From Patescibacteria group bacterium (lineage in GTDB: Bacteria; Patescibacteriota; Microgenomatia; UBA1406): DNA of 64,000 nucleotides. The stretch covers positions 293,629-357,628 of the forward strand of contig JBAYJK010000001.1 of NCBI GenBank assembly GCA_041665145.1, written 5' to 3'. The position numbers and the translations under genes were made by a program. A model generated the notes under the pieces. That model was not told the DNA's origin. It saw only the letters and a program-made list of their open reading frames with translations, and did no database searches. Positions 1 through 64,000 of this stretch are shown piece by piece; within the stretch, counting starts at the first letter, position 1; the number at the start of each line of letters is the position of its first letter.

Positions 1-199
1 CTGTTATGAGAGGCACCTCTTGTTCTGCCGCTTCGCGAATAATATCCCCGGCCAAAATTCCGAGTCCTCCCGCATAGATAGGGATAGCATCGCTTATGGC
101 GAACTCAGCACAAAAGTATACGATCGGGTGTCTTCGTATGTAATCACACGCCGGAGATGCAGTGAAATGTTTAAACCAGGATTTGTCTTCGATGTTCAC
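1..199 (-). CDS. glgP: alpha-glucan (glycogen) phosphorylase, N-terminal fragment running off the window edge
   Basis: Not in the ORF track because it is open to position 1. Minus-strand translation from GTG 199-197 reads NIEDKSWFKHFTASPACDYIRRHPIVYFCAEFAISDAIPIYAGGLGILAGDIIREAAEQEVPLIT. The IPIYAGGLGILAGD block is the hallmark N-terminal motif of GT35 phosphorylases. Confidence 0.7.
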   Translation of the reverse strand, partial: MNIEDKSWFKHFTASPACDYIRRHPIVYFCAEFAISDAIPIYAGGLGILAGDIIREAAEQEVPLIT

Positions 200-211
200 A
201 GTATAGCAGAG

Positions 212-1777
212 TTACGGAAGCGGTTGTTGTTCGTATGCCGGGTGTGGTGTAACACTCGTTGCACGTCTGCGAACTTCAAGCGCATTTTTATACAAATCCT
301 GGTATAGCAGCGCTGAGTACTTCCAGGAAAAATCATACGACATACCATTATGAACAAGCCGTTTCCACAAAGCCGGCTGTTTGTAGGTTGTGAGTGCTTC
401 AACCAGAGATGCAAAAAAATCCCACGAATCATTGTTCGTGAATGAGAATCCGTTGCCTGTTTTTTTCACCGGGTCAAAATCGACTATGATGTCGTTAAGC
501 CCTCCGACCCGATGAACTAATGGTACTGCACCATATCTGAGTGCTTCCAAGGCAACAATGCCACCCGGCTCAAAAGCGCTTGGAATGAGCATAATATCTA
601 CTCCAGAAAAAAGCTTGCGTGGCAGACGGAAATCAGATCGAAGATGCAGACCGATTTGTCTGGGATATACTTTTGCAAGCTCGATAATTTGATCTCTGTA
701 TTGTTCTTCTCCGCTGCCGAGTACTATGAGTTGGACATCCTTTCGCTGCGAAAGCAAATGGGGAAGCACTTTCAACAAAACATCCCAACCTTTCTGTTGT
801 GTTAACCGTCCCGATATGGCAAATAGAGGATTGTTCGGGTTTTCCTCCAAAAAAAATTTACGTTGCAAATCCAATTTGTTATCCCGCCGCCGCGTTGAGA
901 AGTTCAGTAAGGAGTATCTATTCTTAATAATCGGATCTGTCTGGGGGTTGAATTCTTTGGTGTCCAGACCATTCAGAATACCATCGAGCTTACCACTGAC
1001 GTTTTGCAGAACCTCTTCAAGGCCCGCGCCATATTGAGGAGTTTGTGCTTCAATCGCATATGTTTTACTCACTGTATTGACCGCGTCAGCATAGAGTATC
1101 CCTCTGAGCATTGCGTTTTGCATCTGCAATTCGGGTGATAAAAGTGAAGCGAGTGGAATGGTCCCGTTATCGTGCTCCTTGTGATTTCCATACTGAAAAT
1201 CATAGTTGCCCTGGTAAAGGAAATTGTGTATGGTAAAAATAATAGGTATTTTTGAAAGCAGATCTTTGTAACGTTTTGATTGGCGGGCCAATTCTATAAA
1301 ATAACCCGTGTGCCAATCATTACAGTGAATAACATCGGGCATCCATCCGCGCGGGTCTTTTCGTGCAAGAAAAGCTTCCATGTACATAAGCCATTCGAGA
1401 CATCCTTTTGAAAGAAGTGCGAACCGGACATGGTCATCTTTATATCCGTACAGATTGGCACGGAGTTCGTAATACTCCTTATTTTCAAGAAAGTATGTGT
1501 TCAGCGTCAGTGAGGTTTTTGGATAAACTTTAACATTACAGAGCAAAGTTCCCGGCGATGCTTCGATTTTTGATTTTGAATGGACATTCTCGATCGGCAC
1601 GACAAGATTCTCTATTTCTTTTTTGAGTTTCCATTTTCTGTTTCGTTTATTCTCCAAACTATCGATAGAGGCATATTTTGGCATAAAAACACGCACATCA
1701 TGTCCTTGTTTATTGAGTGCCCTGGGAAGGAAGTACATAACCTGGGAAAGACCTCCGACAGTAACAAACGGTGCCAC
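212..1777 (-). CDS. glgA: glycogen/starch synthase (GT5)
   Basis: ORF track 521 aa with a GTG start. It has the N-terminal (E)VAPFVTVGGL motif and the C-terminal PSAFEPGGIVALEALRYGAVPLV block typical of GlgA. Conserved N-terminal residues continue upstream to an ATC at 1804 (see findings). Confidence 0.85.
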   Translation of the reverse strand: MAPFVTVGGLSQVMYFLPRALNKQGHDVRVFMPKYASIDSLENKRNRKWKLKKEIENLVVPIENVHSKSKIEASPGTLLCNVKVYPKTSLTLNTYFLENKEYYELRANLYGYKDDHVRFALLSKGCLEWLMYMEAFLARKDPRGWMPDVIHCNDWHTGYFIELARQSKRYKDLLSKIPIIFTIHNFLYQGNYDFQYGNHKEHDNGTIPLASLLSPELQMQNAMLRGILYADAVNTVSKTYAIEAQTPQYGAGLEEVLQNVSGKLDGILNGLDTKEFNPQTDPIIKNRYSLLNFSTRRRDNKLDLQRKFFLEENPNNPLFAISGRLTQQKGWDVLLKVLPHLLSQRKDVQLIVLGSGEEQYRDQIIELAKVYPRQIGLHLRSDFRLPRKLFSGVDIMLIPSAFEPGGIVALEALRYGAVPLVHRVGGLNDIIVDFDPVKKTGNGFSFTNNDSWDFFASLVEALTTYKQPALWKRLVHNGMSYDFSWKYSALLYQDLYKNALEVRRRATSVTPHPAYEQQPLP

Positions 1778-1840
1778 TTCTGCAGATAAGAATAGTACTT
1801 TGATACGTTCATTGTACCATGAAGAGTATACTTAGGTCAC

Positions 1841-2974
1841 ATGAGATATTGGTCAATTACCTTACATTTCTACCAACCGCCGACACAAAGTGCAGAAATC
1901 ACACAACAAGTTCTTGAATCGTGTTACCTGCCGTTATTGAAAATGCTTCTTGGAAAACAAGGCTATGGACTTACATTGAATTTAAGCGGTAGTCTATTGT
2001 TTCAGCTCCGAAGGTTGAATGCAAACCGTTTCTTTGAAATGGTTAAACAGCTCGTTAGTGAAGGGAAAGTCGAACTTACAACAAGCGCCTTGTATCATCC
2101 ATTAATGACTATTACCCCGGTTGATGTGCTCAAGCGACAAATCAAAAAAAACAGCGAAATGCTCGAAGAAATATTTGAGGTGAAATCCACGGTTGGTTTT
2201 TTTCCACCGGAGCTCGCTGTCAATAAGTCAAGTCTTGAATTAATGCCCGTCAAATATGTTTTTGTTGATGAAAGCGCTTTGACATCATCTGTAAAAGGCC
2301 ATTCGATAGCGCGCTACAATGATAAGTTGTTGCTTATAAATAGTCATGATGTCTGTGCAATTTTCCGAGCATATCCCACAATCCTGAAAGCGTCGGTTGT
2401 GCTAGACGTAGTAAAGAATAATTGTGGTGAGGGCGAATTGCTTGTGTCCGTGAACGATGCCGAACTATTCGGGCATCACTATTCAGAGCGGCTGCAAGTA
2501 TTGTCGGATTTGTTGGACAGCAAAGAAGTGCAGCTCATAACTGCGTCGGCAGCTGTTTCCCGGTTTGGTAGTTCTGCCGATATTGTAAACAACATCAGGC
2601 CTTCAACATGGCAAGAAGGAAAGAGATTTGAATTGTGGAGTAAAAACAAACTACAAAAAAAGTATCTGGCAATGTTGCAGGCGGTTCATGATTTTATTGC
2701 AGGAAGCACTAATGCGACAGCGCAAGATTACCTTGATCAAGCCTATTCTTCGTGTTATCTGTATTGGTTGTCCAATTGGCCATGGTGGCACCCCGGTTTA
2801 GTTGAAAAAGGGGTGCAAAATCTTGTGCGATCAATAGCGATTGCCGAAGGTGAAGATAGGAAAAAAATTGCAATTGAAGAACTCTGTCGAAGTTTTTCAA
2901 ATGAGATGTGGGAGTTCCATGAGTCGGGAAAAGTAGAAAAAAATTACAGAAGATTCGAAAAAGAACGTAACTAG
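1841..2974 (+). CDS. GH57-family-like alpha-glucan-active glycoside hydrolase
   Basis: LHFYQPPTQ near the N-terminus and a NDAELFGHHY block resemble GH57 signature regions. The gene is divergent from glgA, giving a glycogen-metabolism context. Confidence 0.55.
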   Translation: MRYWSITLHFYQPPTQSAEITQQVLESCYLPLLKMLLGKQGYGLTLNLSGSLLFQLRRLNANRFFEMVKQLVSEGKVELTTSALYHPLMTITPVDVLKRQIKKNSEMLEEIFEVKSTVGFFPPELAVNKSSLELMPVKYVFVDESALTSSVKGHSIARYNDKLLLINSHDVCAIFRAYPTILKASVVLDVVKNNCGEGELLVSVNDAELFGHHYSERLQVLSDLLDSKEVQLITASAAVSRFGSSADIVNNIRPSTWQEGKRFELWSKNKLQKKYLAMLQAVHDFIAGSTNATAQDYLDQAYSSCYLYWLSNWPWWHPGLVEKGVQNLVRSIAIAEGEDRKKIAIEELCRSFSNEMWEFHESGKVEKNYRRFEKERN

Positions 2975-2977
2975 TTA

Positions 2978-4501
2978 TTATTTCGACTCGGTGAGCACTA
3001 CCTGGGGGTAGATCTTCTTGGTAAGTTCTTCTACTTCGTTTTTCATAAGCGGAAACAATGTCGCTTCTCGTGCGGTCACGTCTTCCAGAAACCAAAAAAG
3101 ACGTTCACTATGTGCATAGCCTGAAGTCGGTGGCATACCGTACTCGAGCATTTCAACGTAATCTATATCAAGCATCTGTGCTTCATCATCTCCTGCATCC
3201 CTCTGTTTCTGCTGGTCAAGGAATCGCTCAAGCTGGTCCTGAGGATCATTTAACTCGGAGTACCCGTTGCCCAGTTCTGATCCGGCAATTATGACATGGA
3301 ATCGTTCAGTCAATTCCGGTTTATCGGGTTTGGACTTGGCAAGCGGGGACATGAACTTTGGTTCATTGATTAAAAATGCCGGTCCTGCGATGGTCTTTCT
3401 GATGAGCTTCCACAAATTGTCGATCAGGCGGTTGCGGTTGATGGCGCCGGTCAGGACAACTTTTTCTCTCTTTAATATCGCAAGCATTTCCTCATCAGAG
3501 GTTGTAAAAATATCCACGCCAAAACGGTCTGTAATACATTGCCCGTAATCTATTTCTTTCCAATCGTCCGCAAGATCGAATGTATGGCCATGAGACTCAA
3601 ATTTAGTTTTCCCATACACTTCTTGTGCCGTGTGCCGGATTATGTCGCGTACGTATAGCATATTTTCCCGATAACTGACGTATGCCCAGTACCATTCGAG
3701 CTGATAGTACTCTTGTAAATGCTCTTCGCTTGTTCCTTCGTTTCTGAAATTCGGTGCCAACGTAAATACTTTTTCAAACCCTCCGCCGATAAGTCTTTTC
3801 TGATAGAGTTCCGTAGAGATCCTCATGTAGAAATCCTGATCAAGGTCGTTGTGGTGGGTAACGAATGGGCGGGCATCTGCTCCTCCCGTAACATGTTCAA
3901 GCACGGGAGTTTCGACTTCGACAAAGCCGTGTTTGCGCATGAATTCCCGGGAAACCTGCCAGAATTTAGCCTTCCTGAAAAATAATTCCTTACGTTCAGG
4001 ATTTGTTATAAGGTCTAAATATCTTCGTCTGAACTGCAATTCTTTTTCATTCAGTTGATTGGGAAGCGGGCGCAGACTTTTAGTCAGTAATCTGAGATGG
4101 GTAACTTGCAAAGAAACCTCACCCCGAACTGTTTTAATAACGGTTCCATGTGCTTCTACAAAATCACCTACGTCAAAGAGTGACAAATGATCCCATCCAA
4201 GATACGAATTTTCAAGCTCCTCAATAAGGGTATCTTGCTTAAGGAACAATTGAATTTTCCCGGATTGGTCCACAAGGTCCGCAAATGCCAGTTTACCGTG
4301 TTCCCGCATTGACATAAGACGTCCGGTAAGATGTACTTTTTTATTTTCAAAATCACCGAAATTGTCCGTGACGTGAGTGTTTGCAAAGTCTTTCTGGGCA
4401 GTGGATGGATATGGATTTATGCCCAGATCACGCAGTGCTTTTAGTTTTTCTATTCTTTTAGCACGCTGACCGACAAAGTCATCAGCAAGTTGAGTGTTCA
4501 T
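2978..4501 (-). CDS. lysS: lysyl-tRNA synthetase, class II
   Basis: 507 aa with an OB-fold anticodon-binding N-domain and a class II core (FVEVETPVL, NFRNEG, GLGIDRL-like C-terminal region). Full-length ORF. Confidence 0.9.
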   Translation of the reverse strand: MNTQLADDFVGQRAKRIEKLKALRDLGINPYPSTAQKDFANTHVTDNFGDFENKKVHLTGRLMSMREHGKLAFADLVDQSGKIQLFLKQDTLIEELENSYLGWDHLSLFDVGDFVEAHGTVIKTVRGEVSLQVTHLRLLTKSLRPLPNQLNEKELQFRRRYLDLITNPERKELFFRKAKFWQVSREFMRKHGFVEVETPVLEHVTGGADARPFVTHHNDLDQDFYMRISTELYQKRLIGGGFEKVFTLAPNFRNEGTSEEHLQEYYQLEWYWAYVSYRENMLYVRDIIRHTAQEVYGKTKFESHGHTFDLADDWKEIDYGQCITDRFGVDIFTTSDEEMLAILKREKVVLTGAINRNRLIDNLWKLIRKTIAGPAFLINEPKFMSPLAKSKPDKPELTERFHVIIAGSELGNGYSELNDPQDQLERFLDQQKQRDAGDDEAQMLDIDYVEMLEYGMPPTSGYAHSERLFWFLEDVTAREATLFPLMKNEVEELTKKIYPQVVLTESK

Positions 4502-4502
4502 A

Positions 4503-4964
4503 TTATTTGACCGTTAAAATAGTATATGTTTTCTCGCCATTAGGCGTATGTAGAGTAATTGTAGCACCTTTTTTCTTACCTAAAAGCTTCTGTGCAAGCG
4601 GAGATTTGTGGGTTATCTTTCCTGCTTTAATGTCGCCCTCGGCTTCTCCGACAATTTCATAACTCATTGTTTTGCCCTCGAGATCGAGTGTTACTTTACT
4701 GCCGATTTGCACGTCATCCGAATTGCTTTTTTCAACCACCGTGCTGTTTCTCAAGGTTAATTCGAGTGTAACAATTCTGCGATCAGTGTTTGAGAGATTT
4801 TCACGGGCCGCATGATAGGCTGCATTTTCCCGTAAATCACCCTGCGAACGGGCGCGTTGCAAGTCTTCAAGAATCTTCGGACGATTCATCCGCAAATCGG
4901 CCATTTCTTTTTCAAGTTTTTCTTTTCCTTCTTTTGTAAGCAGTATATCTCCTCGTTTTTTCAT
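4503..4964 (-). CDS. greA: transcription elongation factor GreA
   Basis: The internal ATG at 4964 gives 153 aa starting MKKRGDILLTKEGKEKLEKE..., with the coiled-coil and C-terminal globular domain pattern of GreA. The longer ORF-track form (to 5123) would run through the tRNA gene. TGGTATATT lies 7 nt upstream of this ATG. Confidence 0.85.
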   Translation of the reverse strand: MKKRGDILLTKEGKEKLEKEMADLRMNRPKILEDLQRARSQGDLRENAAYHAARENLSNTDRRIVTLELTLRNSTVVEKSNSDDVQIGSKVTLDLEGKTMSYEIVGEAEGDIKAGKITHKSPLAQKLLGKKKGATITLHTPNGEKTYTILTVK

Positions 4965-5084
4965 TTGGTACAATATACCATATATTTGTGAGAAAATCGT
5001 GCCGATGCACAGTTCAAACTGTCTATTCGGTGCATCGCGCATCCTCGATGCTGAGTTTGTCGAGCATCGGGATCCATATCGCTT

Positions 5085-5157
5085 GCTCTTATCGTCTAGA
5101 GGCCTAGGACACCAGGTTCTCAACCTGGGAACACGGGTTCGAATCCCGTTGAGAGCA
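5085..5157 (+). tRNA. tRNA-Glu (anticodon CTC)
   Basis: The sequence is GCTCTTATCGTCTAGAGGCCTAGGACACCAGGTTCTCAACCTGGGAACACGGGTTCGAATCCCGTTGAGAGCA. The acceptor stem is GCTCTTA/TGAGAGC with one G-T pair. The anticodon arm is CCAGG-TTCTCAA-CCTGG and the T arm is ACGGG-TTCGAAT-CCCGT. CCA is not encoded. Confidence 0.9.
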
Positions 5158-5159
5158 CA

Positions 5160-6512
5160 CTAGAATAGCGTTCCGCTGGAGAAGGTCCAGTTTGATACGT
5201 GAAGGGATGGCACTCGGCTGATGCCAATCTCCGATTCGAAACTAGAAAGGGGAGTCAGTTTGTTTTCAACATCGATTACATTCGTAAACATCTCAGGAAC
5301 GCTCTGGTTATAGCGTAAGTTTTTCACGCCCCCGGTTATCTCTCCATTTTCTATTAGGAACGTACCGTCCCGCGTCATACCGGTTAACGAAAGGGAACGT
5401 GGGTTAAGTACCCTGACATACCACAAGCGAGTTACCAGGATTCCCTTTTTAGTGTTCTTGATCATTTCCTCTTTGCTCTTTTCTCCGGGTTCTAGATAAA
5501 GGTGTAAAGGAATCGGTCCGGATGTATTCGGGGCAGGCAAGGCGTGTCCGGTGTTTTCCGCCTTATACCGATCGGCGTGATACGAGTCATATAGCAGATT
5601 TTCAAATACACCTTTCTTAATAATCTCCACTTTCCGTTTCGGATACCCTTCGAAATCAAATGGAATAGGAAATGCTTCAGGGTGAAGCGCATCATCAACT
5701 ATAGAAATTTTTTCACTAAATACTTTTTTTCCTAATTTGCCTGACAAACAGCTGGCCTGTTCGTGATACATACGTGCGTTTGGACCGTAAAAGGCAAAGA
5801 ACGTAAGCATTTCGCTGACTGCCTGCGGTTCCAAAATTACTTCCCACTCGCCGGGCTCCACATCTCTCGGATTTTTTCCTAATAGTACTTTTTCAATTGC
5901 CGTTGTAGCGACGGTTTCTGCATCCAAGTCTTTTGTCCTTCGTGCAACTTGTGCACCAAAACCTGTTGACGTATCTCCCATAAGAATAGTAGATAAATCT
6001 GCACTTGATCCGGAGTGGCATGCCCATACACCCAGAGAATTAGCAATGGCTATCATGGATGACGAACTGCTGAGTGATCCTGAGGCAATTATTTTAGCAT
6101 CGCGTGACTTTTTGATAATCGTCATAACCGCAATAGCCCGCTCTTCCGGTGTATCGTGGAACACCTCCTGTTCAACTGCGGCAGTTGCCATGGGGCCTGG
6201 TAACGACTCAAAGTAGGGATCAGGTTCCTGGAGCGTCGCAAGCATTATCGCGTCTTCGACAACTTTCTTCAGTGCTACATCCGAGAAGCTGTTTGTACCC
6301 GAGACGCCGATCCGTTTCTGTCCTGCTTTATTTCCCACAACTACACGAACAGATATCCCAACATCTTCCCATGCCACATTTTGATGTATCTGGGAATTTG
6401 CAAATCGCGTCAAACCGTTTTCGGAAACGGAAAGTATGACCTCTGTTTGATCAGCTTTCGAAAGGGACAGAACCTTCTGTGCGACTTGCTTTAGTTTTTT
6501 TTCGGTCACCAT
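5160..6512 (-). CDS. pmbA: PmbA/TldE-family metalloprotease subunit
   Basis: TldD/PmbA-family sequence throughout. The start is trimmed to ATG 6512 (MVTEKKLKQVAQKV...), which overlaps the tldD stop as ATGGTGA. Confidence 0.8.
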   Translation of the reverse strand: MVTEKKLKQVAQKVLSLSKADQTEVILSVSENGLTRFANSQIHQNVAWEDVGISVRVVVGNKAGQKRIGVSGTNSFSDVALKKVVEDAIMLATLQEPDPYFESLPGPMATAAVEQEVFHDTPEERAIAVMTIIKKSRDAKIIASGSLSSSSSMIAIANSLGVWACHSGSSADLSTILMGDTSTGFGAQVARRTKDLDAETVATTAIEKVLLGKNPRDVEPGEWEVILEPQAVSEMLTFFAFYGPNARMYHEQASCLSGKLGKKVFSEKISIVDDALHPEAFPIPFDFEGYPKRKVEIIKKGVFENLLYDSYHADRYKAENTGHALPAPNTSGPIPLHLYLEPGEKSKEEMIKNTKKGILVTRLWYVRVLNPRSLSLTGMTRDGTFLIENGEITGGVKNLRYNQSVPEMFTNVIDVENKLTPLSSFESEIGISRVPSLHVSNWTFSSGTLF

Positions 6513-7993
6513 TTTTTTACGACACCAATTTGTATATCTTTGAAACGTGCAGGGGACGCACCATGTCCGGTGTACATTACCTGAGACGGTTGTCCTTTTC
6601 CACAATTCGGGGTTCCCCATACGACCCATTCTTTTTTCCCGGCTATCGCATTACAGCTGTTCCAGAATTGGGGAGTCATGCCCTGGTAGGTGGGATTTTT
6701 AACCATCCGTATTTTCTTACCGTCTTTTATTTCCCATCCGACTTCCGTGCCAAACTGGAAGTTCAAGCGCCTGTCGTCGATACTCCATGAGCGGTTGGTG
6801 GACATAAATACACCCTTTTTCGTGTCTGCAATCATGTCATTCAAGGTCCATGCTTTTCCGTTATGAGCATCTTCCTCACCAGGGAGTAAATTGACATTGG
6901 TCATGCGAATAAGCGGAATTCTGTCCCACGACGACGCACGCATGGTTCCGTTACTGGGAGAATTGTATGACGGGATGAGTTGGTGCAGTTTATGTGCGGA
7001 TTGTCGTGAAGTAAGGTAATCTACAAAAACACCTTTCTTTACAAGGTACGTTTCTTGTGCAGGAACCCCCTCATCATCATAAGCGAATGTACCCAAGCCT
7101 CCGGGAATCGTCGCATCTGCAGTAAGATTGACTATAGGTGATCCGTATTGAAATGTTCCCAGTTTTTCAGGAGTCAGAAAACTGGTTCCGGCGTAAGACG
7201 CTTCATCACCCAACACTCTATCGAGTTCTGTCGCGTGTCCGCAACTCTCGTGTATTTGTAATGCGAGTTGGTTACTGTCCAAAATCAAATCGTATGTTCC
7301 TGTTGGACACAACGGAGCAGTCAAGAGCTGCACAGCCTCTTCACCAACACGCGCAGCGTTCCCGACAAGATCCGATTCCACTACCGATTCATATCCACGG
7401 GTCATGTTTTGTCCCCTGAAGGAATTGGGGTACGTTCTGTTTTGGAAATCTTTTCCGTCACTTGCTGATGCCTCAATACCTGCTCCTGTCCATGTTATTT
7501 CTTGATCGATAATCGATCCGTTGGTAGACGCGAACCATTTTCTTTCCCGATGGGCATCAAATGATGCCTGAGATATTACGATGTTTTTATGTACTCGCTG
7601 TGCCTTGTCGGCTTCCAGCAATAATTTTATTTTATCTTCGAACGGGACAGTAAACGGGTCTTGTTTGACCGGAGTTTTATATGAAGCAACGATTTTCTTT
7701 TGTTCAGAAAGCACGATGTCTTCAAATTTATTCTGTGCCGATGAAAGTGATATTTGAAGTGCAAGCGCTATGGTTTTATCAACTGCCTGCGTGCTGAAGT
7801 CATTCGACGCGGCAAACCCCCATGCTCCGTCTTTCAAAACCCGAATCCCGTAACCGAGTGTTGATCCTGTTGCGAGGGCTTCCACAATACCGTCTTTTGT
7901 CGCAATAGATTGGGTGTCTATTTGCACAATTCGGATATCTGCGTAGTCAACGGAGGGAATTTTTGAGAGAATATCGAGGAGTATTTTCTTCAT
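6506..7993 (-). CDS. tldD: TldD-family metalloprotease
   Basis: 495 aa with the HESCGHATELD (HExxxH-type) metal-binding motif characteristic of TldD. It sits directly upstream of pmbA. Confidence 0.85.
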   Translation of the reverse strand: MKKILLDILSKIPSVDYADIRIVQIDTQSIATKDGIVEALATGSTLGYGIRVLKDGAWGFAASNDFSTQAVDKTIALALQISLSSAQNKFEDIVLSEQKKIVASYKTPVKQDPFTVPFEDKIKLLLEADKAQRVHKNIVISQASFDAHRERKWFASTNGSIIDQEITWTGAGIEASASDGKDFQNRTYPNSFRGQNMTRGYESVVESDLVGNAARVGEEAVQLLTAPLCPTGTYDLILDSNQLALQIHESCGHATELDRVLGDEASYAGTSFLTPEKLGTFQYGSPIVNLTADATIPGGLGTFAYDDEGVPAQETYLVKKGVFVDYLTSRQSAHKLHQLIPSYNSPSNGTMRASSWDRIPLIRMTNVNLLPGEEDAHNGKAWTLNDMIADTKKGVFMSTNRSWSIDDRRLNFQFGTEVGWEIKDGKKIRMVKNPTYQGMTPQFWNSCNAIAGKKEWVVWGTPNCGKGQPSQVMYTGHGASPARFKDIQIGVVKKW

Positions 7994-8070
7994 AGAACCT
8001 CACTATAACATATTGAGTTGAGAAAGACAAAAATTGAATTTATACTATTAAAAAGATACGCGGACACCAC

Positions 8071-8916
8071 ATGAACGAACTTAAAGCAAAAACTCAAGAG
8101 TTACTTAAAAAATATCGTATCACCCCAGATCCCGTACACTTCGGTCAGCATTTTTTGGTGGAACCGGGAACTATTGATGTGTTCGTGAAAACGTGCAGCG
8201 TTACCAAGGAAAGTAGGGTTCTGGAAATCGGTCCCGGACTTGGTTTTATAACAAAAGGATTGTTGAGAAAAGCGGAGTCCGTGACAGTCTTCGAAGTTGA
8301 TATGAGGTTTGAGAAGCTTTTACGTGACATTCAGAAAGAGTTTAAAACATTACATGTCTCGATTTCCAATATTCTGCAAAACGATGACTTTAATTACGAT
8401 GTTGTATGTGGGGCGCTTTCATACAGTATTTTTGAGCCGTTGCTACGGAAAATATTTGCCAATGAGGACTTCAGGTACGGAGTGTTTATCGTGAGTGAAA
8501 AGATTGAAAAGGACTATGAGGAACACGATTCCGTATTGGCGCTTTTGATCGAGGCGTTTTTCGAAATTTCATTTGTTAAACTTTTGCCGAAGCAATTTTT
8601 CTATCCGGTTCCACGAGCCGACGGAATGCTTATTGCGTTGAAACGCAGAAATGCAGTTAGTGCTCGCCACTTATTTCTGCAACAGCTTTTCTTACAGGGA
8701 GATAAAAAAGCGAAGAACGCACTGCGCGAAGGACTTATTAACAGCTCGGTGAATCAAGCCCATGTGCTTACTAAAAAAGAGTCCCGAGCGCTTCTCGGAG
8801 AACTTACCAATCTGCGGGACAGCAACGAATCGATTTTCCAATGTTCAAAAGAATTCCTCAAAAAAATATATGATTTCTTTCAATCGTACGGCTTTGACGG
8901 GGCAACTTTACCGTAA
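8071..8916 (+). CDS. rsmA: 16S rRNA (adenine-N6,N6)-dimethyltransferase RsmA/KsgA-like
   Basis: FGQHFLVEPG motif followed by the SAM-binding VLEIGPGLGFITKGLL block, as in the RsmA/Erm family. Confidence 0.75.
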   Translation: MNELKAKTQELLKKYRITPDPVHFGQHFLVEPGTIDVFVKTCSVTKESRVLEIGPGLGFITKGLLRKAESVTVFEVDMRFEKLLRDIQKEFKTLHVSISNILQNDDFNYDVVCGALSYSIFEPLLRKIFANEDFRYGVFIVSEKIEKDYEEHDSVLALLIEAFFEISFVKLLPKQFFYPVPRADGMLIALKRRNAVSARHLFLQQLFLQGDKKAKNALREGLINSSVNQAHVLTKKESRALLGELTNLRDSNESIFQCSKEFLKKIYDFFQSYGFDGATLP

Positions 8917-8942
8917 CTCGTAAATGCTGTATACTTTCACTT

Positions 8943-10190
8943 ATGTTGAGTATCGATTTTATCCGGAAAAATACGGAAAAAGTTAAGCGTGCGGCAGAAT
9001 TAAAAAATCGGAAAGTCGATATCGACGAACTCCTCAGACTTGACGAAGAATACAAAAAACTGCTTGCTGAAACCGAAACTCTCAGAGCTGAACGCAACAA
9101 AGCGGCAAAACTCGGGAAAAGTGAAGAAGCCATAAAAAGAGGAAAAGAAATAAAGGAGGCGTTGAAGATTCAAGAAGATGCGGCAGCACAACTTAAGCAG
9201 CAAGTTGATGATCTGCTCCTGAAGGTTCCGAATATTCCGTATGAAGAGACGCCAATCGGTGCAGACGAGAATGATAATAAGGAAATAAAGCGTGTCGGCG
9301 AACCGAGGAAATTTGACTTTGAGCCATTGTCACATATGGATTTGGTCGCAAAGCATGATCTTGCTGACTTTGAACGAGGTGCAAAAACGTCCGGTTATCG
9401 CGGGTACTTTCTCAAGCGTGAGCTTGCTCAGTTGCACCTTGCGGTACTTATGTATGCTTTCATGAAGATTTCAAAAAAGGGATACATTCCCTTTATCGCA
9501 CCCACACTAGTAAAGGAATTTACCCTTTTCGGTAGTGCCCAGTTGCCGTGGGGCCGTGATGAGGTATACCATTTGGAAAAAGATGACATGTACCTTTCGG
9601 GAACAGCGGAGATCCCAATGACTTCATATTACAGTGATGAAATTTTGCCCGAAAAAGATTTGCCGAAAAAGTTCGTCGCCTTCTCTCCGTGTTTCAGACG
9701 AGAGATAGGTAATTATGGTAAAGACACCAAGGGTTTGTATCGGGTACACGAATTTTGGAAAGTGGAACAGGTTGTAGTTGGACCGGCAGACGAATCTGCG
9801 TCCCGCACCATTCATGAAGAGCTCCTGAAAAACTCGGAAGAAATCATGACCGATCTTGAACTTCCATACCGCATACTTTTAATGTGCACGGGAGATATGG
9901 GAGAACCACAGGCGAAAAAGTATGATCTGGAATTGTGGATGCCTTACCGTAAAGGGTGGGGAGAAATCGGGAGCGATTCTATTATGACAGACTTTCAAGC
10001 ACGCAGAGTTAAATTACGATACCGAACTGCGAGCGGGGAAGTTAAGTTTGCATATACATACAACAACACAGCTGTTCCATCGCCCCGTATACTTATTGCA
10101 ATTCTCGAAAACTATCAACAAAAAGACGGAACCATCCTCGTGCCGAAAGTGCTCCAACCTTTTGTGGGATTTGATAAGATAGGAAAATAA
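8943..10190 (+). CDS. serS: seryl-tRNA synthetase
   Basis: 415 aa with an N-terminal coiled-coil arm (IDELLRLDEEYKKLLAETETLRAERNK) and a class II core (FRRE, TAEIP, NNTAVPSPRILIAILENYQ). Confidence 0.9.
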   Translation: MLSIDFIRKNTEKVKRAAELKNRKVDIDELLRLDEEYKKLLAETETLRAERNKAAKLGKSEEAIKRGKEIKEALKIQEDAAAQLKQQVDDLLLKVPNIPYEETPIGADENDNKEIKRVGEPRKFDFEPLSHMDLVAKHDLADFERGAKTSGYRGYFLKRELAQLHLAVLMYAFMKISKKGYIPFIAPTLVKEFTLFGSAQLPWGRDEVYHLEKDDMYLSGTAEIPMTSYYSDEILPEKDLPKKFVAFSPCFRREIGNYGKDTKGLYRVHEFWKVEQVVVGPADESASRTIHEELLKNSEEIMTDLELPYRILLMCTGDMGEPQAKKYDLELWMPYRKGWGEIGSDSIMTDFQARRVKLRYRTASGEVKFAYTYNNTAVPSPRILIAILENYQQKDGTILVPKVLQPFVGFDKIGK

Positions 10191-10209
10191 TATCGTCAAC
10201 AAAAAAATA

Positions 10210-12915
10210 ATGGGATTATTTAGCAAATTCTTTAACTTTAATGAGCGGGAGCTCAATCGCTATCGGACAATTCTTGTCGAAATAAACGCGCTTGAGGAAA
10301 AAGCCAAGAAACTGAAAGATGCGGATTTTCCCAAAGAAACTGCGCGTTTGAAAGAAGAGATGGGCGGGCGGAAAGAAAAACTCGACAGTATTCTTCCGTG
10401 GGCGTTTGCACTCGTTCGGGAGGCAGCGGTCAGGGTATTGGGAGAACGCCATTTCGACGTTCAACTTATAGCGGGTATTGCGCTCCACGAAGGACGGATT
10501 GCAGAGCAAAAAACGGGTGAAGGGAAAACACTCTCTGCAACAGCACCTTTATACCTAAATGCACTGGTCGGTCGTGGTGTTCATTTGGTTACCGTAAATG
10601 ACTATCTGGCCCGGCTGCACGCAGGCTGGATGGGGCGTGTGTTCGATTTCTTGGGTATAACAACCAGCGCGATGATTTCCGAGCAGTCGTTTGTATATGA
10701 CAAGACATACCTCGACGAAAAGGCATCAGATTGGCGCATGCGTCACCTGAAGCCGACCGACAGAAGAAGCGCATATCAAGCGGACGTTACCTACGGTATT
10801 AACAGTGAATTCGGTTTTGATTTTCTCCGCGATAACATGTCTTTTTCACTCCCGGAAAAAGTTCAACGGGATTTTTATTTTGCAGTTGTCGACGAAGTTG
10901 ACTCGGTGTTAATAGATGAAGCGCGAACTCCACACATTATTTCTTCGCCGTTTGACGACGATGTGAGCCGTTATTACCAGTACGCAAAAATGGTGGATCG
11001 GTTGATGAGCGGGACGGACTATGTGATTGATGAAAAAATGCGTACGGCAAACCTCACGGAACACGGAATTGAGAAAATTGAAAAAATGCTCGGTGTCACC
11101 AATGTTTATGAAAAAGACTACGACAGCTTATACCATCTGGAAGCTTCGTTGAAAGCAAAATCACTTTTTAAATTAAACAAAGATTACATCGTTCGAAATG
11201 GGGAAGTAATAATCGTTGATGAATTTACCGGTCGACTCCTCGAAGGACGCAGGTTTTCAGAAGGTTTGCATCAGGCGATAGAAGCGAAAGAGAACGTAGC
11301 GATCAAAAAAGAATCAAAAACTCTTGCGACTATTTCCCTACAGAACTACTTCAGAAAATACGACAAGCTGGCAGGCATGACGGGTACCGCAGTTACGGAG
11401 GCTGAAGAATTTCATAAAATTTACAAGCTTGATGTGATTGTTATTCCCACAAACCGAAAGCTCGTTCGTAAAGACCATCCGGATTTTATATATAAAACCG
11501 AACGCGGAAAATTCACGGCTCTCGTGGATATTATTGCAGAAGAACATGCGAAAGGTCGCCCGATATTGGTCGGTACGACAAGTATAGACAAAAATGAAGC
11601 TCTATCTTCTCTTTTGCGCAAGAAGGGAATAAAACATGAACTGCTGAATGCGAAGAATCACGAGCGGGAAGCTCAGATTATTTCTGATGCCGGTAAAAAA
11701 GGAGCAGTAACCATTGCGACAAATATGGCCGGCCGCGGTGTTGATATTATTTTGGGAGGAAATGCGCCGAACAGAGTCAGAAGTCAGGAGTCAGGAGTTA
11801 AAAGCGCCGATAAGGAATACGAAAAGGCATACAAAGAGTGGCAAAAAGGGCACGATGAAGTAGTACAACTCGGCGGTTTGTTTGTCATGGGAACGGAACG
11901 CCATGAGTCACGCAGAATAGATAATCAGCTTCGCGGACGGGCCGGACGACAGGGTGACCCGGGCGAGACACGCTTTTTTGTCGCACTTGAAGACGACATG
12001 CTCAGAATCTTCGGTGGTGACCAAATCGGGAAACTCATGACCTTTTTTAACTTCCCGGAAAATCAGCCCATCGAACATTCAATGGTTTCGCGGGCAATGG
12101 AGCAGGCGCAAGTTAAGGTGGAAGGTTTTAACTTTGATTCGCGGAAACACCTGTTGGAATATGACGATGTGTTGAATAAGCAACGTGACATTATTTATTC
12201 TCAGCGCGACAAGATTATGGACTATGTGGCGGCACCAACAACCCAGTTTTCGGAATTCATGCAAACCCAAGTGCAAAAATTCGTGGAAGACTTTTCCATA
12301 CCTTTCACTATGGGAAAAAAAGATGAAAAAGAAGCAGTTGTTAAACTCCTGGAAGGTTTTTTTGCGATCGATGAGGAAGGTAGAAAAGCACTCCTTGAAA
12401 TGGAACCGCGGGAATTTACCGAACGTTTTGAACAAAATATCATAACGGCGCTTGCCCGAAAAGAAAAAGGATTCGGTCCCGAGTTATTCAAAGAGGCGGT
12501 ACGGACGTTATTTCTTTCGACAATAGACTATTACTTTACCGAACACTTAACAAGTATCGAAGATTTGCGCGAAGGAATTAATTTGCGCGGGTATGCACAA
12601 CTGGACCCGCTGGTTGAATATAAGAAGGAATCATACAAATTTTTTAACACAATGCTCCAGAATATCCGGACAGACTTTTTCAGAAGGTTGTTGCATTTGG
12701 AAATCGACTCCCAGCAAACTCAAAATTCAAATCTACAAATATCAAATCAAGCTCAAAAATCAAAAAACAAAAAGAATAAAATCAATCAGAACGACACTCA
12801 GACAGTCAGACAATCGGACACTCAGACGAGTACTAACAAATTAAGTCGTAATGACCCCTGTTGGTGCGGCAGTGGTAAAAAGTGGAAAAAGTGCCATTAT
12901 CCAAAATTAAGTTAG
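10210..12915 (+). CDS. secA: preprotein translocase ATPase SecA
   Basis: 901 aa with the Walker A motif QKTGEGKTL, the DEAD-like DEVDSVLIDEARTP block, TERHESRRIDNQLRGRAGRQGDPG and the C-terminal zinc motif CWCGSGKKWKKCH. A low-complexity linker before the zinc motif is built from repeat DNA (see findings). Confidence 0.95.
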   Translation: MGLFSKFFNFNERELNRYRTILVEINALEEKAKKLKDADFPKETARLKEEMGGRKEKLDSILPWAFALVREAAVRVLGERHFDVQLIAGIALHEGRIAEQKTGEGKTLSATAPLYLNALVGRGVHLVTVNDYLARLHAGWMGRVFDFLGITTSAMISEQSFVYDKTYLDEKASDWRMRHLKPTDRRSAYQADVTYGINSEFGFDFLRDNMSFSLPEKVQRDFYFAVVDEVDSVLIDEARTPHIISSPFDDDVSRYYQYAKMVDRLMSGTDYVIDEKMRTANLTEHGIEKIEKMLGVTNVYEKDYDSLYHLEASLKAKSLFKLNKDYIVRNGEVIIVDEFTGRLLEGRRFSEGLHQAIEAKENVAIKKESKTLATISLQNYFRKYDKLAGMTGTAVTEAEEFHKIYKLDVIVIPTNRKLVRKDHPDFIYKTERGKFTALVDIIAEEHAKGRPILVGTTSIDKNEALSSLLRKKGIKHELLNAKNHEREAQIISDAGKKGAVTIATNMAGRGVDIILGGNAPNRVRSQESGVKSADKEYEKAYKEWQKGHDEVVQLGGLFVMGTERHESRRIDNQLRGRAGRQGDPGETRFFVALEDDMLRIFGGDQIGKLMTFFNFPENQPIEHSMVSRAMEQAQVKVEGFNFDSRKHLLEYDDVLNKQRDIIYSQRDKIMDYVAAPTTQFSEFMQTQVQKFVEDFSIPFTMGKKDEKEAVVKLLEGFFAIDEEGRKALLEMEPREFTERFEQNIITALARKEKGFGPELFKEAVRTLFLSTIDYYFTEHLTSIEDLREGINLRGYAQLDPLVEYKKESYKFFNTMLQNIRTDFFRRLLHLEIDSQQTQNSNLQISNQAQKSKNKKNKINQNDTQTVRQSDTQTSTNKLSRNDPCWCGSGKKWKKCHYPKLS

Positions 12916-12940
12916 CGTTGTGTTAACGTGATCTAATAGA

Positions 12941-13732
12941 ATGGATGAATCACCAATAGAAAGACCTGAAAAAGGCATGTTCTACGGATTTCCGGAGGCG
13001 TGGACTGGTGTTGTTGACAGAATGGCCAATAAACTGGGAATTGCAATAGGGGCAGACGAGCCTTTTGCTGGGCTTATTGTTGGACAACAAAAAGTGGGAA
13101 AGACAACCGCAGTTCGGACAATAGAACAGCGACTTAGAGAACAACAAGGCTTGGTTGCGTCATACGAGGCAACACCGGCTACGGATTCCAGGTTAATTTA
13201 TGTAAAAGCTGACATAGGTGCAGATGGAATCGTTCAGTATCGGAACCAATTTTGGTCAGAAGTCCCTATCGATGATAGGCAAACTTTACAGTCAATAGCT
13301 GATAGTGTTCAGCACAGAGGAACTCGCGTGGTAGTTGATGTTGTAAATACTCATTTTCCTCTTGGTGATCCAAGGAATAATACCGAAGCCACTGAAATTC
13401 TGAGAAGGGTATTCCAAAATCCGTACATTGAAAACTTATTTGCTAAACCAAAAGGTGTTCCTATATCGACCAGAGTAGTCGTATCTGATGAAATGAACCA
13501 TCTAGAATTGGATTTGGCTCAACCAGATACCGCGAGAGCTTTTGCTGAACACAAAAGGAGAGTCGAAATTATGATGCAACGTGACTTTATTCCCACAGAT
13601 ACATATGATAATGGGGAAGGCCAAATTGTTACGAATTTTATTTTTGCTGGGAATCCTGATACGGCGTTTGGCTCAACTCTTGACCAGTCGGTAGTAACAG
13701 AATTAAGTCAATATCGTAGAGGCAAAAGGTAG
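12941..13732 (+). CDS. hypothetical protein with P-loop NTPase motifs
   Basis: Candidate Walker A GQQKVGKTT and a Walker-B-like RVVVDVV. I recognise no further family. Confidence 0.4.
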   Translation: MDESPIERPEKGMFYGFPEAWTGVVDRMANKLGIAIGADEPFAGLIVGQQKVGKTTAVRTIEQRLREQQGLVASYEATPATDSRLIYVKADIGADGIVQYRNQFWSEVPIDDRQTLQSIADSVQHRGTRVVVDVVNTHFPLGDPRNNTEATEILRRVFQNPYIENLFAKPKGVPISTRVVVSDEMNHLELDLAQPDTARAFAEHKRRVEIMMQRDFIPTDTYDNGEGQIVTNFIFAGNPDTAFGSTLDQSVVTELSQYRRGKR

Positions 13733-13790
13733 TTTATGAAAATGATCCGGTAAGCATTGCATTAAATAATAAGTAGACTAGAATAGTCAC

Positions 13791-14420
13791 ATGATTTCCT
13801 TTGTTTATTTTGATGTTGGTGGGGTGGTAATGAAAGACACTACGGTGGGTGATGCATGGGCCAAAATGAGAAAAGATATCGGAATAAAACCGGAAGATAA
13901 TGCACGCTACGACGCGTATTATGCAGAATACGAGAAGGATGTCTGCAGGGGCTTTAAAGATATCGACACTATTATTCCATTCCTTGAAAAAGAGTTTTCG
14001 CTTGTTTTCCCAAACGGGTATTCCATTTTTACGGATTTCGTGAATAGATTTGCTCTAAACGAAAGTATTATTCCGGTAGTGACTGCGGTAGATAAGAAAA
14101 TGCCTGTTGGGTTGTTGACAAATATGTATCCACGGATGCTTGATGAAATTAATAAACGTCACCTTATTCCCGAATTTAACTGGGAATTTATTGTAGATTC
14201 AAGTGTTGTCCATGCTATGAAACCGGACAAAGAAATATATGAAATTGCCCAAAAACGGATTGGCGTTTCTGCAGATCAGATACTGTTCATCGACAATTCA
14301 AAGAAAAATATTGATGGCGCACGTGCTGCAGGATGGCAGGCATATTGGTATGATCCCGCAGATTGTGAGAAATCTTCTAAACTTTTGGAAGAGTATATGC
14401 AAAACCTCAACACGGTTTAA
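13791..14420 (+). CDS. HAD-superfamily hydrolase (subfamily IA-like)
   Basis: N-terminal VYFDVGGVVM (DxG nucleophile motif), LLTNM, and the late FIDNSKKNIDGARAAG (K...DD/N motif). TAGAAT lies 6 nt before the ATG. Confidence 0.7.
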   Translation: MISFVYFDVGGVVMKDTTVGDAWAKMRKDIGIKPEDNARYDAYYAEYEKDVCRGFKDIDTIIPFLEKEFSLVFPNGYSIFTDFVNRFALNESIIPVVTAVDKKMPVGLLTNMYPRMLDEINKRHLIPEFNWEFIVDSSVVHAMKPDKEIYEIAQKRIGVSADQILFIDNSKKNIDGARAAGWQAYWYDPADCEKSSKLLEEYMQNLNTV

Positions 14421-14444
14421 ACATAGTGTATACTATCAGACAAT

Positions 14445-15317
14445 ATGTCTGCTGATTTATTTGATTACACTCCTGCTTCCGAGTCTGAATTTGTACCCAT
14501 ATGGCAACCGGTTACCGATCTTCCCGTAAGTAAACGAAACAATCATCGATCCGGTCCAATAGAATGGGAACCTCATCCTATGTTGTCAAATTTGCATATC
14601 GATGTTGATGCGCTTGAGGATGTTGCAGATGAGCTCGGCCTGGTGCTTCCGACCGTTATTAAATTTCGTTCAATTAGCCACCCGAACAAACAATCGTACA
14701 TCTTTTCTCCGGGAACAGGAAGCGAGCCGATGTCACTTACGCTTCCGTATGCAGATTTTGCGGTCAGAAAATTGACTCAGCAATATAAGACAGGTGATTA
14801 TGCTCAAGCGGTCGGATTGCATGTCGACCGGGTATTACACGCTGCATTGCCGGAGCTTACAAGACTTAATTTTGCACTGGTTGAGCTGCAGGATCCTGAA
14901 ATTATGATATCGGAAATGAAAATCTTTCTGAGGTCACTCCTCGTCGGAATTGGCCCACTTGCATTGGCCCTTATTATGAATGCTGCTTCGGGGAAATTCC
15001 ATCCTTTCACCATATTATTCTTTTCGACTCAAAGTGCTATGGCTACAGCGTATGCGCAAGTTGCCCAGCACATGAGATTATTATCGCGATCAGGGCTGAA
15101 AACGTTCAATGATAATGATCAGGACAAAGCGTATGGACGGATGTTACACAATTTGTTTATACAAAAACAGCTTGATGAGCCGGGTAATCATATGTCTGCA
15201 AATCCGCTCAACGCAGTGGTTCCTTTTATTATCCCCGTTTTCACTCCGAAGATGCTGTATAAATGTGACCAAGCACGGCGCGTTAAGGATGTGTTTGTAC
15301 GGGGAGGAAAATTGTGA
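14445..15317 (+). CDS. hypothetical protein with a central hydrophobic helical hairpin
   Basis: Long ORF with no family recognised. The hydrophobic stretch is LLVGIGPLALALIMNAASGKFHPFTILFFSTQSAMATAYAQVA. Confidence 0.35.
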   Translation: MSADLFDYTPASESEFVPIWQPVTDLPVSKRNNHRSGPIEWEPHPMLSNLHIDVDALEDVADELGLVLPTVIKFRSISHPNKQSYIFSPGTGSEPMSLTLPYADFAVRKLTQQYKTGDYAQAVGLHVDRVLHAALPELTRLNFALVELQDPEIMISEMKIFLRSLLVGIGPLALALIMNAASGKFHPFTILFFSTQSAMATAYAQVAQHMRLLSRSGLKTFNDNDQDKAYGRMLHNLFIQKQLDEPGNHMSANPLNAVVPFIIPVFTPKMLYKCDQARRVKDVFVRGGKL

Positions 15318-15336
15318 AGACGTCTTGCCTGATTTC

Positions 15337-16266
15337 TTAAGGCAGATGAAGCACCACCGCAGTTGTTGGGTGGGCCATTGTTTTTGCAAGCTGTGACTCA
15401 TATGAACGCTGTTTCTGAAGCACTTGCATCACGAGAGCATATGCTTCTCGATAAAATCTTATTTTAAGTAGAGCACCTTCGATCATAAATTTGGTCCCGG
15501 ATTCGTTTTCGTCTATCATATGGCGGTAGTCAGCCCGCTCGCTGGTCATTCTTCGTATAAACATAGGATCGTTCAGCGTGTGGCCACTCAGGTCATTTAC
15601 GACAGATACTGCTCGTCCTCTATAATCTGGGTTTTCGAAAAACTTTTTAAATAAAAACGCTGATACTCCGTCATCATCAGACAGAGCACTATGAAATGCG
15701 TCAAGTCTTTTACTCGATACGAAAACGATTCCACCAGCATATCGGTCAACCGACCATATAACAGATGCCGGTAGATTATGCTTTACCAAGGAACGCAGAC
15801 AATTCAATTCTATAATGGATAAAATATCGATAAATGCTTCCATATCTTGGGGGTGAAGTTCGCCGTGATATATTCCCTCAGGTTGTAATTTGTCTGCGAG
15901 TAAACTGTCTATGGATGCGCGGTGCTGATTTTGGCCAATCATAGCCATAGTACTTATCGGCTCACGACCTGACATTCTAGGTTCTCTGAAGAGATTGAGA
16001 TAGTGTTCAATAATATCCAAGTATGAAAATGCGGTTGTCATGGGCTCAATATGCCTAGGAAAATTACCTGCGACAATCATTTTAATATGGCCAAGCGCTA
16101 TTGAAACGACCATTTTTGCTACTTCACTGGGGAAGAATTCAGAATGAAACTGCTTTGTTGCTTCAAATACCTCCAAAAATTTTACGGGACTAGCCTCAGA
16201 CATAGATAACGCTTTTGCAGCTTCCAACGCTTGTGCTTTGTCTATTTCGTGGTCAACGGTACTCAT
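15337..16266 (-). CDS. hypothetical protein
   Basis: The ORF is trimmed to ATG 16266 (MSTVDHEIDKAQ...), which overlaps the stop of the upstream gene as ATGA. No family recognised. Confidence 0.4.
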   Translation of the reverse strand: MSTVDHEIDKAQALEAAKALSMSEASPVKFLEVFEATKQFHSEFFPSEVAKMVVSIALGHIKMIVAGNFPRHIEPMTTAFSYLDIIEHYLNLFREPRMSGREPISTMAMIGQNQHRASIDSLLADKLQPEGIYHGELHPQDMEAFIDILSIIELNCLRSLVKHNLPASVIWSVDRYAGGIVFVSSKRLDAFHSALSDDDGVSAFLFKKFFENPDYRGRAVSVVNDLSGHTLNDPMFIRRMTSERADYRHMIDENESGTKFMIEGALLKIRFYREAYALVMQVLQKQRSYESQLAKTMAHPTTAVVLHLP

Positions 16267-17165
16267 AGTTTTTGGATAGGTTTTATTAATGTTTGCCTGT
16301 TTAGAACAGCTCGAGCTGCAGGAATAGCTAAATATCGCCATGGTTTAAGGGGAATCATGTGCTTGAGTAGCAAATCTTCTCTACCAGCTAAATACCAAAA
16401 ATGTGCCTCGCCAACAGTTTCGTCCTCTGTCCCATGCTTGGATATTGCTGGGTCAAGAAACTTTCTGCCCATTGCCAGCGATGCAAGGCTTACTATGTTG
16501 TGCGCCCCCAAGTTGATCAGCCCCAGTGCCGCGGTAGTTGCTGCAATAGACTCCGGAGTTAGTTCACCTTGAGCAGCCATAGAGCCGAGAATTGCTCCTT
16601 CCGCCAAAAATGTGAAGGCACTGTTAATAAGAAAGAGAAAATATTCGGGAAAGTGACCAAAATCGTGTTTTAACTCGTAGAGGTTGTTGAAAATAACTAG
16701 CGGTATTGCTGCCTTTTTTAATGATTCGTTAAACAAGCGTGCAAACTCGGGAATAAAACGGGAATCGCTTCTCTGTATGTTGCGCTCTGCTAATTGTCTT
16801 TCCATTGCCTGGAAATTAAAGTTAATCTGCTGTGAAGGAGACTCGAAGTTCTGGCTTAATTGAAGCAGGTGTTGAGGTTTCTGTCGTGTAACAGTTCCGA
16901 CAGTAGCCTGTGCATGATTGTGATTCGTGCTTTGATGAGCAGTGGTCACGGTATACTCATTTGAATTATCTGTAAACGCGCCGAGTGTTAAGGAAAATGA
17001 TAAACGTAAACTTTGCAACCATCTGTTAGCGGCTTCTGTATCTATTCCCAGCTCACGACAATATGGTATAGTCACAGGGTTCCAGCCGACGTCTCCATAT
17101 TCAATACGTTGTGAAGTGATAACTCGATCTCTGCAAAACGGAACAACCATTTGTTCAGTGGTCAT
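16263..17165 (-). CDS. hypothetical protein with a C-terminal Gly/Ala-rich hydrophobic region
   Basis: 300-aa ORF with the hydrophobic segment FLAEGAILGSMAAQGELTPESIAATTAALGLINLGAHNIVSLASLAMG. No family recognised. Confidence 0.4.
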   Translation of the reverse strand: MTTEQMVVPFCRDRVITSQRIEYGDVGWNPVTIPYCRELGIDTEAANRWLQSLRLSFSLTLGAFTDNSNEYTVTTAHQSTNHNHAQATVGTVTRQKPQHLLQLSQNFESPSQQINFNFQAMERQLAERNIQRSDSRFIPEFARLFNESLKKAAIPLVIFNNLYELKHDFGHFPEYFLFLINSAFTFLAEGAILGSMAAQGELTPESIAATTAALGLINLGAHNIVSLASLAMGRKFLDPAISKHGTEDETVGEAHFWYLAGREDLLLKHMIPLKPWRYLAIPAARAVLNRQTLIKPIQKL

Positions 17166-17198
17166 TTCGGGATTATAGCGACACCATACCCTATAGTC

Positions 17199-17227
17199 TT
17201 GACCGTTAGGACAAAATATGCTATAAT
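17199..17227 (+). promoter_or_regulatory. sigma70-type promoter (TTGACC-N17-TATAAT)
   Basis: TTGACC at 17199-17204, a 17-nt spacer, and TATAAT at 17222-17227. It lies 30 nt upstream of ATG 17257. Confidence 0.55.
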
Positions 17228-17256
17228 CCTGACCTAATTAGCAATCTAACTGACAA

Positions 17257-18540
17257 ATGAACACCCCAAAAGTCTATGCAGGGAGCGAAAAGTATCTATC
17301 CAACCTCGCGCAGAGTTTGCTTGAAGGACCTCTAAACAACGAATCTTCCCTGATTATTTGGTTCCCAGCAACAGGGAAAAGTGTTTACTTGCAAGATCTC
17401 TTCGGTATGAATAAGCAGATTGAGCAGTTTATCCCGTCAGATAAGGATAAACAGATATTTATATATCTTCAAAGTACTATGGTCGTATCAGAAAATAAAG
17501 TACTTGGTTTTTTCCGTTTGTTGGCTTCTAAATTAAACAAAGAAGTTGATTTAAAGCACTCGGACAATCAGTTTAATAGTAGCGAAGAGTATGTATTGTC
17601 AGAAATAGAAGTTATTTGTCAGAATGTTGCCAGACAGGGAAAATCGGTAACTTTTGTTGTTGATGAACTGGAAATGTTCTCTCGTGATGAAGCACAGAGG
17701 ATTATCAATGGGCTGTCATCTTTGGTGCTTGTAAATCGGAATGCTATCCATACTGCTATCCAATTACAAAATCTTGATCTTGTCCCCCTATTCCAAAGTA
17801 GTGAGAAACTACTTTCTTTGGTACAAAAGATTGTGTATCTCCCAATGCCAACAGTATCAGAGTCCGAGGTATTTATTAAAACTTTTATGGATCGCTGGAA
17901 AATTACACTAACTGAAGACCATCAAAAAGTTTTAAGTCTTCTGTCAGGAAATAATATGCTGGTTAAGGCGTATGTCAGATCAATTAGAGAAAACACCAAC
18001 TATAATCTTGACGCCTTTTTGCGCAGCTATGAAGCTAAGGCAAAGACCAAATTGTTTCTGAATCTTATAGGGAGTGATGAAAGAAAAGTCTTAGAACAGG
18101 TAGTTTTTCATCAGCCGATTTCGGAATCGTTGGTCCATGCCAAGCAATATTTGGAAACAATTAAAGTATTGAATAAGGCAGGTAAAAAATATGACGTATA
18201 TCCTAAAGTACTTGCTCAGCTTATCCGACTGGAAAATAACCATAACACATTGAAATTGAACAATGCAGGAGAACTTATTTTCGGAGCTTGCAATTTAACG
18301 AGCGTCTTGTCTCATCATGAATATGCAATCCTAAAGCTATTGTTAAAGCATTTGGGTGAAGTTGTAGGAAGAGAACAAATTGCAGAAGTTCTCTGGGGAG
18401 AGTATTATCAGAAACTCTATTCCGATTGGGCAATTGACAAAACAATATCCCGACTACGTAAGCAACTAGCACAAATTGGTTTTCCTGAATCGGCGATACA
18501 AACAGTTAAAGGAAGTGGCTTTTTGCTTAAAAATATATGA
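17257..18540 (+). CDS. ATPase-like domain fused to an OmpR/PhoB-type winged-helix DNA-binding domain
   Basis: The C-terminus is LSHHEYAILKLLLKHLGEVVGREQIAEVLWGE...DWAIDKTISRLRKQL...IQTVKGSGFLLK, which fits the Trans_reg_C pattern. The N-terminus has a degenerate P-loop (FPATGKSV) and a Walker-B-like FVVDELE. Confidence 0.6.
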   Translation: MNTPKVYAGSEKYLSNLAQSLLEGPLNNESSLIIWFPATGKSVYLQDLFGMNKQIEQFIPSDKDKQIFIYLQSTMVVSENKVLGFFRLLASKLNKEVDLKHSDNQFNSSEEYVLSEIEVICQNVARQGKSVTFVVDELEMFSRDEAQRIINGLSSLVLVNRNAIHTAIQLQNLDLVPLFQSSEKLLSLVQKIVYLPMPTVSESEVFIKTFMDRWKITLTEDHQKVLSLLSGNNMLVKAYVRSIRENTNYNLDAFLRSYEAKAKTKLFLNLIGSDERKVLEQVVFHQPISESLVHAKQYLETIKVLNKAGKKYDVYPKVLAQLIRLENNHNTLKLNNAGELIFGACNLTSVLSHHEYAILKLLLKHLGEVVGREQIAEVLWGEYYQKLYSDWAIDKTISRLRKQLAQIGFPESAIQTVKGSGFLLKNI

Positions 18541-19982
18541 GTACCGTAGATACAAGTCCGAAAACAATGTTTGCACAAATACCTGAGCTTGCTGGAGTGC
18601 CCCGTCTAGACGATATTGGTCTAGAGACCCAACTGTATCTTGATTGGACCAGGGCGATGTATTTAAATCGACCTGAGATTCAACGAGTACTTGACGTCTT
18701 GAAACTGGGCCCAATCCATCCCGCGTATGCATTGGCCGTAATGGAATTAAGTACTATAGGTATGCCAGAACTGCCGGTCGCCTATCGGTTTCAAAATATA
18801 TTGGAATTTATTCATCAAGTATATCCTGCAGATATGCGCGGTTTTTTTGTTCTCCAACAACTAGCGAAAGAGGAAGGTACCTGCACTATCGGAAGAAGCC
18901 TTTATGGAGAAATGTTTGCGCAACAAGCCCAAGCATATTTACACAGCAATGTACGGGATTATGGTCATGACAAAGCATTAAGCGAGCCTATTTTGTCTGA
19001 CCCCGATTGGGATCATAAATTTGTAACCGACCCGGGTCCACTTGAACAGATTCTTGCTGAATTGGTTCAAAGCATAACGTGGGGTAAGGAAGTACCTGAC
19101 AGAAACAATGGTTGGAGCTATTTTCTTCCGGTATTTCACGATAAGAAATTCGCCGGTACTTTATACGGTATTCGTATCCAAATAGGTGCAACAAACACCC
19201 CAGGACTTCAGCGATTAAGCGTTCATGTCGGATATTTTTGTACTCCTAATGATACCGTGCCATACATTACTAAGTATCGAGCTGACTTTATACCGCCATT
19301 ACCAAAAGGGTCTCTCGATATGCGTGGATCGGAGTTTGGGTTATCAATTGATGCAGTGAGGGCAGAAATCGTTGAGCATGTGGTCAGTCCGCTCAATTTT
19401 AAGAAAGTGAAAGTCGGGTTCAGAGTGAAATCGGAAACCATACCGAGGGATGCGACCGGTGCCGTAGTAATTCGTTTCCCAGATAAATCTAAATTTGAGC
19501 ACTTGCCTGAAATCGAACAGAAGCGATACTACCTCGAGCTGGCAACCCGAGCTCTTTTTTACCGATCCAGTTTGGGATTCAAACTTGAGATTCCTGAGTT
19601 TGTTCCGATCATCAATCCACAGGAAGCACAGGAAATTTTTGAAGAGAATCCAGGGTTATACGTTACGTTCATTAATAAAATCCGAGACTCCCTTCTGACA
19701 AATGCTGGGGAGGCCTGGAAAGTCATGAAGCAATTGGGAATAACCCAATGTTCAGAACAGCTAGCCAGTCTCGGTGATGGTTATGAAGAAATCCAGGGTA
19801 TGTTAACGCAAATTAGTGAATATAATATTGAGCGGGCTCGGCAGGGTATAGACGTGATAGATAACAGGCACGCCGTTTTCCCTAACCTTATTGCATGGCT
19901 GCAGGCGAATGGTATTGAGATTCCCATAGAGGAAGATTGGTTATGTCTTTTTAGTTTACTTCCGGTACGAAAGCTCAAGTAA
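18537..19982 (+). CDS. hypothetical protein, translationally coupled to the ATPase-wHTH gene
   Basis: 481-aa ORF whose start overlaps the upstream stop as ATGA. No family recognised. Confidence 0.4.
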   Translation: MSTVDTSPKTMFAQIPELAGVPRLDDIGLETQLYLDWTRAMYLNRPEIQRVLDVLKLGPIHPAYALAVMELSTIGMPELPVAYRFQNILEFIHQVYPADMRGFFVLQQLAKEEGTCTIGRSLYGEMFAQQAQAYLHSNVRDYGHDKALSEPILSDPDWDHKFVTDPGPLEQILAELVQSITWGKEVPDRNNGWSYFLPVFHDKKFAGTLYGIRIQIGATNTPGLQRLSVHVGYFCTPNDTVPYITKYRADFIPPLPKGSLDMRGSEFGLSIDAVRAEIVEHVVSPLNFKKVKVGFRVKSETIPRDATGAVVIRFPDKSKFEHLPEIEQKRYYLELATRALFYRSSLGFKLEIPEFVPIINPQEAQEIFEENPGLYVTFINKIRDSLLTNAGEAWKVMKQLGITQCSEQLASLGDGYEEIQGMLTQISEYNIERARQGIDVIDNRHAVFPNLIAWLQANGIEIPIEEDWLCLFSLLPVRKLK

Positions 19983-20065
19983 TATCCTGTTGGTATTTTC
20001 CAATCTCCCTATTTTGTTGCCTATAGTCCGTTGTTTCATTTTTTTTCATGATCCACAATGGTGGC

Positions 20066-22315
20066 ATGAAAAAATATATTCATACATTAACCTTTTTTGT
20101 ATATCTGCTCCTGTCGACTATTATCTTTCTCTGGTACGTTTCTCCTGTACAGGCAGAGTGGACGAGACAACCTCTTGCGTTTACTAATGATTATACCGGT
20201 TGGGATGAAACAGGAAAATATCAGCCGACAGTACTTGTTGAGAACGGGCAGTTTAAGATGTGGTTTTCAAGCTATAACGGTACACAGGCGAAAATAGGTT
20301 ATGCCACGTCTCCCGACGGACTTCACTGGACTAGCCACGGTCCGGTGTTGGCGTCCCCCGAGCTTGATTTAGGTGACCCGACGGTGATTCATGATGCCGA
20401 GGGCTACGTAATGTGGTTTTCCGGGAATTATCCCGGTCTTGCGGGTATACGGATATACCGCGCGACTTCAACAGACGGCATGATATGGGAGAGCGATTTT
20501 GCACCTGTTCTTACAGGCACTCCCGGTGGGTGGGACAGTCAATCTGTTGCCGCGCCATTTGTATTCAAGGAAGAGGGAGGCGTGTACCGAATGTGGTATT
20601 CGGGGTATGGAAGTGAATGGGACGTGGGTTTGGCAACTTCAGCAGACGGTGTGCTGTGGGAAAAGTATTCCCAACAATTACTTACGATTGCCGGAGGGTC
20701 ATCAATACTTAAAGAAGGCTCGGTGTATAAATTGTACTATGAGCGTTATGGACAATGCGGTTATGGCATATATTCGGTGGAAAGCGCAAACGGGGTGCAG
20801 TGGAATGACGTAGATACTCCTGAACAAGTTGCTTGTACACTTGGAGAAGAGGATAATTTTATCTTTGCACCCGGTGCCGTGAAAAATAACAACCAAACTC
20901 TTGTATACTTTTCGGGTATAAGTACAAATGGCGTAGGGAATATATTGCTTGCATCCAGCCCCCCTTCACCTACGGTTACGGTAGGGGCAAGCACTCCTAC
21001 GCCATCTACAATTCCCTCACCAACATTAGTGCCAAATACCCCGACACCGGTACCGGAGAGAACGCCCGTCGTTTTCATACCGGGTCTGTTTGGGTCCTGG
21101 AACAAGGATGCAATACTACACAAGCAAATCGTCGAGCCGTTTTCCTGGACAGAGAACCCAATCGTTAAAGAGTACGATAACGTGAAAAACACATTTACAC
21201 GGCTGGGGTACCAACGCGATACTGATTTTTACTTTTTTGCCTATGATTGGAGGAAAGCGGTAGAAAAAACGGCGGACATCCTTAATACGTATATTCGTGA
21301 AAAAGTAATCGTGGGCAAACCTGGGAAGAAGGTTATCCTCATCGGTCACTCGCTTGGCGGTCTGGTCTCCAGAATCTATGCACAAAAATATGGAACAGCC
21401 AATGTAGCAAAAATAGTAACCGTTGGGTCGCCACATGAAGGTACAACAAAAGTGTACGAAACATTACACATGGGTCGTATAGAAGATGATAATTCATTTC
21501 TTTGGTTAATGGAACGGGTGTCGGTGGAGTTATACCGTAAACCGAACCAGTCTGTCCTGGATGTGGTCCGGAAAGAATTGCCTGTTTTGTATGATTTGGT
21601 GCCCACATATAACTTCCTACAAACAACTAACGGGCGAGTGCTACCTGTCTCGGACTTCGGGCTGGTGAATAAGCTGTTGAAGAAATATGCCGATATAAAA
21701 TTGTTAACTGATGTGCTTATTGCGGCGGGAAGTAAATCCTATAACACACTATATAAGTATGTCGTAAACAAAGGTGGGAACCCGATTAAGAGTATTTTGA
21801 AACCGGGAGATGGAGTAATACTTGGTTTAAGTTCGCGTATAGGTCCTCAAACAATTGAACTCAAAGGAAATCATGGGGAAATAATATATACAAAAGCGAA
21901 CCTTAAAAGACTGCTGAATGCTTTGGATATTGGTTACCGGGATGAGCAGATTCAAGAAGGAAGGGGAACGAAGTTGGACCAATCGATACTTGTGCTTGTC
22001 CGCTCACCGGTGTCAGTAACAGTAGAACACGCAGGAAAAACATACTCCGAGAGCCAGGGCATTGTATTTATTGAGAATGCGCAAAGCGGCGGCTTTACGA
22101 TCCGTGCGCGGGGAACGGGGGTCGGGAAGTATTCTTTGGTAATCGGACAATTGTTTAACGGACAGTCTGTCTGGAAAACAATTCAGGGAGAGATAACGAA
22201 CACTGACCCCGGGTCAGAAGAAGATGTGTACACGCTAAAATTCAACCCATCAAAAAAATGTTTTGAAACGCACGGAACAAAACGAAGAGGAAAATTCCTC
22301 AAGCGGCTTTTTTAA
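20066..22315 (+). CDS. secreted multidomain protein: beta-propeller (GH43/GH130-like) + Pro/Thr linker + alpha/beta-hydrolase lipase/esterase
   Basis: Signal-peptide-like MKKYIHTLTFFVYLLLSTIIFLWYVSPVQA. Repeated blade-like motifs (KMWFSSYNG, VMWFSGNYPG, YRMWYSGYGSEW). PSPTVTVGASTPTPSTIPSPTLVPNTPTPVP linker, then VVFIPGLFGSW and the LIGHSLGGLV (GxSxG) motif. Confidence 0.6.
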   Translation: MKKYIHTLTFFVYLLLSTIIFLWYVSPVQAEWTRQPLAFTNDYTGWDETGKYQPTVLVENGQFKMWFSSYNGTQAKIGYATSPDGLHWTSHGPVLASPELDLGDPTVIHDAEGYVMWFSGNYPGLAGIRIYRATSTDGMIWESDFAPVLTGTPGGWDSQSVAAPFVFKEEGGVYRMWYSGYGSEWDVGLATSADGVLWEKYSQQLLTIAGGSSILKEGSVYKLYYERYGQCGYGIYSVESANGVQWNDVDTPEQVACTLGEEDNFIFAPGAVKNNNQTLVYFSGISTNGVGNILLASSPPSPTVTVGASTPTPSTIPSPTLVPNTPTPVPERTPVVFIPGLFGSWNKDAILHKQIVEPFSWTENPIVKEYDNVKNTFTRLGYQRDTDFYFFAYDWRKAVEKTADILNTYIREKVIVGKPGKKVILIGHSLGGLVSRIYAQKYGTANVAKIVTVGSPHEGTTKVYETLHMGRIEDDNSFLWLMERVSVELYRKPNQSVLDVVRKELPVLYDLVPTYNFLQTTNGRVLPVSDFGLVNKLLKKYADIKLLTDVLIAAGSKSYNTLYKYVVNKGGNPIKSILKPGDGVILGLSSRIGPQTIELKGNHGEIIYTKANLKRLLNALDIGYRDEQIQEGRGTKLDQSILVLVRSPVSVTVEHAGKTYSESQGIVFIENAQSGGFTIRARGTGVGKYSLVIGQLFNGQSVWKTIQGEITNTDPGSEEDVYTLKFNPSKKCFETHGTKRRGKFLKRLF

Positions 22316-23003
22316 GCTTTTGAAGATCCAGAATCTTCAATCCGCCACGAACGACTCGAATTATTTTTTTGCGCTTCAATTCGGAAATAAAACGGGTTAC
22401 CGATTCTCTGCTTACACCGATCCACGCGGCAACGTCCTGATGAGTGAGTTTAAGATTAATCGTCGCTTGGCGTCCCTCTGCTTTTCCGAAGCTTTTGATC
22501 AAGTACTGCAGCAACATCACGATGCGTCCGTTCGTGTCTTCGTTCATCTGCTTAAACCGCTCAACTGAACCGACAAGGGCATCCGTTATTCTCTCGAGCG
22601 TATGAAAGAGTATATCCGGATGTTGTCGCAAAAACTCGACAGTATGGTCGGACGGGGATTTGCGCACAACTATCGGCGTCATCGCCTCGAAGATATATTG
22701 CCGATGCGTCGACCACGTGCTTATTTTAGGAAGAAGGGGAAAGAATGCTCCCGGTCTGAAAATATGAATAAGTACTTTTTTCCCATTCGGATCATAGGTA
22801 AACATTTGGACGAAGCCCTTTTCAAGAAAAAAAATTGAGTCTACTTCATGGTCTTTATCCACGATAATAGATTTCTTCCGGAGCATCTGTCTCGGATAAT
22901 TCTTAAAGAATTCTTCGGTCGCCTTTTCTAGCAATGTGATCTGTGTCACATCCGTAGTATACACCTTTTTTTCTTTGTCAATATGAAAATTGAAAAAACT
23001 CAT
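22299..23003 (-). CDS. Crp/Fnr-family transcriptional regulator
   Basis: cNMP-binding-like N-domain and a C-terminal HTH (LTHQDVAAWIGVSRESVTRFISELKRKKII). The start is trimmed to ATG 23003 (MSFFNFHIDKEKK...). Confidence 0.8.
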   Translation of the reverse strand: MSFFNFHIDKEKKVYTTDVTQITLLEKATEEFFKNYPRQMLRKKSIIVDKDHEVDSIFFLEKGFVQMFTYDPNGKKVLIHIFRPGAFFPLLPKISTWSTHRQYIFEAMTPIVVRKSPSDHTVEFLRQHPDILFHTLERITDALVGSVERFKQMNEDTNGRIVMLLQYLIKSFGKAEGRQATINLKLTHQDVAAWIGVSRESVTRFISELKRKKIIRVVRGGLKILDLQKLKKAA

Positions 23004-23020
23004 AGTGATTTTAACTAATA

Positions 23021-23042
23021 TAGGTGTATAATTATACACCTA
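23021..23042. promoter_or_regulatory. perfect 22-bp palindrome containing TATAAT in both orientations
   Basis: TAGGTGTATAATTATACACCTA equals its own reverse complement. It lies in the divergent intergenic region between the crp-family gene and the glycosyltransferase operon. Confidence 0.5.
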
Positions 23043-23048
23043 GTAAAT

Positions 23049-23064
23049 TGTGACAGATATCACA
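23049..23064. promoter_or_regulatory. consensus CRP-type operator TGTGA-N6-TCACA
   Basis: TGTGACAGATATCACA has both half-sites perfect. It lies 46 nt upstream of the crp-family ATG and 23 nt upstream of the GT2 ATG. Confidence 0.6.
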
Positions 23065-23086
23065 ACGCAACCTTTTGAACAATATT

Positions 23087-25243
23087 ATGGGAAAAATTAG
23101 CATTATTGTACCGGTTCGGGATGAACGTGACAATCTGGAGGTTTTGTTGTTACGGATTTCCGATACTCTTAAAAAAGCCAAACAACACTTCGAGATTGTT
23201 GCTGTTGATGATTATTCAACTGACGGGAGTTTAGAGCTTCTTATGTCATTGAAAAAGACCTATAAAGAATTGATTGTTGTAAAAAAGCAAGGAGTCATTG
23301 GAAAAGGCAGTGCAATTCTTGAAGGTGTTCAGTCATCAGGCGGGGAGATACTTGTCACTATTGATGCTGATCTTGCATACGCGCCGGAGGCGATTCCACT
23401 GCTACTTGACAGACTTAAAACATGCGATATTGCCGTTGCCGACAGAATTTATGTGAACGGAGAACGTCTTATAAAGAAATTTCTCGCCAAAAGTTTTAAG
23501 CTTCTGTTCGGAAGAGTTATCTTCGGTTTGGACACCGATGTGCAATCAGGTTTAAAGGCATTCAAACGGTCAGTACTCGAACAATTTGATCTTCACCCGA
23601 AAAGTTGGAGTTTTGACTTGGAATTTTTGCTGCGCGCGGTAAACGCCGGATATATGCTTGAAAGTGTACCCGTCGAATACGGTTCCCGCAAAAAGGGAAA
23701 AGGAAAAATGAACCTGCTCTCTGCAGGTATAGAGCTCTTGTTATTGTCCATATACTATTGGTTGATTCCGCTCGAGCCCGTTGCGATTACCAACGCGAAT
23801 AAAGATCAACACACAGTTGCCTACAAAGGAAAACGCTTTCATACCTACACCCGATTGCATCATCGTGAAAGCGCTATCCGGACTATAACATTCGGCCAGG
23901 CAATTTTTGCCCTCGTGGTAATCGGTTTCTTTTGGACTCTGTTGTTGCTTAATTGGCAACTTGCGATTATCGGTTTGGTAAGTTTTTTGTCTACCATGTA
24001 CTTTATCGACTTGCTCTTCAACTTGTTTCTTATAGTCACTTCATTGAGAAAAAATCCTGAGATCCATGCTAAAAGCGGTGATATCGCTGCCAGAACAAAC
24101 TGGCCGACCTACTCGATCATTTGTCCCTTGTACAAAGAGTGGGAAATGATTCCTTATTTTGTGAAGGCAATCGACGAACTGGAATATCCGAAAGACAAAT
24201 TGCAGGTGTTGTTAACGTTGGAGGAGGATGATGTGAAAACCCGCGAAGAGGTTGCAAAAATTGAGTTACCGGATTACTTTTCAGTAGTAGTTGTTCCTGA
24301 TGCTTCCCCGAAAACGAAACCGAAAGCTTGTAATTACGCGCTATTGTATGCTACGGGAGAGTACGTTGTCATTTACGACGCCGAAGACAGACCTGATCCG
24401 TTACAGTTAAAAAAAGCCATTATCGCTTTCGATCAGGAAGGCAAGAAAGTCGTATGTCTGCAGGCAAAACTGAATTTTTATAATATTCATCAAAACCTTT
24501 TGACCAGACTGTTCACTCTCGAATACTCACTCTGGTTTGACCTTGTTCTCACCGGATTGCATTCAATCGGAGCACCTATCCCACTCGGGGGAACCTCAAA
24601 TCATTTCAGAAAGGAATCACTGCATCTTTTGGAAGGATGGGATCCGTTCAATGTTACCGAAGACTGCGATTTGGGAATCAGATTGTTCAAATACGGATAC
24701 AAGACCCGGGTGCTTGACTCGACGACATATGAAGAAGCAAATAGTCGTTTCTTCAGTTGGTTCGGGCAGCGTTCCCGATGGATCAAGGGGTATATACAGA
24801 CCTATCTTGTCCATATGCGGCGCCCACATGAATTTATTTCCGATTGGGGTAATCCGCATTTGTTGACATTTCAACTGGTAGTGGGAGGCAAGGTTGTGTC
24901 TATGTGGATTAATCCGTTTTTATGGTTACTGACGATACTGTATTTCGGTTTCAGAAGTACGTTCGGTGCATTCGTGGAATCTCTGTATTTAACACCGGTG
25001 TTTTATATGGCGGCAGTTTCTTTGGTATTTGGTAACTTTTTATATTTTTACTACTACATGATTGGTGCAGCAAAGCGTGAGCAGTGGGATTTGGTGAAGT
25101 ACGCATTTTTCATTCCGTTCTACTGGCTCATGATGTCCGTTGCGTCATGGATCGCATTCAACCAAGTACTTTTCAATCCGCACTATTGGTCGAAAACCCA
25201 ACATGGGTTACATCTTAAAAAACAAAAAACCGTGATGTCATGA
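23087..25243 (+). CDS. bifunctional membrane glycosyltransferase: N-terminal GT2 + TM region + second processive-type GT2
   Basis: The N-terminus is ISIIVPVRDE...VAVDDYSTDGS...IDADL. The central part has TM helices. The second domain is ICPLYKE...VIYDAEDRPDP...QRSRWIKG (QxxRW), followed by C-terminal TM helices. Confidence 0.7.
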   Translation: MGKISIIVPVRDERDNLEVLLLRISDTLKKAKQHFEIVAVDDYSTDGSLELLMSLKKTYKELIVVKKQGVIGKGSAILEGVQSSGGEILVTIDADLAYAPEAIPLLLDRLKTCDIAVADRIYVNGERLIKKFLAKSFKLLFGRVIFGLDTDVQSGLKAFKRSVLEQFDLHPKSWSFDLEFLLRAVNAGYMLESVPVEYGSRKKGKGKMNLLSAGIELLLLSIYYWLIPLEPVAITNANKDQHTVAYKGKRFHTYTRLHHRESAIRTITFGQAIFALVVIGFFWTLLLLNWQLAIIGLVSFLSTMYFIDLLFNLFLIVTSLRKNPEIHAKSGDIAARTNWPTYSIICPLYKEWEMIPYFVKAIDELEYPKDKLQVLLTLEEDDVKTREEVAKIELPDYFSVVVVPDASPKTKPKACNYALLYATGEYVVIYDAEDRPDPLQLKKAIIAFDQEGKKVVCLQAKLNFYNIHQNLLTRLFTLEYSLWFDLVLTGLHSIGAPIPLGGTSNHFRKESLHLLEGWDPFNVTEDCDLGIRLFKYGYKTRVLDSTTYEEANSRFFSWFGQRSRWIKGYIQTYLVHMRRPHEFISDWGNPHLLTFQLVVGGKVVSMWINPFLWLLTILYFGFRSTFGAFVESLYLTPVFYMAAVSLVFGNFLYFYYYMIGAAKREQWDLVKYAFFIPFYWLMMSVASWIAFNQVLFNPHYWSKTQHGLHLKKQKTVMS

Positions 25244-27636
25244 AACCTTTTACAAAAAAAATAATTACCAGCGGAAGTGTTCTTATTATTGCCATGATGG
25301 TTGCAAATGTCGGCAATCTTTTTTTCAGCGGTTTCCTCGGAAGAATTATTTCGCTCGAAGAGTTTTCCGAAATAGCATTAATCAACACGTTTGCCTATTA
25401 CTTCTCGATCGGCTACGGAGCATTGACGGCTGCAATTATTGAGCGGGTGGCCTTTTTGAATGCACGCAACGGAAAAGGTGCCGGGGCAAGTTTTTTCCGC
25501 AGAACGTTCTGGAGAACCGTTGCATTGGCAGTGATTTCCACTGTCGCATTCATGATCTGCACCCCCTTTCTGAACAGCTTTTTTCATATTACAGACCGGA
25601 CGGTATTTTTGTCTGTTGCCCCCATGATTTTTGTCGGAACTATTACCGGGCTTTGTGTCGGTTATCTGAAAGGTCTGTTTCTGTTTTCATGGGTTGCGCT
25701 CCTGATTGTTGTTGAGGTGTTTTTGAAAATAGCCCTGGCAATTCTTTTTGTTTCATTGAATATGCAGTCAGTAATACATACGGTGATTGTCATCTCAATG
25801 GCAAGCGCGTCACTTTTGGCGCTGTTAATTTTATGGTTGAATTTTCCCAAAAGCACTGATGGAAATAACTATAGATTTCCCCGACGGTTTTTTCTTGCAG
25901 CTATGCTTACTAACTTTGCTTCGAATGCCTTTTTGACTTTAGACATGTCTTTGGTGAAGCATTACCTTTCCGGAACGGAAGCGGGACAGTACGCACTCCT
26001 TGCGCTGGTGGGAAAAATGATCTTCTTCCTCGGGTCGCTGCTTAACGCATTTGTCATTTCTTTCGTAAGTCGTGACGAAGGGTTGAAAAACAATCCTAAC
26101 GCAACGTTTTACCGTTTGATAGGACTGGTTACCGGGACAGTCCTTATGGCGACCATTGTTCTTGGTGTGGGGGGGCAATACTTCGTGCCGTTGCTTTTGG
26201 GGACTCGAACACTCTCGATAGTTCCATATCTCTTGCACTACTCGATAACGATTGCGTTGTTCACTATTGCTACAACTTTTGTAATCTACCACCTTGCCCG
26301 CAAGCAGTATATCTTCTCTGTTGCTTCGTTGGTAATGTCCGGAACCATGGCATTGTTTATTGTACTGTGGCATGCCTCAATTTGGGAAATTGTCAACAGC
26401 ATGCTCATTGTTTCAGTGTTGAATCTTGTTCTAATGATCATGCTTCACTCACTGCAAAAAAACGGCGGATTTTTTATCAGAAATGTTGTTGATATGATTT
26501 CACTCGTTCTGCCACTCTCAAAGACCGAGCCGTCAAACAGTTCCGGTAAACGGGTTTTGGTTTTTAATTGGCGGGATGTCCGGCATGTTTTTGCCGGGGG
26601 GGCTGAAGTATACATTCATGAATTGGCAAAACGGTGGGTGAAAAGCGGAAACAAAGTTACCGTGTTTTGCGGAAATGATGGTCGCTCTCCGCGGTATGAG
26701 GTAATAGACGGAGTAGAGATAATCAGGCGGGGCGGGTTTTATTTTGTCTATGTGTGGGCATTTTTTTACTACGTTTTACGGTTGCGTGGCAAATACGATA
26801 TAGTGCTCGATTGCGAGAATGGAATTCCTTTTTTTACGCCACTGTATGTCAAAGAGAAGATATATCTCATCATGCATCATGTTCATCAGGAGGTCTTCAG
26901 AAAAAGTTTAATTCCACCGTTCTCGTGGATAGCGTCGTTTCTGGAACTCCGATTCATGCCGTATATCTATCACACAGCGCAATTTATTACCGTTTCACCG
27001 TCAACGAAAGAATCCATTATCCGAAACGGACTCTCAACGAAAGAACCGAAAGTCGTGTATAACGGTGTAGATTTGGATTTCTATGTTCCCGGGAAGAAAG
27101 AAACTTCACCGCTTGTTGTGTATATCGGAAGACTGAAGTCTTATAAGAGTTTACCCGTGCTTATTCGTGCAGCGCAATTGGTCGTGCAACGCATACCGAC
27201 TGCCAAGTTTGTTATTGCGGGAGGCGGTGAAGAAAAAAACAAACTGTCTGCACTCATAACGAGCTTGCATCTTTCTGACTCGGTGAAGTTAGTCGGAAGA
27301 GTAAACGAGCAGGAAAAACGGGATTATTATCAACGGGCGTGGGTTTTTTGTAATCCGTCTTTTTTGGAAGGTTGGGGAATTACATCCATTGAAGCAAATG
27401 CTTGTGGAACACCGGTCGTTGCATCAGACGTGTCCGGACTTCGGGATTCGGTGAAAGACAATGTAACGGGTTACCACGCACTCTACGGTTCTGCCTCACA
27501 CTTTGCACAAAAAATTACCGAGTTGCTTACGGATGAGCGGAAGCGGAAACAGTTCAGTTCAAATTCCATTGCTTGGGCACAAAAATTTAGTTGGGATTTC
27601 AGTGCTGATAAAAGTTTTGAATTTTTTGCATCATGA
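25240..27636 (+). CDS. fusion of a polytopic flippase-like (MOP/Wzx-like) domain with a C-terminal GT4 glycosyltransferase
   Basis: The first ~430 aa are multi-TM. The C-terminus is VLVFNWRDVRHVFAGGAEVYIHELAKRW ... EGWGITSIEANACGTPVVASDVSGLRDSV, a GT4 E-x7-E region. Confidence 0.6.
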   Translation: MKPFTKKIITSGSVLIIAMMVANVGNLFFSGFLGRIISLEEFSEIALINTFAYYFSIGYGALTAAIIERVAFLNARNGKGAGASFFRRTFWRTVALAVISTVAFMICTPFLNSFFHITDRTVFLSVAPMIFVGTITGLCVGYLKGLFLFSWVALLIVVEVFLKIALAILFVSLNMQSVIHTVIVISMASASLLALLILWLNFPKSTDGNNYRFPRRFFLAAMLTNFASNAFLTLDMSLVKHYLSGTEAGQYALLALVGKMIFFLGSLLNAFVISFVSRDEGLKNNPNATFYRLIGLVTGTVLMATIVLGVGGQYFVPLLLGTRTLSIVPYLLHYSITIALFTIATTFVIYHLARKQYIFSVASLVMSGTMALFIVLWHASIWEIVNSMLIVSVLNLVLMIMLHSLQKNGGFFIRNVVDMISLVLPLSKTEPSNSSGKRVLVFNWRDVRHVFAGGAEVYIHELAKRWVKSGNKVTVFCGNDGRSPRYEVIDGVEIIRRGGFYFVYVWAFFYYVLRLRGKYDIVLDCENGIPFFTPLYVKEKIYLIMHHVHQEVFRKSLIPPFSWIASFLELRFMPYIYHTAQFITVSPSTKESIIRNGLSTKEPKVVYNGVDLDFYVPGKKETSPLVVYIGRLKSYKSLPVLIRAAQLVVQRIPTAKFVIAGGGEEKNKLSALITSLHLSDSVKLVGRVNEQEKRDYYQRAWVFCNPSFLEGWGITSIEANACGTPVVASDVSGLRDSVKDNVTGYHALYGSASHFAQKITELLTDERKRKQFSSNSIAWAQKFSWDFSADKSFEFFAS

Positions 27637-28727
27637 AAATAGATATTGTTGACATGGACAACCTGAGGAATCCATTCTGGGCTGCCGGACAGGCACGGGC
27701 AACGTTTGAGGTGAGTAGAATTCTCGCCAAGCATCATACAGTGACCGTACATTGTTCGAAATATCCGGGCTACTCTGACTATGTGCAGGACGGTGTCTCT
27801 TATGTGCATCACGGAGTTGTCGTGAACCAACCGCAGATTACGAATGCGGCGTTCATACTGTCAATTCCGTTTATCGTTTCGCGTATCCATTCGGATGTTA
27901 TAATCGAGAATTTTAACGCACCGTTTTCAGTGAGTTTTTCGCCGCTGTTCACAAAAATTCCGGTGATCGCATTGCCGACCATGTTTAATGCGGAAGCTTT
28001 TTCCAGAAAATATTTTCTACCGTTTTGGATTGTCGAAGCTATCGGGATGAAATTCTACCGGTACATGATGCCGTTTTCCACAGTCGGGGAAACAAAAGCA
28101 AAAAAATTGAACCGCAACATAATTACGAAAATTATTCCCGAGGGTGTCGGTCCGGATTTCTTTGCTGTTAAACCAGGAAAGAGCGAATATATTTTGTTTC
28201 TCGGCCGATTTGATATTGCCCAAAAAGGTATCGATCTGCTGCTGAAAGCGTATGCACGGATAAAAGAGAAAATCAATTACCCGCTTGTTGTTGCGGGACA
28301 CGGTTCGGATAAAAAGAAAATAGAAGACCTTATACAATCCCTGGGACTCACCGGTGCTGTTCAGCTTCACGGGGCTGTGTATGGCAAAGACAAAATGGAT
28401 CTTATCTCCCGGGCTCTGTTTGTGGCGTTTCCTTCACGACACGATGAAATGTCGATTTGGGCACTTGAGGCATTGGCCGCAGGGTTGCCGCTGGTTGGGT
28501 TCGATATTCCGGAGTGTGAATGGGCTCCAAACTCCGTCGCCCTTAAAGCGGAAGCGTATAATGTACCTGTATACGCAGATAGTTTACTGCGGGCAGCGGA
28601 ATTGAATGTGAACAAAAAAATGCGCCATGCGGCACGGGAATTTGCACGCTCTTTCACGTGGGAACATGTGGCATCGGAAATCGAAGCATTTATTATAGAA
28701 GTTATTAAACATCATGGACAAAAGTAG
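27633..28727 (+). CDS. GT4-family glycosyltransferase
   Basis: 364 aa with FLGRFDIAQKGIDLLL...FPSRHDEMSIWALEALAAGLPLVGFDIPE, as in the GT4 fold. Confidence 0.7.
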   Translation: MKIDIVDMDNLRNPFWAAGQARATFEVSRILAKHHTVTVHCSKYPGYSDYVQDGVSYVHHGVVVNQPQITNAAFILSIPFIVSRIHSDVIIENFNAPFSVSFSPLFTKIPVIALPTMFNAEAFSRKYFLPFWIVEAIGMKFYRYMMPFSTVGETKAKKLNRNIITKIIPEGVGPDFFAVKPGKSEYILFLGRFDIAQKGIDLLLKAYARIKEKINYPLVVAGHGSDKKKIEDLIQSLGLTGAVQLHGAVYGKDKMDLISRALFVAFPSRHDEMSIWALEALAAGLPLVGFDIPECEWAPNSVALKAEAYNVPVYADSLLRAAELNVNKKMRHAAREFARSFTWEHVASEIEAFIIEVIKHHGQK

Positions 28728-29142
28728 CATAAAGAAAACCAAACTCTCACACATCGTTCAGGTCCCGCAAATACATGACGAAGCTCTGTTGTGTTTTGCC
28801 GAAAGCGATAATCGGCATATCCCGTTTCAGATCAAACGTTTTTATTACATCAGAGATGTCGATAACGGTGCGGTCCGGGGAAAACACGCACACAAGAAAA
28901 CCAAACAGATGCTTTTCTGTCTTCAGGGATCAGTTTCTCTTATACTCGATAACGGTTTGGATAAAGAACACATACTTCTCAACAAACCGAATGAAGGGCT
29001 GTTTTTGGACGCGGGAATGTGGCACGAAATGGTCGACTTCAAAAAGAACACACTTCTTCTGATAGTTGCTTCAGATTTCTATGACGAATCTGACTATATT
29101 CGTGACTACACAAACTTTATCAAGTTCATAAAAAAAGCATGA
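28714..29142 (+). CDS. FdtA/WxcM-like sugar 3,4-ketoisomerase (cupin)
   Basis: 142 aa with IPFQIKRFYYIRDV...VRGKHAHKKTKQMLFCLQGSVSL...LFLDAGMWHEM, which matches the FdtA-type cupin pattern. Confidence 0.65.
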   Translation: MDKSSIKKTKLSHIVQVPQIHDEALLCFAESDNRHIPFQIKRFYYIRDVDNGAVRGKHAHKKTKQMLFCLQGSVSLILDNGLDKEHILLNKPNEGLFLDAGMWHEMVDFKKNTLLLIVASDFYDESDYIRDYTNFIKFIKKA

Positions 29143-30236
29143 TCCTCATGAATGATTTTAAGCGGGAATTCAAAGCGCTTGAGCAGGAGATTATGGACGC
29201 AGTTTCTACAACGCTCGGGAGCGGGTGGTATATTTTGGGTGAGCAGGTAGAAACATTCGAACGGAAATTTGCACATTTTGTCGGCGTAAAATATGCAGTG
29301 GGTGTCGCAAACGGACTGGAAGCGTTGCAGATTGCCCTGATGGCACATCATATAGGTTCGGGCGATGAAGTTCTGACTGTTGCAAACTCAGCTGTTGCAA
29401 CATCGCTGGCGATAACGGCAGTCGGTGCCCGGCCGGTATTTGTGGATATTGATGAATATGGACATATCGATATCGGTAAATTGGAATCGCACATGTCGGT
29501 TCATACTAAAGCGATCATTCCCGTCCACCTTTTCGGCCAAACAGTGGATGTTTCCGGTTTATTGAAATTTGCAGATCAGCATCGCCTGATCGTTATAGAA
29601 GATGCGTGTCAAGCACATGGCGCAACGTATGCGGGAAAACAGGCAGGATCGTTCGGCAATTGTGCCGCGTTCAGCTTTTATCCGACAAAGAATCTCGGAG
29701 CATATGGTGACGCAGGGGCGCTTACTATGAACAACAAAGAGCTTTATGAAACATGCAAAAAACTGCGCAATTACGGACAGAGAAACCGTTACAATCATGA
29801 GATTAAAGGAATTAACAGTCGTCTTGACGAAGTACAGGCTGCTATTTTAACTGTCAAACTCGGGCACCTGTCTGAATTTGTGAAGAAACGGAATCGTATT
29901 GCATCACTGTATTTAAAAGGTCTGGCGGATGTTCCGCACATAACGCTTCCGAAGATCCGGAAAAATTGTGTGCACTCCTTTCACCTTTTTGTTATAGAAG
30001 CCCGCGATAGGGATGGTTTGCGTAGTTTTCTGAAAGACAACGGGGTCGAGACGCAGGTGCACTACCCAACACCCATACATAAACAACAATGTTATACGGA
30101 ATTTTCTGCGGTATCCCTTCCGGTCACGGAAAAGATGGCAGATAGCATTCTTTCGTTACCCATACATCCGTACATGGAGGATGACGAAGTGTCCAGCGTA
30201 ATCAACCTTATTAAAAATTACTATGTATCAAAATAA
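29139..30236 (+). CDS. DegT/DnrJ/EryC1/StrS-family sugar aminotransferase
   Basis: 365 aa with YILGEQVETFERKFA, the FSFYPTKNLGAYGDAG block carrying the PLP lysine, and HYPTPIHKQ. Confidence 0.8.
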   Translation: MILMNDFKREFKALEQEIMDAVSTTLGSGWYILGEQVETFERKFAHFVGVKYAVGVANGLEALQIALMAHHIGSGDEVLTVANSAVATSLAITAVGARPVFVDIDEYGHIDIGKLESHMSVHTKAIIPVHLFGQTVDVSGLLKFADQHRLIVIEDACQAHGATYAGKQAGSFGNCAAFSFYPTKNLGAYGDAGALTMNNKELYETCKKLRNYGQRNRYNHEIKGINSRLDEVQAAILTVKLGHLSEFVKKRNRIASLYLKGLADVPHITLPKIRKNCVHSFHLFVIEARDRDGLRSFLKDNGVETQVHYPTPIHKQQCYTEFSAVSLPVTEKMADSILSLPIHPYMEDDEVSSVINLIKNYYVSK

Positions 30237-31158
30237 CATGACCAACGTTAAACACCCCACCGTTACTATTGCCATGTGCGCCTTGAATGAAGAGGCAAAT
30301 ATCGGCCAGCTGCTTACTTCGATCTTTGACCAGGAAACGGACGGTTTTGTCTTGGAAAAAATACTTCTTATTTCTGACGGTTCGACGGACAAAACTGTCG
30401 AGATCGCCCGCACATTTAAGTCCCGACTGTTTGAGATAAAGGATTACAAAGAAAGAAAAGGAAAGTCGTTTCGATTGAACGAGATCTATACAGGGGTAAA
30501 AAGCGATATTGTGGTTCAGCCTGACGCGGACGTCATACTTAAAAGTAAACACGTGATCAAAGACCTCATTGCGCCATATGCAACGGACAAGTCGATCGGC
30601 ATGACAGGGGGAAATGCATTGCCGCTACCCGCCGAGACATTTGTTGAACGTGCCGTGAATTTAACTCTTGCGGCGTATATCCCGTTCAAAAAGACCATCA
30701 ATAATGGAAATAATATTCTTTCAGCAACAGGCAGACTACTGTCACTCCGTCGGGAAGTATTTCAAAATATTACCGTTCCTCAAGACACCATCGCAAACGA
30801 CGGTTTCGTATATTTTTGTACACTTACTCAGGGATTCAAGTACCGGTTTGTGGAAACAGCTGAAGTTTTTTTCAGATCACCACAAACGCTCCATGATCAA
30901 ATCAGCCAGAATACGCGATTCTCGGCAACGCACACGTGGATGAAGAAATACTTTCCACCGGAAATGGTAGATCACGAATACAATATTCCCGCATCTGAAT
31001 TATCGAGGGCAATGCTCGTACAATTTATAAAGCATCCTGTATTGGGAGGGTATATTTTCTTAATAAACCGGTATTGTCGACTGCGTTCGTGGTTCTTAAA
31101 AAAGCGCATTAATGCAATTTGGGAGGTAGTTTATTCAACAAAAAGTCTACGAAAATAA
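30223..31158 (+). CDS. GT2-family glycosyltransferase
   Basis: VTIAMCALNEEANIGQLL...ISDGSTDKT...QPDADV motifs. Confidence 0.7.
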   Translation: MYQNNMTNVKHPTVTIAMCALNEEANIGQLLTSIFDQETDGFVLEKILLISDGSTDKTVEIARTFKSRLFEIKDYKERKGKSFRLNEIYTGVKSDIVVQPDADVILKSKHVIKDLIAPYATDKSIGMTGGNALPLPAETFVERAVNLTLAAYIPFKKTINNGNNILSATGRLLSLRREVFQNITVPQDTIANDGFVYFCTLTQGFKYRFVETAEVFFRSPQTLHDQISQNTRFSATHTWMKKYFPPEMVDHEYNIPASELSRAMLVQFIKHPVLGGYIFLINRYCRLRSWFLKKRINAIWEVVYSTKSLRK

Positions 31159-31159
31159 C

Positions 31160-31921
31160 ATGGACAATCTTAAAGAATTAATCTATTCCTTTTTCTTTAA
31201 ACGGCCGGTTGTTGAAGTGGAAGCCTATTCATTGTCGGGCAAAGTGGTTATTGTTACCGGGGCGAGTAAGGGGTTGGGTTACGAAACAACAAAATTACTT
31301 CTCAAAAGCGGGGCAAAAGTTATCGCGGTTTCACGGGACAAACGGGAGTTGCAGCGGGTTTTTGGTACATTTGAACGATCATCCGTTTTGCTCGTGGAGG
31401 CGGATGTGCGAACCCGTGCCGCATGTTTTTCAGTGGTGCAAAAAGGATTGAAGAAGTTCGGGCACATAGATGCGCTGGTCAGTAATGCGGGGTTGTTCGT
31501 CGGCGGTCCGATTGAAAGTGTCCGTGCTGACGAAATAGAAAATGCATTCGCAACGAATGTTTTCAGTGGTATCTCCATGGTTCAGGCAATCGCTTCACAT
31601 TTTAAACAACAAAAATCCGGAAGCATACTTATTGTCGGGTCACGGATCAGTCATAATTCGAATGTGGCTCCGAACATGACGATATATGCAACGTCGAAAT
31701 ATGCTATCGAAGGTTTTGCGACGGCTCTTGCCCAAGAAATGCAACCGTTCGGTGTAAGTGTCAGTTGTATACTGCCGGGAACCATGGATACAAAGCGTTC
31801 CATACATGCCCGAAATCAACTGCCGGGTCGGAGCGTTGCCCAATTAGTGCTGTTTATTGTTGCACATCCCGATATTATGTTTGAAAGAGTCATTATCAGA
31901 TCACTGTTTAACAAAGCATGA
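31160..31921 (+). CDS. short-chain dehydrogenase/reductase (SDR)
   Basis: VIVTGASKGLGYE (TGxxxGxG) and YATSKYAIEG (YxxxK). Confidence 0.8.
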   Translation: MDNLKELIYSFFFKRPVVEVEAYSLSGKVVIVTGASKGLGYETTKLLLKSGAKVIAVSRDKRELQRVFGTFERSSVLLVEADVRTRAACFSVVQKGLKKFGHIDALVSNAGLFVGGPIESVRADEIENAFATNVFSGISMVQAIASHFKQQKSGSILIVGSRISHNSNVAPNMTIYATSKYAIEGFATALAQEMQPFGVSVSCILPGTMDTKRSIHARNQLPGRSVAQLVLFIVAHPDIMFERVIIRSLFNKA

Positions 31922-33447
31922 AATTTTTTAAACCGATTCTATTAGCGGTAACCGCATTGGCGGTAATCGTATTCTATATTCTTACAATCAAAGGTGTCCC
32001 GGGAAACCCGGACATCACCAAATTCAGCATGTTGCAGACCGCGACCAAACCGTTTGAATCATCGCATAACAGAGCGCCCTACGCGTTGACCATGTCACTT
32101 GTTGACCGGCAATCGTTTGAACTGACGAAAGCGCAGGCAGACTTCGGGGCACCGGATGTGGGGTATCGCAATAACAAATTCTACATTCTTTTCCCGCCGG
32201 GTATTTCAATTATTTCCATACCGTTTTACATAATGGGGAGTTCATGGAATATGGCACAAGTTGTTACGTTTGCCGGACTGGGAATTTTCTTTGTGCTGAA
32301 CATGTTTTTTTTATATGTAATTGCACGCACATTGTTTCGATTACCGACGGTAACCGCATTGATTCCTCCGTTGGTTTTCGGATTTGCTTCCAGCGCCTGG
32401 GTTTACGCCTCATCTTTGTATCAACACAACGTAACTACTTTTCTGTTGCTTTCCGGCCTCTATGCCGTATGGCATTACCGGAACGGGAAGCGGGGAAAAT
32501 TGTTCGCGCTGTGTTACGTATGGTTTGCATACGGGATTTCGTTTTTTATTGATTATCCGAATTTGTTTTTGCTGCTCGGAGTAATGATTTATCTACTCTG
32601 GTCAACGGTGACCGTTACATCCCGTCAGCGCAAACAGCTTGTTTCGGTAAACATGCTTCCGGTGTATACGATTGTTTTCTTTATTGCGGCCGTTTCCATG
32701 CATTTATATTACAACGCGGCAGTATTCGGGGGACCGTTCAAATTCAGCGGGGCGCTCAAACGGTACGATAAAATTCTGACCGCACTCCCTTCGGCAAGCA
32801 CGGCTACTTCTTCCGCTACAGTAACAAAAGCGACCACCGAAGAGCAGTTTGTCAGTCCGTTCAGCGAAACCAAGCTGTTTACCGGAGTACAGACGCTTAC
32901 GGTGAGTTGGGACAGGGGATTGTTTTTCTTTTTTCCCGTATTTACCGTGGCGATTCTTGGAATATGGCAGCTGCTGAAAAAACCGTTTCTCGAAGGATAT
33001 ATCGTGCTCTTAATTGCAGGCATTAATGTATTTGTGTATGCAAGTTTTTGGGATCCCTGGGGTGGTTGGGCCTATGGTCCTCGGTATCTGATTCCGGCTA
33101 TGGCCGTGCTTGCGCTGTTTGTCGGGGTAGCCTTTCAAAATTGCAAATGGCGTTTGTGCAAACTGTCGCTATTGCCGTTATTTTTGTATTCAAGCTTTAT
33201 CTCTCTGATTGGAACGCTGACGACGGAAGCGGTACCTCCGAAAGTGGAAGCTGATTTTCTGAAGATGAGTTACAACTTCTTTCATAATTTGCAATTTCTC
33301 GCAAGCAATACAAGCGGAGTGTACGTTTTTAACGAATTTATTAAGCCTCACCTGACATTGCATGCGTACTTCATAGTATTGTGGATTTTTCTGAATATTC
33401 TTTTTACAAGTATCGTTCTCTACGCTCTTCATGAAAAAAATAACTGA
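31918..33447 (+). CDS. polytopic membrane protein, probable GT-C-type (ArnT/PMT-like) glycosyltransferase
   Basis: 509 aa with more than 10 predicted TM segments, in a glycosylation operon. The family assignment rests on architecture only. Confidence 0.4.
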   Translation: MKFFKPILLAVTALAVIVFYILTIKGVPGNPDITKFSMLQTATKPFESSHNRAPYALTMSLVDRQSFELTKAQADFGAPDVGYRNNKFYILFPPGISIISIPFYIMGSSWNMAQVVTFAGLGIFFVLNMFFLYVIARTLFRLPTVTALIPPLVFGFASSAWVYASSLYQHNVTTFLLLSGLYAVWHYRNGKRGKLFALCYVWFAYGISFFIDYPNLFLLLGVMIYLLWSTVTVTSRQRKQLVSVNMLPVYTIVFFIAAVSMHLYYNAAVFGGPFKFSGALKRYDKILTALPSASTATSSATVTKATTEEQFVSPFSETKLFTGVQTLTVSWDRGLFFFFPVFTVAILGIWQLLKKPFLEGYIVLLIAGINVFVYASFWDPWGGWAYGPRYLIPAMAVLALFVGVAFQNCKWRLCKLSLLPLFLYSSFISLIGTLTTEAVPPKVEADFLKMSYNFFHNLQFLASNTSGVYVFNEFIKPHLTLHAYFIVLWIFLNILFTSIVLYALHEKNN

Positions 33448-35119
33448 CCATATAAAAAAGAATCCGTTTACATTTCGCGCGACATTTCAAAAGATCGCAG
33501 TTGATGTGACGCCGACCTGGATTCGCAAGAAAGTGCAGTGGCTTGAAAAACGTATTTCGATCAAGCTGGTTTTGTGTCTGGCAGTGATTTTGGCCATTGC
33601 TGCAACAACGCTTTCTTTGTCCAAAGATTGGATCATTGTGTACGGAGATTCGGAATCACATTTGAATATCGCCAAACGCGTTATCCATAGCATTACGCCG
33701 GGTTTTGCACAGCTTGGTGGTATATGGCTGCCGTTGCCCCATTTGCTTATGGTGCCATTTGTCATGATAGAACCGTTATATCGGACGGGACTGGCGGGGT
33801 CCATCGTGTCCGGAATTGCCTATGTCATTTCCGCCGTCTATTTATATAAGCTGACGTATTCAATTACGAACTCTAAAATATCTGCCTTCATTGCATTCGT
33901 TGTTTTTGCAACGAATCCGAATGCCCTGTATATGCAATCGACCCCCATGACCGAGTTGCCGTTAACTGCATTTTTCCTTCTTTCAAGTTATTACTTTATC
34001 CGTTTTATCAGCTCCGGAAGTATTTCGTCGATGATGCTTGCCGGATTATTCGGATTTTGTGCAACCCTTTCAAGGTATGACGGCTGGTTTTTGGTCGCGT
34101 TTGAAGCGCTGATTATTGTTCTTGTGCATTTTTGGAACGAAGGGACATTTTCCCTGGTTTTTAAACGGAGAATTGATCAGATTTTAGAAACGTTCCAGAA
34201 AGCGCAAGGGAAACTGGTGCTTTTTTCCACGGTTGCATTTTTCGGGATTATTATCTGGATGGCGTGGGATTTCCTGATACTCGGAGATCCGTTCTATTTT
34301 ACGAACAGTCAATTCTCGGCACGCGCTCAGCAGGAGAACTGGTTCCGTAGGGGTGAGCTTCCGGCAAAAGGCGACCTGCCGCTTGCGTTTGTTTACTTTC
34401 TGGTGACATCCATGAGTTCCGGCGGTATTCTGCTGTCACTGGTGGCGCTTATAGGGATGTACCTATACATTACGAGCACCGAGAAAAAGAAATGGTTTGT
34501 TGTTCTGGTTCTGTTGGTTCCGTTTATCTTCAACGTTTTTACGCTTTTTGTGGGACAGTCGGTTATTTTCATCCCGCATGTAACCCCGCGATCATTTGAG
34601 TGGACGCTCTTTAACGTTCGCTATGGAATGCTTATGCTTCCGGTGATCGCACTTTTTTTCGGGTATCTGTACCATAAAGGAAAAACCCTAGTCCGGGCAC
34701 TCCTGATTTTATTGATTGTCATGCAATTTGCGTTGTATACCGTCGGTTACTCACAGGCGATTTCGTTGCAGGACGGTTTGGTAGGACTGTCGAGCGCTAA
34801 ACGGCCTGACGCCGAAACATGGATGCGAAAAAACTACGATCACGGGCTGGTGCTTCTGGACGACTACGCGCGTTCCATCAGTATTATCCGTGCCGGGATA
34901 CCGATGCAGAACATTATTTATGTCGGTAACAAACCGTATTGGGAAATTTCTTTAAAGAAACCTTCGGCATATGCCCGATGGATAGTCATGCAACGGGACG
35001 ACAGTGTGTGGAAAGCGATTATTGATGATAAGCATATGAGTGATCAGTTGTATACTTATTTCCAGAAAGTATATACATCGAAAGAAGTGTTAATATTTAG
35101 AAGAATACCGGGAAAATAA
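33431..35119 (+). CDS. polytopic membrane protein, probable GT-C-type (ArnT/PMT-like) glycosyltransferase
   Basis: 562 aa with many TM segments followed by a C-terminal soluble domain. It is adjacent to a similar gene. Confidence 0.4.
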
Positions 35120-35120
35120 T

Positions 35121-35621
35121 ATGCTGTATAAATTAAAAGAATTGCTGTATCAATTCATCATGTGCGGGTATTTTCGTATTCACCGGACATACCTGGGCTT
35201 ATTCGTGAAAAAGATGGGTAAAAACGTTGAAATTTGGAGGTCGGTGCACTTTATGGATCCGAAAAATATTTCCATCGGTGATAATGTCATGTTGGCGAGA
35301 AACGTCGATCTTTACGGATTCGGAGGTTTGGAAATCGGAAACCACACGGCAATCGGAGCATATTCCGCCATTATTACCCATAATCATATATTTACGGATA
35401 ACAACAAACCTATTCTGGAACAGGGTCATAAGAGGGAAAAAGTAACCATCGGCACAGATGTGTGGATCGGCACCCATGCCATAATTCTTCCGGGAGTGAC
35501 CATCGGTAATGGGGCTGTTATCGGGGCGGGGGCGGTCGTCACAAAAGACGTGCCGAAATACGCGGTGGTTGTTGGAAACCCAGGGAAGATTGTGAAATAC
35601 AGAAATTCAAAAATCAAATAA
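35121..35621 (+). CDS. hexapeptide-repeat (LbH) acetyltransferase
   Basis: [31 protein letters not shown]...[51 protein letters not shown]. Confidence 0.8.
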
Positions 35622-35724
35622 CAACCCTCAAATCAAATTCAAAGTTCAAATGACAACCTTCAAAAGGTTTTGAATTTTAGATTTGGAATTTGATTTGTCA
35701 TTTGTAGATTTGAATTTTGAATTT
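35602..35724. repeat. AT-rich inverted-repeat hairpin element, gene-less form (copy A)
   Basis: The left arm is GAAATTCAAAAATCAAATAACAA... and the right arm is ...TGATTTGTCATTTGTAGATTTGAATTTTGAATTT. The element overlaps the stop codon of the upstream gene. Confidence 0.85.
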
Positions 35725-35746
35725 GTGAATGTACTAGAATGTTAGT

Positions 35747-35965
35747 ATGTACCTTCTATCACTCTTTCCTATAAAACTCAGCATTCATCAATTAGTGCTT
35801 ATCACCAACTCCATAGTTTTAATCGGCCTTTTGATTGCCGTGGAACTGTGGTCGACAAATGACACCCATAAAGACAAAGCGAAATATTACTACCCGCTGA
35901 TTATGTTGTTTATATTCCTCATGATGTATGCCGGATATGTACAGTTTGCAACACCCAACCTATGA
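35747..35965 (+). CDS. small membrane protein
   Basis: 72 aa with two hydrophobic helices. TAGAAT lies 6 nt upstream of the ATG, and the stop overlaps the next start as ATGA. Confidence 0.4.
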   Translation: MYLLSLFPIKLSIHQLVLITNSIVLIGLLIAVELWSTNDTHKDKAKYYYPLIMLFIFLMMYAGYVQFATPNL

Positions 35966-36705
35966 GTAACTTACGTAAAAACCAAATTTTCATTGCACTT
36001 GCCGCCATTCTTATACTCGCATCACGCATGATCTCTTTTTATTCCCAGGACTACGGGTATCTGGTAAATACAACGCTCTTTGTCGTGTTTGTGTTGTTAA
36101 GCATGTACCGGAAAGATTTACAGAGAGTGCTTATATTACTCTCGGTTATTCCTGCCGCCACAGTTTTCACCATTTCTCTTCCCGTTCCGGCTATTTTCCA
36201 AACACTTCTTTTTTACGCCGCCATATTCCTGACAGGTTTGATTTACTGGTATTTTTTTGAGGAGCAAAAAAAAGTAACCGTATTGCGCTCCGTCACCGCC
36301 AAGCAACTGGTTGTGGGTGTCATCGCCGGGCAAGCGCTCGGGATCGCAAGTTATGTGTTGCTTCCCAAAGTGTATTGGCCGCAGGAGCTCATGACTGCCG
36401 GGCGCATAACTGTTCCCCTGGTTTTTCTTATTTTTATATTGCTTGCAATAACCGAAGAATTGTACTTTCGCCGTTTATTGCAGAAGGAGGTGGGGGAAGT
36501 GGTGAACCCGCATAATGCGCTCGCACTTTCGGCGTGGCTCTACGCATCCCTTGCCGGATCTTTGGGTTTCGGCGTCACATTCTTAGCGCTTGTTGCGGGA
36601 ATCACAATGGCACTCTTGTATTCGGAGAACAAATCGACACTCCAAACGGTCATAGTAAATATCACTATGAAGCTTGTTTTTCTTGCCGCTATCTTCCTTA
36701 TGTGA
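35962..36705 (+). CDS. CPBP-family (CAAX protease-like) intramembrane protease
   Basis: Polytopic protein with the ITEELYFRRLLQ motif (EExxxR), diagnostic of the CPBP/Rce1-like family. Confidence 0.7.
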   Translation: MSNLRKNQIFIALAAILILASRMISFYSQDYGYLVNTTLFVVFVLLSMYRKDLQRVLILLSVIPAATVFTISLPVPAIFQTLLFYAAIFLTGLIYWYFFEEQKKVTVLRSVTAKQLVVGVIAGQALGIASYVLLPKVYWPQELMTAGRITVPLVFLIFILLAITEELYFRRLLQKEVGEVVNPHNALALSAWLYASLAGSLGFGVTFLALVAGITMALLYSENKSTLQTVIVNITMKLVFLAAIFLM

Positions 36706-36749
36706 TTATGATCATTGTGTTGTGAAGAGTAATGATGTATATTGACATC

Positions 36750-37193
36750 ATGAAATCCCGTTTAGCAGGTTTTATTGCCCTGTTTTTATGCCTTTCATTG
36801 TTGATGGTTCCTGCTGTTTTGGCAAATAACCCAGGAGTAACCAGAGTTAGGGGAAATGTCTATGATCAAGACAACGGGGGAGCGGGAATCGGTGGTCTCA
36901 CCGTCAACGTAACTTGCAACGGAAATTCACGAAACGCCACAACTGACGGCAACGGATTATATGTGGTCGACTATACCCGTTCGGAATGCCCGCAGTTTGG
37001 ACCGGTCAGTTCTGCCGTTTCGCACAACGGACAATCCCAGTCTGACACGGTATATGTATCCGACGTGTATACTGCTACGATGGACTTTTACTTCGGGACG
37101 ATAAGCGTTCCGGAATTCGGCATGATCCCGGGAGCGATTGCGGCAATTGGATCAATTGGAACATACCTGGCACTTAGGAGAAAGAGAACCTAA
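36750..37193 (+). CDS. small secreted protein with a C-terminal VPEFG-TM-RRKR sorting signal (PEF/PEFG-CTERM-like)
   Basis: Signal peptide MKSRLAGFIALFLCLSLLMVPAVLA. A carboxypeptidase-regulatory-like beta domain (RGNVYDQDN...GLTVNVTCNGNSRNATTDGNGLY). The C-terminus is ISVPEFGMIPGAIAAIGSIGTYLALRRKRT. The start is trimmed from the ORF-track 36732, with TATATT 6 nt upstream. Confidence 0.65.
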   Translation: MKSRLAGFIALFLCLSLLMVPAVLANNPGVTRVRGNVYDQDNGGAGIGGLTVNVTCNGNSRNATTDGNGLYVVDYTRSECPQFGPVSSAVSHNGQSQSDTVYVSDVYTATMDFYFGTISVPEFGMIPGAIAAIGSIGTYLALRRKRT

Positions 37194-37315
37194 ATTCAAA
37201 GCTCAAATCTACAACCTTCAAATCAAATTCAAAATTCAAATGATAACCTTCAAAAAGTTTTGAATTTTAGATTTTGAATTTGATTTGTCATTTGTCTATT
37301 TGAATTTTGAATTTT
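37192..37315. repeat. AT-rich inverted-repeat hairpin element, gene-less form (copy B)
   Basis: AAATTCAAAGCTCAAATCTACAA...TGATTTGTCATTTGTCTATTTGAATTTTGAATTT. It starts inside the upstream stop codon. Confidence 0.85.
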
Positions 37316-37340
37316 ACTCATCTGCGCCTATAATACCTCT

Positions 37341-38288
37341 ATGCCTTTATTAAAGCGCTTACTCTTATTTTCTGCGCTGTTTATTGTCCTCTCCGGCCTT
37401 GTGGGTCCGTGGGTGATCAGCACCAAGCTTCTCTACGGTTTCTATTTCTTTATCTACCCGAACATGGGGAAGTTACTCATGTTTTCGTTTATCGTGTTTG
37501 TACTTCTTACAAAAGACAAGTTGAATTCAATCGGTGTCATCCCCGCGAAGGCGGGGATCCAGGAGCATCTGGATTCCCGGTCACGTATGCCGGGAATGAC
37601 AGTATCAACTATTCTTTGTTTTCTTTCCTTCGTTCTTTTGATTCCCTTCTACGTATTCGGAAACATGTTGCTCAAAGAACCTTCATTTTTCACCAATCTT
37701 CCTCTTTCTCTCTTTGTTCATTTCCTGTTAATTTCTTCTGTTTTGACTTTATTTGTTTCGGTTTTCGGATTTCGATATTCGATTTTTTTTGCAAAGCAGT
37801 TTAAACGTGAACTAGTTGTCTGTTGCCTGTTGTCTGTTATCTACTATTTCGCGATTTTTTACGTATGGCATTTCTGGCCCCTACTTTCTGACGCAGTTTT
37901 GCAGTCGGTAAAATTCCTGTTCTCCCTATCATATAAAGACGTTATGTTTATTCCTCCACGTGCATTGTACGTTCACAACTTTACGGTGAGTATTGAAGAA
38001 GCCTGTTCGGGCCTCGACAGCATGTTCTTGTTTACGACGCTGTACATACTTATTGGGATTGTTGAACGGAAAACATTCAACATTGCTAAATTGTTGCTAT
38101 TGCTACCCGTAGCGCTTGTCGGCTTATTTCTTGTGAATGTTCTGCGCGTGTATACGCTTATTCTCGTCGGTGTGCTCATAGATCCGAAGCTGACCGTACA
38201 ACTCTTTCACACGTACCTTGGTATGGTTCTCTTCATGGTCTACTTTGCCTTATTTTGGAAAATCTTTTACGGATGGATGAGGAAGTAG
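37341..38288 (+). CDS. exosortase/archaeosortase-family transpeptidase
   Basis: Polytopic protein with the family Cys/Arg/His signature blocks: SIEEACSGLDSMF, LVNVLRVYTLIL and FHTYLGMVLF. It carries an in-frame GC-rich repeat insertion (see findings). Confidence 0.7.
   Translation: MPLLKRLLLFSALFIVLSGLVGPWVISTKLLYGFYFFIYPNMGKLLMFSFIVFVLLTKDKLNSIGVIPAKAGIQEHLDSRSRMPGMTVSTILCFLSFVLLIPFYVFGNMLLKEPSFFTNLPLSLFVHFLLISSVLTLFVSVFGFRYSIFFAKQFKRELVVCCLLSVIYYFAIFYVWHFWPLLSDAVLQSVKFLFSLSYKDVMFIPPRALYVHNFTVSIEEACSGLDSMFLFTTLYILIGIVERKTFNIAKLLLLLPVALVGLFLVNVLRVYTLILVGVLIDPKLTVQLFHTYLGMVLFMVYFALFWKIFYGWMRK
37536..37601. repeat. GC-rich triple-hairpin palindromic element (copy 1), in frame inside the exosortase CDS
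   Basis: GTCAT-CCCCGCGAAGGCGGGG-ATCCAGGAGCATCTGGAT-TCCCGGTCACGTATGCCGGGA-ATGAC, translated as VIPAKAGIQEHLDSRSRMPGMT. Confidence 0.8.
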
Positions 38289-38290
38289 GC

Positions 38291-38397
38291 AAAATTCAAA
38301 GCTCCAATAACAACCTTCAAGTCAAATTCAAAATTCAAATTTTAAACATTTAGATTTTGAATTTGATTTGTCATTTGTCTATTTGAATTTTGAATTT
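38291..38397. repeat. AT-rich inverted-repeat hairpin element, gene-less form (copy C)
   Basis: AAAATTCAAAGCTCCAATAACAA...TGATTTGTCATTTGTCTATTTGAATTTTGAATTT. It begins 3 nt after the exosortase stop. Confidence 0.85.
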
Positions 38398-38412
38398 ATT
38401 TTTCAATTCGGA

Positions 38413-38441
38413 TTGACACAAATTTTATCTTAATGTATACT
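38413..38441 (+). promoter_or_regulatory. sigma70-type promoter TTGACA-N17-TATACT
   Basis: TTGACA at 38413-38418 and TATACT at 38436-38441. GTG 38448 follows after 6 nt, which suggests a leaderless transcript. Confidence 0.55.
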
Positions 38442-38447
38442 ACTTTT

Positions 38448-38912
38448 GTGCAGAATATCACAAAAAAACTAACATTTTCAGCTCTTGTTACTCTTATCCT
38501 CTTTAGCTTAGTGTTAATTCCACAGGCATCGGCACAACCGGCACCCGTTGAACAAACAATTGTAAACGGCCAGGTGAAAGACGGAGCAAACAATCCTGTT
38601 TCCGGAGCATCGGTACAGACAAATTGTAATGGTAATGTGCGAAACACATCAACAAACGGAGACGGTAAATATCAAACGGTCTACACCGGGACGGAATGTC
38701 CGGTTAACACCGTTGTTACCGCTCAAGCTACAGCCGGCAGCCAAAGCGGCGGTGGCAGTGGTCAGGTACAAGAGGTGATTAACACCGGTACCGTGATCAT
38801 CAACGTTGCTCTCATCAATATAGCTGTTCCAGAATTCGGACTCATGACCGGAGCAGTCGCTGCCGTCGGATCATTGGCAGTATTCTTGAAAATGCGAAAG
38901 AAAACAGTCTAG
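38448..38912 (+). CDS. small secreted protein with a C-terminal VPEFG-TM-RKK sorting signal (paralog of 36750..37193)
   Basis: Signal peptide (M)QNITKKLTFSALVTLILFSLVLIPQASA. The same CNGN...ECP domain layout as the paralog. The C-terminus is IAVPEFGLMTGAVAAVGSLAVFLKMRKKTV. The ORF-track start 38433 lies inside the -10 box, so GTG 38448 is preferred. Confidence 0.6.
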   Translation: MQNITKKLTFSALVTLILFSLVLIPQASAQPAPVEQTIVNGQVKDGANNPVSGASVQTNCNGNVRNTSTNGDGKYQTVYTGTECPVNTVVTAQATAGSQSGGGSGQVQEVINTGTVIINVALINIAVPEFGLMTGAVAAVGSLAVFLKMRKKTV

Positions 38913-38917
38913 GTGCA

Positions 38918-39394
38918 GAAATTCAAAGATCAAATCTACAACCCTCAATTGAAATTCAAATGACAACCTTCAATTGAAATCTAAAATTCAAAATACAAAG
39001 AATTATTTCTTGTTAATGGCGCCGAATATGAGAGAGAGTTCTTTGGCTTCCTGAAGGAGCCTAGTAATTAAAGCACGTTGTGTTTCATCTGCAAACTCGA
39101 TCATTCGCAACCAATGGATAGTTTCCTTCGCCTCTTTTTTGCAAATACCAATCTTTGCATGGAAATCTTTTTTGGAGTCGGCACCGTTGGCTTCCATATA
39201 GTTGGCTCCGACACTTGTTGCAGATCTTATTATTTGCGAGATTAGTGGAACAGTAATTATTGTTTTTCTGATGCTGTTGCACAACGAAATTATTTGAGTG
39301 CCAAATAGGGTAGTTCGCACCTCAAGGTCGTATATTTTTTCTCCATTTGAATTTTGAATTTGATTTGTCATTTGTAGATTTGAAGGTTGAATTT
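38918..39394. repeat. 477-bp inverted-repeat-bounded unit enclosing a four-helix-bundle gene (long form, copy 1)
   Basis: 85-nt left arm, a minus-strand ORF at 39003..39371, and a 23-nt right arm. The termini are AAATTCAAAGATCAAATCTACAA on the left and, as reverse complement, AAATTCAACCTTCAAATCTACAA on the right. Confidence 0.75.
39003..39371 (-). CDS. four-helix-bundle protein (23S rRNA intervening-sequence protein family)
   Basis: 122 aa with LISQIIRSATSVGANYMEANGADSKKDFHAKIGICKKEAKETIHWLRMI, which matches the TIGR02436/PF05635-type pattern (R.A.S...N..EA......DF..K...A.KE..ET..WL). Confidence 0.8.
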   Translation of the reverse strand: MTNQIQNSNGEKIYDLEVRTTLFGTQIISLCNSIRKTIITVPLISQIIRSATSVGANYMEANGADSKKDFHAKIGICKKEAKETIHWLRMIEFADETQRALITRLLQEAKELSLIFGAINKK

Positions 39395-39470
39395 ATTATC
39401 CACCTCATGTTTATCAAATACCACGGTTTATAGGCATCATCTACGCCCAAAGTACTGTATAATGTATCAC

Positions 39471-40022
39471 ATGATTCGTCCCTTATTTAGACTCGCCAAG
39501 CGCTTGCACAGTGACTCTTTGTACAGAAATTCGTTGAGTGTTGTTAATAAGCTTAAGAATATAAAATTTCTTCCGTACATTTTGCATACCCAACTGATCC
39601 GGAGTCAGTTTAAAAGAATGGGAAAAAACTTTCTTGCAGAAGGCCATTTTGGGTACACAAAACCTAAACAAATCGAGATCGGTGATAATGTATATTTCAA
39701 TCACGATGTTCTATTAATAGTACATGGCAGTGCGTCAATAAAAATAGGAAATGATGTTTTAATAGGCCCATACTCATATATTTTTACAAAAATGCATGGG
39801 TATTACACACGGAGAATTCCAATAAGAAGTCAAAAGGAAACATTTAAATCTATAGTTATAGAGGATGGTGTCTGGTTGGGTGCAAATGTTATCGTGATGC
39901 CCGGAGTAACGATTCACAAGGGGGCTATTGTTGGAGCCGGTGCTGTCGTGACAAAGGATGTAAAATCGTACACAATTGTTGGTGGGATACCTGCAAAATT
40001 TATCAGAGACAGGCCCGCTTAA
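39471..40022 (+). CDS. hexapeptide-repeat acetyltransferase with a flippase-derived N-terminal segment
   Basis: LbH core IEIGDNVYFNHDVLLIVHGSASIKIGNDVLIG...[40 protein letters not shown] 39471 is preceded by TATAAT 7 nt upstream. The N-terminal LAKRLHSDSLYRNS is shared with the next flippase gene. Confidence 0.7.
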   Translation: MIRPLFRLAKRLHSDSLYRNSLSVVNKLKNIKFLPYILHTQLIRSQFKRMGKNFLAEGHFGYTKPKQIEIGDNVYFNHDVLLIVHGSASIKIGNDVLIGPYSYIFTKMHGYYTRRIPIRSQKETFKSIVIEDGVWLGANVIVMPGVTIHKGAIVGAGAVVTKDVKSYTIVGGIPAKFIRDRPA

Positions 40023-40178
40023 TTAGTCTTACATTAAAAAGAAGGTTATGTTAAACAAGTTATCAAGCGGTTTGTCTGTCATTATGCGCTATAATATGTG
40101 CTAAACTTAACAGTTTCCTGGTATTTTCAGCAATCTAGCAATTGTCATGTATCAATATAGCAATCTAACAATTTAACA

Positions 40179-41432
40179 ATGATAAAATCTATTTACCACC
40201 TCGCGAAGCGCTTGCACTCCGACTCTTTGTATCGAAATTCGTTTTACTTAATGGCCAGCACGTTCGCCATGGCCTTTTTCGGGTTCTTTTTTTGGATAAT
40301 AAACGCCCGTCTGTATAAACCGGAATCCGTGGGAATAACCACATCTCTTATCTCCGTTATATCATTATTATCCACAGTAAGCTTATTCGGCTTTAATAAC
40401 GGCATTGTGAGCTACTTGCCGAAAGAGAAAGACAAAAACCACATGATTAACACCATGTTTACGTTTACGGGCGTAGCAGGTGTGGTTATCTCTATTGTGT
40501 TTCTCTTGGGGCTTTCGTTTTTTGCTCCCAAGTTATTATTTATTCGTGCGAACCCGCTATTTATTGCCGGGTTTATTGTGCTGGTGGTTTTGAGTGTGTG
40601 GAACATTATGACGGATTCGGCGTTTCTGGCATTCCGGTCTACGCAGTACACATTTCTTGCAAACCTTATCAGTAGTTTCGCTAAGCTTGTAGCGCCATTC
40701 TTTTTTATAAGCCTCGGTGGGGCAGGAATATTTGCGGCATATGTAACATACCTAACGTTGTCTACCGGCATCAGCTTTTTGCTTATGTTCATTCGCCTGG
40801 GATACAAACCAAAAATGGATGTGGACAAAAAAATTATCCGTCAGACGGCAAAGTTTTCGTTTATGAATTACCTGGCTGGAACTATCGGCATGCTTCCAAC
40901 GCTAATTATCCCTATCTGGATTCTTAACAGACTAGGTGCCAAAGAAGCTGCGTATTACTATATGGCATCCATGATAATGGCTTTGCTTGGTATTATCCCG
41001 AGCGGAATAACCCGCTCGCTTTTTGCAGAGGGTTCGCATAATCAAAAGCATATGAAAGCACTGATCAAAAAGGCCGTAATTGGGGTGGTTGTTTTAGTGA
41101 TTCCAGCAATTATCATTACAATTATATTTGGTGGAACAGTTCTTACTTTGTTTGGAGAAAGCTACTCTGAGGAGGGTTTCAGGCTTTTGCAGTTGATGGC
41201 AGCATCTCTTTTATTTACTTCAACCAATCACATTCTCGGTTCTATTTTTAACATCAGGAAGGAAACAGGCACTATATTAGGAATGACGGTATTTGGAGCA
41301 ATTACAATATTGCTATTAATTAACAGCTTGATTAACCTTAAGCTTAACGGAGTGGGTTTTGCTTGGCTTATCAGTCAAATGATTACAGCTTTCGTATTTC
41401 TTATTATCTTCTTCCTAAAAAAACATGATTAA
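40179..41432 (+). CDS. Wzx-like polysaccharide flippase (MOP superfamily)
   Basis: 417 aa with about 12 TM segments and the typical N-terminus LAKRLHSDSLYRNSFYLMASTFAMAFFGFFFWII. Confidence 0.65.
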   Translation: MIKSIYHLAKRLHSDSLYRNSFYLMASTFAMAFFGFFFWIINARLYKPESVGITTSLISVISLLSTVSLFGFNNGIVSYLPKEKDKNHMINTMFTFTGVAGVVISIVFLLGLSFFAPKLLFIRANPLFIAGFIVLVVLSVWNIMTDSAFLAFRSTQYTFLANLISSFAKLVAPFFFISLGGAGIFAAYVTYLTLSTGISFLLMFIRLGYKPKMDVDKKIIRQTAKFSFMNYLAGTIGMLPTLIIPIWILNRLGAKEAAYYYMASMIMALLGIIPSGITRSLFAEGSHNQKHMKALIKKAVIGVVVLVIPAIIITIIFGGTVLTLFGESYSEEGFRLLQLMAASLLFTSTNHILGSIFNIRKETGTILGMTVFGAITILLLINSLINLKLNGVGFAWLISQMITAFVFLIIFFLKKHD

Positions 41433-42333
41433 AACAATAGGGGTCATCATATGTAACCAAAACGGTTTTACAGACACTGCCAAATGCATCGAATCTATAA
41501 AAACAATCAGATCTGCCAAACTTGACATACTAGTTATTGATAATGGCTCCGAAATGTCAGATTTTAAGAAAATTCAGGAAATTAAAGACATCTCAGTAAT
41601 AAGAAATGAAAAAAACTACGGTTATGCTAGAGGAAATAATCAAGGGATATTGTATTTCTTAAATAAGTCAGAGAAACCCGGATACATTTTACTATTGAAT
41701 AACGACGCTTTTTGTGAAGAAGATTTTTTGTTTCCGCTGCTTAAAATTTTAGATAAATCTAGAAGAGTAGGTGCTGTCAATCCACTGATTTATTATGCAA
41801 AAGAACGAAACAGAATCTGGTCTTCGGGAGGAAAATTAAACATGGAATCCGGGTCAATATCATCAGATTATATGTTTCATAACCCTAGTGTAAGTATCAA
41901 AGAGCCGTATTTAGTTGATTTTGTTTCTGGTTGTGCCTGTTTAGTTAGAACTGAAATTTTCCAGGAAGTTGGGTTGTTAGAAGAGTCATACGAGATGTAT
42001 GTAGAAGATGTCGAATTTAGTCTAAGAGTTAGAAATCACGGATGGGTGTGTATGGTTGAACCGAGATGCAAGATTTATCATAAAGTTAGTGCTTCCAGTG
42101 GGGGAACTGCGAGCTTTAAAAAGAGATACTATATTTCAAGAAACACAATGTTTTTAGCTAAGACATATTTCGAGGAACCACGGTTGTTTATCCAAAGATA
42201 TTTGTTAGGCCAGATCTTAGGTTTACACAACTATCCCATAGCCTCTATTCCCTTTCTGTTGTTTGCCACTTTAATAGGTTCAATTAATGGATTAATCTTG
42301 AGTGGTAAAAGAAAGATGAAGCATGAAATTTAA
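41425..42333 (+). CDS. GT2-family glycosyltransferase
   Basis: GVIICNQN...LVIDNGS...LLLNNDA...VEDVEFSLR (DxD and ED motifs). Confidence 0.7.
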   Translation: MIKTIGVIICNQNGFTDTAKCIESIKTIRSAKLDILVIDNGSEMSDFKKIQEIKDISVIRNEKNYGYARGNNQGILYFLNKSEKPGYILLLNNDAFCEEDFLFPLLKILDKSRRVGAVNPLIYYAKERNRIWSSGGKLNMESGSISSDYMFHNPSVSIKEPYLVDFVSGCACLVRTEIFQEVGLLEESYEMYVEDVEFSLRVRNHGWVCMVEPRCKIYHKVSASSGGTASFKKRYYISRNTMFLAKTYFEEPRLFIQRYLLGQILGLHNYPIASIPFLLFATLIGSINGLILSGKRKMKHEI

Positions 42334-42868
42334 TAAATACTATTTTAGAGAGTGTCTTTGTGAGTATTTGTGTAACGAAATAGTTTCAAACATCCCTTCA
42401 CATTTGTTTAGGATTTTTTTCTATAAGAAAGTTGCAGGAATTAAAGTAGGTAAAGAAAGCAGTATTGCTATGCATGTAAAATTCAGAAGTCCCTGGAAAA
42501 TAATAATCGAAGACAATTGTGCAATTAATCAAGACTGTTACCTAGATGGGAGGGGCGGTCTTATTATAGGGAAGAATGTGAATATTAGCAGAGGCACATC
42601 GATTCACACAGCTACTCATAATTACAACTCAAAAGACTTTCGTTACGTAGAAAAAGGTGTCGTTCTTGAAAAGGACGTATGGGTTGCCAGTAATTGTATA
42701 ATTCTCCCTGGGATTACTTTAGAAAAAGGCAGTGTTGTTGGAGCTGGTTCTGTAGTTACGAAAACAGTAGAAAAGTATACTGTAGTGGCTGGGAATCCAG
42801 CGAGAGAGAGGAAGAAACGCAATAGTAAACTTAACTACAAAACGAACTATTTTAGGTTGCTTAGTTGA
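42323..42868 (+). CDS. hexapeptide-repeat acetyltransferase
   Basis: IIEDNCAINQDCYLDGRGGLIIGKNVNISRG...VLEKDVWVASNCIILPGITLEKGSVVGAGSVVTKTV. Confidence 0.75.
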   Translation: MKFNKYYFRECLCEYLCNEIVSNIPSHLFRIFFYKKVAGIKVGKESSIAMHVKFRSPWKIIIEDNCAINQDCYLDGRGGLIIGKNVNISRGTSIHTATHNYNSKDFRYVEKGVVLEKDVWVASNCIILPGITLEKGSVVGAGSVVTKTVEKYTVVAGNPARERKKRNSKLNYKTNYFRLLS

Positions 42869-42886
42869 TTGAATAAAAGAGTGAGT

Positions 42887-43963
42887 TCAATCGAGACTAT
42901 TGTAAACAAGTTGTGTTTTTGTTGCTGCTTCTTGCCAGCTAATTGATTGAGCATATTTAAGAGCTTGTCTTCCCTTGCTTCCTAAATTCTTCCTGTCTTT
43001 ATAAACACTCACTAATGTGTTAAGTAGGTTTTTTGAATTTTGAGGATTATAAAAAAAAGTGAAATCGTCAGGAAACTCAACCAGATCACCTAGTTGTGGA
43101 CAAATAATCGGCTTGCCAAATGATAATGCGAGCAGTGCGCTACCGCTTGTTGTAATTTTTCTAAATGGCAACACAACCACATTAGCTGCATTCATATATA
43201 CTTGGACCTTGTCATCAGGGACAAAGCCTATATGGATATCAATGCTCTTCTCGTTAATTGACTGCAAAGATTTTTTAATACTAGGATCGCTAGCATTTCC
43301 AGCAATTAATAATCGTGTTCCTTTAATATTAGCTTTATTAAATAAGTTAATGAGCAAATCGACGCCCTTGTATTTTTCTATTCTTCCGAAGAATAAGTAC
43401 ACAAATTCATCTTTTGGTATATGTAATAGTCTTCTAGATACAATTTGCGAAACCGTGTTAGTGTAAAAATTTACATAATTACCATGAGGAACGATATAAC
43501 TATTCTTGGTAATAAAATGCAATTTTTTTATGCGTTCCAAAGTTGCATCAGAATTGAGAATTTGAGCGCTGCTCATAAAAAAAATAATTTTTGAGATATA
43601 CAGATCGTTTAAAAATATTTTCTCATGTGAGGTTAAATCGTGCATGGTCCAAACTATTCTATAGCCAAGTATTTTTAATATGACTAATATGCTGAGAAAA
43701 TATGCGGTATAGAGCAAACGGAAAAAAAAACTATGAAAAAATGCCTGTTTAAATGGAAATTGAAATGGATACAACCAATGGATATGAAAGATTCCGAATC
43801 CAGACAATTTATACTTGAACAACATTAGTGGTAGTAATAATAAGTTGACTGAATGGGACTTAGTCGGACCTACTAGATATCTGATAGTGAATTTCTTTGC
43901 TAATTCTTGGTAGAGTAGTCTCTGATAAGGATTATTATCTTGTGGGTAAACAAGTATTTTCAT
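42887..43963 (-). CDS. GT4-family glycosyltransferase
   Basis: FFGRIEKYKGVDLLI...VVLPFRKITTSGSALLALSFGKPIICPQLGDL, a GT4-like C-terminal domain. Confidence 0.6.
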   Translation of the reverse strand: MKILVYPQDNNPYQRLLYQELAKKFTIRYLVGPTKSHSVNLLLLPLMLFKYKLSGFGIFHIHWLYPFQFPFKQAFFHSFFFRLLYTAYFLSILVILKILGYRIVWTMHDLTSHEKIFLNDLYISKIIFFMSSAQILNSDATLERIKKLHFITKNSYIVPHGNYVNFYTNTVSQIVSRRLLHIPKDEFVYLFFGRIEKYKGVDLLINLFNKANIKGTRLLIAGNASDPSIKKSLQSINEKSIDIHIGFVPDDKVQVYMNAANVVVLPFRKITTSGSALLALSFGKPIICPQLGDLVEFPDDFTFFYNPQNSKNLLNTLVSVYKDRKNLGSKGRQALKYAQSISWQEAATKTQLVYNSLD

Positions 43964-44835
43964 GAATTAGTGATCAACTCTTTTAAAACACCAAGACCAT
44001 AAACTAAATGATCAACTGTTACTTGAATAGGTTTGCTTGAGCGGTTCTTTATCAAGGGGATTAATAAAAGTAATGGATATATTGGAATTATGATGGTAAT
44101 TGGCAGTCCAATTATAAATATCGGATAGATTACTGCAGTTATGTCGCGTGTAAAAAGATATTTAAGACGATGTCTATATGTTTTATATAACTTAGCCCGT
44201 GCAGCTCCATAAATGAACGATCTTTTTAAGTCGCTTTTCCAATCTCCCCAATTATGATAAATAACTGCATTCGGTTGATATCGTATTTTGTAACCCTTAT
44301 CTACTACACGCCAGCTAAAGCCGACATCTTCACCATAACCAAATAACTCGTTGAAATACCCGATTTCTTTTATCAGGTTTTTCTTAAAAGCTAAATTGAT
44401 CGTTGGGCATTCATTAAGGTACCTTGCTGACTTGTTTCTTTCAGCAACTTGGTCATGGAGTGTTGGTCGGTTCTTTGATAAGGCTTTACCGGCAACATAG
44501 ACTTCGCCCTCGTGCAGAAGTGGCTCAACAAGGTTGACGAGCCACTTCTTGTCGGGTATACAACCAGAATCTATAAAGACAATAATGTTTCCCTTTGCTT
44601 GAGTTATGCCTAAATTCCTTTGTTCAGGAATGGTTGGCTTGTTCTTTTTTATTTTATAGAAATACCATTTTACTTTGGGATATTTGGTTTTTATTTGTAG
44701 CAATCTACCTTTTTCCGAAGAATCAACGACTATTATTTCCGATTTAAAAGGGTTCTCAATTTGCGTGAGTCCTTTTAAAGTAGAATCAAGTTCCGGGTCG
44801 TTTTTAACAATAATAATTATTGAAAGAAAAATCAT
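43960..44835 (-). CDS. GT2-family glycosyltransferase
   Basis: LSIIIIVKND...IVVDSSE...FIDSGCIPD...GEDVGFSWR, followed by a C-terminal TM region. The start overlaps the upstream stop. Confidence 0.7.
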   Translation of the reverse strand: MIFLSIIIIVKNDPELDSTLKGLTQIENPFKSEIIVVDSSEKGRLLQIKTKYPKVKWYFYKIKKNKPTIPEQRNLGITQAKGNIIVFIDSGCIPDKKWLVNLVEPLLHEGEVYVAGKALSKNRPTLHDQVAERNKSARYLNECPTINLAFKKNLIKEIGYFNELFGYGEDVGFSWRVVDKGYKIRYQPNAVIYHNWGDWKSDLKRSFIYGAARAKLYKTYRHRLKYLFTRDITAVIYPIFIIGLPITIIIPIYPLLLLIPLIKNRSSKPIQVTVDHLVYGLGVLKELITNS

Positions 44836-47081
44836 TTAAATATTTTTGAACTTTTATTAGTGTAGATAAGATTTTTATTCAAACTAATGAATTGAAACGG
44901 ATAGTTTATTGCGAAAGTTGTTCCTAGATAGTATGACTTGCTAATACCTTTTATAGTGTTTGTATATGTGCTATATACATAGGAATATTTATCAATTGTA
45001 CCCGGTATAACGTCATTCATGATTCCGTTAGTGATTCTAGTATGTGACTGCAGCCTTAGCTGACCATACTGGTCAGTAAATACGACGCTGTTTTTCGAGT
45101 ACCCTGTTTCTAACCACTTAGCCGCTGCAACTTCCTCCGGCTTTATATAAAACCTTTCATAATCCTCACCAAAATTATTAAAGTTAAGTGAAGCAGATCC
45201 CCCTAAAAATTGACTTGTGATATTTATACTGAAAAGAAAATATACTGAAACTAGAACGAATAAAACCATCTTCTTTAGCAAATCATGGAGGAAAAATAGT
45301 ACAGCGTGAGTGCCGGCTATTAACCCCAGGCTCAGAACAACAAGCGATTGTTGGTAAAGGCGCTCGATATTGTATGAAATCGAAATTGAAGGCAACACAG
45401 TCATCGCCACAATTAAAACGAGAAGAGTTGGGAAAAGTCCGACAAAATCCGGCTGAATATTAAATTTATTTAGCATGTAGCCGAGTACTATAAACAGCAC
45501 ACCGAGAGAAATAAGTGCTTTGATGACTTTTTGATCTATTTGGGTTACCCAAAACGCAAGATTAGAAACTTGCCTGTTAATTGGCGGAATAAATTGCGCG
45601 GATGCGAGTTTAATTGCTTGCTGATCTCTACTAGTTGCTGGCAAAGGTGTTAGCCACTTAATTTTTTTGTATTTAAGAGTTGTCTCGTGAATATAATTCT
45701 GGACATCATTATTATTAATGGGTCTGGCTACTCCAATGATGGATATTCTAGCCTGCTCGCTCTTGACTTCAGCATGGTTAAACTTACTAAAATTTGTAAC
45801 AATACTTCGCACAACGTCAGACAGGTAGAAAGCAGTATTAGTAACCAGTCCGTACCAAATAACCGTAACACCGGCAAAGATCATAATCATACGTAATCCC
45901 AAAAAGGTATCGGTTCTTAGGTGATGCATAAACGGTAATTTCTTAAGAATCTTTACAGCAATGCCAAACGCATAGACACATACCATAACAATAAGCATTA
46001 TGTAGGCGGTTGAGTAGTGGGAGAAAATAGTTGCAATACCAAAAAGTATAAAGAGAAATTTACGAGTGGGGCCTGAAAAACCTTGTCCCAACCAGGTATA
46101 CAAAGTTAGCGTGAAAAATAACATTGCGATTTCCTGACGGGCGAGCGCTGGCATCTGTTGCATGAATTGGTATTGAGACATAAAAAAGAATGTAGCGAGA
46201 AACGCGTAAGACTTTTTTGTATGTTCCGACAGTAGGGCAAATACTGCAACAGGAGTGAATGCAAATAAGAAAGGGTAAAGAGCTTTGAAAATCCACAGGT
46301 TTGATAATCCGGTAAGCTCTCCTATAATTGTTGGTAGTAAAGAAGTGCTAAGTGTAGCGTTGTACGCATTGTTAATATTATTCATACTCCAGAACAGTTT
46401 TTCACGTGTTATCTGGAGCACTCTATATTCCGTCTGAATATCCCAGCCTACTAGGTAATTGCTCCGGAGCGAATAGGAATATATAAGCGAGATGCCGATA
46501 CAAAATATTGCAATGGGGTATACGTATGACTTAATCTTTTTTTCAAACAACAGAAGGAAAAAGATATAGATAAGTATTAGAAAAATAAATGCATATGTGT
46601 AGTAACTTTGAACGCCGCTATTAAGAAATAATGCTCCTAAAATGGAAAACAAAGGAAAAATAATCGGGAACACGCTAAGCAAAATGTTTATAAAGTTTGG
46701 CCTGATGCCCGGTTCTTGTTTATTTAGTGTTTGTTTTTTCAGGTAGTGGGTAGCAATAACAACGACATACAAAATATCTAGTGAGATAACCATAGGGATT
46801 CTTGCAAGCGGTGCTTGGACTCCCAGTATTTTGTACAAGGTGTTCAGACAAAGTCCGCCAATAAGGAGAAGTGAAAGACTTAAACCAATACTACTCAGTA
46901 TTATTTTGAGCTTAGATACTTGCTTACCGTTTGTAAGTAGTAATAACAGATATCCAGGAAAAAAGGCTATAGTACATAAACTAATTGGTAGCATCACACC
47001 GATAAAAGACGGAAAAAGAAGAGTTGTCACGTTGTATGAAAGTGCAACAACAAGTATTGCTAACAATTTCTGTTTACTCAT
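44832..47081 (-). CDS. large polytopic membrane protein (O-antigen polymerase/GT-C-like)
   Basis: 749 aa with more than 15 hydrophobic segments followed by a soluble C-terminal domain. It sits between GT2 genes. Assignment is by architecture only. Confidence 0.35.
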   Translation of the reverse strand: MSKQKLLAILVVALSYNVTTLLFPSFIGVMLPISLCTIAFFPGYLLLLLTNGKQVSKLKIILSSIGLSLSLLLIGGLCLNTLYKILGVQAPLARIPMVISLDILYVVVIATHYLKKQTLNKQEPGIRPNFINILLSVFPIIFPLFSILGALFLNSGVQSYYTYAFIFLILIYIFFLLLFEKKIKSYVYPIAIFCIGISLIYSYSLRSNYLVGWDIQTEYRVLQITREKLFWSMNNINNAYNATLSTSLLPTIIGELTGLSNLWIFKALYPFLFAFTPVAVFALLSEHTKKSYAFLATFFFMSQYQFMQQMPALARQEIAMLFFTLTLYTWLGQGFSGPTRKFLFILFGIATIFSHYSTAYIMLIVMVCVYAFGIAVKILKKLPFMHHLRTDTFLGLRMIMIFAGVTVIWYGLVTNTAFYLSDVVRSIVTNFSKFNHAEVKSEQARISIIGVARPINNNDVQNYIHETTLKYKKIKWLTPLPATSRDQQAIKLASAQFIPPINRQVSNLAFWVTQIDQKVIKALISLGVLFIVLGYMLNKFNIQPDFVGLFPTLLVLIVAMTVLPSISISYNIERLYQQSLVVLSLGLIAGTHAVLFFLHDLLKKMVLFVLVSVYFLFSINITSQFLGGSASLNFNNFGEDYERFYIKPEEVAAAKWLETGYSKNSVVFTDQYGQLRLQSHTRITNGIMNDVIPGTIDKYSYVYSTYTNTIKGISKSYYLGTTFAINYPFQFISLNKNLIYTNKSSKIFK

Positions 47082-48105
47082 GCTTAAATTTAAGTTTACT
47101 AAACGCAGTAATAAATCCCACTAAAGAAACTGCCTCAATAAAAAATTGAATATAACTGAAAAGCATATATTTAAGATGTTTGTTAGTTAGGCTCCGTACT
47201 ACCCACCAAGAGTAAAAAATAGGTGGTAGTAAGGTTATGGTCAAAAAAGCCAACGGTAAACTAAAATAAGCAACTATTGTTGTTATGGTAATTATGGCTA
47301 GAGGAAAAGGAAATATAGGTGGTATCTTTTTTTCCAACAAATATTTTTTAAACACGTCTTCACTTCTGAAATAAGTTTTTTGAACCAGAACCACTAGTGA
47401 ATTTGTGTATGTTGTTGTAACAATGGCCATTGGGTTACAAATAATTTTTTTGTTTGTGTACACCGAGCTAAGTCTTGTACACAGCATACTGTCTTCTGAA
47501 GTTCGAAGTTCTTTATTAAACCCTCCAACTTTTTTTATAAAACCCGTTCTAAAAGAAGCATTTGCGGTGTATATTTCCCGCACTTCGTAAGACCTGTTTG
47601 TCTCGCTGTTATTCGAGTACATAGAAAAAAAATAGATGAGAAATCTATAAGCCAAACTCCTAGAATTGTCATATTTCAGCTCTGCAGGATTCCCGTATCG
47701 CATACAAGTTAGGTAGTCTTGGGTTAAGGTTCTGTGAGAGGATGAATTTACAATTCCTCCAACTGCCATAATTTCTTTAGATTTGTAAGGTTCAATGAGT
47801 TTGCTCAGCCAATCACTTCTTGCGACACAATCATCGTCAATGTATGCAACTATCTCACCCCTAGCCAGATCTAAACCAGAGTTTCTCGCGGAAGAGATAC
47901 CCTTGTTCACCCCATGAATAATCAGTTTTACTGGGAGAGCTGTCACTAATTTTCTAGTGTTGTCAGTTGATCCATCATCTACTACAATAATTTCATAATT
48001 GTTTTTTGGGTAACTCTGTTTCGCTAACGACTCGAGTGTTTGAACTATTGTCTTTTCTCCGTTAAAGGTGCAGACCACAACACTAACTCGAATTTTATTT
48101 TGCAT
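47074..48105 (-). CDS. GT2-family glycosyltransferase with C-terminal TM helices
   Basis: VSVVVCTFNGEKT...IVVDDGSTDNT...YIDDDCV motifs. Confidence 0.75.
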   Translation of the reverse strand: MQNKIRVSVVVCTFNGEKTIVQTLESLAKQSYPKNNYEIIVVDDGSTDNTRKLVTALPVKLIIHGVNKGISSARNSGLDLARGEIVAYIDDDCVARSDWLSKLIEPYKSKEIMAVGGIVNSSSHRTLTQDYLTCMRYGNPAELKYDNSRSLAYRFLIYFFSMYSNNSETNRSYEVREIYTANASFRTGFIKKVGGFNKELRTSEDSMLCTRLSSVYTNKKIICNPMAIVTTTYTNSLVVLVQKTYFRSEDVFKKYLLEKKIPPIFPFPLAIITITTIVAYFSLPLAFLTITLLPPIFYSWWVVRSLTNKHLKYMLFSYIQFFIEAVSLVGFITAFSKLKFKHE

Positions 48106-49009
48106 AGTAACTGCTTAATTTAAAAAATCCAATTAATCGCCCCATAAAAAATGATAGCAATAAAACAGTGTTTACCAAGACAGCTCCTATGAAATTAGGA
48201 GGCTTATCTTGTAAAAATTTTGCTGAGAGATGAAGGTAGGAAGTTAAAATCAAATAAGCAGTAGCTAGTGGCACAAAAATAGGGAAGCTGATCGAAGAAA
48301 TCAGCGATAGCATAAAAATGAAGAAAGCAATATCTGGTTTTCTAATGTTACGGAATTTTATAAGCAGCCGTGTCGAGCCTATTCCGCTTTGGAATAACCA
48401 CTCGAGAGATTGAACAAATGATTTGTTTTCCTCATGTGCAACTATAAGCGTACTTATGGAATATAGTTTCAATCCCAATTTCTCAGCTCTCCAACTGAAA
48501 TCTACATCTTCACCATCGGACACATTTTTAAACCCAAGTTTGCTAAATACTTCTTTTTTAGCCATACAGTTACTTCCGGTGATGGCTGTGGTGTGTGTAG
48601 CTTTTTTTGGTACTAGCTCAAATTTTTTGTAGACAAAGCTAACGTCACCATCGGGGATAGCGATTCCGCCGACAATATCATGTTGTTTTAAGTCTTCTAA
48701 ACAGGTTTCGGCCCAATGGGGTGGAAGAATAATATCGCTGTCCACAAAGGCGATATGTTTTCCTAGTGCAAGGTCAATCCCTTTTTGACGGGCGTAACCT
48801 CTACCTTTGTTACTAGATAGGGATAGAAGCTTAATTGATTTTTTATCCTTCTGAAGTGTTTTGACAACCCCTGCTGTGTTGTCTGTCGAACCGTCATCAA
48901 CCACCAAAATCTCATAATCTTTTATGCCTTTCTGCGATTCCACAGATCGTATTGCGTTAGATACTGTTGACTCTTCGTTGTGCGCAATAATTACATATGT
49001 TATTTCCAT
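48095..49009 (-). CDS. GT2-family glycosyltransferase with C-terminal TM helices
   Basis: The start is trimmed to ATG 49009 (MEITYVIIAHNEE...). LVVDDGSTDNT...FVDSDI...GEDVDFSWR. Confidence 0.75.
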   Translation of the reverse strand: MEITYVIIAHNEESTVSNAIRSVESQKGIKDYEILVVDDGSTDNTAGVVKTLQKDKKSIKLLSLSSNKGRGYARQKGIDLALGKHIAFVDSDIILPPHWAETCLEDLKQHDIVGGIAIPDGDVSFVYKKFELVPKKATHTTAITGSNCMAKKEVFSKLGFKNVSDGEDVDFSWRAEKLGLKLYSISTLIVAHEENKSFVQSLEWLFQSGIGSTRLLIKFRNIRKPDIAFFIFMLSLISSISFPIFVPLATAYLILTSYLHLSAKFLQDKPPNFIGAVLVNTVLLLSFFMGRLIGFFKLSSYYAK

Positions 49010-50154
49010 TGATATTCTTTCAATAAACTTTCGCAAGCATTAGTAAGCAAATCAGCATCGCGCTTTAATTTCAATTCTTGTTTTCCGAACAAGAAATTTG
49101 TTATGGCTTTTGAGAGCAACTTTGCGTCCAATTTAACTACGTAATTCCAATCAGAATTTCTTGCTGTGTTACGGGCCCCATTATCTTTTTCATCTACTGT
49201 AATAACAGGAATTCCGCATGCGTTGGCCTCTAAAACCACGAGCCCAAAGCCTTCTCGGGAGGATGGTAACACGAAAACTTTCGAAGATTTTATCAGGGAA
49301 TAGAGATCATCATGGTTTGGAAAAAAGTTTTTGAAGACTATATTAGTCTCGAGTCGAAGGTCGCGCGTCAACTTGTCAAGACGTTCTTTTTCCGGCCCTT
49401 CTCCGACGATAATACATTTTACGTTGGGCTTGGTTTTTTTGACTTCGGCAATGGCCTTAATTAAAATGTCTACGTTTTTGTGTTTAAGTAACCTGCCGGC
49501 GAATATGATGTCGCTTTTTTCTTTGGAAGGTTTTACTTTCAATATATGATCATAGTCAATAGTGTTCGAAATGGTGCTAATCGGTTTTTTCATATGCAGT
49601 TCATTTACCAGTTTGTCCGTAGTGTGTTGTGAAATAGAGATTACTTTATCCGGAAAATACGTACTTATTTTTTCAACTAAGTATGCAAGAAATCCTTTAA
49701 CCGGTCCGGAATATTCTTGCCAGTACGTAAGTCCCCAAACTTCGTTCCACGTTACTATCATCTTTCTGCCTTTTACCAAACAAACCAGTTTTGTGAAAAT
49801 ATGTGGAAAGTAGGGCATTTGGTCGACGTCTATAACGTCCCAATCTTCACGAATAAGTTTTAAACAGCTTAGTCCGAAAAAAATCGCTTGTTTAATCGAC
49901 CGCCGTTCTCCGGAATACAGCGGATAGTAAGGAGAAATCGCATGTAACGTGACTCCGTTTTCAACTCGAATGTTCCTCGACTCGTGACTCGTGACTCGTG
50001 ACTTTTGACTCTTGTCTTGATCCCACCAACGCATGCAATATATATACACATCATGTCCCATTGCGGCCAAGCGGGTAGAGATATCGAATAACCTTTTTTC
50101 TTTTCCGCCTTTATTATAGGGGTATATGGCGTCGGTTACGTAAGCAATTCTCAT
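49000..50154 (-). CDS. GT4-family glycosyltransferase containing an internal heptanucleotide repeat
   Basis: The start is trimmed to ATG 50154 (MRIAYVTDAIYPYNKGG...). LPSSREGFGLVVLEANACGIPVI, an E-x7-E region. The start overlaps the upstream stop as ATGA. Confidence 0.75.
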   Translation of the reverse strand: MRIAYVTDAIYPYNKGGKEKRLFDISTRLAAMGHDVYIYCMRWWDQDKSQKSRVTSHESRNIRVENGVTLHAISPYYPLYSGERRSIKQAIFFGLSCLKLIREDWDVIDVDQMPYFPHIFTKLVCLVKGRKMIVTWNEVWGLTYWQEYSGPVKGFLAYLVEKISTYFPDKVISISQHTTDKLVNELHMKKPISTISNTIDYDHILKVKPSKEKSDIIFAGRLLKHKNVDILIKAIAEVKKTKPNVKCIIVGEGPEKERLDKLTRDLRLETNIVFKNFFPNHDDLYSLIKSSKVFVLPSSREGFGLVVLEANACGIPVITVDEKDNGARNTARNSDWNYVVKLDAKLLSKAITNFLFGKQELKLKRDADLLTNACESLLKEYQWK

Positions 50155-50861
50155 AATACCTTCGGCCTCCAACTCAGATTTCTGACGAACGTCCGCAGAA
50201 TTTTGAAACCGTCTCGCCACGAGTTTAACTTAGAATGTCCTAACCGCCGGTCATAGGTTATGGGCACAGAATATAGATGAAAACCGTGTTTTTTAACCTT
50301 TGTGAAAAACTCCATTTCTATGGTAAAGTCATTTCCTGTAAGGTGCTTGAGCAGTTTGTCTACGACTGTTTTTTTCATCGCGATAAAACCGGTGAGCGCA
50401 TCCGTAATGTTCGCCTGGTAGATGTGCCGCATCATAAAGGCAAAGAGCCAGTTGGCGAACCGGTGGGAAAAAGTGAGTGAACCGCGGATAAGCTTTCCGC
50501 TCATCCGGGAACCGGCGATTACGTCTGCAAACCCACTCTCCAATGGTTCTATTAACCGTGGGATTTCTTTCGGCTTATATGTGTCGTCGGCGTCTATTAT
50601 CACCACGTAATCCATATCTTCTGCCAAAGAAGCCAAACCGGTGCGAAGCGCATAACCTTTGCCCCGTTTTTTTTCGCGGACTATCTCAACTTTTTTAGAT
50701 TTTACAACTCCATGTGTATTGTCTGTAGAGCCGTTATCAACGACTATCACCCTGGTTTCAAATCCAAGCTGTGCTAATCGCTTGTATGGTATGCCATCAA
50801 GCACCTGGCCGATGCCGCGCTCCTCATTTAAAGCGGGAATGATGACGGTTATTTTCTTCAT
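50151..50861 (-). CDS. GT2-family polyprenol-phosphate sugar synthase-like glycosyltransferase
   Basis: The start is trimmed to MKKITVIIPALNEERGIGQV... VVDNGSTDNT...IIDADDTY, a DPM1-like layout. The ORF-track N-terminal extension MSFEFIKNN is repeat-encoded. Confidence 0.7.
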   Translation of the reverse strand: MKKITVIIPALNEERGIGQVLDGIPYKRLAQLGFETRVIVVDNGSTDNTHGVVKSKKVEIVREKKRGKGYALRTGLASLAEDMDYVVIIDADDTYKPKEIPRLIEPLESGFADVIAGSRMSGKLIRGSLTFSHRFANWLFAFMMRHIYQANITDALTGFIAMKKTVVDKLLKHLTGNDFTIEMEFFTKVKKHGFHLYSVPITYDRRLGHSKLNSWRDGFKILRTFVRNLSWRPKVL

Positions 50862-50873
50862 ATTATTTTTTAT

Positions 50874-50989
50874 AAATTCAAAGCTCAAATGACAACCTTC
50901 AATTGAAATTCAAAATTCAAGCTTCAAAATAGTTTTGAATTTTAGATTTTGAATTTGATTTGTCATTTGTATATTTGATTTTTGAATTT
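50874..50989. repeat. AT-rich inverted-repeat hairpin element, gene-less form (copy F; coordinates +/-2)
   Basis: AAATTCAAAGCTCAAATGACAACCTTCAATTGAAATTCAAAATTCAAGC...TGATTTGTCATTTGTATATTTGATTTTTGAATTT. It abuts the stop codon of 50990..51445. Confidence 0.8.
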
Positions 50990-51445
50990 TTATTCTTTCA
51001 CTCCATTCAGCCAGAAGTGTATCGTTTGTTTTTTATTAACCAGGTTTACCTCCACTTTTACCCGATCATGGTTTTCACCAATAGAGTAGGTTATTTTTTT
51101 GGTTATGTACGCGTCATGTATAAGCACAAACGTGCCGGTTTGCAAAACCTGTTGGTAACCGTCCGCGCCAGTTGCTTTAACCGTATACGGGTATTCCATG
51201 TCAGTGTATTCTAGGTTATGTACGGTAAATTTGAACGTTTGTTCTTCTTCCGGGATTATTCGGGTAGGTAATTTAAGGTGGTCTTCAAAATAAAGCTCCG
51301 TAAACGTTTCGGGTAAGGGAACCAATTTCCAGACTTTTAGCTGTTCATAGATGGCGTCCTGCTTGACATAGAGCGCCACAGCAAACATTGTGATGAATAT
51401 AAACGTCAGAATTAACACCAGTTTTTGTAACCACGGTTTTACCAT
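50990..51445 (-). CDS. membrane-anchored hypothetical protein
   Basis: The start is trimmed to MVKPWLQKLVLILTFIFITMFAVALYV (N-terminal TM anchor), followed by a beta-rich ectodomain. No family recognised. Confidence 0.4.
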   Translation of the reverse strand: MVKPWLQKLVLILTFIFITMFAVALYVKQDAIYEQLKVWKLVPLPETFTELYFEDHLKLPTRIIPEEEQTFKFTVHNLEYTDMEYPYTVKATGADGYQQVLQTGTFVLIHDAYITKKITYSIGENHDRVKVEVNLVNKKQTIHFWLNGVKE

Positions 51446-51514
51446 AAGGCAGGATTTGTAACTTACAGCACAATTATACTGGAAATAGCCTAGAATTAGC
51501 AAGCGAACAAGGGT

Positions 51515-51694
51515 AAATTCAAAGCTCAAATGACAACCTTCAATTGAAATTCAAAATCTGAATGTCACCCCCGGAACAAAGTACCGGGGATCCAGATTCC
51601 ATCCCTGGATTCCCGACTGGATCGGGAATGACACCTTTTGGAGTTTTGAATTTTGAGTTTCATTTGTAGATTTGTCCATTTGAATTTTGAATTT
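51515..51694. repeat. composite repeat: AT-rich hairpin element (copy G) with a GC-rich triple-hairpin element nested at its centre (51563..51633)
   Basis: AAATTCAAAGCTCAAATGACAACCTTCAATTGAAATTCAAAATCTGAA [TGTCACCCCCGGAACAAAGTACCGGGGATCCAGATTCCATCCCTGGATTCCCGACTGGATCGGGAATGACA] CCTTTTGGAGTTTTGAATTTTGAGTTTCATTTGTAGATTTGTCCATTTGAATTTTGAATTT. Confidence 0.8.
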
Positions 51695-51717
51695 AAGAAA
51701 AATATATAATAGAACCA

Positions 51718-53274
51718 ATGTCTCCAAACCGTTCCAATAAAAAACTTCTCTTCTTCCTCATTTTCGCCACCATAGTTTTGGGAGTAACCAACGTGTATTT
51801 GTTTGTGGACCGGTATGTTACGGCTAAAAACGAAGCTGTTCGAAAGGAAAACGAGCGCAAAGCGATTCTCGAAGGCATGTCTGCTGTGCCGACACAGGTA
51901 ACTGTGGATTTGTCCAAAAAAACCGTCACTGGCTCTCCTTTGATCTTCGGAGGTTCCAGTTTTCCAGACCAATTACACACTGGAGTAATGGATAAACTGA
52001 AAGCTGTTGGTGTAACGAATATTCGAAAGGACTTTTTTTTGGAATACACCTCTCCAGCTGGAATAACCTTGGACAGCTATAGAAGAAACGATAACAATAT
52101 TCAAGATATAGCCAATTGGAGGACAAAAGATATTGGTTGGGCGAATACGAATTTCGTGTCAGCCAAAAGTCGAGGAATGAAGATGATGGGAATAGTAACG
52201 TATGCTCCAAAATGGCTGACACATTCAGGTAATGAGCATGGAGTTCCAAAAGATTGGGGAGTATATGAGGATATTGTAAAAAAACTATATAAGCACTATA
52301 GAGACAATTTGGATTATCTTGAAATGTGGAATGAGCCAACATACAAATATTTTTTGGATCCAGCGGGTAGCGGGTTAACTCGGGAAGAGGCGTATCTACA
52401 AATATTTCTGCATGCATCTAAAGCTATTCGAGAAGTAGATAGTGAGATAAATGATGGAAAGAAAATTCCCGTTGGTGGTTTTGTAGCTCACACTCCCACG
52501 GAAACAGGATTGCTTGAATACCTTATGCAAAACGAAGAATTTAGAAAGTCTATTAATTTTATCAGCTACCACAATTACGAACATGTGCCGGAACCATCAT
52601 GGACGGCATACAAAACGATACTTGCAAAATACGGAATGCAAAATTTACCTGTTTTTTTGACGGAATGGAATTATTCTCCAGGCTTTAAAGAATACAATTC
52701 CAAACTAGTCGGTGATGAAGCAGTAACGTACACAGGAGATAAACTAACTAGCTTTTTGAACATGGGCCTTGCCGGGGCAAACTATTTTGCCCTTATTGCA
52801 GAAGATGCCAAATTTACCACACCATGGAGCGGATACTTGGCTTTTTATAAATGGGAAAATGGGAAAGCGACATTACTTCCTCAAGCAAAAACGTGGAGGC
52901 TGATGAGTGTTAGCCTTGCTCTCGGGAAAGGGAAAAGCCAAGTATATGAGACAAGCTATAAAGACAAAGAAATTAACGCTGCCGGGTTTACAAACGTAAA
53001 GGGCCAAAAAGGTACGGTGCTCGTGAACAAGGGAACCACTGGCAAATTGGTAAACGTTTCTTTTAAAAACTTAGGTGCCCCGAAACATGTAATTATCGAA
53101 GAATTTATTGCCGATCCCGATCATGACGGAGGGACTGCAGTGCGGAAAGAGTACGTGGATGAACCCGGAGAAGCGTTGAACTTTACCATGTATGTGCCGG
53201 CGCAGAGCGTGGTTGGTGTTTTGTTGTCGGATACAAGTAAGATGCAGGAAATACTCAAGCTATTCTTCAAATAG
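51718..53274 (+). CDS. membrane-anchored clan GH-A glycoside hydrolase-like protein
   Basis: N-terminal TM anchor. LEMWNEPTY (NEP acid/base-type motif) and VFLTEWNYS (TEW nucleophile-type motif), as in GH5/GH39-like TIM-barrel enzymes. Confidence 0.5.
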   Translation: MSPNRSNKKLLFFLIFATIVLGVTNVYLFVDRYVTAKNEAVRKENERKAILEGMSAVPTQVTVDLSKKTVTGSPLIFGGSSFPDQLHTGVMDKLKAVGVTNIRKDFFLEYTSPAGITLDSYRRNDNNIQDIANWRTKDIGWANTNFVSAKSRGMKMMGIVTYAPKWLTHSGNEHGVPKDWGVYEDIVKKLYKHYRDNLDYLEMWNEPTYKYFLDPAGSGLTREEAYLQIFLHASKAIREVDSEINDGKKIPVGGFVAHTPTETGLLEYLMQNEEFRKSINFISYHNYEHVPEPSWTAYKTILAKYGMQNLPVFLTEWNYSPGFKEYNSKLVGDEAVTYTGDKLTSFLNMGLAGANYFALIAEDAKFTTPWSGYLAFYKWENGKATLLPQAKTWRLMSVSLALGKGKSQVYETSYKDKEINAAGFTNVKGQKGTVLVNKGTTGKLVNVSFKNLGAPKHVIIEEFIADPDHDGGTAVRKEYVDEPGEALNFTMYVPAQSVVGVLLSDTSKMQEILKLFFK

Positions 53275-53750
53275 AAATTCAAAATTCAAATCTACAACCC
53301 TCAATTGAAATTCAAATGACAGCCTTCAATTGAAATCTAAAATTCAAAATTCAAAGAATCATTTCTTGTTAATGGCACCGAAAATGAGTGAAAGTTCTTT
53401 GGCTTCCTGAAGAAGCTTCAGAATAAACGATTTCTGAGTTCCGTCGGCAAATTCAATCATTCGCAACCAATGAATTGTTTCTTTCGACTCTTTTTTGCAG
53501 ATACTTATTTTTGCATGGAAATCTTTTTTTGAATCGGCGCCATTAGCTTCCATGTAATTGGCGCCCACACTTGTTGCAGATCTGATAATCTGCGAAATCA
53601 ACGGTGCAGTGACAATAGTTTTCTTTACATTGTTACAAAGAGTGATTACTTGAGTACCGAATACGCTTGTCCGTTCTTCCAGATCGTATATTTTCTCTCC
53701 ATTTGAATTTTGTGCTTGATTTGTCATTTGTAGATTTGAAGGTTGAGTTT
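53274..53750. repeat. 477-bp inverted-repeat-bounded unit enclosing a four-helix-bundle gene (long form, copy 2)
   Basis: It has the same length and layout as 38918..39394. The left arms match at 81 of 85 nt and the right arms at 22 of 23 nt by hand alignment. Confidence 0.75.
53359..53727 (-). CDS. four-helix-bundle protein (23S rRNA intervening-sequence protein family), paralog
   Basis: 122 aa. It differs from the 39003..39371 product at about 19 positions and shares the SQIIRSATSVGANYMEANGADSKKDFHAKI...KETIHWLRMIEFAD core. Confidence 0.8.
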   Translation of the reverse strand: MTNQAQNSNGEKIYDLEERTSVFGTQVITLCNNVKKTIVTAPLISQIIRSATSVGANYMEANGADSKKDFHAKISICKKESKETIHWLRMIEFADGTQKSFILKLLQEAKELSLIFGAINKK

Positions 53751-53877
53751 CTAATAAGTCTTATGATTCCTGACTCCTAACTCTTGACTCATATATAGTT
53801 TCCCTCGCTTCTCTCGGGAAATCAACGGTTTATACACCTCAATACTCATACTATAGGTTTATTTGATATAATACCAT

Positions 53878-54720
53878 ATGTCAATTTCTGTTGATCACCC
53901 ACGGTTCGTAGCCGATTTAAGTCGCAAAGTAGCTCGTCCCGAAGATTATGTTCGGGAATCTGTTGGAGACACAACATTGATCGGGATATCCCATATACCT
54001 ATCACAGATAAACGCTCTACGGCAATTGTGCAATTATTACGAGAAGCAAAAACTCATGCCCATCTTATTTTAGAAATACCTGATCACCAAATAGCCCGGG
54101 CAAACCCAAATGGCTTAGAGGCGCTTATGGCCAGAGAATTTAGACGTTTGGGAAAAGGCTCCTCAATACATTCGCTTGAACCCCGTATGGACTTGGGATT
54201 TTACCAGAATGTGTATGGCTTTCCTGCAATACTCTATATTGCCTGTGTGGCATTTGGAAATCTGATAAACAGCAAATCTGCATTACAATATCCGCTTGAC
54301 ACGGCAAAGACTATAAGACAATTATTTTTGGATATTGAGTCTGCCGGAAATGTTCCGGTCGAAGTTATAACAACAGCACTCGCCCGGAAGCTTCGGATAC
54401 TCAAAATGTCGCCCGGAGGAGAGTTGTATAAGGCAATGTTTCAGGCAGTGAACGTTGCCAGTCAATATGCAGGTTACCTCAGAGAATATGAAGTGCTTGG
54501 ACCGACATTTAATAGGCTCACAGAACTTCTAAACGGCATGAAACTGGCTGTTGTGGGGAGTGCACATATTCCGGCTTTTCATAAAGCTTTAGCAAAAGAA
54601 CCATTTGATCGCCCGATGAATTGGCAGGTATTTCTAAGTGAGATAGCCGGACCGGTGTATGCCGGATATGTAGCAAAATTTCAAGCTATTCTCGAGGAAG
54701 AAATGCAAAAACTAGCATGA
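53878..54720 (+). CDS. TraB/GumN-like family protein (tentative)
   Basis: Two GxxH-type blocks spaced as in TraB/PrgY/GumN proteins: TLIGISHIPITDKRS near the N-terminus and LAVVGSAHIPAFHKAL near the C-terminus. TGATATAAT lies 5 nt upstream of the ATG. Confidence 0.4.
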   Translation: MSISVDHPRFVADLSRKVARPEDYVRESVGDTTLIGISHIPITDKRSTAIVQLLREAKTHAHLILEIPDHQIARANPNGLEALMAREFRRLGKGSSIHSLEPRMDLGFYQNVYGFPAILYIACVAFGNLINSKSALQYPLDTAKTIRQLFLDIESAGNVPVEVITTALARKLRILKMSPGGELYKAMFQAVNVASQYAGYLREYEVLGPTFNRLTELLNGMKLAVVGSAHIPAFHKALAKEPFDRPMNWQVFLSEIAGPVYAGYVAKFQAILEEEMQKLA

Positions 54721-54777
54721 CATAAAAAGTTGTCCATATTTGATTTCTTATCTGCAGTGCGTTATAATAGTCCGTAT

Positions 54778-55680
54778 ATGACACGTGAGCGAACGCCTAA
54801 TCCTACAGACCTGCTTGCTGCTCTCAGAGACACATCCGGATATGTTGATTTTGCACGAGTAGTCGTGGCTCGAAAGATGGGTAGAGTAGAGCTTTCCGCT
54901 ATTGGAGCAGAACTTGACCAGATATTCAGAAAAGACTTGGTTATGTGTGCCCGACAAGGTATTGTAGAATCGGTTCCTTCAGGCACTCTTAATTGTGTTC
55001 CCAGGCCAAACTTATTTGATGTTTCTGTTGCCGCGGTTTTTCGGGCGCTTGATCAACTGAAAATTATGGTTCCCCTGACAGAAATACCCCACGTACAACG
55101 TGTGGAGGCAGTTATGGCTGCATTTACCCGGAGAGCTCTTCGGGAAATACGTATGACTTCACGAAATGCACAGTACATGAATCCCGGAATCGTTCTTGCC
55201 GAAGATATGCTGGATGAAGCGTCGGATGCCCGTATGGGTTTGTTGTTAGGAATAAGTGCACCTGAGCTGAGAAGAAGTTTGGTAGATCCGCATGTTGCCG
55301 AAATGAAAGATTCTGCAGCTATTCGGCAACGGGAGGATTCTATGCCTAAAGCCGGACGGAATATACAGATAGGTGAACAAATGGTTGCTACGGCGCACGA
55401 GGGCTTCAGTATGACTCAGTCGCCGCGTGATTCTCTGTATTATTGGATTGCCAGGGCACAAGCATTTGATATTCCCCTCAACGATCATGAAGTAGTATTG
55501 CTCCATGCAATTGCGCAAACAACAAATGCCCGACATACGCTTCATCAGACAATTGAGGCCAACAAGCTTTCTCCCGCGCTTGACCAACCGTCGTCCGAGG
55601 CACTTATTGCCGGTATGTCAGACTTGAATGCTCTCCACACGTGGGGAAGAGCAAGGACGGGAATTGTGACTGCTAAGTAA
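54778..55680 (+). CDS. hypothetical protein
   Basis: Long ORF with no family recognised. ATG 54778 (MTRERTPNP...) is preferred over the TTG at 54730. Confidence 0.35.
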   Translation: MTRERTPNPTDLLAALRDTSGYVDFARVVVARKMGRVELSAIGAELDQIFRKDLVMCARQGIVESVPSGTLNCVPRPNLFDVSVAAVFRALDQLKIMVPLTEIPHVQRVEAVMAAFTRRALREIRMTSRNAQYMNPGIVLAEDMLDEASDARMGLLLGISAPELRRSLVDPHVAEMKDSAAIRQREDSMPKAGRNIQIGEQMVATAHEGFSMTQSPRDSLYYWIARAQAFDIPLNDHEVVLLHAIAQTTNARHTLHQTIEANKLSPALDQPSSEALIAGMSDLNALHTWGRARTGIVTAK

Positions 55681-55785
55681 AATTCAAAGCTCAAATGACA
55701 ACCTTCAATTGAAATTCAAAGTTCAAATTTTAAATATTTAGATTTTGAATTTGATTTGTCATTTGTAGATTTGAATTTTGAATTT
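55679..55785. repeat. AT-rich inverted-repeat hairpin element, gene-less form (copy I)
   Basis: AAAATTCAAAGCTCAAATGACAACCTTCAATTGAAATTCAAAGTTCAAATTTTAAATATTTAGATTTTGAATTTGATTTGTCATTTGTAGATTTGAATTTTGAATTT. It overlaps the upstream stop codon. Confidence 0.85.
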
Positions 55786-55821
55786 AGTGTTTCTTCCCAG
55801 TACGCATACTATAGGCCGAAT

Positions 55822-57087
55822 ATGGTATACTACCCCATGTCGACCGAAGGGCAAAACAGCGGTTTTCCGTACTACCCACACAACCTGCGTATATCGAGTG
55901 CGCGCGGGCTCGAATATGCGGTTACCGTTATGACCAGGGAACTTCCTCGTGATCTTATTGACCATGTCGAGGTAAATCAGGCAGCCCACGACAGACTTTC
56001 CCCGGATCAAAAAGAGTATACAACTGTAGATTGGCTGGTGAGTCATGCGTGGCTCAGCACCGAACGGGGTGACAGGGAGGGCAAAAACGTACTTACTCCC
56101 TACGGGTTCGGGCGTGTAATCCCGGTAGAATACGGGTCGTATATGGCTAACGGATTGCACTATGGGGTAATAACACAAAAGGGCGGTCTGGTTGCCGGGG
56201 CCGCATACCTTGCCTCCCGCTATTTAGATACCAACGACACCACATATCCGTATGGATTATTCTCAAAAGGAAACGCGGATGTAGAAACAGGAACGAGCAA
56301 TTGTGCCCTGAATTATGGGTTGCGCAGTTCATTGGTATTGGGGACAATCATTCTTAAAACTCAAGCGTTGGAAAAGTGGATTAAAACCGCATGGGATGTT
56401 GACCCATTGTCACAGGACACGCTGGTGAGAATTTTGAGACATTTCAATTCGAACAAAGAAGTTCCATCAATTATATTCCGCATGAATAGTCAACTTGCCC
56501 GTATTACCGATTCAAATATTGATAGCGGCCTCAGTTTGGGTCACGTTCCTGAGTTTTATAACCATAGACGTAATGCAAAGCTGGCAAACCAACGGATCGG
56601 TTTTATATGTTGGGTGCACGAATTAATGGCGCAGAACAATTATGATCCTCGGCTTGTTGCAGCACTTAATAAACTTGCATATAGTCCCCTCGGAACTGCA
56701 ACGGAAGAAGACTTTAAACTCTTTCTGACGTTTTACACGCAACTGATTACAACGGAAAAAGAGAAGTTGGCTAAACTGTTTGCAGAACGATCTGGCGAAC
56801 CACAATGCGTGCGGATTTTAAATCTTAACATGCGTGACAAAGATACCGAACCATCCTATATACGTACTGATTATGAAGCTGATCCGGGCGATTCGGATTA
56901 TCCAAAATCGGTATATTTTGGCGACATGACCTCCAAACGGTACCTCAGTAATTTGCATCACGTTGTGGCGTGTCATTGGAGCACATTGAAACATTTCTTT
57001 AGTCATTTAGATCGTGCAAACATGAGAATATTTAACTTCCTTGAAGCGCACGATATTCATATCAATGAAATATTTCTTCATAATTAA
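55822..57087 (+). CDS. hypothetical protein
   Basis: Long ORF with no family recognised. The ORF-track start 55756 is repeat-encoded (MSFVDLNFEF). The start is probably ATG 55822 or 55837, and TGGTATACT lies 5 nt before 55837. Confidence 0.35.
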   Translation: MVYYPMSTEGQNSGFPYYPHNLRISSARGLEYAVTVMTRELPRDLIDHVEVNQAAHDRLSPDQKEYTTVDWLVSHAWLSTERGDREGKNVLTPYGFGRVIPVEYGSYMANGLHYGVITQKGGLVAGAAYLASRYLDTNDTTYPYGLFSKGNADVETGTSNCALNYGLRSSLVLGTIILKTQALEKWIKTAWDVDPLSQDTLVRILRHFNSNKEVPSIIFRMNSQLARITDSNIDSGLSLGHVPEFYNHRRNAKLANQRIGFICWVHELMAQNNYDPRLVAALNKLAYSPLGTATEEDFKLFLTFYTQLITTEKEKLAKLFAERSGEPQCVRILNLNMRDKDTEPSYIRTDYEADPGDSDYPKSVYFGDMTSKRYLSNLHHVVACHWSTLKHFFSHLDRANMRIFNFLEAHDIHINEIFLHN

Positions 57088-57090
57088 CCC

Positions 57091-57993
57091 ATGACATATA
57101 TTGAATTTCAACCACCACAACTACCTGTTCCGGACTATCCGAAAAGCCCTCAACCATGGTCTCAATTTGATTCGGCGCGACCTGTCGAATGGATTCCGAC
57201 GATGATTCCCGCCGATAAGCTTACGGATATGGTGCGAATGGTAAACAAAGGAGTATGGATTGCCCGCCGCACAGATCCGCAAACCGCTGTGCTTGTACCG
57301 GCACCTGCTTTTAATGAAACCTGGAGTATTGCAAACGGGGGAGGCGTGACTGAAGTATGGTTACGGACAGCAGATGTCATGCCGCATGCTACGGTACCAT
57401 ATGACGCGTGGAATGTCCAAGATTACAAATTGACTGTTTATCCACAGTTTAGTGAACAGGCAGTTAGTACGGTTCACACTCTCGCTCATACGCTGGGACG
57501 GGATCCGGAACGATATCGTCAGGGTGATGCGATGCATAACCGCACGCTTGCATTTTTGAATACACCGTTTCAAGCAGTTGTCACTCCGCACGTACTGGTA
57601 GTAGGAAATATGAATAAAGCTCTTTTTACTATTACCGATCGAGGCGTATTTTATCGGGAATCAACGGGATTGGCACAGATACGGAAGCCGTATGAGGAAT
57701 ACTATCAATTGCCGGGAGTTCGTTATATCCCGCCCAGTAACGGGGAATTCGGTGAGTTCAGAATACATCTTGCGACTTTGTCGGTGCCCAATGATATTTT
57801 TGGAGAAAAAAGAGGTTCTATGCCGACCGTATTCGAAAAATATTTGACGGTTCGGTTTTGCAGCACATCGCCCAACGATATTGGTTCATCAGTACCATGT
57901 ACATTGGGAGAACCACACCGGAGATCGTTCGATTCACAATCGGTCCGTGATAGAATCGTAAATGTTTCGATAGATCTAGAAATGAAAAACTAG
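57091..57993 (+). CDS. hypothetical protein
   Basis: 300-aa ORF starting 3 nt after the upstream stop. No family recognised. Confidence 0.35.
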   Translation: MTYIEFQPPQLPVPDYPKSPQPWSQFDSARPVEWIPTMIPADKLTDMVRMVNKGVWIARRTDPQTAVLVPAPAFNETWSIANGGGVTEVWLRTADVMPHATVPYDAWNVQDYKLTVYPQFSEQAVSTVHTLAHTLGRDPERYRQGDAMHNRTLAFLNTPFQAVVTPHVLVVGNMNKALFTITDRGVFYRESTGLAQIRKPYEEYYQLPGVRYIPPSNGEFGEFRIHLATLSVPNDIFGEKRGSMPTVFEKYLTVRFCSTSPNDIGSSVPCTLGEPHRRSFDSQSVRDRIVNVSIDLEMKN

Positions 57994-58005
57994 TAATTTA
58001 TAATT

Positions 58006-58770
58006 ATGGCCATGAATCTCGAACAAACAGCCACACTGAGAGAATTAGAACGTTCCCTGTCGCAACGTGCCGAACTTGCACATCGCGAACCATGTGAGCT
58101 TCTGGAGTTTTGGCGGAGATTCTATGAGTTACTTGCCCGACAAATAGCATATAGAGAACGTGCTGAACCGGAGTTTTGCGACGTACCTGAACTTCCGTGG
58201 TCTACGGACGCGGTTCGTGAACTCGTGCATGACGGATGGTATGTGGTGTATATGCCCCCGGAGTTTTCCGAAGAAGCTCATCGCCCGCTCCTTATGTCAG
58301 TACTTCCTATGGTAGTGCAGAGGCCGGAGTTTAGTCCACTGGATTTGACTGATCCGCATATGCCGGTGGAACGCGAGTCTGCAGTTACGGAGGGGTGGGT
58401 TGCTGTTCGCCCGGAAACACCGCAAACCCTTATGTGTTCCTCGACCTTTCCGTGCGTTATTAAAGCACTTGAATCACGCGTCTTGCATCCGGCGACACTC
58501 AATATGGGGATAGTTACTGCTGTTTTACATGATGCTATCATGCGAACAAAACCAAGACCCCTGATGCGCCCAAGTTTTTTGTGTATGGGAACAAGCGGAG
58601 GAGTTAAACCTACAACAGCACATCTTGACAGGCACACGTATCATGGAATTCGGTATCTCTTAGATATTCAACCCCAACCGTTCGGTAAAAAAAGCGTCTT
58701 GACTATCGCGGAAGAACCCGGTCCGGAGATTCCCGGAATGTGCGGGGTTTTGGCGGTAAGACGATTATAG
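58006..58770 (+). CDS. hypothetical protein
   Basis: 254-aa ORF with no family recognised. Confidence 0.35.
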   Translation: MAMNLEQTATLRELERSLSQRAELAHREPCELLEFWRRFYELLARQIAYRERAEPEFCDVPELPWSTDAVRELVHDGWYVVYMPPEFSEEAHRPLLMSVLPMVVQRPEFSPLDLTDPHMPVERESAVTEGWVAVRPETPQTLMCSSTFPCVIKALESRVLHPATLNMGIVTAVLHDAIMRTKPRPLMRPSFLCMGTSGGVKPTTAHLDRHTYHGIRYLLDIQPQPFGKKSVLTIAEEPGPEIPGMCGVLAVRRL

Positions 58771-58807
58771 TTAATGGTTAATAGTTTAGAGTTTATAGTT
58801 AATAGTT
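58766..58807. repeat. heptanucleotide-periodic array (6 units)
   Basis: TATAGTT AATGGTT AATAGTT TAGAGTT TATAGTT AATAGTT. It overlaps the stop of the upstream gene and lies upstream of the third four-helix-bundle gene. Confidence 0.8.
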
Positions 58808-58863
58808 GGGAATGTGGTATATAAACCGTTGTTTTGTCACGAACTAAGTAATACGATGGACCC

Positions 58864-59241
58864 GTGATCAATAGTTTCACTGATTTAAGCTCATGGCAAA
58901 TTTCTCATCAACTCGTCATTGAGGTTTATCAAGTGACTAAATTATTTCCTACTACTGAAACGTACTCTCTCACAGATCAGATGAGAAGGGCAGCGGTATC
59001 GATAACAAGTAATATTGCTGAGGGTTTCGGCAGAAAAGCTGTTAAAGAGAAAATCCAGTTCTACCACTTATCACTTGGATCAACTACCGAGTTACATAAT
59101 CAATGCATGTTGGCAAGAGATCTGGGATACGTAAATACTGATTACTATGAAAAAATCGAACAAAGAATAATTGTAGTTTACAAGCTTATTTGGGCTTCGA
59201 TCCGCTCATTCAAACAATTTTCAAATCACTCTAAACTATAA
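58864..59241 (+). CDS. four-helix-bundle protein (23S rRNA intervening-sequence protein family), divergent third copy
   Basis: GTG start. FTDLSSWQISHQLVIEVYQVTKLFPTTETYSLTDQMRRAAVSITSNIAEGFGRKAVKEKIQFYHLSLGSTTELHNQ is a textbook pattern for this family. Confidence 0.85.
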   Translation: MINSFTDLSSWQISHQLVIEVYQVTKLFPTTETYSLTDQMRRAAVSITSNIAEGFGRKAVKEKIQFYHLSLGSTTELHNQCMLARDLGYVNTDYYEKIEQRIIVVYKLIWASIRSFKQFSNHSKL

Positions 59242-59257
59242 ACCATCAACCCTAAAC
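59230..59257. repeat. heptanucleotide-periodic array (4 units), inverted relative to 58766..58807
   Basis: TCTAAAC TATAAAC CATCAAC CCTAAAC. The reverse complement reads GTTTAGG GTTGATG GTTTATA GTTTAGA, the same GTTNNNN phase as the upstream array. It overlaps the 3' end of the gene. Confidence 0.7.
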
Positions 59258-59421
59258 TAATATCCCAACACCATCACGTGTTCATAATACCTTCCGAAAT
59301 AAAACGCAAGAATCGGCACTACTACGAAGATTGCCATTGCAAGTGCTTTGGAGAACGGTGTAACAGTCGTTGCCCACTTCGGCAATGAGGATTTGGTTTG
59401 TTTTACTTTTTTAACAGACAT
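59257..59421 (-). CDS. small membrane protein (tentative)
   Basis: The ORF is trimmed to MSVKKVKQTKSSLPKWATTVTPFSKALAMAIFVVVPILAFYFGRYYEHVMVLGY. The ORF-track extension MNFEF... is repeat-encoded. Confidence 0.3.
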   Translation of the reverse strand: MSVKKVKQTKSSLPKWATTVTPFSKALAMAIFVVVPILAFYFGRYYEHVMVLGY

Positions 59422-59460
59422 ATGTATTGAAAAACTAATAATGCCTGTATTCAATATAAC

Positions 59461-59744
59461 AAATTCAAAATTCAAATGACAACCCTCAAGTGAAATTCAA
59501 AATTCGAATCTACAACCCTCAATTCAAATTCAAAGCTCAAACATCATTCCCGCACAAGTGATGTCATTCCCGCGTAGGCGGGAATCCAGGAACTTTGTAT
59601 CTGGATCCCCGGTATTTGTATTCCGGGGATGACAAACATATCTAGATTGCCGCGCTTCATCCCGCTGAGCGGGACTTCGCTCGCAATGACGCCTTTTGAA
59701 TTTTGAATTTGATTTGTCATTTGTCTATTTGAATTTTGAGTTTT
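59461..59744. repeat. composite repeat: AT-rich hairpin element (copy J) with nested GC-rich elements (59541..59693)
   Basis: The arms are AAATTCAAAATTCAAATGACAACCCTCAAG... and ...TTTTGAATTTTGAATTTGATTTGTCATTTGTCTATTTGAATTTTGAGTTTT. The centre holds a triple-hairpin copy at 59563..59633 plus a second GC-rich palindrome (TTGCCGCGCTTCATCCCGCTGAGCGGGACTTCGCTCGCAATGAC). Confidence 0.8.
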
Positions 59745-59767
59745 ACCTGTCCTGGTATAATACCCAC

Positions 59768-61018
59768 ATGCGCAAAACCGTCGTGATTTTTTTTCTCTGT
59801 ATCGTTCTTGCTGTTTCCTATGTGGTCACTCACGTGTTTCGTGCCTACAGTGTCGAGGGGGGAAAAACCCGACTGTTCCCCATACAATCCATAGATACTA
59901 TGAAATATTCGCGGGATATTGCGCGGGAGAAATTACATGATGCCTCGTTCGACAAACATATAGATACACAAGTTAAAAACATCGCCGCAACCGGGGCAAC
60001 GCACATTGCTATCGCAACTCCATATGACGAAGAGTTTATTCCGTTTTTGACCCGTTGGGTCAGGGCTGCGAGGAAATACAACCTGAATGTATGGTTCAGG
60101 GGTAATTTTTCCGGATGGGAAGAATGGTTTGATTACCCGGAAATCACGAAAGATGAACATATCCGAAAAACAAAAGCATTCATCGCACGGCACGCAGATA
60201 TGTTTGTTGACAACGACTTATTCAGCGCGTGTCCCGAATGCGAAAATGGGGCGCTTGGTGATCCGCGACAGACAGGGCGGCTTGCAGAGTATCGGCAATT
60301 TCTGATTGATGAGTACCAGGTAACAACCGAGGCGTTCAACCGGATCGGGAAGCGCGTGCAATCAAACATCCTGTCAATGAACGGCGATGTTGCCCGACTG
60401 GTTATGGATAGGGAAACGACCCGCGAACTCGGAGGAATGGTGACGATCGACCATTATGTCGAAACACCGGAACAATTGGTGGGGGACGCGGAGCGAATTG
60501 CAGGTAACAGCGGAGGACTGGTAATGCTCGGCGAATTCGGGACACCGATTCCCGATATCCATGGTGAGTTGACTGAAGATCAACAGGCGATGTGGGTGGG
60601 AGCGGGACTGTATGGATTGGCAAAATCCAAAAGCATTGCCGGAGTTAATTATTGGACCAACAAAGGGAGCAGTACGGCGCTGTGGAATGACGACGATACC
60701 CCGCGCGCGGTTGTTTCGACCATCACCGATTTTTACAAACCGCTTGTTATCCGGGGAACGGTGCGTGACGAACTCGGTTTCTTGCTTTCGGATGTAACGG
60801 TGACCTCCCCATTTGAAACAGTACATACGAAGACCGGGGCGTACAGAGTTTTCTTTATCACCGGCGATCACATAGAATTCCAGAAGCCGGGATACATAAA
60901 CGTAAGCGAATCTCTGCGGCGTACGGATGTGCGTGACTTGGTATTGGATGTAACGATGCAGCCCACTAACCCCTCATTACTCTATAAGATATTATTGCCG
61001 ATATTACGTAGAAAGTAG
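59768..61018 (+). CDS. membrane-anchored TIM-barrel glycosidase-like protein with a C-terminal carboxypeptidase-regulatory-like domain (tentative)
   Basis: The start is trimmed to ATG 59768 (MRKTVVIFFLCIVLAVSYVV), with TGGTATAAT 6 nt upstream. CPECENG and MLGEFG are possible clan-A catalytic Glu blocks. The C-terminus is IRGTVRDELGFLLSDVTVTS...TGAYRVF. Confidence 0.4.
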   Translation: MRKTVVIFFLCIVLAVSYVVTHVFRAYSVEGGKTRLFPIQSIDTMKYSRDIAREKLHDASFDKHIDTQVKNIAATGATHIAIATPYDEEFIPFLTRWVRAARKYNLNVWFRGNFSGWEEWFDYPEITKDEHIRKTKAFIARHADMFVDNDLFSACPECENGALGDPRQTGRLAEYRQFLIDEYQVTTEAFNRIGKRVQSNILSMNGDVARLVMDRETTRELGGMVTIDHYVETPEQLVGDAERIAGNSGGLVMLGEFGTPIPDIHGELTEDQQAMWVGAGLYGLAKSKSIAGVNYWTNKGSSTALWNDDDTPRAVVSTITDFYKPLVIRGTVRDELGFLLSDVTVTSPFETVHTKTGAYRVFFITGDHIEFQKPGYINVSESLRRTDVRDLVLDVTMQPTNPSLLYKILLPILRRK

Positions 61019-61657
61019 TTTTTCAAATTTCGAGAGATCAGCAATGGTATAGAGATTTTCCTTTTTGATGAGATATTTTTGGTCAATGAGCTTTTGCAGT
61101 TCCCTGCTTACCGTTTCTCGGGTGACTCCCGCGAAACTACCGACCTCTTTGTGAGTGAGGGGCATGGTAATTTCTACGCTCATGCCTGTTCTTTTTCCGA
61201 ACCGTCTGGAAAAAACCAGAAAAACAACAACAACTTTACATCGTGCGCAGGTAGACATAATGTTTTCGAGCATGCTGCTCATCGTTTCCAAACCGCGGGA
61301 AAGACGGGTTGTAAGATCGAAAAGTACTTCCGGATTGTTGTGTAAAAAGGTAATAACCGCTTCTTTCGGCGCGCGTCGGGTAACGACCCGGGAAGTGGCC
61401 TCAAAAAAATAGTGGTTCGGGAGGTGTCCATTCAGTACATAGACGGTGGGTATATATGTCCCGGCTTTAAACAGCATGATTGCTTTTTCTTCGCCGTCGG
61501 CGGACAGAGAGTATTGTCGGATATATCCCGACTCTATATAGTAAATGTGTTGCAGCGGATTTTCATCTGCCCGAATTATTACGTCGCCTTTTTCAAACGT
61601 CCGTGAGTCAAATTGGCTGAAAAAAGCTTTCAACTTATTTTCAACTGAAGAATTCAT
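61004..61657 (-). CDS. Crp/Fnr-family transcriptional regulator (second copy)
   Basis: cNMP-binding-like N-domain and the HTH LTHKEVGSFAGVTRETVSRELQKLIDQKYL. Confidence 0.8.
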   Translation of the reverse strand: MNSSVENKLKAFFSQFDSRTFEKGDVIIRADENPLQHIYYIESGYIRQYSLSADGEEKAIMLFKAGTYIPTVYVLNGHLPNHYFFEATSRVVTRRAPKEAVITFLHNNPEVLFDLTTRLSRGLETMSSMLENIMSTCARCKVVVVFLVFSRRFGKRTGMSVEITMPLTHKEVGSFAGVTRETVSRELQKLIDQKYLIKKENLYTIADLSKFEKLLST

Positions 61658-61700
61658 TTGTGTAGTATAGCAAAAATAGTATAAGAGATCACAAGGGTAA

Positions 61701-61791
61701 ATTTCTAATTTCTAGTTTCTAGTTTCTATTAAACTATCCACTCTCAACTATCGACTATAAACTATTAACTCTTAACTATAAACTCTAATCT
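61701..61791. repeat. heptanucleotide-periodic array, 13 consecutive units
   Basis: ATTTCTA ATTTCTA GTTTCTA GTTTCTA TTAAACT ATCCACT CTCAACT ATCGACT ATAAACT ATTAACT CTTAACT ATAAACT CTAATCT. Confidence 0.85.
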
Positions 61792-61797
61792 TTAGCA

Positions 61798-61825
61798 TTG
61801 ACAAAAAAAGCACGTTTGTTATCAT
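61798..61825 (+). promoter_or_regulatory. sigma70-type promoter TTGACA-N16-TATCAT
   Basis: TTGACA at 61798-61803 and TATCAT at 61820-61825. ATG 61833 follows after 7 nt. Confidence 0.5.
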
Positions 61826-61832
61826 GAAGTCC

Positions 61833-62642
61833 ATGAAAAAAATAACGGCAAAAAACCAAACCCCTGTTACAAAATCCGTACCAGCTCCCGTTGCATCACA
61901 ACCCATGATGGATCCGATGCAGCAGATAGTCGCGATGCAGAAAATGATGCAGAAAATGTTTCTCATCGTTATTGTGCTTGTCGTAGCGGTTGGAGGTTTA
62001 TTGGTGAAAGACTTGGTGTTGAATAAAAATGCAGCGCCTGCAGCAAATACCGCGCCGACAGCAGGTGAACCGACTGACCCGTTTGCCTTAATCACGAAGT
62101 ATCCGACCATACAAAAAGATGATTATGTCCAGGGAGACAAAAACAGTAAATACCAGATGATTACGTACTCGGATTTGCAATGTCCGTTCTGTCATCGGTT
62201 CCATCCGACAACCCTTCAATTTCTTGAAAATCATAAGGATGTAGCGTTTGCGTACCGTCACTATCCGCTGACACAGATTCATCCGCAAGCCGTTCCGGCA
62301 GCAATAGCTTCGGAATGTGTGGCAAAACTGGGAGGTACGGATGCCTTTTTCAAGTTTATCGACAAGGTGAATACTGCCCCCGAAGATGCAGAAGGAGGAC
62401 TTGATGTAACCAAACTTGCAGGCTATGCGGTAGAATCCGGAGTCGACGAGTTTGCGTTCACCGCTTGTAATGATGCCCAGGACCAATCCCGCGTGGATGC
62501 GCAGCAAAAAACAGGAAATGAATTCGGAGTTTCGGGAACACCTTCATCATTCTTGGTTAATGTCAAAGACAAGAAGGCGGTCATGATCCCCGGAGCGTAT
62601 CCGATCGAACAGGTCGAACAGGCGTTTGAGAAGATCAAGTAA
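61833..62642 (+). CDS. DsbA-like thiol:disulfide oxidoreductase, membrane-anchored
   Basis: TM anchor FLIVIVLVVAVGGLLV and the thioredoxin-fold CxxC motif SDLQCPFCHRF. The ORF-track start 61824 lies inside the -10 box, so ATG 61833 is preferred. Confidence 0.7.
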   Translation: MKKITAKNQTPVTKSVPAPVASQPMMDPMQQIVAMQKMMQKMFLIVIVLVVAVGGLLVKDLVLNKNAAPAANTAPTAGEPTDPFALITKYPTIQKDDYVQGDKNSKYQMITYSDLQCPFCHRFHPTTLQFLENHKDVAFAYRHYPLTQIHPQAVPAAIASECVAKLGGTDAFFKFIDKVNTAPEDAEGGLDVTKLAGYAVESGVDEFAFTACNDAQDQSRVDAQQKTGNEFGVSGTPSSFLVNVKDKKAVMIPGAYPIEQVEQAFEKIK

Positions 62643-62655
62643 CGTTTGGGTTTGT

Positions 62656-62788
62656 AAATTCAAAGCACAAATAGACAAATTTACAAATCAAGCTTAAAAT
62701 TCAAAGGCTGAAACTTCAGGAATATTATGTTTGGTAACATTTGATTTTTGAATTTGATTTGTCATTTGTGGATTTGAATTTTGAATTT
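62656..62788. repeat. AT-rich inverted-repeat hairpin element, gene-less form (copy K, most divergent left arm)
   Basis: AAATTCAAAGCACAAATAGACAAATTTACAAATCAAGC...TTGATTTTTGAATTTGATTTGTCATTTGTGGATTTGAATTTTGAATTTT. Confidence 0.75.
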
Positions 62789-62805
62789 TCTGCTAAGATA
62801 ATTCT

Positions 62806-63240
62806 ATGACCCAGAATTTTACTGCGTTACCCGATGAAATGGTGAAAAAGCCTGCTCCGGTTGCAGGTGTCCCGCACAAGGAAGCAGAACCCTTGCGGAT
62901 TGATACAGGAATCCGGAGTGAAATTTCGGAAGACGTTGTTGAAGAGCAGGTTGAAGCACAACCGACGGCTGACGTTGCTCAGCACGTTACGGTTGTCCCT
63001 GAAAAAGTTGCATTGACGAAAGAACAGGAAGACTTGGGAGTTCAGGCTGCCGAAACGAGTATTTTTGTTCAGGGCAAGAAAATTGATGTCCATATACCGG
63101 CCGAAGAAGTCGAAGCGGGATTACAAAAACCCATGACGTCCGGTTGGCGATGGATGGCTGAACTTATCAAATATATTTTGCACAAGTTCCATATGTCCGT
63201 CAAAAAAGTATCAGGCGTTTTCCAATACGTAAAAGAATGA
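62806..63240 (+). CDS. hypothetical acidic protein
   Basis: 144-aa ORF with no family recognised. TAAGAT lies 6 nt upstream of the ATG. Confidence 0.3.
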   Translation: MTQNFTALPDEMVKKPAPVAGVPHKEAEPLRIDTGIRSEISEDVVEEQVEAQPTADVAQHVTVVPEKVALTKEQEDLGVQAAETSIFVQGKKIDVHIPAEEVEAGLQKPMTSGWRWMAELIKYILHKFHMSVKKVSGVFQYVKE

Positions 63241-63548
63241 GATTTTCAATAGACAGAGTTGTTCGGCTCATGCTCGGTTTATTGTTGACCGCAACGGTTT
63301 TGGGGGTTTTCTTTTTTGTCAGTCCCGACTCGCGTTCAATAATCTGGGTATTTATATTTCTTGTCGGTTGTGCGTTACTGTTTCTGTTATGGGTTTTTAT
63401 CCCGTTTCGCTTTGCCGCCTACGTTTCTTTTTTTTCGGCGTATGTACTTTTTTTGGTTGCAGAACACGTCATGCGTGCCGACCTCATTATCTACGCATTG
63501 ATTATCGTAGTTTTTACCGAACTGTTCGTTGGGCGTCGGATCCTATGA
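63237..63548 (+). CDS. small polytopic membrane protein
   Basis: 103 aa with three hydrophobic helices. The start overlaps the upstream stop as ATGA. Confidence 0.35.
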   Translation: MRFSIDRVVRLMLGLLLTATVLGVFFFVSPDSRSIIWVFIFLVGCALLFLLWVFIPFRFAAYVSFFSAYVLFLVAEHVMRADLIIYALIIVVFTELFVGRRIL

Positions 63549-63563
63549 TACAATAGACGCAGT

Positions 63564-64000
63564 ATGTACAAGCGCTTTTCACTCGTCAGGCTTTTCGAAA
63601 TAATGATCCCGTTGTCGACGTGGCTTTTGATCACTATGCCGATTTGGCTTTCCCCATTTCACCCGGCAGTTGTCGCCTATTTCATTATTTTATTTGATGT
63701 CTATTTTTTCTATAAAACGCTTCGTACGGTAATCTTTGCAACGATCTCATATCGGAACATTCTGGCGGCCAAGAAAATACCCTGGTTAAAACGAGCAGAG
63801 GAGTTTCCCGGTTTCAAGGAATTGCATCATGTATTTATCGTTCCCAACTATAAGGAAGACGCAACTAAGTTGCGGTCGACTCTCCGGGCTATCAGCAAGC
63901 AGAATTTTCCGACGAAACGGATAATGGTTGTTATCGGGATGGAAGAAGGCGAAGGTGATTCGGCGCAAATAAGAGCAGAAGAACTTCGTAAAGAATACAA
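63564..64000 (+). CDS. membrane-anchored GT2-family glycosyltransferase, 5' fragment running off the window
   Basis: Not in the ORF track because it is open to position 64000. MYKRFSLVRLFEIMIPLSTWLLITMPIWL... followed by HHVFIVPNYKEDATKLRSTLRAISKQNFPTKRIMVVIGMEEGEG, a GT2 start. Confidence 0.55.
   Translation, partial: MYKRFSLVRLFEIMIPLSTWLLITMPIWLSPFHPAVVAYFIILFDVYFFYKTLRTVIFATISYRNILAAKKIPWLKRAEEFPGFKELHHVFIVPNYKEDATKLRSTLRAISKQNFPTKRIMVVIGMEEGEGDSAQIRAEELRKEY

Follow-up and report, generated by a model that had tools for sequence, protein, structure and literature searches.

Between 35.6 and 62.8 kb of the window (the whole 64,000-nt stretch of Patescibacteria DNA analysed here) lie eight short, gene-less hairpins whose ends resemble those of longer units encoding a four-helix-bundle (4HB) protein. 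The question is what these elements are: internally deleted, MITE-like derivatives of the longer units, as an earlier note on this DNA proposed, structures that serve the host, or some other form of repeat. The reading favoured here, with a probability of about 0.6, is that hairpins and 476-nt units are non-autonomous, insertional foldback repeats with variable apex cargo.

Copies in the window

One repeat family comprises the eight short gene-less hairpins (106-284 nt) and two long units (476 nt). All ten copies have ~45-55 nt at each end in common, span 35.6-62.8 kb and have the same chromosomal orientation. The elements located earlier are all present, at coordinates that were exact or off by 1-2 nt, and their confinement to this interval is upheld, as a covariance model built from six copies and run over the window with filters off adds no further full copy, with nothing in 1-35 kb.

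All copies are listed on the plus strand. Hairpin A (35603..35724, 122 nt; folding z -5.4; covariance-model score 128.9 bits) supplies the end of an upstream hexapeptide transferase (...VKYRNSKIK*), the last codons and stop lying inside its left arm, as had been noticed before. Hairpin B (37192..37314, 123 nt; z -6.6; 129.9 bits) begins within the TAA stop of a PEF-CTERM gene and leads into TTGAAT-16-TATAAT and the exosortase start, and hairpin C (38292..38397, 106 nt; z -7.1) begins 3 nt past the exosortase stop. Hairpin D (50874..50989, 116 nt; z -5.5) is the only copy between two minus-strand genes. Hairpin F (55680..55785, 106 nt; z -4.9) overlaps the TAA stop of its upstream gene, and H (62656..62788, 133 nt; z -4.2), the most divergent copy, runs on into TTGAAT-17-GATAAT and a start codon; all four of C, D, F and H are matched by the covariance model. 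Hairpins E (51515..51694, 180 nt; 45.8 bits) and G (59461..59744, 284 nt; 55-nt arms 76% complementary) lie between divergent genes and owe their extra length to a second, GC-rich repeat family nested at the apex, in the form of a variant three-hairpin element in E (~51556-51632) and of an element at 59563-59633 with further GC-rich palindromes in G.

Long unit U1 (38919..39394, 476 nt; inverted-repeat z 7.0; 42-nt arms 79% complementary) consists of a left arm (38919-39000), a minus-strand 4HB ORF (39003-39371) and a right arm (39337-39394) that contains the 4HB start codon and first codons (MTNQIQNSN). U2 (53275..53750, 476 nt) has a minus-strand 4HB ORF at 53359-53727 between inverted-repeat arms. 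A third 4HB cassette, of a different subfamily, is found at 58765..59262 on the plus strand (ORF 58864-59241; inverted-array z 6.9; lag-7 autocorrelation 0.70). An arm-like heptamer stretch also lies in frame in the SecA C-terminal linker (12716..12770, plus strand; QQTQNSNLQISNQAQKSKNKK), matching the terminal consensus and showing 67% identity in the repeat grouping.

Common ends and the relation of short to long forms

The string GATTTGTCATTTGT, earlier reported in seven of the eight short copies, is indeed kept in A, B, C, D, F, G and H, while E has a variant and lacks the exact 14-mer; together with U1 and U2 this gives nine exact occurrences, against 0.10 expected. The terminal consensus said to be common to short copies and long units has 31 matches at up to 3 mismatches (0.17 expected), including both ends of all ten copies. 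Repeat grouping unites the ten right ends (66 nt, 61-100% identity) and the ten left ends (55 nt, 60-100%). Mean pairwise identity is 0.83 over the left 45 nt and 0.89 over the right 45 nt for all copies, and 0.81 and 0.85, respectively, between long and short forms. Subfamilies can be recognised, with A, B and D 85-91% identical, C and F 92% identical and H apart; A and B are 91% identical over 122 nt, apex included. AT-richness alone does not account for the shared ends: eight of the ten copies have an identical 20-mer, and in genome PFL108 short and long forms carry common genome-specific arm variants. The short hairpins and the 4HB units are thus supported as one family with common ends.

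Derivation of the short forms from the long units by internal deletion is unproven, and a simple deletion fails to reproduce them. The short forms are palindromic through the whole apex, and a motif in the left arm of the long units recurs, as its complement, in the inner right arm of the short ones. The retained ATG is followed by few codons, as first noted, in mini-ORFs of 10-23 codons, but of 58 in G. A hairpin module with variable apex cargo reads equally well as internal deletion. The classic autonomous/non-autonomous pattern invoked in the earlier note is not borne out, because the only protein encoded by the long form, 4HB, is no transposase. As the long form codes for 4HB only and the genes scanned include no mobility enzyme, both forms are non-autonomous, as far as visible.

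Structure and conservation of the arms

The arms consist of arrayed degenerate heptamers (CAAAnnT-like when read on one strand), with a lag-7 autocorrelation of 0.56, compared to 0.25 in controls, and heptamer arrays in the window are confined to 35.6-62.8 kb. Across the elements, 106-284 nt long, the arms are 71-87% complementary. Since they are mutually inverted, either strand can fold into a ~40-50 bp stem, and for each of the six simple copies folding gives a long, imperfectly paired hairpin (-29.6 to -35.8 kcal/mol, z -4.2 to -7.1, either strand).

Decay of the arms by neutral change only does not fit the two long units, in which the arms lie far above synonymous sites. The U1 and U2 arms are 95% and 91% identical, compared to 50% identity at third codon positions of the 4HB genes, where 14 of 32 four-fold sites match (pS 0.72; dN/dS ~0.04). 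Across genomes, 85.7% of cells are paired and double-sided changes occur in 31 of 41 pairs, versus 18.2 +/- 1.8 in shuffles (0/500 reach 31) and no more than 18 with slid partners. These comparisons indicate that arm conservation is well above that of neutral sites and that pairing has been preserved by compensatory changes. Both are equally expected for hairpins that serve the host.

4HB genes and apex cargo

U1 and U2 each encode a small, all-helical 122-aa PF05635/TIGR02436 protein related to PDB 2RLD and to Avd, and a PHROG search gave no match for either. For the third 4HB protein the related structure is PDB 2GSC, and its PHROG match is to the family 'Avd protein of DGR'; PF05635 has been reported as Avd-like (PMC10053308). 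Its cassette is bracketed by inverted arrays of another heptamer (TAGTTAA / TTTAGAG). The window therefore has three 4HB genes within 64 kb, those of U1 and U2 being antisense to their flanking genes. Significant inverted heptamer-like arrays flank 12 of 13 examined 4HB genes from several subfamilies. A 4HB gene between inverted arrays is the architecture of ORF-bearing 23S rRNA intervening sequences, here outside rRNA.

Nothing occupies the apex in A, B, C, D, F and H, whereas E and G have GC-rich palindromes there and U1 and U2 the 4HB gene. Nested GC-rich elements also occupy the apex at two loci of other genomes, L015 and L076. A GC-rich element adds 16 residues to the exosortase. In other genomes, ORFs of 111-263 codons begin at the arm ATG (MTNQIQ...) at loci L009, L010, L021, L031 and L057; the L009 ORF resembles the C-terminal part of TrmD.

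Occurrence in other genomes and hallmarks of mobility

Many MAGs from the candidate phyla radiation (CPR) and many metagenome contigs contain the family, for the most part as gene-less hairpins of 84-167 nt and 4HB units of 440-476 nt, and the 20-mer is exact across distant CPR lineages. At the prfA|prmC junction L015 has a 134-nt member where relatives (PrfA 80-84% identical) have spacers of 7 or 44 nt. At the ATPase|permease junction L001 and L063 carry a 108-nt member, L076 (ATPase 94% identical) carries another kind of heptamer hairpin, and in L077 and L078 the genes overlap. The adaptor|ATPase junction is empty in L001 and filled in L076. Thus three operon junctions with flanking proteins 79-94% identical hold no element, a family member or another heptamer hairpin. 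Insertion polymorphism, a comparison proposed in the earlier note, is seen at these junctions in members from other CPR genomes, the relatives compared for the window locus being only ~50% identical; family copies are absent from the syntenic exosortase regions of two of the latter (~50% identity, 21 kb each). Related genomes thus show that such hairpins are gained, lost or replaced by others where genes meet, and because they come and go in this way they behave like small mobile DNA.

Other observations count against the insertional reading. Neither a target-site duplication nor a recognisable target motif was found at the ten window copies or at the filled and empty junctions compared, and the window genes scanned contain no transposase, integrase, recombinase or reverse transcriptase domain. 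In place of crisp terminal inverted repeats the elements end in low-complexity arrays of variable length, and in-situ growth by slippage and recombination could contribute to the arrays. Orientation relative to flanking genes is ~50:50 when family members are counted across genomes. The shared orientation of all ten window copies likewise counts against the insertional reading.

Alternative explanations

The hairpins could instead be host-serving structures (terminators or insulators between genes, RNase III processing sites, or protectors of mRNA 3' ends) kept by selection and not selfish DNA. Most copies do start 0-15 nt after an upstream stop codon and fill the spacer, as first noted, and the orthologous PEF-CTERM-to-exosortase spacer of a relative has a canonical GC-rich terminator and TGGTATAAT where the window has element B and TATAAT. 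The arm conservation and compensatory pairing described above also favour a host function, as does the fact that rRNA intervening-sequence stems of the same architecture are RNase III substrates (PMC4990558). However, the stems are only 21-25% G+C, a scan for terminator-like sites, defined by a G+C-rich stem with a T run behind it, called none at the elements, and the divergent genes on either side of E and G have no need of a terminator, so a terminator or insulator role does not hold as a general one. Members occur within tight operons, yet the genes of close relatives overlap there, evidently not needing such a structure. The even orientation to transcription across genomes, the absence of folding strand asymmetry (14/22, p = 0.17) and the occurrence of copies in frame within coding sequence likewise make host service unlikely. 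Even less probable, and in our view highly improbable, is a role as portable promoter/start modules, in which an outward TTGAAT would act as a -35 or UP sequence for leaderless genes and the ATG-bearing arm as a ready start. A -10 box 3-8 nt ahead of the ATG is common among window genes, B and H place TTGAAT 16-17 nt from TATAAT or GATAAT right before start codons, and the long ORFs that begin at the arm ATG elsewhere fit such a module. A -10 box and start codon after every right arm facing a plus-strand gene had been proposed; this is only partly so, the next start lying 17 to ~127 nt away and not ~10-45 nt. A spaced -35/-10 consensus using the arm TTGAAT is limited to two of the eight copies, hairpin C has its own TTGACA outside the element, and a promoter scan barely exceeded shuffled expectation (17 vs 15.3; 41 vs 26.4), which argues against the promoter module as a general role. 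Hairpin D and many copies elsewhere face a gene 3' end, and members inside operons of other genomes lie 0-15 nt from the next start codon (0-22 nt at prfA-prmC and ATPase-permease), too near for a -10 box outside the element.

The family might also have arisen with no transposition at all, by slippage of heptamer microsatellites, template switching to give palindromes and homogenisation by gene conversion. In keeping with this, the number of tandem heptamers in the arms varies, some arrays stand alone outside any hairpin (61700-61795, 49962-50030 and the SecA linker), L018 has tandem 32-nt arm units, target-site duplications are lacking, and the same junction holds different heptamer families in 94% identical relatives. 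Against it, separate loci have long non-periodic detail in common (the A/B and C/F identities given above), the exact 20-mer crosses distant CPR lineages, and entire 4HB genes move together with the arms. Arrays that arose separately in place would not show these features, so dispersal of template sequence is still required, and we consider an origin of this kind very unlikely.

Proposed model

Under the favoured reading of insertional foldback repeats, the apex would be a cargo site holding nothing, GC-rich palindromes or a 4HB (23S-IVS-protein/Avd-like) gene, whose start codon the right arm also carries. Spread would be by copying and insertion, catalysed in trans by machinery that the element does not encode. 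Copies would land or survive at stop/start junctions, where the arms may be tolerated because they provide quick stop codons or harmless low-complexity codons and A/T-rich promoter-like sequence. If only copies with intact arms propagate or are homogenised, arm conservation would follow. Transcripts would form long AU-rich duplexes, likely RNase III substrates by analogy with rRNA intervening sequences, and any terminator, insulator or promoter effects would be secondary, copy-specific consequences.

A bolder and distinctly unlikely extension is that foldbacks and 4HB genes make up a single system, in which an Avd-like 4HB pentamer binds its own heptamer arms sequence-specifically, as DNA or RNA, and recruits host enzymes (a recombinase, a reverse transcriptase or RNase III) so that any DNA between matching arms is copied or moved. 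If true, ORF-bearing rRNA intervening sequences would be a special case in which the same element landed in rRNA, the purpose of their ORFs, an open question since 1993, would be explained, and the elements would form a class of mobile DNA whose sole encoded protein is a non-enzymatic adaptor.

Comparison with known systems

Like bacterial MITEs, the elements are small (under ~600 bp), non-coding in their short form, multicopy and mostly intergenic, have inverted ends and no transposase gene, and vary in presence among relatives, the polymorphism being that of family members at three junctions in other CPR genomes. They differ in the lack of a target-site duplication, in complementarity along the whole element and not at the termini alone, and in having no known parent insertion sequence with the same ends and a transposase, the long form encoding 4HB only among the window genes scanned. 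In the REPIN/RAYT system, REP doublets form ~100-nt hairpins and REPs flank a tyrosine transposase (PMC3116915). Multicopy hairpin-forming inverted doublets dispersed in extragenic space, an associated gene bracketed by the same repeats, genome-specific sequence populations and absence of target-site duplication are common to both (PMC3116915). In contrast, the flanked gene here encodes a PDB 2RLD-related 4HB protein with no HUH/Y1 (RAYT) transposase domain and is multicopy (three in 64 kb), and the arms are AT-rich heptamers where REPs are G+C-rich.

Rickettsia palindromic elements are palindromic repeats tolerated in frame within protein-coding genes, and the SecA-linker arm, the acetyltransferase C-terminal codons and the GC-rich element in the exosortase are comparable cases here. 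Most copies here, however, lie between genes, in a CPR bacterium, and in sequence they are unrelated to the Rickettsia family. Cyanobacterial STRR and the TAACTGA repeats of Beggiatoaceae, Cyanobacteria and Bacteroidetes are tandem intergenic heptanucleotide arrays with lineage-specific heptamers, described as direct repeats (PMC4679880), whereas the arrays here are inverted into foldbacks and linked to 4HB genes; that link is not reported in the literature on intergenic heptamer repeats examined. Diversity-generating retroelements share the Avd-like protein, but no reverse transcriptase domain is present in the window genes scanned, and apart from the elements themselves the window has no long direct repeats, so there is no template/variable repeat pair.

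Also among the closest known systems are the ORF-bearing 23S rRNA intervening sequences of Leptospira and that of Coxiella burnetii with its S23p gene (PMC4990558). The elements here differ from these in lying outside rRNA, within protein-coding genes or between them: the sole Rfam match in the window is a tRNA, with no 23S or 16S helix, and at L040, the one locus with a 23S gene, the 20-mer lies 1.1 kb upstream, outside any hairpin. They are also multicopy per genome, their 4HB gene in the window is antisense to the flanking genes, and their arms are ~45-80 nt heptamer arrays in place of a 28-bp near-perfect stem. What the two have in common is a terminal-inverted-repeat stem with an optional PF05635 4HB ORF in its loop, ORF-less hairpins alongside ORF-bearing forms, a similar unit size (428-444 nt in Coxiella, 440-476 nt here) and a sporadic distribution ascribed to horizontal or insertional spread (PMC4990558).

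Repeat family and folding

The eight gene-less hairpins (copies A to H, 106-284 nt, at 35.6-62.8 kb) and the cassettes carrying a gene for a four-helix-bundle (4HB) protein belong to one genuine family with common ends. All eight of the hairpins claimed in the earlier note are present in the window, and the ends they were said to have in common with the two 476-nt 4HB units, U1 and U2, were borne out by a repeat search, which placed the ten left ends in one repeat family and the ten right ends in one, with the same orientation in all ten copies. The window has about 43% G+C and its cumulative GC skew climbs steadily. Within it nine copies of the 14-mer GATTTGTCATTTGT are seen where 0.1 would be expected, and the terminal consensus is matched 31 times against 0.17. 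The simple copies (A, B, C, D, F and H) are predicted to fold into long imperfect hairpins on both strands (z -4.2 to -7.1). The 122-aa products of U1 and U2 match PF05635 and TIGR02436 and have 2RLD as their closest solved relative.

A covariance model, proposed in the earlier note, was trained on the six simple copies and searched with filters off; it added no full copy in the window and nothing in 1-35 kb. At Rfam gathering thresholds tRNA was the sole match in the window, and no known RNA family was matched at the elements. The largest long-ORF-free stretches of the first 35 kb (5157-6149 and 16341-17257, with gaps of about 370-600 nt around short ORFs) contain neither heptamer arrays nor an Rfam match.

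Degenerate heptamers, repeated in arrays, make up the arms (mean lag-7 autocorrelation 0.56, compared to 0.25 in controls, with more peaks at 13-14 and 20-21), and a sliding scan of the window found such arrays to be restricted to 35.6-62.8 kb. A conserved 4x4 internal loop (CCTT opposite TCAT) leaves the 4HB start codon unpaired in every copy. Copies E and G owe their greater length to a second repeat nested at the apex. This GC-rich element spans 65-71 nt, with GTCAT...ATGAC enclosing three small hairpins. It occurs at about 51556-51632 and 59563-59633, nested in E and G, and at 37536-37600 within the exosortase gene (37341-38288), where it is in frame, adds 16 residues and is missing from six homologues. 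Two heptamer arrays stand without a hairpin partner, one of (TTTCTAG)n followed by AACTATA-type units at 61700-61795, between divergent crp-like and dsbA-like genes, and one of the (GACTCGT)n type at 49962-50030, within or beside minus-strand glycosyltransferase genes.

Across many genomes, members aligned with the covariance model show pairing in 85.7% of cells. Double-sided changes are seen in 31 of 41 pairs, in an alignment itself fitted to the covariance model, compared to 18.2 +/- 1.8 when shuffled (none of 500 shuffles was as high as the real alignment) and no more than 18 with slid partners. Selection on one RNA strand was also considered, as the plus strand folded better in five of six window copies through G·U pairs, but this preference vanished over 22 elements (14 of 22, p = 0.17).

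4HB genes and their inverted arrays

Twelve of the 13 4HB genes in the window and the loci fetched from other genomes and metagenomes lie between significant inverted repeats made of heptamer-like arrays (z = 3.5-16.9), and the arm sequence varies with 4HB subfamily. They include a third cassette in the window (58765-59262), whose ORF (58864-59241, 125 aa) gives a stronger match to PF05635 (E = 6e-34) and belongs to a different subfamily from U1 and U2. Its closest solved relative is PDB 2GSC, its PHROG match is annotated as the Avd protein of diversity-generating retroelements, and inverted arrays of another heptamer (TAGTTAA / TTTAGAG) lie on either side of it.

U1 and U2 are old duplicates. 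Their proteins are 85% identical, while the genes are saturated at synonymous sites (pS 0.72, dN/dS about 0.04), with 50% identity at third codon positions and 14 of 32 four-fold sites matching. Strong purifying selection is therefore acting on the 4HB protein. The non-coding arms are 95% and 91% identical despite this divergence of the genes, and are therefore either constrained or homogenised.

In a Gottesmanbacteria contig (L018/L067, 1150-1760), direct tandem 32-nt arm units TTTGAATTTTGAATTTGATTTGTCATTTGTTA lie on both sides of a 4HB gene that runs in the opposite direction to the window arrangement.

Relationship of short and long forms

Short and long forms are related beyond base composition. 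They are 0.81 identical over the left 45 nt and 0.85 over the right 45 nt, and eight of the ten window copies contain the 20-mer GAATTTGATTTGTCATTTGT without a mismatch. One long member (L022) and three short ones (L001, L008 and L016) of the Microgenomates genome PFL108 carry a single genome-specific left arm, unlike that of the window.

The earlier note regarded the hairpins as internal-deletion derivatives of the 4HB units. The common family stands, but an origin by deletion is unproven. Palindromy in the short forms extends through the apex, and a motif located in the left arm of U1 and U2 reappears, as its complement, in the inner right arm of the short forms. The apex takes different cargo in E and G, and in L018 and L041 the 4HB gene is inverted relative to the arm. 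A hairpin module with variable cargo at its apex fits at least as well as a deleted long unit. Nor is the proposed autonomous/non-autonomous pattern supported. The 476-nt units are no autonomous transposons, and the window genes scanned yielded no transposase, integrase or reverse transcriptase domain.

Distribution and turnover

The 20-mer was found in 22 stretches of species-representative genomes and 43 of metagenomes. Record titles that name a taxon are mostly CPR (Microgenomates, Roizmanbacteria, Gottesmanbacteria, Falkowbacteria and 'Saccharibacteria'), and five records bear a Gammaproteobacteria label, by title alone. A viral contig collection gave zero matches to the 20-mer, which leaves carriage by phage unsupported. 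Most matching loci are gene-less hairpins of 84-167 nt and three are 4HB units of 440-457 nt; the covariance model detected further copies in the same loci that lack the exact 20-mer. The gap from element to gene in these loci is typically -30 to +15 nt, and orientation relative to flanking genes is about 50:50 across genomes. Matches in Woesearchaeota (L011, L019), Undibacterium (L020) and L040 are probably due to chance or lie outside hairpins.

Comparison of gene junctions bears out the suggestion that the family behaves as insertional DNA, since the same junction may be empty, filled or otherwise occupied in relatives. Between prfA and prmC, one locus (L015) carries a member of 134 nt in which a GC palindrome is nested; in relatives with PrfA 80-84% identical the spacer is either 7 nt long, or 44 nt long and occupied by an unrelated palindrome. 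In a MacB-type operon, the interval from the ATPase TAA to the permease ATG is exactly filled by a 108-nt member in L001 and L063; the two genes overlap in L077 and L078 (ATPase 79-82% identical). In a further relative, L076 (ATPase 94% identical), this position is taken by a different heptamer hairpin, in which GC-rich cargo is nested, and another heptamer hairpin lies at the adaptor-ATPase junction, which is empty in L001. At about 50% identity, two relatives with syntenic exosortase/glycosylation regions have zero copies in 21 kb each, and one has an ordinary GC-rich terminator in the spacer occupied by copy B. These differences are gains, losses or replacements over short evolutionary distances. 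The earlier note had looked to target-site duplications as a mark of insertion; neither these nor a target motif was visible at the elements and junctions compared, where the sole regularity was a 5' (T)AAATTC often fused with the TAA stop.

An element nested in a heptamer hairpin of L076, GTCATTGCGA...TCGCAATGAC, is similar to the GC-rich three-hairpin element of the window. Relatives conserve the rpmE-prfA spacer (385 nt, locus ~2615-3000), a possible site of an unannotated RNA; L072/L073 and L074/L075 differ there by ~22-nt CCTGCCTGCCGGCAGGCAGG palindromes, present or absent at two sites. The L015 hairpin carries the same palindrome at its apex.

Effects on neighbouring genes

Terminator, insulator and promoter roles had been suggested for the hairpins, and do not hold in general. 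A terminator consensus scan of the window called no canonical terminator at any element, and in a promoter consensus scan an arm served as a well-spaced -35 at B and H only. E and G are located between divergent genes, and members in other genomes lie inside operons a few nucleotides from the next start. Arms can also be translated into protein. One is translated as the last codons of an acetyltransferase, an arm-like heptamer stretch lies in frame (QQTQNSNLQISNQAQKSKNKK) in the C-terminal linker of SecA (12716-12770), directly ahead of the zinc-binding CWCGSGKKWKKCH tail, and in other genomes MTNQIQ... encoded by the arm begins longer ORFs. Taken together, the picture is better explained by selfish insertions that the host tolerates, with side effects that differ from copy to copy, than by a uniform host function.

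Many genes in this region (starts at 35747, 37341, 51718, 53878, 55837, 59768 and 62806) lack a Shine-Dalgarno sequence and have a -10-like box (TATAAT, TATACT or GATAAT, often with TG) only 3-8 nt upstream of the ATG, a pattern that suggests leaderless or near-leaderless mRNAs. The stretch at 35962-38912 encodes a compact sorting system of an Rce1-like CPBP protease and an exosortase/archaeosortase family protein. Two small secreted proteins, one to each side of the exosortase, complete it; both end in VPEFG, a hydrophobic stretch and a basic tail (PEF-CTERM-like). The exosortase adjoins a similar small protein in relatives.

Comparison with known systems

CPR bacteria have very small genomes and are generally regarded as poor in mobile DNA. 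The window has at least three interleaved small palindromic insertion families within 27 kb, comprising heptamer foldbacks of two arm types, the GC-rich three-hairpin element and related palindromes, which occupy stop/start junctions, operon interiors and even in-frame gene positions. Such repeats distort or inflate gene calls through false N-termini (MTNQIQ...) and short C-terminal extensions, and MAG contigs probably break at them. Their shared arms offer a handle to find more members. The searchable literature gave no account of these CPR elements and none of a link between heptamer repeats and 4HB genes. This link, seen in 12 of 13 genes, connects the widespread, function-unassigned PF05635/TIGR02436 family to a definable DNA context.

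The closest known systems in population behaviour are REPIN/RAYT and MITEs, in tolerance of in-frame insertion the Rickettsia palindromic elements, and in architecture the ORF-bearing intervening sequences (IVS) of 23S rRNA; for each, at least one defining feature was looked for and was absent here. To our knowledge, the origin of ORF-bearing rRNA IVS and the function of their ORF have never been explained. A direct link to rRNA was sought through L040, the only locus with a 23S gene, where the 20-mer lies 1.1 kb upstream and outside any hairpin; the link proved false. The IVS of Coxiella is 428-444 nt long, and its terminal inverted repeats form a stem that encloses an S23p ORF and is cut by RNase III (PMC4990558). 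A PF05635 ORF between inverted arms is the same architecture, but the window elements sit outside rRNA, and the foldback-4HB cassettes can be viewed as an extra-ribosomal counterpart of the ORF-bearing IVS.

Follow-up and report, generated by a model that had tools for sequence, protein, structure and literature searches.

A probable exosortase-type C-terminal sorting cassette with VPEFG-tagged substrates in Patescibacteria

INTRODUCTION

Among exosortases and archaeosortases, helix removal and lipid attachment have experimental support in ArtA alone, whose substrates are surface (glyco)proteins (PMC11980579; 10.1101/2023.06.07.544157). For this reason ArtA serves as our mechanistic template. 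The criteria for family membership, as well as the analogy between ArtA and sortase, follow Haft 2023 (10.1101/2023.06.07.544157) and PMC11980579. Ammonia-oxidising archaea are known to have PEFG-CTERM proteins, and MrtJ/JDVT-CTERM forms a minimal adjacent enzyme-substrate pair (PMC11980579), as does the cassette described below.

Here we describe a locus of a Patescibacteria (CPR) bacterium that is most probably an exosortase-type cassette dedicated to C-terminal protein sorting. We judge it to be a real, undescribed subfamily and signal within a known kind of system. It would represent a compact surface-protein sorting kit in an ultrasmall CPR bacterium, with one membrane cysteine protease and two tiny VPEFG-tagged proteins, and the same kit, previously neither described nor modelled, recurs in this poorly understood phylum.

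RESULTS

Cassette and glycan locus

The window analysed is a 64-kb stretch of a 918-kb contig, in which positions 35747-38912 hold five genes encoding a 72-aa membrane protein (ORF72), a CPBP/Rce1-like protein, a 315-aa exosortase-family enzyme (the sortase) and two secreted paralogues of ~150 aa (substrates A and B). All five ORFs are uninterrupted, and the ORFs and the motifs quoted in the preliminary description were found where it had placed them.

35747..35965, + strand: ORF72, 72-aa small hydrophobic protein; stop and CPBP start share ATGA
35962..36705, + strand: CPBP/Rce1-like polytopic membrane protein, 247 aa; PF02517; motif 1 EELYFRR at 36454-36474
36732..37193, + strand: substrate A, 153 aa; signal peptide, beta-sandwich, VPEFG at 37107-37121, helix, RRKRT
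37341..38288, + strand: exosortase-family enzyme, 315 aa; TIGR04178, PF09721; Cys222 (38004-38006), Arg269 (38145-38147), His290 (38208-38210)
38433..38912, + strand: substrate B, 159 aa; signal peptide, beta-sandwich, VPEFG at 38826-38840, helix, MRKKTV

The cassette does sit inside a glycan locus, as first proposed; its neighbours in the window are a PMT_2 GT-C, two hexapeptide acyltransferases, a Wzx flippase and a GT2. The loci of sortase homologues are also glycan loci, with a flippase homologue at most 6 kb from the sortase in 17 of 38.

The exosortase-family enzyme

The polytopic protein that had been read as an exosortase from its Cys/Arg/His blocks passes both family models, namely TIGR04178, the exosortase/archaeosortase signature model (56.9 bits, cutoff 23), and PF09721 (Pfam EpsH; 50.8 bits, cutoff 25.7). 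A database protein 100% identical to it is named 'archaeosortase/exosortase family protein [Patescibacteria group bacterium]'. The catalytic residues lie in the blocks EEACSGLD (Cys222), VNVLRVY (Arg269) and LFHTYLGM (His290), and all three are invariant in an alignment of 21 homologues (36-54% identity). An AF2 model (pLDDT 86.7) gives a polytopic helical fold.

None of the curated subfamily models passes with this enzyme (XrtE 53 vs 150 bits, ArtC 42 vs 100). The EpsH models TIGR02602 (32.8 bits, cutoff 105.6) and XrtA (27.8 bits, cutoff 208) match weakly, and the ArtA model gave no match at E < 1. Because the best curated model for 21 of 21 family members was of the bacterial exosortase type, XrtE first (down to E = 6e-19), and the ArtC model matched just 5 of the 21, the enzyme looks, by sequence, exosortase-like (bacterial, Xrt-like) rather than archaeosortase-like.

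Substrates and the VPEFG tail

Substrates A and B are paralogues (E ~1e-21, 35% identity) and end exactly as originally quoted, in VPEFG, a helix and a basic cluster. They have in common a CNGN...ECP cysteine pair (C62/C86 in A, C65/C89 in B) that is invariant in 19 homologues. The NCBI start of substrate A is Met7 (nt 36750), which yields 147 aa instead of 153. In the AF2 model of substrate A (pLDDT 87.3), strands span residues 36-121 and a C-terminal helix residues 131-152, and Foldseek matched this model to TTR-like/CnaB-like sandwiches. PF13620 matches substrate A weakly, and both PF13620 and Big_1 match substrate B under the gathering score. Both are predicted to be secreted transthyretin-like beta-sandwich proteins, putatively disulfide-capable.

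The motif V126-P-E-F-G130 of substrate A is invariant in 19 full-length homologues, the bodies of which diverge to 33% identity. Across related loci, 56 of 59 substrate homologues carried [VI]PE[FLYM]G followed by a Gly/Ala-rich helix of ~20 aa and a basic cluster. A tail-only profile of 32 columns recovered 143 protein clusters (E <= 1e-3) among 1.84 billion representatives, including 119 with VPEFG and 13 with IPEFG. In these clusters the Pro lies 24-36 residues from the C-terminus (median 27) and the match almost always falls at the very C-terminal end; the proteins are nearly all small (median length 144 aa), and the bodies of about half are not related to the beta-sandwich. Scanning the window in all six frames for tripartite PE[FILVMWY][GSAT] tails yielded two only, both flanking the sortase gene. 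The earlier count of only two substrates thus holds within the 64-kb window, but its scope is the window rather than the genome.

The preliminary description had also likened the tails to PEF/PEFG-type signals. VPEFG, helix and basic cluster are indeed present, but the curated thaumarchaeal PEFG-CTERM model matched only 1 of 19 substrates (E = 8.5), and no curated CTERM signal model recognises VPEFG tails. The likeness to archaeal PEF/PEFG signals seems confined to the motif and could be convergence.

Reciprocal linkage across Patescibacteria

Seeding with the sortase gave 38 non-redundant loci, 28 of them with full flanks, and +/-6 kb around each sortase was searched. Tail ORFs were present in 32 of these loci (25 of the 28 fully flanked), and all 49 tail ORFs lay <=1.21 kb from the sortase, with a median gap of 68 bp; three fully flanked loci with a sortase (L018, L020 and L023) had no adjacent tail ORF. 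In the reverse test, a nucleotide pattern encoding VPEFGLI[PT]G retrieved 25 loci from metagenome contigs, comprising 19 true C-terminal tails and 6 chance hits. A sortase homologue (E <= 7e-42) occurred in the same locus for 15 of the 19 true tails vs 0 of the 6 chance hits, and no sortase was found within the retrieved flank of three low-GC, tail-bearing loci (L060, L062 and L069). The cassette has one to four substrates, tiny and adjacent to the sortase. One cargo outside the sandwich class, P0112 (low-complexity, 118 aa), is encoded by a gene that immediately precedes a 306-aa EpsH gene. The cassette, found in Microgenomates, WWE3 and Saccharimonadia, is a conserved Patescibacteria-wide module and is not peculiar to the source genome.

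Ordinary C-terminal membrane anchors, coincidentally near an exosortase homologue, would agree with the failure of curated CTERM models to recognise the tails. This reading is effectively refuted by the C-terminal tail profile and the two-way gene linkage: V-P-E-F-G is invariant where the other protein parts are divergent or unrelated, the spacing between motif and C-terminus is fixed in 143 clusters, and the chance pattern hits provide a negative control for the linkage. Since none of the curated models, whether for subfamilies or for signals, recognises the enzyme or VPEFG tails, it is co-occurrence alone that suggests a VPEFG specificity for the enzyme.

An optional CPBP-like partner

The claim of a CPBP intramembrane protease stands in part. 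EELYFRR is present and PF02517 matches (36.1 bits, gathering score 22.4), but the clade is without both canonical catalytic His, and the protein occurs in only 14 of the 28 fully flanked sortase loci. In the clade alignment, which was also compared by hhalign with the canonical XrtE-like fusion P0077, E165, F169, Q174, N233 and K237 are invariant, E166, R170 and T229 almost invariant; it contains no conserved His, those of motif 2 and motif 3 both being missing. The first reading of the locus missed the conserved ORF72, which is translationally coupled to the CPBP gene. Homologues of ORF72 directly precede the CPBP gene in 13 loci, drawn from both Microgenomates and Saccharimonadia; ORF72 itself had no match among curated families. 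We propose that the CPBP-like protein and ORF72 constitute an optional accessory module.

This pair might instead be the actual, or an obligatory second, tail-processing enzyme, with the exosortase homologue doing part of the work only. It would then resemble the CPBP sorting proteases of the myxosortase type or XrtE, an exosortase-CPBP fusion, and the nearest curated NCBIfam relatives of the clade are sorting-type CPBPs (MrtS for 11 of 13 members, Mrt_core for 7, MrtJ for 5). XrtE, the top curated subfamily for the sortase, is a natural fusion of this kind, P0077 having both Pfam domains, and in two deep CPR lineages ORF72-CPBP always precedes the substrates in the same orientation. We nevertheless regard this reading as distinctly unlikely. 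All Mrt matches are far under the cutoff (<=19.5 bits for the window protein, cutoff 130), the missing motif-2 and motif-3 His are critical in Rce1 and MrtX (PMC11980579), and myxosortase signals have an invariant motif Cys that the beta-sandwich class of tails does not. Because the pair is confined to those 14 of 28 loci, and to 1 of the 15 tail-seeded loci having a sortase, it cannot be obligatory.

Hairpin repeats and the sortase insertion

Two kinds of palindromic element occur in and around the cassette.

35600..35727, no strand: AT-rich ~125-nt palindromic hairpin upstream of ORF72; -38.7 kcal/mol, z = -5.7
37191..37316, no strand: AT-rich hairpin in the substrate A/sortase gap; -36 kcal/mol, z = -7.9
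37536..37601, + strand: GC-rich 66-nt three-stem palindromic element, in-frame inside the sortase gene
38292..38398, no strand: AT-rich hairpin in the sortase/substrate B gap; -31.4 kcal/mol, z = -8.2
38916-39000 and 39334-39395: AT-rich hairpin half copies

The arm of the AT-rich element has nine copies in the window, four of which lie within the 3.7-kb cassette. Contrary to the initial impression that hairpin repeats separate every gene, they bracket three units, that is, ORF72-CPBP-substrate A, sortase and substrate B; ORF72 and the CPBP gene overlap, and the latter is 26 nt from substrate A. A TTGAAT-16-TATAAT site ends 7 nt before the sortase ATG, and its -35 comes from the last arm of the 37191..37316 hairpin.

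A repeat insertion in the enzyme had been reported and is present, but it is the different, GC-rich 66-nt element (RNA fold -37.9 kcal/mol, z = -4.6; second, intergenic copy at 59562-59635), not the AT-rich hairpin. It encodes the loop IPAKAGIQEHLDSRSRMPGMT, and its 16 extra residues are missing from all 20 aligned homologues. Residues 68-81 have AF2 pLDDT < 50 and are predicted as a disordered interhelical loop; the remaining fold is intact. An insertion unique among 21 aligned homologues, together with the crowding of arm copies, might indicate a cassette decaying in the source genome, its sortase inactivated by a mobile element and its dense hairpins marking a degenerating region. We consider this very improbable: the insertion is in-frame, without a stop codon, and falls in a variable loop between helices 2 and 3 of an otherwise confident fold, whereas the catalytic and near-invariant sortase residues are all intact, as are the signal peptides, Cys pairs and tails of both substrates and all five reading frames.

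DISCUSSION

Taken as a sorting cassette, the locus suggests the following mechanism. Sec would export both small proteins via their N-terminal signal peptides, and each would fold as a beta-sandwich outside the cell, where its C-terminal helix would keep it tethered and its basic cluster would face the cytoplasm. The 315-aa enzyme would recognise the helix-abutting VPEFG and cleave there with Cys222/Arg269/His290. By analogy with sortase A and ArtA, the new C-terminus may be handed to an acceptor rather than to water, resulting in surface anchoring; the most plausible acceptor would be a membrane lipid, or a glycan or lipid-linked intermediate from the surrounding locus. The accessory pair, CPBP-like protein plus ORF72, could deal with the tail or leftover helix, or serve as a non-catalytic recognition subunit.

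Alternatively, the enzyme could be a plain endopeptidase that clips the helix and releases the small proteins to the medium or wall, for secretion or maturation and not anchoring. No exosortase or archaeosortase has been shown to carry out one-step transpeptidation (Haft 2023, 10.1101/2023.06.07.544157), and the cargoes, being tiny and single-domain or low-complexity, could act as soluble factors. However, the Cys/Arg/His triad is a sortase-type transpeptidase arrangement (Haft 2023, 10.1101/2023.06.07.544157), conserved placement by the Wzx flippase suggests an envelope-linked acceptor, and mere release, given that signal peptidase exists, needs no extra dedicated C-terminal system. We hold simple release to be unlikely and favor sorting to the surface. 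The family models, the invariant triad and the recurrent linked tails support the exosortase-type system with a VPEFG-helix-basic signal first suggested for this glycan locus.

Among described systems, XrtE (exosortase E/protease, TIGR04162) with VPEID-CTERM is alike in being the top-scoring curated subfamily for 21 of 21 family members, in a signal that starts V-P-E and in an exosortase associated with a CPBP-type membrane protein. It differs in that the CPR enzyme falls below the XrtE cutoff and has 315 aa and no fused CPBP domain, whereas XrtE has ~516-550 aa with CPBP fused (P0077); in the CPR cassette, CPBP is a separate, optional gene, without both canonical His and with a 72-aa partner, the motif is VPEFG rather than VPEID, and the host is monoderm-like. 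ArtA/PGF-CTERM of Haloferax volcanii belongs to the same superfamily and shares the Cys/Arg/His triad and the motif-helix-basic cluster logic, but it is archaeal, has a PGF motif, acts on large S-layer proteins encoded at scattered genomic sites and uses a prenyl/archaeal lipid as acceptor. The thaumarchaeal PEFG-CTERM (TIGR04296) and PEF-CTERM/ArtC (TIGR03762) signals have a P-E-F(-G) core followed by a helix and basic residues; both systems are archaeal, and the ArtC model scores the CPR enzyme under its cutoff and reaches few of its relatives.

XrtA/EpsH with PEP-CTERM offers the precedent of an exosortase in an exopolysaccharide locus and of a signal in which P-E-x adjoins the helix (10.1101/2023.06.07.544157). 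The CPR enzyme falls below both EpsH-type cutoffs, and PEP-CTERM systems typically have many genome-wide substrates and an outer membrane, in contrast to the 1-4 tiny adjacent substrates of the CPR cassette. Finally, the myxosortases (MrtX/MrtS/MrtJ) are CPBP-family membrane proteins for C-terminal sorting signals and the nearest curated relatives of the CPR CPBP, which is far under their cutoff and without the catalytic His; the VPEFG motif is without their invariant Cys, and the constant partner of VPEFG tails is the exosortase, not CPBP.

A five-gene cassette with two small substrates

Positions 35747-38912 of the window hold five genes, all co-directional, in which two small putative substrates accompany an exosortase-family enzyme (termed sortase herein).

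Genes of the cassette (window positions, strand, description)
35747-35965, +, ORF72, a 72-aa hydrophobic protein whose stop overlaps the CPBP start (ATGA)
35962-36705, +, CPBP/Rce1-like protein of 247 aa, with EELYFRR at 36454-36474
36732-37193, +, ORF of substrate A
37341-38288, +, exosortase homologue (sortase) of 315 aa
38433-38912, +, ORF of substrate B

All motifs and both tail strings quoted in the preliminary description, which had proposed an exosortase/archaeosortase-type sorting cassette from the sequence alone, were found in the window letter for letter. The sortase is 100% identical to the database entry 'MAG: archaeosortase/exosortase family protein [Patescibacteria group bacterium]', which lies on a 918-kb contig, and substrate A is deposited for the same organism as a hypothetical protein. 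Promoter-like sites were not enriched in the region (13 versus 9 ± 3 in shuffled sequences). The best sigma-70-like site (38413-38441; TTGACA-17-TATACT, 11/12) overlaps the ATG at which substrate B is annotated to start (38433), so the true start codon may be a GTG in the same frame at 38448, or the transcript may lack a leader. A second site (TTGAAT-16-TATAAT, 37307-37334) ends 7 nt 5' of the sortase ATG and suggests a sortase transcript that is leaderless or has a very short leader.

Substrates A and B are paralogous (35% identity, phmmer E ~1e-21). Each begins with a signal peptide, followed by a domain of some 80 residues in which two Cys are invariant, the invariant motif V-P-E-F-G, and a helix of ~20 residues rich in Gly and Ala that leads into a basic cluster; the hydrophobic stretch directly abuts VPEFG. 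In the AlphaFold2 (AF2) model of substrate A (pLDDT 87.3), eight strands form a beta-sandwich and the C-terminal helix comes after it; Foldseek matched this model to transthyretin-like, carboxypeptidase-regulatory-like, and CnaB-like sandwiches, in agreement with the sub-threshold PF13620 matches of the substrates. A weak match to the anammox Kustd1514 S-layer glycoprotein family was observed in 6 of 19 substrate homologues.

The enzyme belongs to the exosortase/archaeosortase family

Against TIGR04178, the exosortase/archaeosortase signature, the sortase scored 56.9 bits (curated cutoff 23), and against PF09721 (Exosortase_EpsH) 50.8 bits (cutoff 25.7), establishing the family membership claimed at the outset. 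The family signature models also matched all 21 sortase homologues, and a search of 5.8 billion proteins recovered approximately 75 relatives at 40-52% identity, nearly all of them 300-315 aa long. The Cys/Arg/His blocks reported in the preliminary description held up in alignment A1 (21 sortase homologues), where Cys222 (EEACSGLD), Arg269 (VNVLRVY), and His290 (LFHTYLGM) are invariant. The Haft 2023 preprint names these three as the putative catalytic residues of the family.

The AF2 model of the sortase (pLDDT 86.7) is helical throughout, with helices at residues 2-27, 38-64, 90-111, 120-142, 144-153, 155-195, 223-241, 248-279, 282-289, and 293-314, in line with the deeply membrane-embedded, polytopic build of the family, which has roughly eight helices or more. 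A Foldseek comparison of this model with the PDB gave no significant match.

At the subfamily level, the sortase reached the cutoff of none of the curated NCBIfam models. Its best scores were to XrtE (53 bits, cutoff 150) and ArtC (42 bits, cutoff 100), followed by XrtV, EpsH, and XrtA. XrtE was the top subfamily model for 21 of 21 homologues, with its cutoff reached by 0/21; the XrtV and EpsH models likewise matched all 21, whereas ArtC matched only five. Because XrtE is the best model throughout and ArtC is matched by so few, the enzyme looks like a bacterial exosortase and not an archaeosortase.

Conservation of the VPEFG tail and its linkage to the enzyme

The tripartite C-terminal tail could be read either as a sorting signal or as an ordinary membrane anchor. 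VPEFG was invariant in 19 homologues while their bodies diverged to 33% identity, and [VI]PE[FLYM]G with helix and basic cluster was present in 56 of 59 substrate homologues of related loci. A six-frame scan of the window found two tails only, on either side of the sortase gene. VPEFG-type tails on other proteins, which the preliminary description had proposed searching for, were found with a tail-only profile of 32 columns run against 1.84 billion representative proteins (E ≤ 0.001), which retrieved 143 clusters, 119 with VPEFG and 13 with IPEFG. The profile match reached the extreme C-terminus in almost all clusters, the Pro being 24-36 residues (median 27) from the end, and median protein length was 144 aa. 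A word-indexed protein search with the tail profile returned only four short fragments. Approximately half of the tail clusters had bodies unrelated to the beta-sandwich: either short proteins (90-120 aa) in which a segment containing Cys precedes the motif, or low-complexity or Pro-rich proteins. A C-terminus that stays constant while the cargo changes is the pattern expected of a sorting signal.

Linkage between tail and enzyme was surveyed in both directions. The enzyme-seeded survey comprised 37 loci from a genome collection and three from exact look-ups (38 non-redundant), each searched over ±6 kb. Tail ORFs were present in 32 of the 38 non-redundant loci and in 25 of the 28 with full flanks, at one to four per locus, and no more than 1.21 kb separated any of the 49 from the sortase gene (median gap, 68 bp). 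The tail-seeded survey, which applied a degenerate DNA pattern for VPEFGLI[PT]G to metagenome contigs, gave 25 loci. Nineteen had true C-terminal tails, 15 of which shared the locus with a sortase homologue (E ≤ 7e-42); none of the six matches without tail architecture, which served as a negative control, had one.

Among the exceptions, locus L014 has masked bases upstream, the contig of L055 is only 1.3 kb long, and in L018, L020, and L023 the sortase is directly followed by a flippase, with no adjoining tail ORF. Three loci, L060 (11674-12135), L069 (3706-4167), and L062 (3728-4174), lie on low-GC contigs (26-30%) and carry IVPEFGLITG tails on a distinct Cys-rich cargo family of about 150 aa, with no sortase homologue within the retrieved flanks; one neighbour in this set showed a weak match to the archaeal XerA recombinase (48.5 bits versus an NCBIfam cutoff of 220). 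These tails may belong to another lineage or another system.

Conservation, exhaustive search, and two-way gene linkage together indicate that the tail is a sorting signal rather than a mere anchor. We rejected the reading as ordinary membrane anchors because of the invariant VPEFG, the unrelated cargo, and a reciprocal linkage established from both enzyme and tail. The possibility that the cassette is peculiar to its source genome was likewise rejected, as it is conserved across Patescibacteria loci.

Distribution and glycan context of the homologous loci

The form of the motif follows the enzyme clade: VPEFG is nearly universal in Microgenomates-type loci, and [VI]PE[FLMY]G is used in those of Saccharimonadia, where the sortases share 31-36% identity with that of the window. 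In 9 of 16 Saccharimonadia tails (L029-L041) an N-V-S sequon lies directly N-terminal to the motif, e.g., IVNVSLVPELG; it could be only the last beta-strand, or a glycosylation site beside the predicted cleavage site.

In the window, the neighbouring genes encode a PMT_2-type GT-C glycosyltransferase, two hexapeptide acyltransferases, a Wzx-type flippase, and a GT2, and the homologous loci are glycan loci as well, in keeping with the original placement of the cassette inside a glycan locus. A homologue of the window flippase was located ≤6 kb from the sortase in 17 of 38 loci, in both lineages. Together with the glycan-type character of the homologous loci, this establishes the glycan-locus placement as a conserved property.

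Some of the records carry unexpected taxonomic names. Locus L027 (CAYWEK010000019.1, 4458-6885), from a MAG labelled 'Candidatus Woesearchaeota archaeon', has a complete cassette of CPBP, substrate (VLVPEFG tail), and sortase. This represents either a mis-binning or labelling error or a system common to CPR bacteria and DPANN archaea; the neighbouring genes had no Pfam match discriminating archaeal from bacterial origin. Many of the records of L007-L016, L021, L022, L025, L040, and L042 are titled 'uncultured Gammaproteobacteria bacterium', and others 'Candidatus Acidiferrales', 'Weeksellaceae', or 'Verrucomicrobiia'. On clearly CPR-type cassettes, these titles look like placeholder or erroneous labels.

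An optional module of ORF72 and a CPBP-like protein lacking the conserved His

The CPBP-like protein scored 36.1 bits against PF02517 (Rce1-like; gathering score 22.4), and the nearest curated CPBPs were the sorting-type MrtS, Mrt_core, and MrtJ, all far below cutoff. Motif 1 is kept (EELYFRR, EExxFR in the clade), with E165 invariant and E166 and R170 nearly so. Conserved positions in alignment A2 (13 sequences of the CPBP clade) were E165, E166, F169, R170, Q174, T229, N233, and K237; no His was conserved there, in neither motif 2 (FxxxH) nor motif 3 (HxxxN). The His residues of these two motifs are critical in Rce1 and MrtX (PMC11980579). An hhalign comparison of the clade with the CPBP domain of the canonical XrtE-like fusion protein P0077 (EELAFRG, LFGLLH, HAVTN) aligned Ala with the motif-2 His, and N233/K237 with HxxxN, at a low probability of 11%. 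An alternative register placed T229/N233 on HxxxN, and neither register restored a conserved His. The catalytic-residue comparison combines this low-probability alignment with conservation within the clade; PDB sequence searches with the protein and the clade profile found no Rce1 structure. Judged from these alignments, the clade may consist of pseudo-proteases or of mechanistically altered CPBPs.

Homologues of the CPBP clade came from 14 loci, in which the ORF72 homologue was always directly ahead where detectable, and the order ORF72, CPBP, substrate(s), sortase was seen in both Microgenomates and Saccharimonadia. CPBP homologues were observed in, among others, L011, L012, L029-L033, L035-L038, and L040, with the Saccharimonadia members having a long Lys-rich N-terminal extension. 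Since the CPBP gene occurs in half of the fully flanked sortase loci (14/28) and in only 1 of 15 tail-seeded loci with a sortase, we conclude that ORF72 and CPBP form an optional accessory module, possibly non-catalytic.

Two repeat families in and around the cassette

The preliminary description had every gene of the cassette separated by hairpin repeats. The repeats are present, in the form of AT-rich palindromes of about 125 nt, but they bracket three units and not every gene.

AT-rich palindromes in and beside the cassette (window positions)
35600-35727, full hairpin element
37191-37316, full hairpin element
38292-38398, full hairpin element
38916-39000, half copy
39334-39395, half copy

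As RNA, the three full copies fold far better than shuffled sequences (z = -5.7 to -8.2). The arm of the element, TTGAATTTGATTTGTCATTTGT (≤3 mismatches), has nine copies in the 64-kb window, all on the + strand and none before 35 kb, with four of the nine within the 3.7-kb cassette stretch and further copies at 50949, 53710, 55745, 59703, and 62748. Each arm copy lies just 5' of a gene start, and the element behaves in a MITE- or REP-like way and may carry expression signals. A gene for a 23S_rRNA_IVP (four-helix-bundle) protein at 39003-39371 (- strand) starts inside a repeat arm, its residues MTNQIQNSN being encoded by ATGACAAATCAAATTCAAAATTCAAAT; the repeat and the start of this gene may be evolutionarily connected. 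Residues encoded by the repeat (MNFEFDLSFVYLNFEF) also open the ORF at 59696-61018 (+ strand); the true start of this ORF is therefore probably located further downstream.

A second, GC-rich element interrupts the sortase itself, as had been noted for the enzyme from the beginning. Sixteen residues of the window sortase have no counterpart in any aligned homologue (A1), and they are encoded by a palindromic element placed in-frame within the gene.

GC-rich element (window positions)
37536-37601, 66-nt three-stem palindromic element, in-frame within the sortase gene, encoding the 16 extra residues
59562-59635, second copy, intergenic

The two copies, 66-76 nt in length, fold into a three-stem junction, and paired substitutions between them keep the stems (CCCCGCG/CGGGG versus UCCCGCG/CGGGA; UUCCCGG/CCGGGAA versus CCCCGG/CCGGGG). 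The element is of the type that translates into 'IPAKAGIQ...GMT'-like peptides. The insertion falls between helices 2 and 3, in a variable loop, and residues 68-81 are the only part of the AF2 model at pLDDT <50. From alignment and model, we have no reason to think that the insertion-bearing sortase is a dead enzyme.

Proposed function and significance

By analogy with sortase A and ArtA (PMC11980579; Haft 2023), the substrates would be exported by Sec and held by the C-terminal helix. The sortase would then recognise and cleave VPEFG at the membrane surface via Cys222, and the new C-terminus would be passed to a lipid or glycan acceptor, leaving the small proteins anchored on the CPR surface. 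The main mechanistic alternative is plain hydrolytic release of the substrates, with no anchoring.

Anchoring can be extended to a broader, speculative proposal that we hold to be improbable as a whole: a minimal surface display system of the Patescibacteria's own, in which a distinct exosortase clade covalently couples one to four tiny cargo proteins via VPEFG to lipid or to the glycan of the adjacent Wzx-type locus, in which the His-less CPBP pseudo-protease and its 72-aa partner form a new recognition or recycling module, and which may reach into DPANN archaea (L027, the MAG labelled Woesearchaeota). If true, a single enzyme beside its small substrates would offer the simplest setting in which to find the acceptor of bacterial exosortases.

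A large part of bacterial diversity lies in the Patescibacteria (CPR). They are mostly ultrasmall epibionts, so that surface molecules decide host attachment; to our knowledge, very little is known of protein display in this group. Curated models miss the VPEFG tag, so that databases list the substrates as 'hypothetical protein' and name the enzyme in general terms only. Thousands of CPR genomes would be better annotated with new HMMs covering this exosortase clade and its VPEFG-CTERM tail. The small size of the kit (a 300-aa enzyme, one to four adjacent substrates of about 100-150 aa, and a linked flippase) makes it an attractive model for the question of the bacterial exosortase acceptor, and the family is present in Saccharimonadia, a CPR lineage that includes cultured strains.

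Comparison with known sorting systems

The nearest curated relative is XrtE/VPEID-CTERM (TIGR04162), known here from its NCBIfam description and general background, which has V-P-E and an association with CPBP in common with the cassette. XrtE is an exosortase fused to a C-terminal CPBP, whereas the 315-aa sortase consists of the EpsH domain only and the CPBP is a separate gene; the motif is VPEID in the one and VPEFG in the other, and the sortase's 53 bits fall below the XrtE cutoff of 150. The true fusion P0077 (550 aa) was only 25% identical to the sortase over 45% of the query. ArtC/PEF-CTERM (TIGR03762, cutoff 100) has an archaeal host, in contrast to the Patescibacteria MAG in which the 42-bit sortase is found.

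PEFG-CTERM is known from the thaumarchaeal literature on ammonia-oxidising archaea. The archaeal PEF/PEFG likeness suggested earlier holds for the VPEFG motif but not for the curated PEFG-CTERM model TIGR04296, which matched 1 of 19 full-length substrates (E = 8.5); isolated tails gave no CTERM match in NCBIfam, a weak negative because short hydrophobic queries are hard for hmmscan.

Myxosortases differ in both components: the CPBP scored 16.4 bits against Mrt_core NF040914 (cutoff 100) and 19.5 against MrtS NF040589 (cutoff 130), and myxosortase signals have an invariant Cys, whereas beta-sandwich-class VPEFG tails have no Cys near the motif. The sortase/LPXTG system has a class A-F sortase and a spacer between motif and helix, in contrast to VPEFG with no spacer, and the LPXTG model TIGR01167 matched 1 of 19 substrates (E = 0.66). 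In L003, a Microgenomates locus, the exosortase homologue has a classical sortase gene (PF04203; 115-1164, - strand) about 5 kb away, so a single CPR cell can possess both LPXTG-type and VPEFG-type sorting.

A search of a full-text literature library found no paper joining exosortase or archaeosortase with Patescibacteria or Saccharibacteria; exosortase and candidate phyla radiation were named together only in one paper and its preprint, on hot-spring viruses. Subfamilies of this kind were to be expected from the sorting paradigm, and the enzyme already has a generic label at NCBI. What is new is a distinct exosortase subfamily, so far undescribed in this phylum, that has its own cognate signal, an unusual split and His-less CPBP accompanied by a 72-aa partner, and tiny cargo of its own, together with its reach across CPR and its minimal architecture. 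The cassette would work like ArtA/PGF-CTERM and XrtA/PEP-CTERM, and its glycan-locus placement resembles that of EpsH/XrtA, which sits in EPS loci (Haft 2023).

Follow-up and report, generated by a model that had tools for sequence, protein, structure and literature searches.

The hairpin motif called NTS (Neisseria Transformation Sequence) or SRM (Ssn-related motif) is the single-stranded DNA target of the Ssn GIY-YIG nucleases, and the palindrome known in Neisseria as dRS3 forms part of it (Chenal et al., Nat Commun 2025, PMC11893778). A comparable arrangement is found in the REPINs, which are doublets of REP sequences mobilised by RAYT, a single-copy HUH tyrosine transposase (PMC3116915, PMC3337134). 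We note that the repeat lying in frame within an exosortase gene of a Patescibacteria genome, in a 64-kb stretch of DNA that we refer to as the window, reads as a tail-to-tail NTS/SRM doublet, that is, as a selfish palindromic repeat of 66-67 nt. We put the probability of this reading at about 0.7.

The Patescibacteria are a group without mention in PMC11893778, and the same holds for intragenic or in-frame copies, whereas the copy described here is translated. The repeat family itself is already known, while its paired form and its in-frame insertions into genes appear to be without description in the literature searched; a search on the encoded peptides found no report. Descriptions of the motif and its nuclease go back no further than 2025; to them this locus adds a compact inverted doublet that has the ends of the nuclease-gene unit, recurs near-identically in very distant phyla, and lies in frame inside working, including essential, genes.

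Anatomy of the exosortase copy and its identity with NTS/SRM

On the plus strand, positions 37536-37601 read GTCAT-CCCCGC GAAG GCGGGG-ATCCAG GAGCAT CTGGAT-TCCCGG TCACGTATG CCGGGA-ATGAC(A). These are three adjacent hairpins bracketed by GTCAT and ATGAC, with the letters that an earlier note on this DNA had given, and that note was also right to call them a GC-rich island in an AT-rich gene (62% G+C in the element versus 40% in the remainder of the gene). The two-fold symmetry of the element and its identity with NTS/SRM had been missed there. A single half consists of (Y)GTCAT, a 6-bp G+C-rich hairpin and ATCCAG; since the two NTS halves face each other, their ATCCAG tails pair to give the third hairpin and their GTCAT ends pair to give the outer stem. 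The conserved flanks of 86 copies in other genomes define the ends as Y-GTCAT...ATGAC-R, which moves the left end of the exosortase copy one base further out and makes it 67 nt long (37535-37601). As single-stranded DNA it folds into the outer stem and three hairpins at -22.3 kcal/mol (z = -4.85, with 0 of 200 shuffles as good), and the complementary strand has the same fold. The features are collected in Table 1.

Table 1. Features of the exosortase locus and of the related repeats in the window (strand "." where none is assigned).
Feature	Position	Strand	Basis
Exosortase/archaeosortase family protein, 315 aa, insert = residues 66-87	37341..38288	+	PF09721, TIGR04178, homologue alignment, AlphaFold
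NTS/SRM doublet, TGTCAT...ATGACA, 67 nt, within the exosortase gene	37535..37601	.	Letters, both-strand folding, Y/R flanks
Half 1, near-canonical NTS, TGTCATCCCCGCGAAGGCGGGGATCCAG, 6-bp stem, loop GAAG	37535..37562	+	SRM consensus match
Middle hairpin, loop GAGCAT, from the 3' tails ATCCAG/CTGGAT of the two inverted halves	37557..37574	.	Letters, folding
Half 2, long-loop variant of the NTS, minus-strand letters TGTCATTCCCGGCATACGTGACCGGGAATCCAG	37569..37601	-	SRM consensus match, minus strand
Exosortase letters flanking the insert: ...TTCAATCGG before, GTATCAAC... after	either side of 37535..37601		
Second doublet, 71 nt, intergenic, opposite polarity (long-loop half at left), apex of an AT-rich long palindrome	51563..51633	.	
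Third doublet, 73 nt, intergenic; left half a strict dRS3 match, ATTCCCGCGTAGGCGGGAAT	59562..59634	.	
AT-rich long palindrome (family B) with the second doublet at its tip	51513..51702	.	Repeat family D1-D3, alignment, fold
Family B element with the third doublet and an SRM-like singlet variant, 59640-59690 (-)	59459..59751	.	Repeat family D1-D3, alignment
Likely exosortase substrate, C-terminus VPEFG-hydrophobic stretch-RRKRT	36732..37193	+	Translation; PEF-CTERM-like tail by eye, no family model match
Second likely exosortase substrate, C-terminus VPEFG-hydrophobic stretch-KMRKKTV	38433..38912	+	Translation

Of the six window halves, five are recovered when the published SRM consensus (HGTCWY N0-2 YYVSBRH N0-5 WNVSBRG N0-2 RNCYNB) is used as search pattern, and the sixth (51605-51633, minus strand) mismatches it solely in the inner stem pair and the loop. 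All six halves have a hairpin-forming palindromic core, oriented with the GTCAT flank on its 5' side, and carry a C directly 3' of the palindrome, the base reported as most crucial for Ssn binding (PMC11893778). Two of the window halves differ from the Neisseria NTS consensus, CGTCATTCCCGCGMAVGCGGGAATCYRG, by 2-3 substitutions; half 1 has three, two of which amount to one compensated T:A to C:G pair. The exact dRS3 form, ATTCCC-N8-GGGAAT, is found at 59566-59585, while positions 37539-37558 are its compensated form ATCCCC-N8-GGGGAT and fit only a relaxed dRS3, ATYCCC-N8-GGGRAT; the long-loop halves have no dRS3 match. The element is therefore like NTS/SRM in its consensus, hairpin core, GTCAT head, the C after the palindrome and its multi-copy occurrence. 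It departs from the published motif in being present here solely in tight doublets, joined tail to tail and folding into a four-way junction, and in the 9-10-nt loops of half of the window hairpins, compared to loops of 4 nt.

The same letters also fold stably as RNA (-38.6 kcal/mol, z = -3.9), and one may ask whether the element acts at that level, its four-way junction being an sRNA-like or mRNA-stabilising structure, or a translational pause that aids the membrane insertion of the exosortase. At gathering thresholds an Rfam scan of the window returned tRNA only, and a relaxed scan added only a sub-threshold match to the Francisella sRNA FtrB (RF02748), scoring 25.8 bits where the gathering score is 66. 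FtrB does exist as a transcript and carries an NTS hairpin (PMC3091763), and it is this NTS-type hairpin, GTCATTCCCGCGTAGGCGGGAATC, that accounts for the weak match; membership of the FtrB family was rejected on the score, with only the hairpin region aligning well and the window copy lying in coding sequence. Several points make a role as RNA very improbable to us: the element has a symmetric build and lies either way round with respect to genes, the intergenic copies differ in context (one between divergent genes, one upstream of a plus-strand gene), deletion of ftrB was without phenotype (PMC3091763), RNA is not a substrate for Ssn (PMC11893778), and no Rfam family reaches threshold for the element.

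Copies elsewhere in the window and in other genomes

The two further copies for which the earlier note had claimed an intergenic position do have real genes on either side, with ends at 51563/4-51633 and 59562/3-59634. Its claim that the three copies differ by paired changes in the stems and freely in the loops holds on comparing them, and the compensation extends to other genomes, where the outer stem pair of about 200 copies is counted as T-A 264, C-G 101 and non-complementary 13. The half-element pattern has 4 matches in the 64-kb window with 0.00 expected, and the published SRM pattern has 5 with 0.22 expected; six halves per 64 kb, against an expectation of about 0, is repetition well above chance. 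The three window copies are about 78-82% identical to each other, and could be old and by now immobile. They have a common polar build, a short-loop half joined to a long-loop half of the form YCCCGG-N9-10-CCGGGR, and their alignments score 41-44 in the polar orientation compared to 20-31 in the other. This shared polar architecture suggests that the doublet itself was copied as a unit.

Both intergenic doublets form the apex of long AT-rich palindromes belonging to another repeat family (family B), which was absent from the earlier note. The family B palindrome at 51513-51702 folds at -41.1 kcal/mol (z = -6.3), and the right arm of the element at 59459-59751 retains the opening codons, read as MTNQIQNS, of a gene for a four-helix bundle. 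The flanks of 86 copies in other genomes are complementary at position 1 only, which means that a larger palindrome surrounds only a minority of the copies elsewhere, though it does surround two of the three in the window. Two candidates from this neighbourhood were dropped: the variant at 59640-59690 folds no better than shuffles (z about -1.4) and is not counted as a further structured copy, and four-helix-bundle genes are no general partners of the motif, being present in 2 of 360 loci and adjacent to it in neither.

All three doublets fall at 37-60 kb of the window, among glycosyltransferases, polysaccharide synthesis genes and the exosortase with its substrates, in DNA of lower G+C with many other repeats; no doublet was found in the other ~55 kb of the ~81 kb examined (window plus flanks). 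In having G+C-rich hairpins within lower-G+C repeats near surface-protein genes, the locus resembles the dRS3/NIME arrays (PMC1797815). The dRS3 families, however, are described as non-coding; they lie beside RS elements in long arrays, and phages integrate at them. The present doublets stand isolated, belong to an unrelated phylum and include one coding copy. The setting nonetheless raises the possibility that the doublets are cis elements serving the host by marking variable cell-surface genes, as proposed for the NTS/dRS3 arrays of Neisseria, with the exosortase copy as part of the marking and with exchange controlled by recombination between repeats or by Ssn cutting incoming single-stranded DNA. 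In Neisseria the NTS is indeed clustered near surface and virulence genes and has a modulating effect on transformation (PMC11893778), and dRS3/NIME arrays flank variable genes (PMC1797815). We consider such a role unlikely for the present doublets: three copies are insufficient for demonstrating clustering, a control site needs no place inside a coding sequence, no ssn gene lies nearby in the ~81 kb examined, and the in-frame copies in IleRS and UvrA of other phyla better fit random insertion filtered by selection.

Those copies belong to a wide distribution. Doublets occur at no fewer than 120 genome loci, at least, in Pseudomonadota, Planctomycetota, Nitrospirota, Gemmatimonadota, Acidobacteriota, Omnitrophota, Desulfobacterota and several Patescibacteria, and they have exactly the translations, of the VIPAKAGIQ and LDSR type, that the earlier note had given as usual for a widespread small palindromic repeat. 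A large class of odd peptides, VIPAKAGIQ, SFPRKRESS, LDSRFRGND and WIPAFAGMT, met both in real proteins and in spurious-looking short ORFs, is explained as the same DNA motif translated. In the part of the doublet that was free of the search pattern, the third hairpin is completed in 178 of 200 matches, and 159 of those 178 end in ATGAC. In an unbiased half-motif sample of metagenomes, 26 motifs belonged to tight doublets, another 26 had an inverted partner at a looser spacing, and 82 stood as singlets; among doublets the middle loop ranges from 3 to 25 nt.

Further in-frame doublets lie in UvrA, IleRS (two copies), HsdR and HsdS, and alignment of these proteins with solved structures places extra residues exactly at the doublet positions. 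The lengths of 88 sampled intergenic doublets are spread 23/32/33 over the three classes modulo 3. There is no sign of the element adapting to translation: doublets leave 3.3 of 6 frames open compared to 2.8 of 6 in shuffled sequences, an excess so slight that we dropped the idea of selection for stop-free frames.

Shared termini with ssn units and a possible mode of movement

A GIY-YIG ORF adjoins the motif in 16 of the 360 loci fetched, and a Pfam match to PF01541 bears this out for two. Eight of the 16 have the gene between NTS(+) and NTS(-), the GTCAT ends facing outward, as a unit of about 365-445 nt with a product of roughly 95 aa; this is the NTS-ssnA-NTS arrangement noted by the authors of PMC11893778. 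The ends of these units match those of the doublet, YGTCAT-hairpin-ATCCAG on the left and CTGGAT-like-hairpin-ATGACR on the right, though the inner tails vary in some units, and in one Patescibacteria locus a GIY-YIG gene lies about 70 nt from a doublet. Given these common termini, the doublet looks like a gene-less, REPIN- or MITE-like form of the unit. Unlike that unit, the window doublets have no ssn gene between their halves or nearby: in the window, a regular expression and phmmer run on every ORF of 50 aa or more found no GIY-YIG gene, nor was there one in flanks of 8 kb and 9 kb reached through the edge proteins (~81 kb of the ~919-kb genome in total).

A far-reaching proposal, which we rate as possible but short of probable, is that the doublet is the transposition unit of an as yet undescribed class of mobile DNA, driven by the GIY-YIG nuclease Ssn instead of a transposase, in the manner of REPIN and RAYT, which would extend across most bacterial phyla including Patescibacteria with their reduced genomes and would repeatedly have added in-frame loops of 20-25 residues to proteins, IleRS, UvrA, restriction subunits and the exosortase among them. 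The origin that we propose within our main reading is narrower: the doublet would be a non-autonomous derivative of NTS-ssn-NTS that lacks the gene, standing to it as a REPIN does to RAYT or a MITE to its IS. An Ssn nuclease encoded elsewhere would cut a few bases outside either GTCAT end, one cut per strand, and the doublet would be copied as one unit while the DNA is single-stranded. One copy landed in the basic loop between the two N-terminal helices of the exosortase, and presumably survived there because the frame was kept, no stop was in frame, and a hydrophilic, disordered stretch of 22 residues was tolerated. Mobilisation by Ssn is what we infer; Chenal et al. demonstrated that Ssn cleaves and that transformation is affected, but did not demonstrate transposition, and the mobility of NTS-ssn-NTS is their hypothesis too (PMC11893778). 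A derivative that lacks the gene and is mobilised in trans by way of single-stranded DNA offers a concrete and testable model for the multiplication of such repeats.

The likeness to REPINs and RAYTs (PMC3116915, PMC3337134) is architectural only. Both systems have two inverted hairpin repeats with a short spacer, a doublet as the apparent unit of copying, a small nuclease gene that is itself flanked by the repeat, and single-stranded DNA hairpins as the recognised form; the element has, however, no relation to REP sequences, and the associated genes are GIY-YIG (PF01541) and not HUH/Y1 transposases. A classical MITE was rejected as well: the termini are inverted repeats, yet the 86 copies have no 2-5 nt duplication. 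At these copies we found neither a target-site duplication of that size nor a target motif beyond the Y/R flank, and there is accordingly no transposition footprint. An empty site was not found either, the closest non-self exosortase being 52% identical, and the exact exosortase protein had no match in the contig index. Logan contigs of the neighbouring gene are 100% identical to the window where they overlap, and one of them stops within the family B repeat, with about 55 nt still to go to the start codon of the exosortase.

Alternatively, the exosortase copy might be the remnant of a full NTS-ssn-NTS unit that lost ssn in place and never moved as a short doublet. Full units do have the same termini and polarity, and a middle loop varying as it does among doublets is what deletion remnants would be expected to leave. 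A unit of about 365-445 nt with its own ORF and stops would, however, have kept the exosortase inactive for as long as no exact in-frame deletion had taken place. The polar architecture common to the three window copies suggests instead that it was the doublet itself that was copied, and among the sampled loci doublets are much more numerous than full units. We therefore find an origin by deletion decidedly unlikely.

The comparison with the Rickettsia palindromic elements (RPEs) drawn in the earlier note is apt as an analogy of in-frame behaviour. Like RPEs and intragenic MITEs (ERIC and others; PMC10969869), the element is a palindromic selfish repeat that lies in frame in functional, even essential genes and yields a surface-loop peptide while leaving the protein intact. 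The likeness does not extend to membership: RPEs are described as about 150 bp long and belong to Rickettsia, compared to 66-73 bp and many phyla for the present element, which has no target-site duplication and is, to judge by the description of RPEs (PMC10969869), of a different sequence family.

The exosortase and its insert

The host gene matches PF09721 (E = 1.9e-13, 50.8 bits against a cut-off of 25.7) and TIGR04178 (E = 1.9e-15, 56.9 against a cut-off of 23). As the earlier note had it, the element is read through as 22 open-frame codons, VIPAKAGIQEHLDSRSRMPGMT, residues 66-87 of the 315-aa ORF at 37341-38288, and the ORF stays open with its Cys/Arg/His blocks intact, C222, R269 and H290 being invariant in an alignment of 29 sequences. 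The segment is missing from all 28 homologues (36-54% identity), which have a single loop length at this position, and the insertion is specific to this lineage, as the note had proposed; its size needs correction, with a net gain over the homologues of 16 alignment columns and not 22. The insert falls, again as described, between two N-terminal hydrophobic segments and is itself hydrophilic. In the AlphaFold model (overall pLDDT 88.5, pTM 0.79), residues 65-89 are coil with a pLDDT of 47-64, between two confident helices.

It might be argued that the segment belongs natively to the protein and is under selection, or that the palindrome arose by chance, and that no repeat was inserted, the loop being basic in the homologues and the insert contributing K70, R80 and R82. 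We give this hardly any credence: none of the 28 homologues has the segment and their loop length is fixed, the same DNA occurs twice between genes of the window and in hundreds of unrelated places, and the chance expectation is about 0. Taken as an inserted NTS/SRM doublet, the 22-residue stretch is probably tolerated by the exosortase as a neutral passenger and is not an adaptation. To judge by its sequence the gene looks still functional with the insert, and on either side of it lies a gene whose product ends in VPEFG, a TM stretch and basic residues, as expected of likely substrates; we infer that the exosortase is active. The public annotation calls it an archaeosortase/exosortase family protein and has no pseudogene label; for annotation, the gene should not be labelled a pseudogene, nor should the 22 residues be labelled a functional motif. 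As a separate observation, the loop that carries the insert has roughly 6 residues missing relative to the homologues.

Identity and architecture of the element

The GC-rich "triple hairpin" within the exosortase gene is two inverted copies of one oriented motif, because the half pattern GTCATYCCCGS-loop-SCGGGRATCCAG matches once per strand in the copies at 37535 and 59562, giving two-fold symmetry. Each half of this doublet has its own hairpin, while the ATCCAG tails pair to form the middle hairpin and the GTCAT heads pair to form the outer stem. The 66-nt sequence reported in the earlier note (37536-37601, GTCAT CCCCGC-GAAG-GCGGGG ATCCAG-GAGCAT-CTGGAT TCCCGG-TCACGTATG-CCGGGA ATGAC(A)), its three hairpins and its three copies were all borne out, with the refinement that conserved flanks in other genomes set the ends at Y-GTCAT...ATGAC-R, that is, 37535-37601 (67 nt). 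Fold prediction on ssDNA gives an outer stem around three directly adjoining hairpins (-22.3 kcal/mol; z = -4.85 against 200 dinucleotide shuffles, 0/200 as good) and the complementary strand folds identically; G+C is 62% in the element versus 40% in the remainder of the gene.

Chenal et al. 2025 (PMC11893778) defined the Neisseria Transformation Sequence (NTS), CGTCATTCCCGCGMAVGCGGGAATCYRG, which includes the older dRS3 palindrome ATTCCC-N8-GGGAAT, and likewise a degenerate "Ssn-related motif" (SRM). SsnA, a small GIY-YIG protein, binds the NTS hairpin solely as ssDNA and cleaves in the variable flank a few bases upstream of it, RNA and duplex DNA not being substrates, and the motif often flanks ssn genes across bacteria (PMC11893778). 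The published SRM pattern matches five of the six doublet halves in the window (0.22 expected); 59562-59589 differs from the NTS consensus at two positions and 37535-37562 at three, two of which constitute one compensated T:A to C:G pair, and there is an exact dRS3 match at 59566-59585. The element is thus a member of the known NTS/SRM, dRS3 repeat family. The overall interpretation first offered was essentially right, and the compact doublet form appears to be new, no earlier description having been found in the literature searched.

Looser pattern scans of the window gave three complete doublets and no isolated halves, so that the doublet is the sole NTS/SRM form seen in them. The second and third copies, described previously as intergenic, indeed both lie between real genes. 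All three are built with the same polarity, combining a short-loop half with a long-loop half (YCCCGG-N9-10-CCGGGR), and align with scores of 41-44 in that shared orientation versus 20-31 otherwise, at about 78-82% identity; this polarity fits copying of the whole doublet, rather than chance pairing of singlets. Beside the third doublet, 59640-59690 (-) (CGTCATTGCGAGCGAAGTCCCGCTCAGCGGGATGAAGCGCGGCAATCTAG) begins with a GTCAT head and, read on the minus strand, contains the hairpin TCCCGC-TCA-GCGGGA (plus-strand loop TGA). It resembles an SRM-type singlet that has degenerated or is of another kind; its fold is no better than that of shuffled sequence.

An RNA role for the doublet would draw on its stable RNA fold (-38.6 kcal/mol) and on a sub-threshold FtrB match, the latter owed to the common NTS hairpin, but the element is symmetric and Ssn has no activity on RNA, and we regard such a role as highly improbable. 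At curated thresholds the single Rfam match in the window is a tRNA gene.

In-frame copies in the exosortase and other genes

The doublet encodes VIPAKAGIQEHLDSRSRMPGMT, which makes up residues 66-87 of the exosortase, whose public annotation (918,908-bp Patescibacteria contig) carries the same family name. As had been proposed, these 22 codons are read through in an open ORF that keeps its catalytic residues (C222, R269 and H290 are invariant in the alignment), and nothing found would suggest a pseudogene. Alignment with 28 homologues (36-54% identity) revealed the insert to be lineage-specific and within a loop: all 28 have a single loop length at the site and lack the segment, and the query alone has 16 extra columns. 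A native protein segment is excluded by these homologues and by the repetition of the same DNA elsewhere. The net gain of 16 rather than 22 residues reflects either the loss of about six loop residues with the insertion or a shorter ancestral loop in this lineage. We found no empty site, the nearest other exosortase among 5.8 billion proteins being 52% identical, and no exact match to the protein in the contig index searched.

In an AlphaFold model built with the homologue alignment (mean pLDDT 88.5, pTM 0.79), residues 65-89 form a disordered coil (block mean pLDDT 63, 47 and 64) between helices 38-64 and 90-98. The insert is hydrophilic with hydrophobic segments on both sides, and because the equivalent loop in homologues is Lys/Arg-rich we suggest that the loop is cytoplasmic.

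In-frame insertion is a general trait of the element. Several of 88 complete doublets from genome loci likewise fall within long ORFs, and at four loci Pfam confirmed the host genes as real (see table). In the isoleucyl-tRNA synthetase (IleRS) and UvrA alignments, extra residues relative to solved structures coincide with the doublet peptides: about 38 between IleRS query positions 932 and 976, a larger block between 290 and 394, and a UvrA linker of 42 residues versus 6. Besides its two doublets, the same IleRS carries two or more other segments that solved IleRS proteins lack, around residues 320-393 and 506-553, at least one of them seemingly from a different repeat (…PGLTRGPASS…APDQVRGDE…). 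The earlier statement that VIPAKAGIQ...LDSR-type peptides translate a widespread repeat proved sound, the peptides seen being VIPAKAGIQ, SFPRKRESS, HSRESGNP, LDSRLRGND and WIPAFAGMT. Since the 3-4 stop-free frames of six per doublet barely exceed those of shuffled sequences (3.3 vs 2.8), the copies that survive within genes seem to be random insertions that have passed through selection, with no sign of design.

That palindromic repeats can insert in frame is well established for Rickettsia palindromic elements and some other MITEs (PMC10969869), and the likeness to the former drawn earlier holds as a parallel in gene colonisation. In work on Neisseria, dRS3 is regarded as a non-coding family, whereas one of the window doublets is coding; the terms "in-frame", "intragenic" and Patescibacteria are absent from the Ssn paper (PMC11893778).

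Distribution and the link to ssn

A scan of species-representative genomes found the doublet at at least 120 loci, hosts among the matches listed including Alpha-, Beta-, Gamma- and Deltaproteobacteria, Planctomycetota, Nitrospirae, Gemmatimonadota, Acidobacteria, Zixibacteria, Omnitrophota, Kiritimatiellia, Aminicenantes and several Patescibacteria. This, with four half-element matches in the window versus 0.00 expected, excludes a chance palindrome. The search pattern left the 3' half of the third hairpin and the right end free, and the hairpin was completed in 178/200 matches, 159 of these 178 ending in ATGAC. The paired, compensatory stem changes pointed out among the window copies recur in other genomes: the outermost pair is T-A in 264, C-G in 101 and non-complementary in 13, and the inner pair also varies by double substitutions.

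Half-motif scans are not biased towards doublets; in metagenome contigs, tight doublets account for 26 motifs, another 26 have a looser inverted partner and 82 are singlets, and in viral contigs nearly all are singlets, so the doublet is a common, not universal, form. Among 95 doublets in the sampled loci (L001-L360), 48 are mixed C:G/T:A, 42 T:A/T:A and one C:G/C:G, the last against about 7 from marginal frequencies; all three window doublets are mixed, a type that would make local hairpins preferable to a single long one.

A GIY-YIG ORF lies beside the motif in 16/360 sampled loci (two of the 16 confirmed by Pfam PF01541). In eight of the 16, a gene of ~95 residues sits between a plus-strand and a minus-strand NTS with GTCAT ends outward, as YGTCAT-hairpin-ATCCAG [gene, either orientation] CTGGAT-hairpin-ATGACR, about 365-445 nt in total, with variable inner tails in some (e.g. 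TAGAT or CCGGAT instead of CTGGAT). These ssn units and the 66-73-nt doublet have identical ends and polarity. At a Patescibacteria locus, L065, a GIY-YIG gene lies about 70 nt from a doublet whose halves, TGTCATTCCCGCGAACGCGGGAATCCAG, closely resemble the window copy at 59562.

Most simply, the doublet would be an NTS-ssn-NTS unit without the gene, related to the full unit as REPINs are to RAYT-flanking REPs (PMC3116915, PMC3337134). Acting on single-stranded DNA, Ssn would make a single cut in each strand, a few bases beyond the GTCAT end, and such cuts could lead to copying of the doublet. Several results count against this mechanism: no GIY-YIG gene was found in the window or 17 kb of flanking sequence, doublets showed no target-site duplication or target motif, no empty site was seen, and the three window copies have diverged. 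Transposition of NTS-ssn units is raised by the Ssn-paper authors as no more than a hypothesis (PMC11893778). Presumably the short doublet, rather than the full unit, was inserted here because a ~365-445-nt unit with an ORF would have broken the exosortase. Alternatively, doublets might serve the host, as has been proposed in Neisseria, through control of DNA exchange near clusters of surface genes; all three copies do lie in a repeat-rich cell-envelope region, but coding copies in housekeeping genes elsewhere are left unexplained, and we consider this unlikely.

Genomic surroundings

Features of the window and genes elsewhere with in-frame doublets
Feature	Location	Strand	Details
Doublet	37535-37601		
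Doublet	51563-51633		
Doublet	59562-59634		
Exosortase/archaeosortase family ORF	37341-38288		315 residues; PF09721 E = 1.9e-13, TIGR04178 E = 1.9e-15
CPBP/Rce1-like intramembrane protease	35962-36705		upstream of exosortase
Small secreted protein	36732-37193		VPEFG-TM-basic C-terminus
Small secreted protein	38433-38912		VPEFG-TM-basic C-terminus
tRNA gene	5085-5157	+	
AT-rich palindrome	35601-35732		
AT-rich palindrome	37191-37322		
AT-rich palindrome	38290-38405		
AT-rich palindrome	38918-39402		
AT-rich palindrome	50872-50997		
AT-rich palindrome	51513-51702		
AT-rich palindrome	53274-53758		
AT-rich palindrome	55678-55793		
AT-rich palindrome	59459-59751		
AT-rich palindrome	62677-62796		
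Four-helix-bundle gene	39003-39371	-	23S rRNA intervening-sequence protein (PF05635, TIGR02436)
Four-helix-bundle gene	53359-53727	-	as above
Four-helix-bundle gene	58864-59241	+	as above
UvrA	L026 (Ramlibacter genome)		in-frame doublet
Isoleucyl-tRNA synthetase	L100:3305-6631	-	two in-frame doublets
Type I restriction R subunit	L077		in-frame doublet
Type I restriction S subunit	L059		in-frame doublet

The exosortase is part of a compact sorting cassette with the protease and two VPEFG proteins, one on each side, which are small and Ig-like or carboxypeptidase-regulatory-like; read by eye, VPEFG with a hydrophobic stretch and basic tail looks like a PEF-CTERM-type sorting signal. An AT-rich palindrome separates each pair of successive cassette genes. 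A homologous exosortase, P0020, has an extra C-terminal ...KKPVRQAQGKLNQ tail missing in other homologues, which looks like read-through into another repeat kind. Where they overlap the window, independent short-read contigs match it with 100% identity (L365, Logan SRR6484324, window 35686-37285; L362 and L364, from a second Logan sample, SRR18595301, lie at the window edges). Because L365 ends within the AT-rich palindrome directly upstream of the exosortase, we take these repeats to fragment assemblies.

This second repeat family comprises imperfect palindromes of ~125 nt composed of AAATTCAAA / TTTGAATTT units, which fill many intergenic regions at 35.6-62.8 kb and whose folds are much more stable than those of shuffles (z about -6). 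At the tip they vary, with nothing, a four-helix-bundle gene or an NTS doublet there. The layout is similar to that of 23S rRNA intervening sequences, although the palindromes lie instead between protein genes. Two of the three four-helix-bundle genes, all within 20 kb, are inside palindromes, the right arm encoding their first codons (MTNQIQNS); a 58-codon ORF at 59544-59720 (-) has the same start and then enters the NTS doublet.
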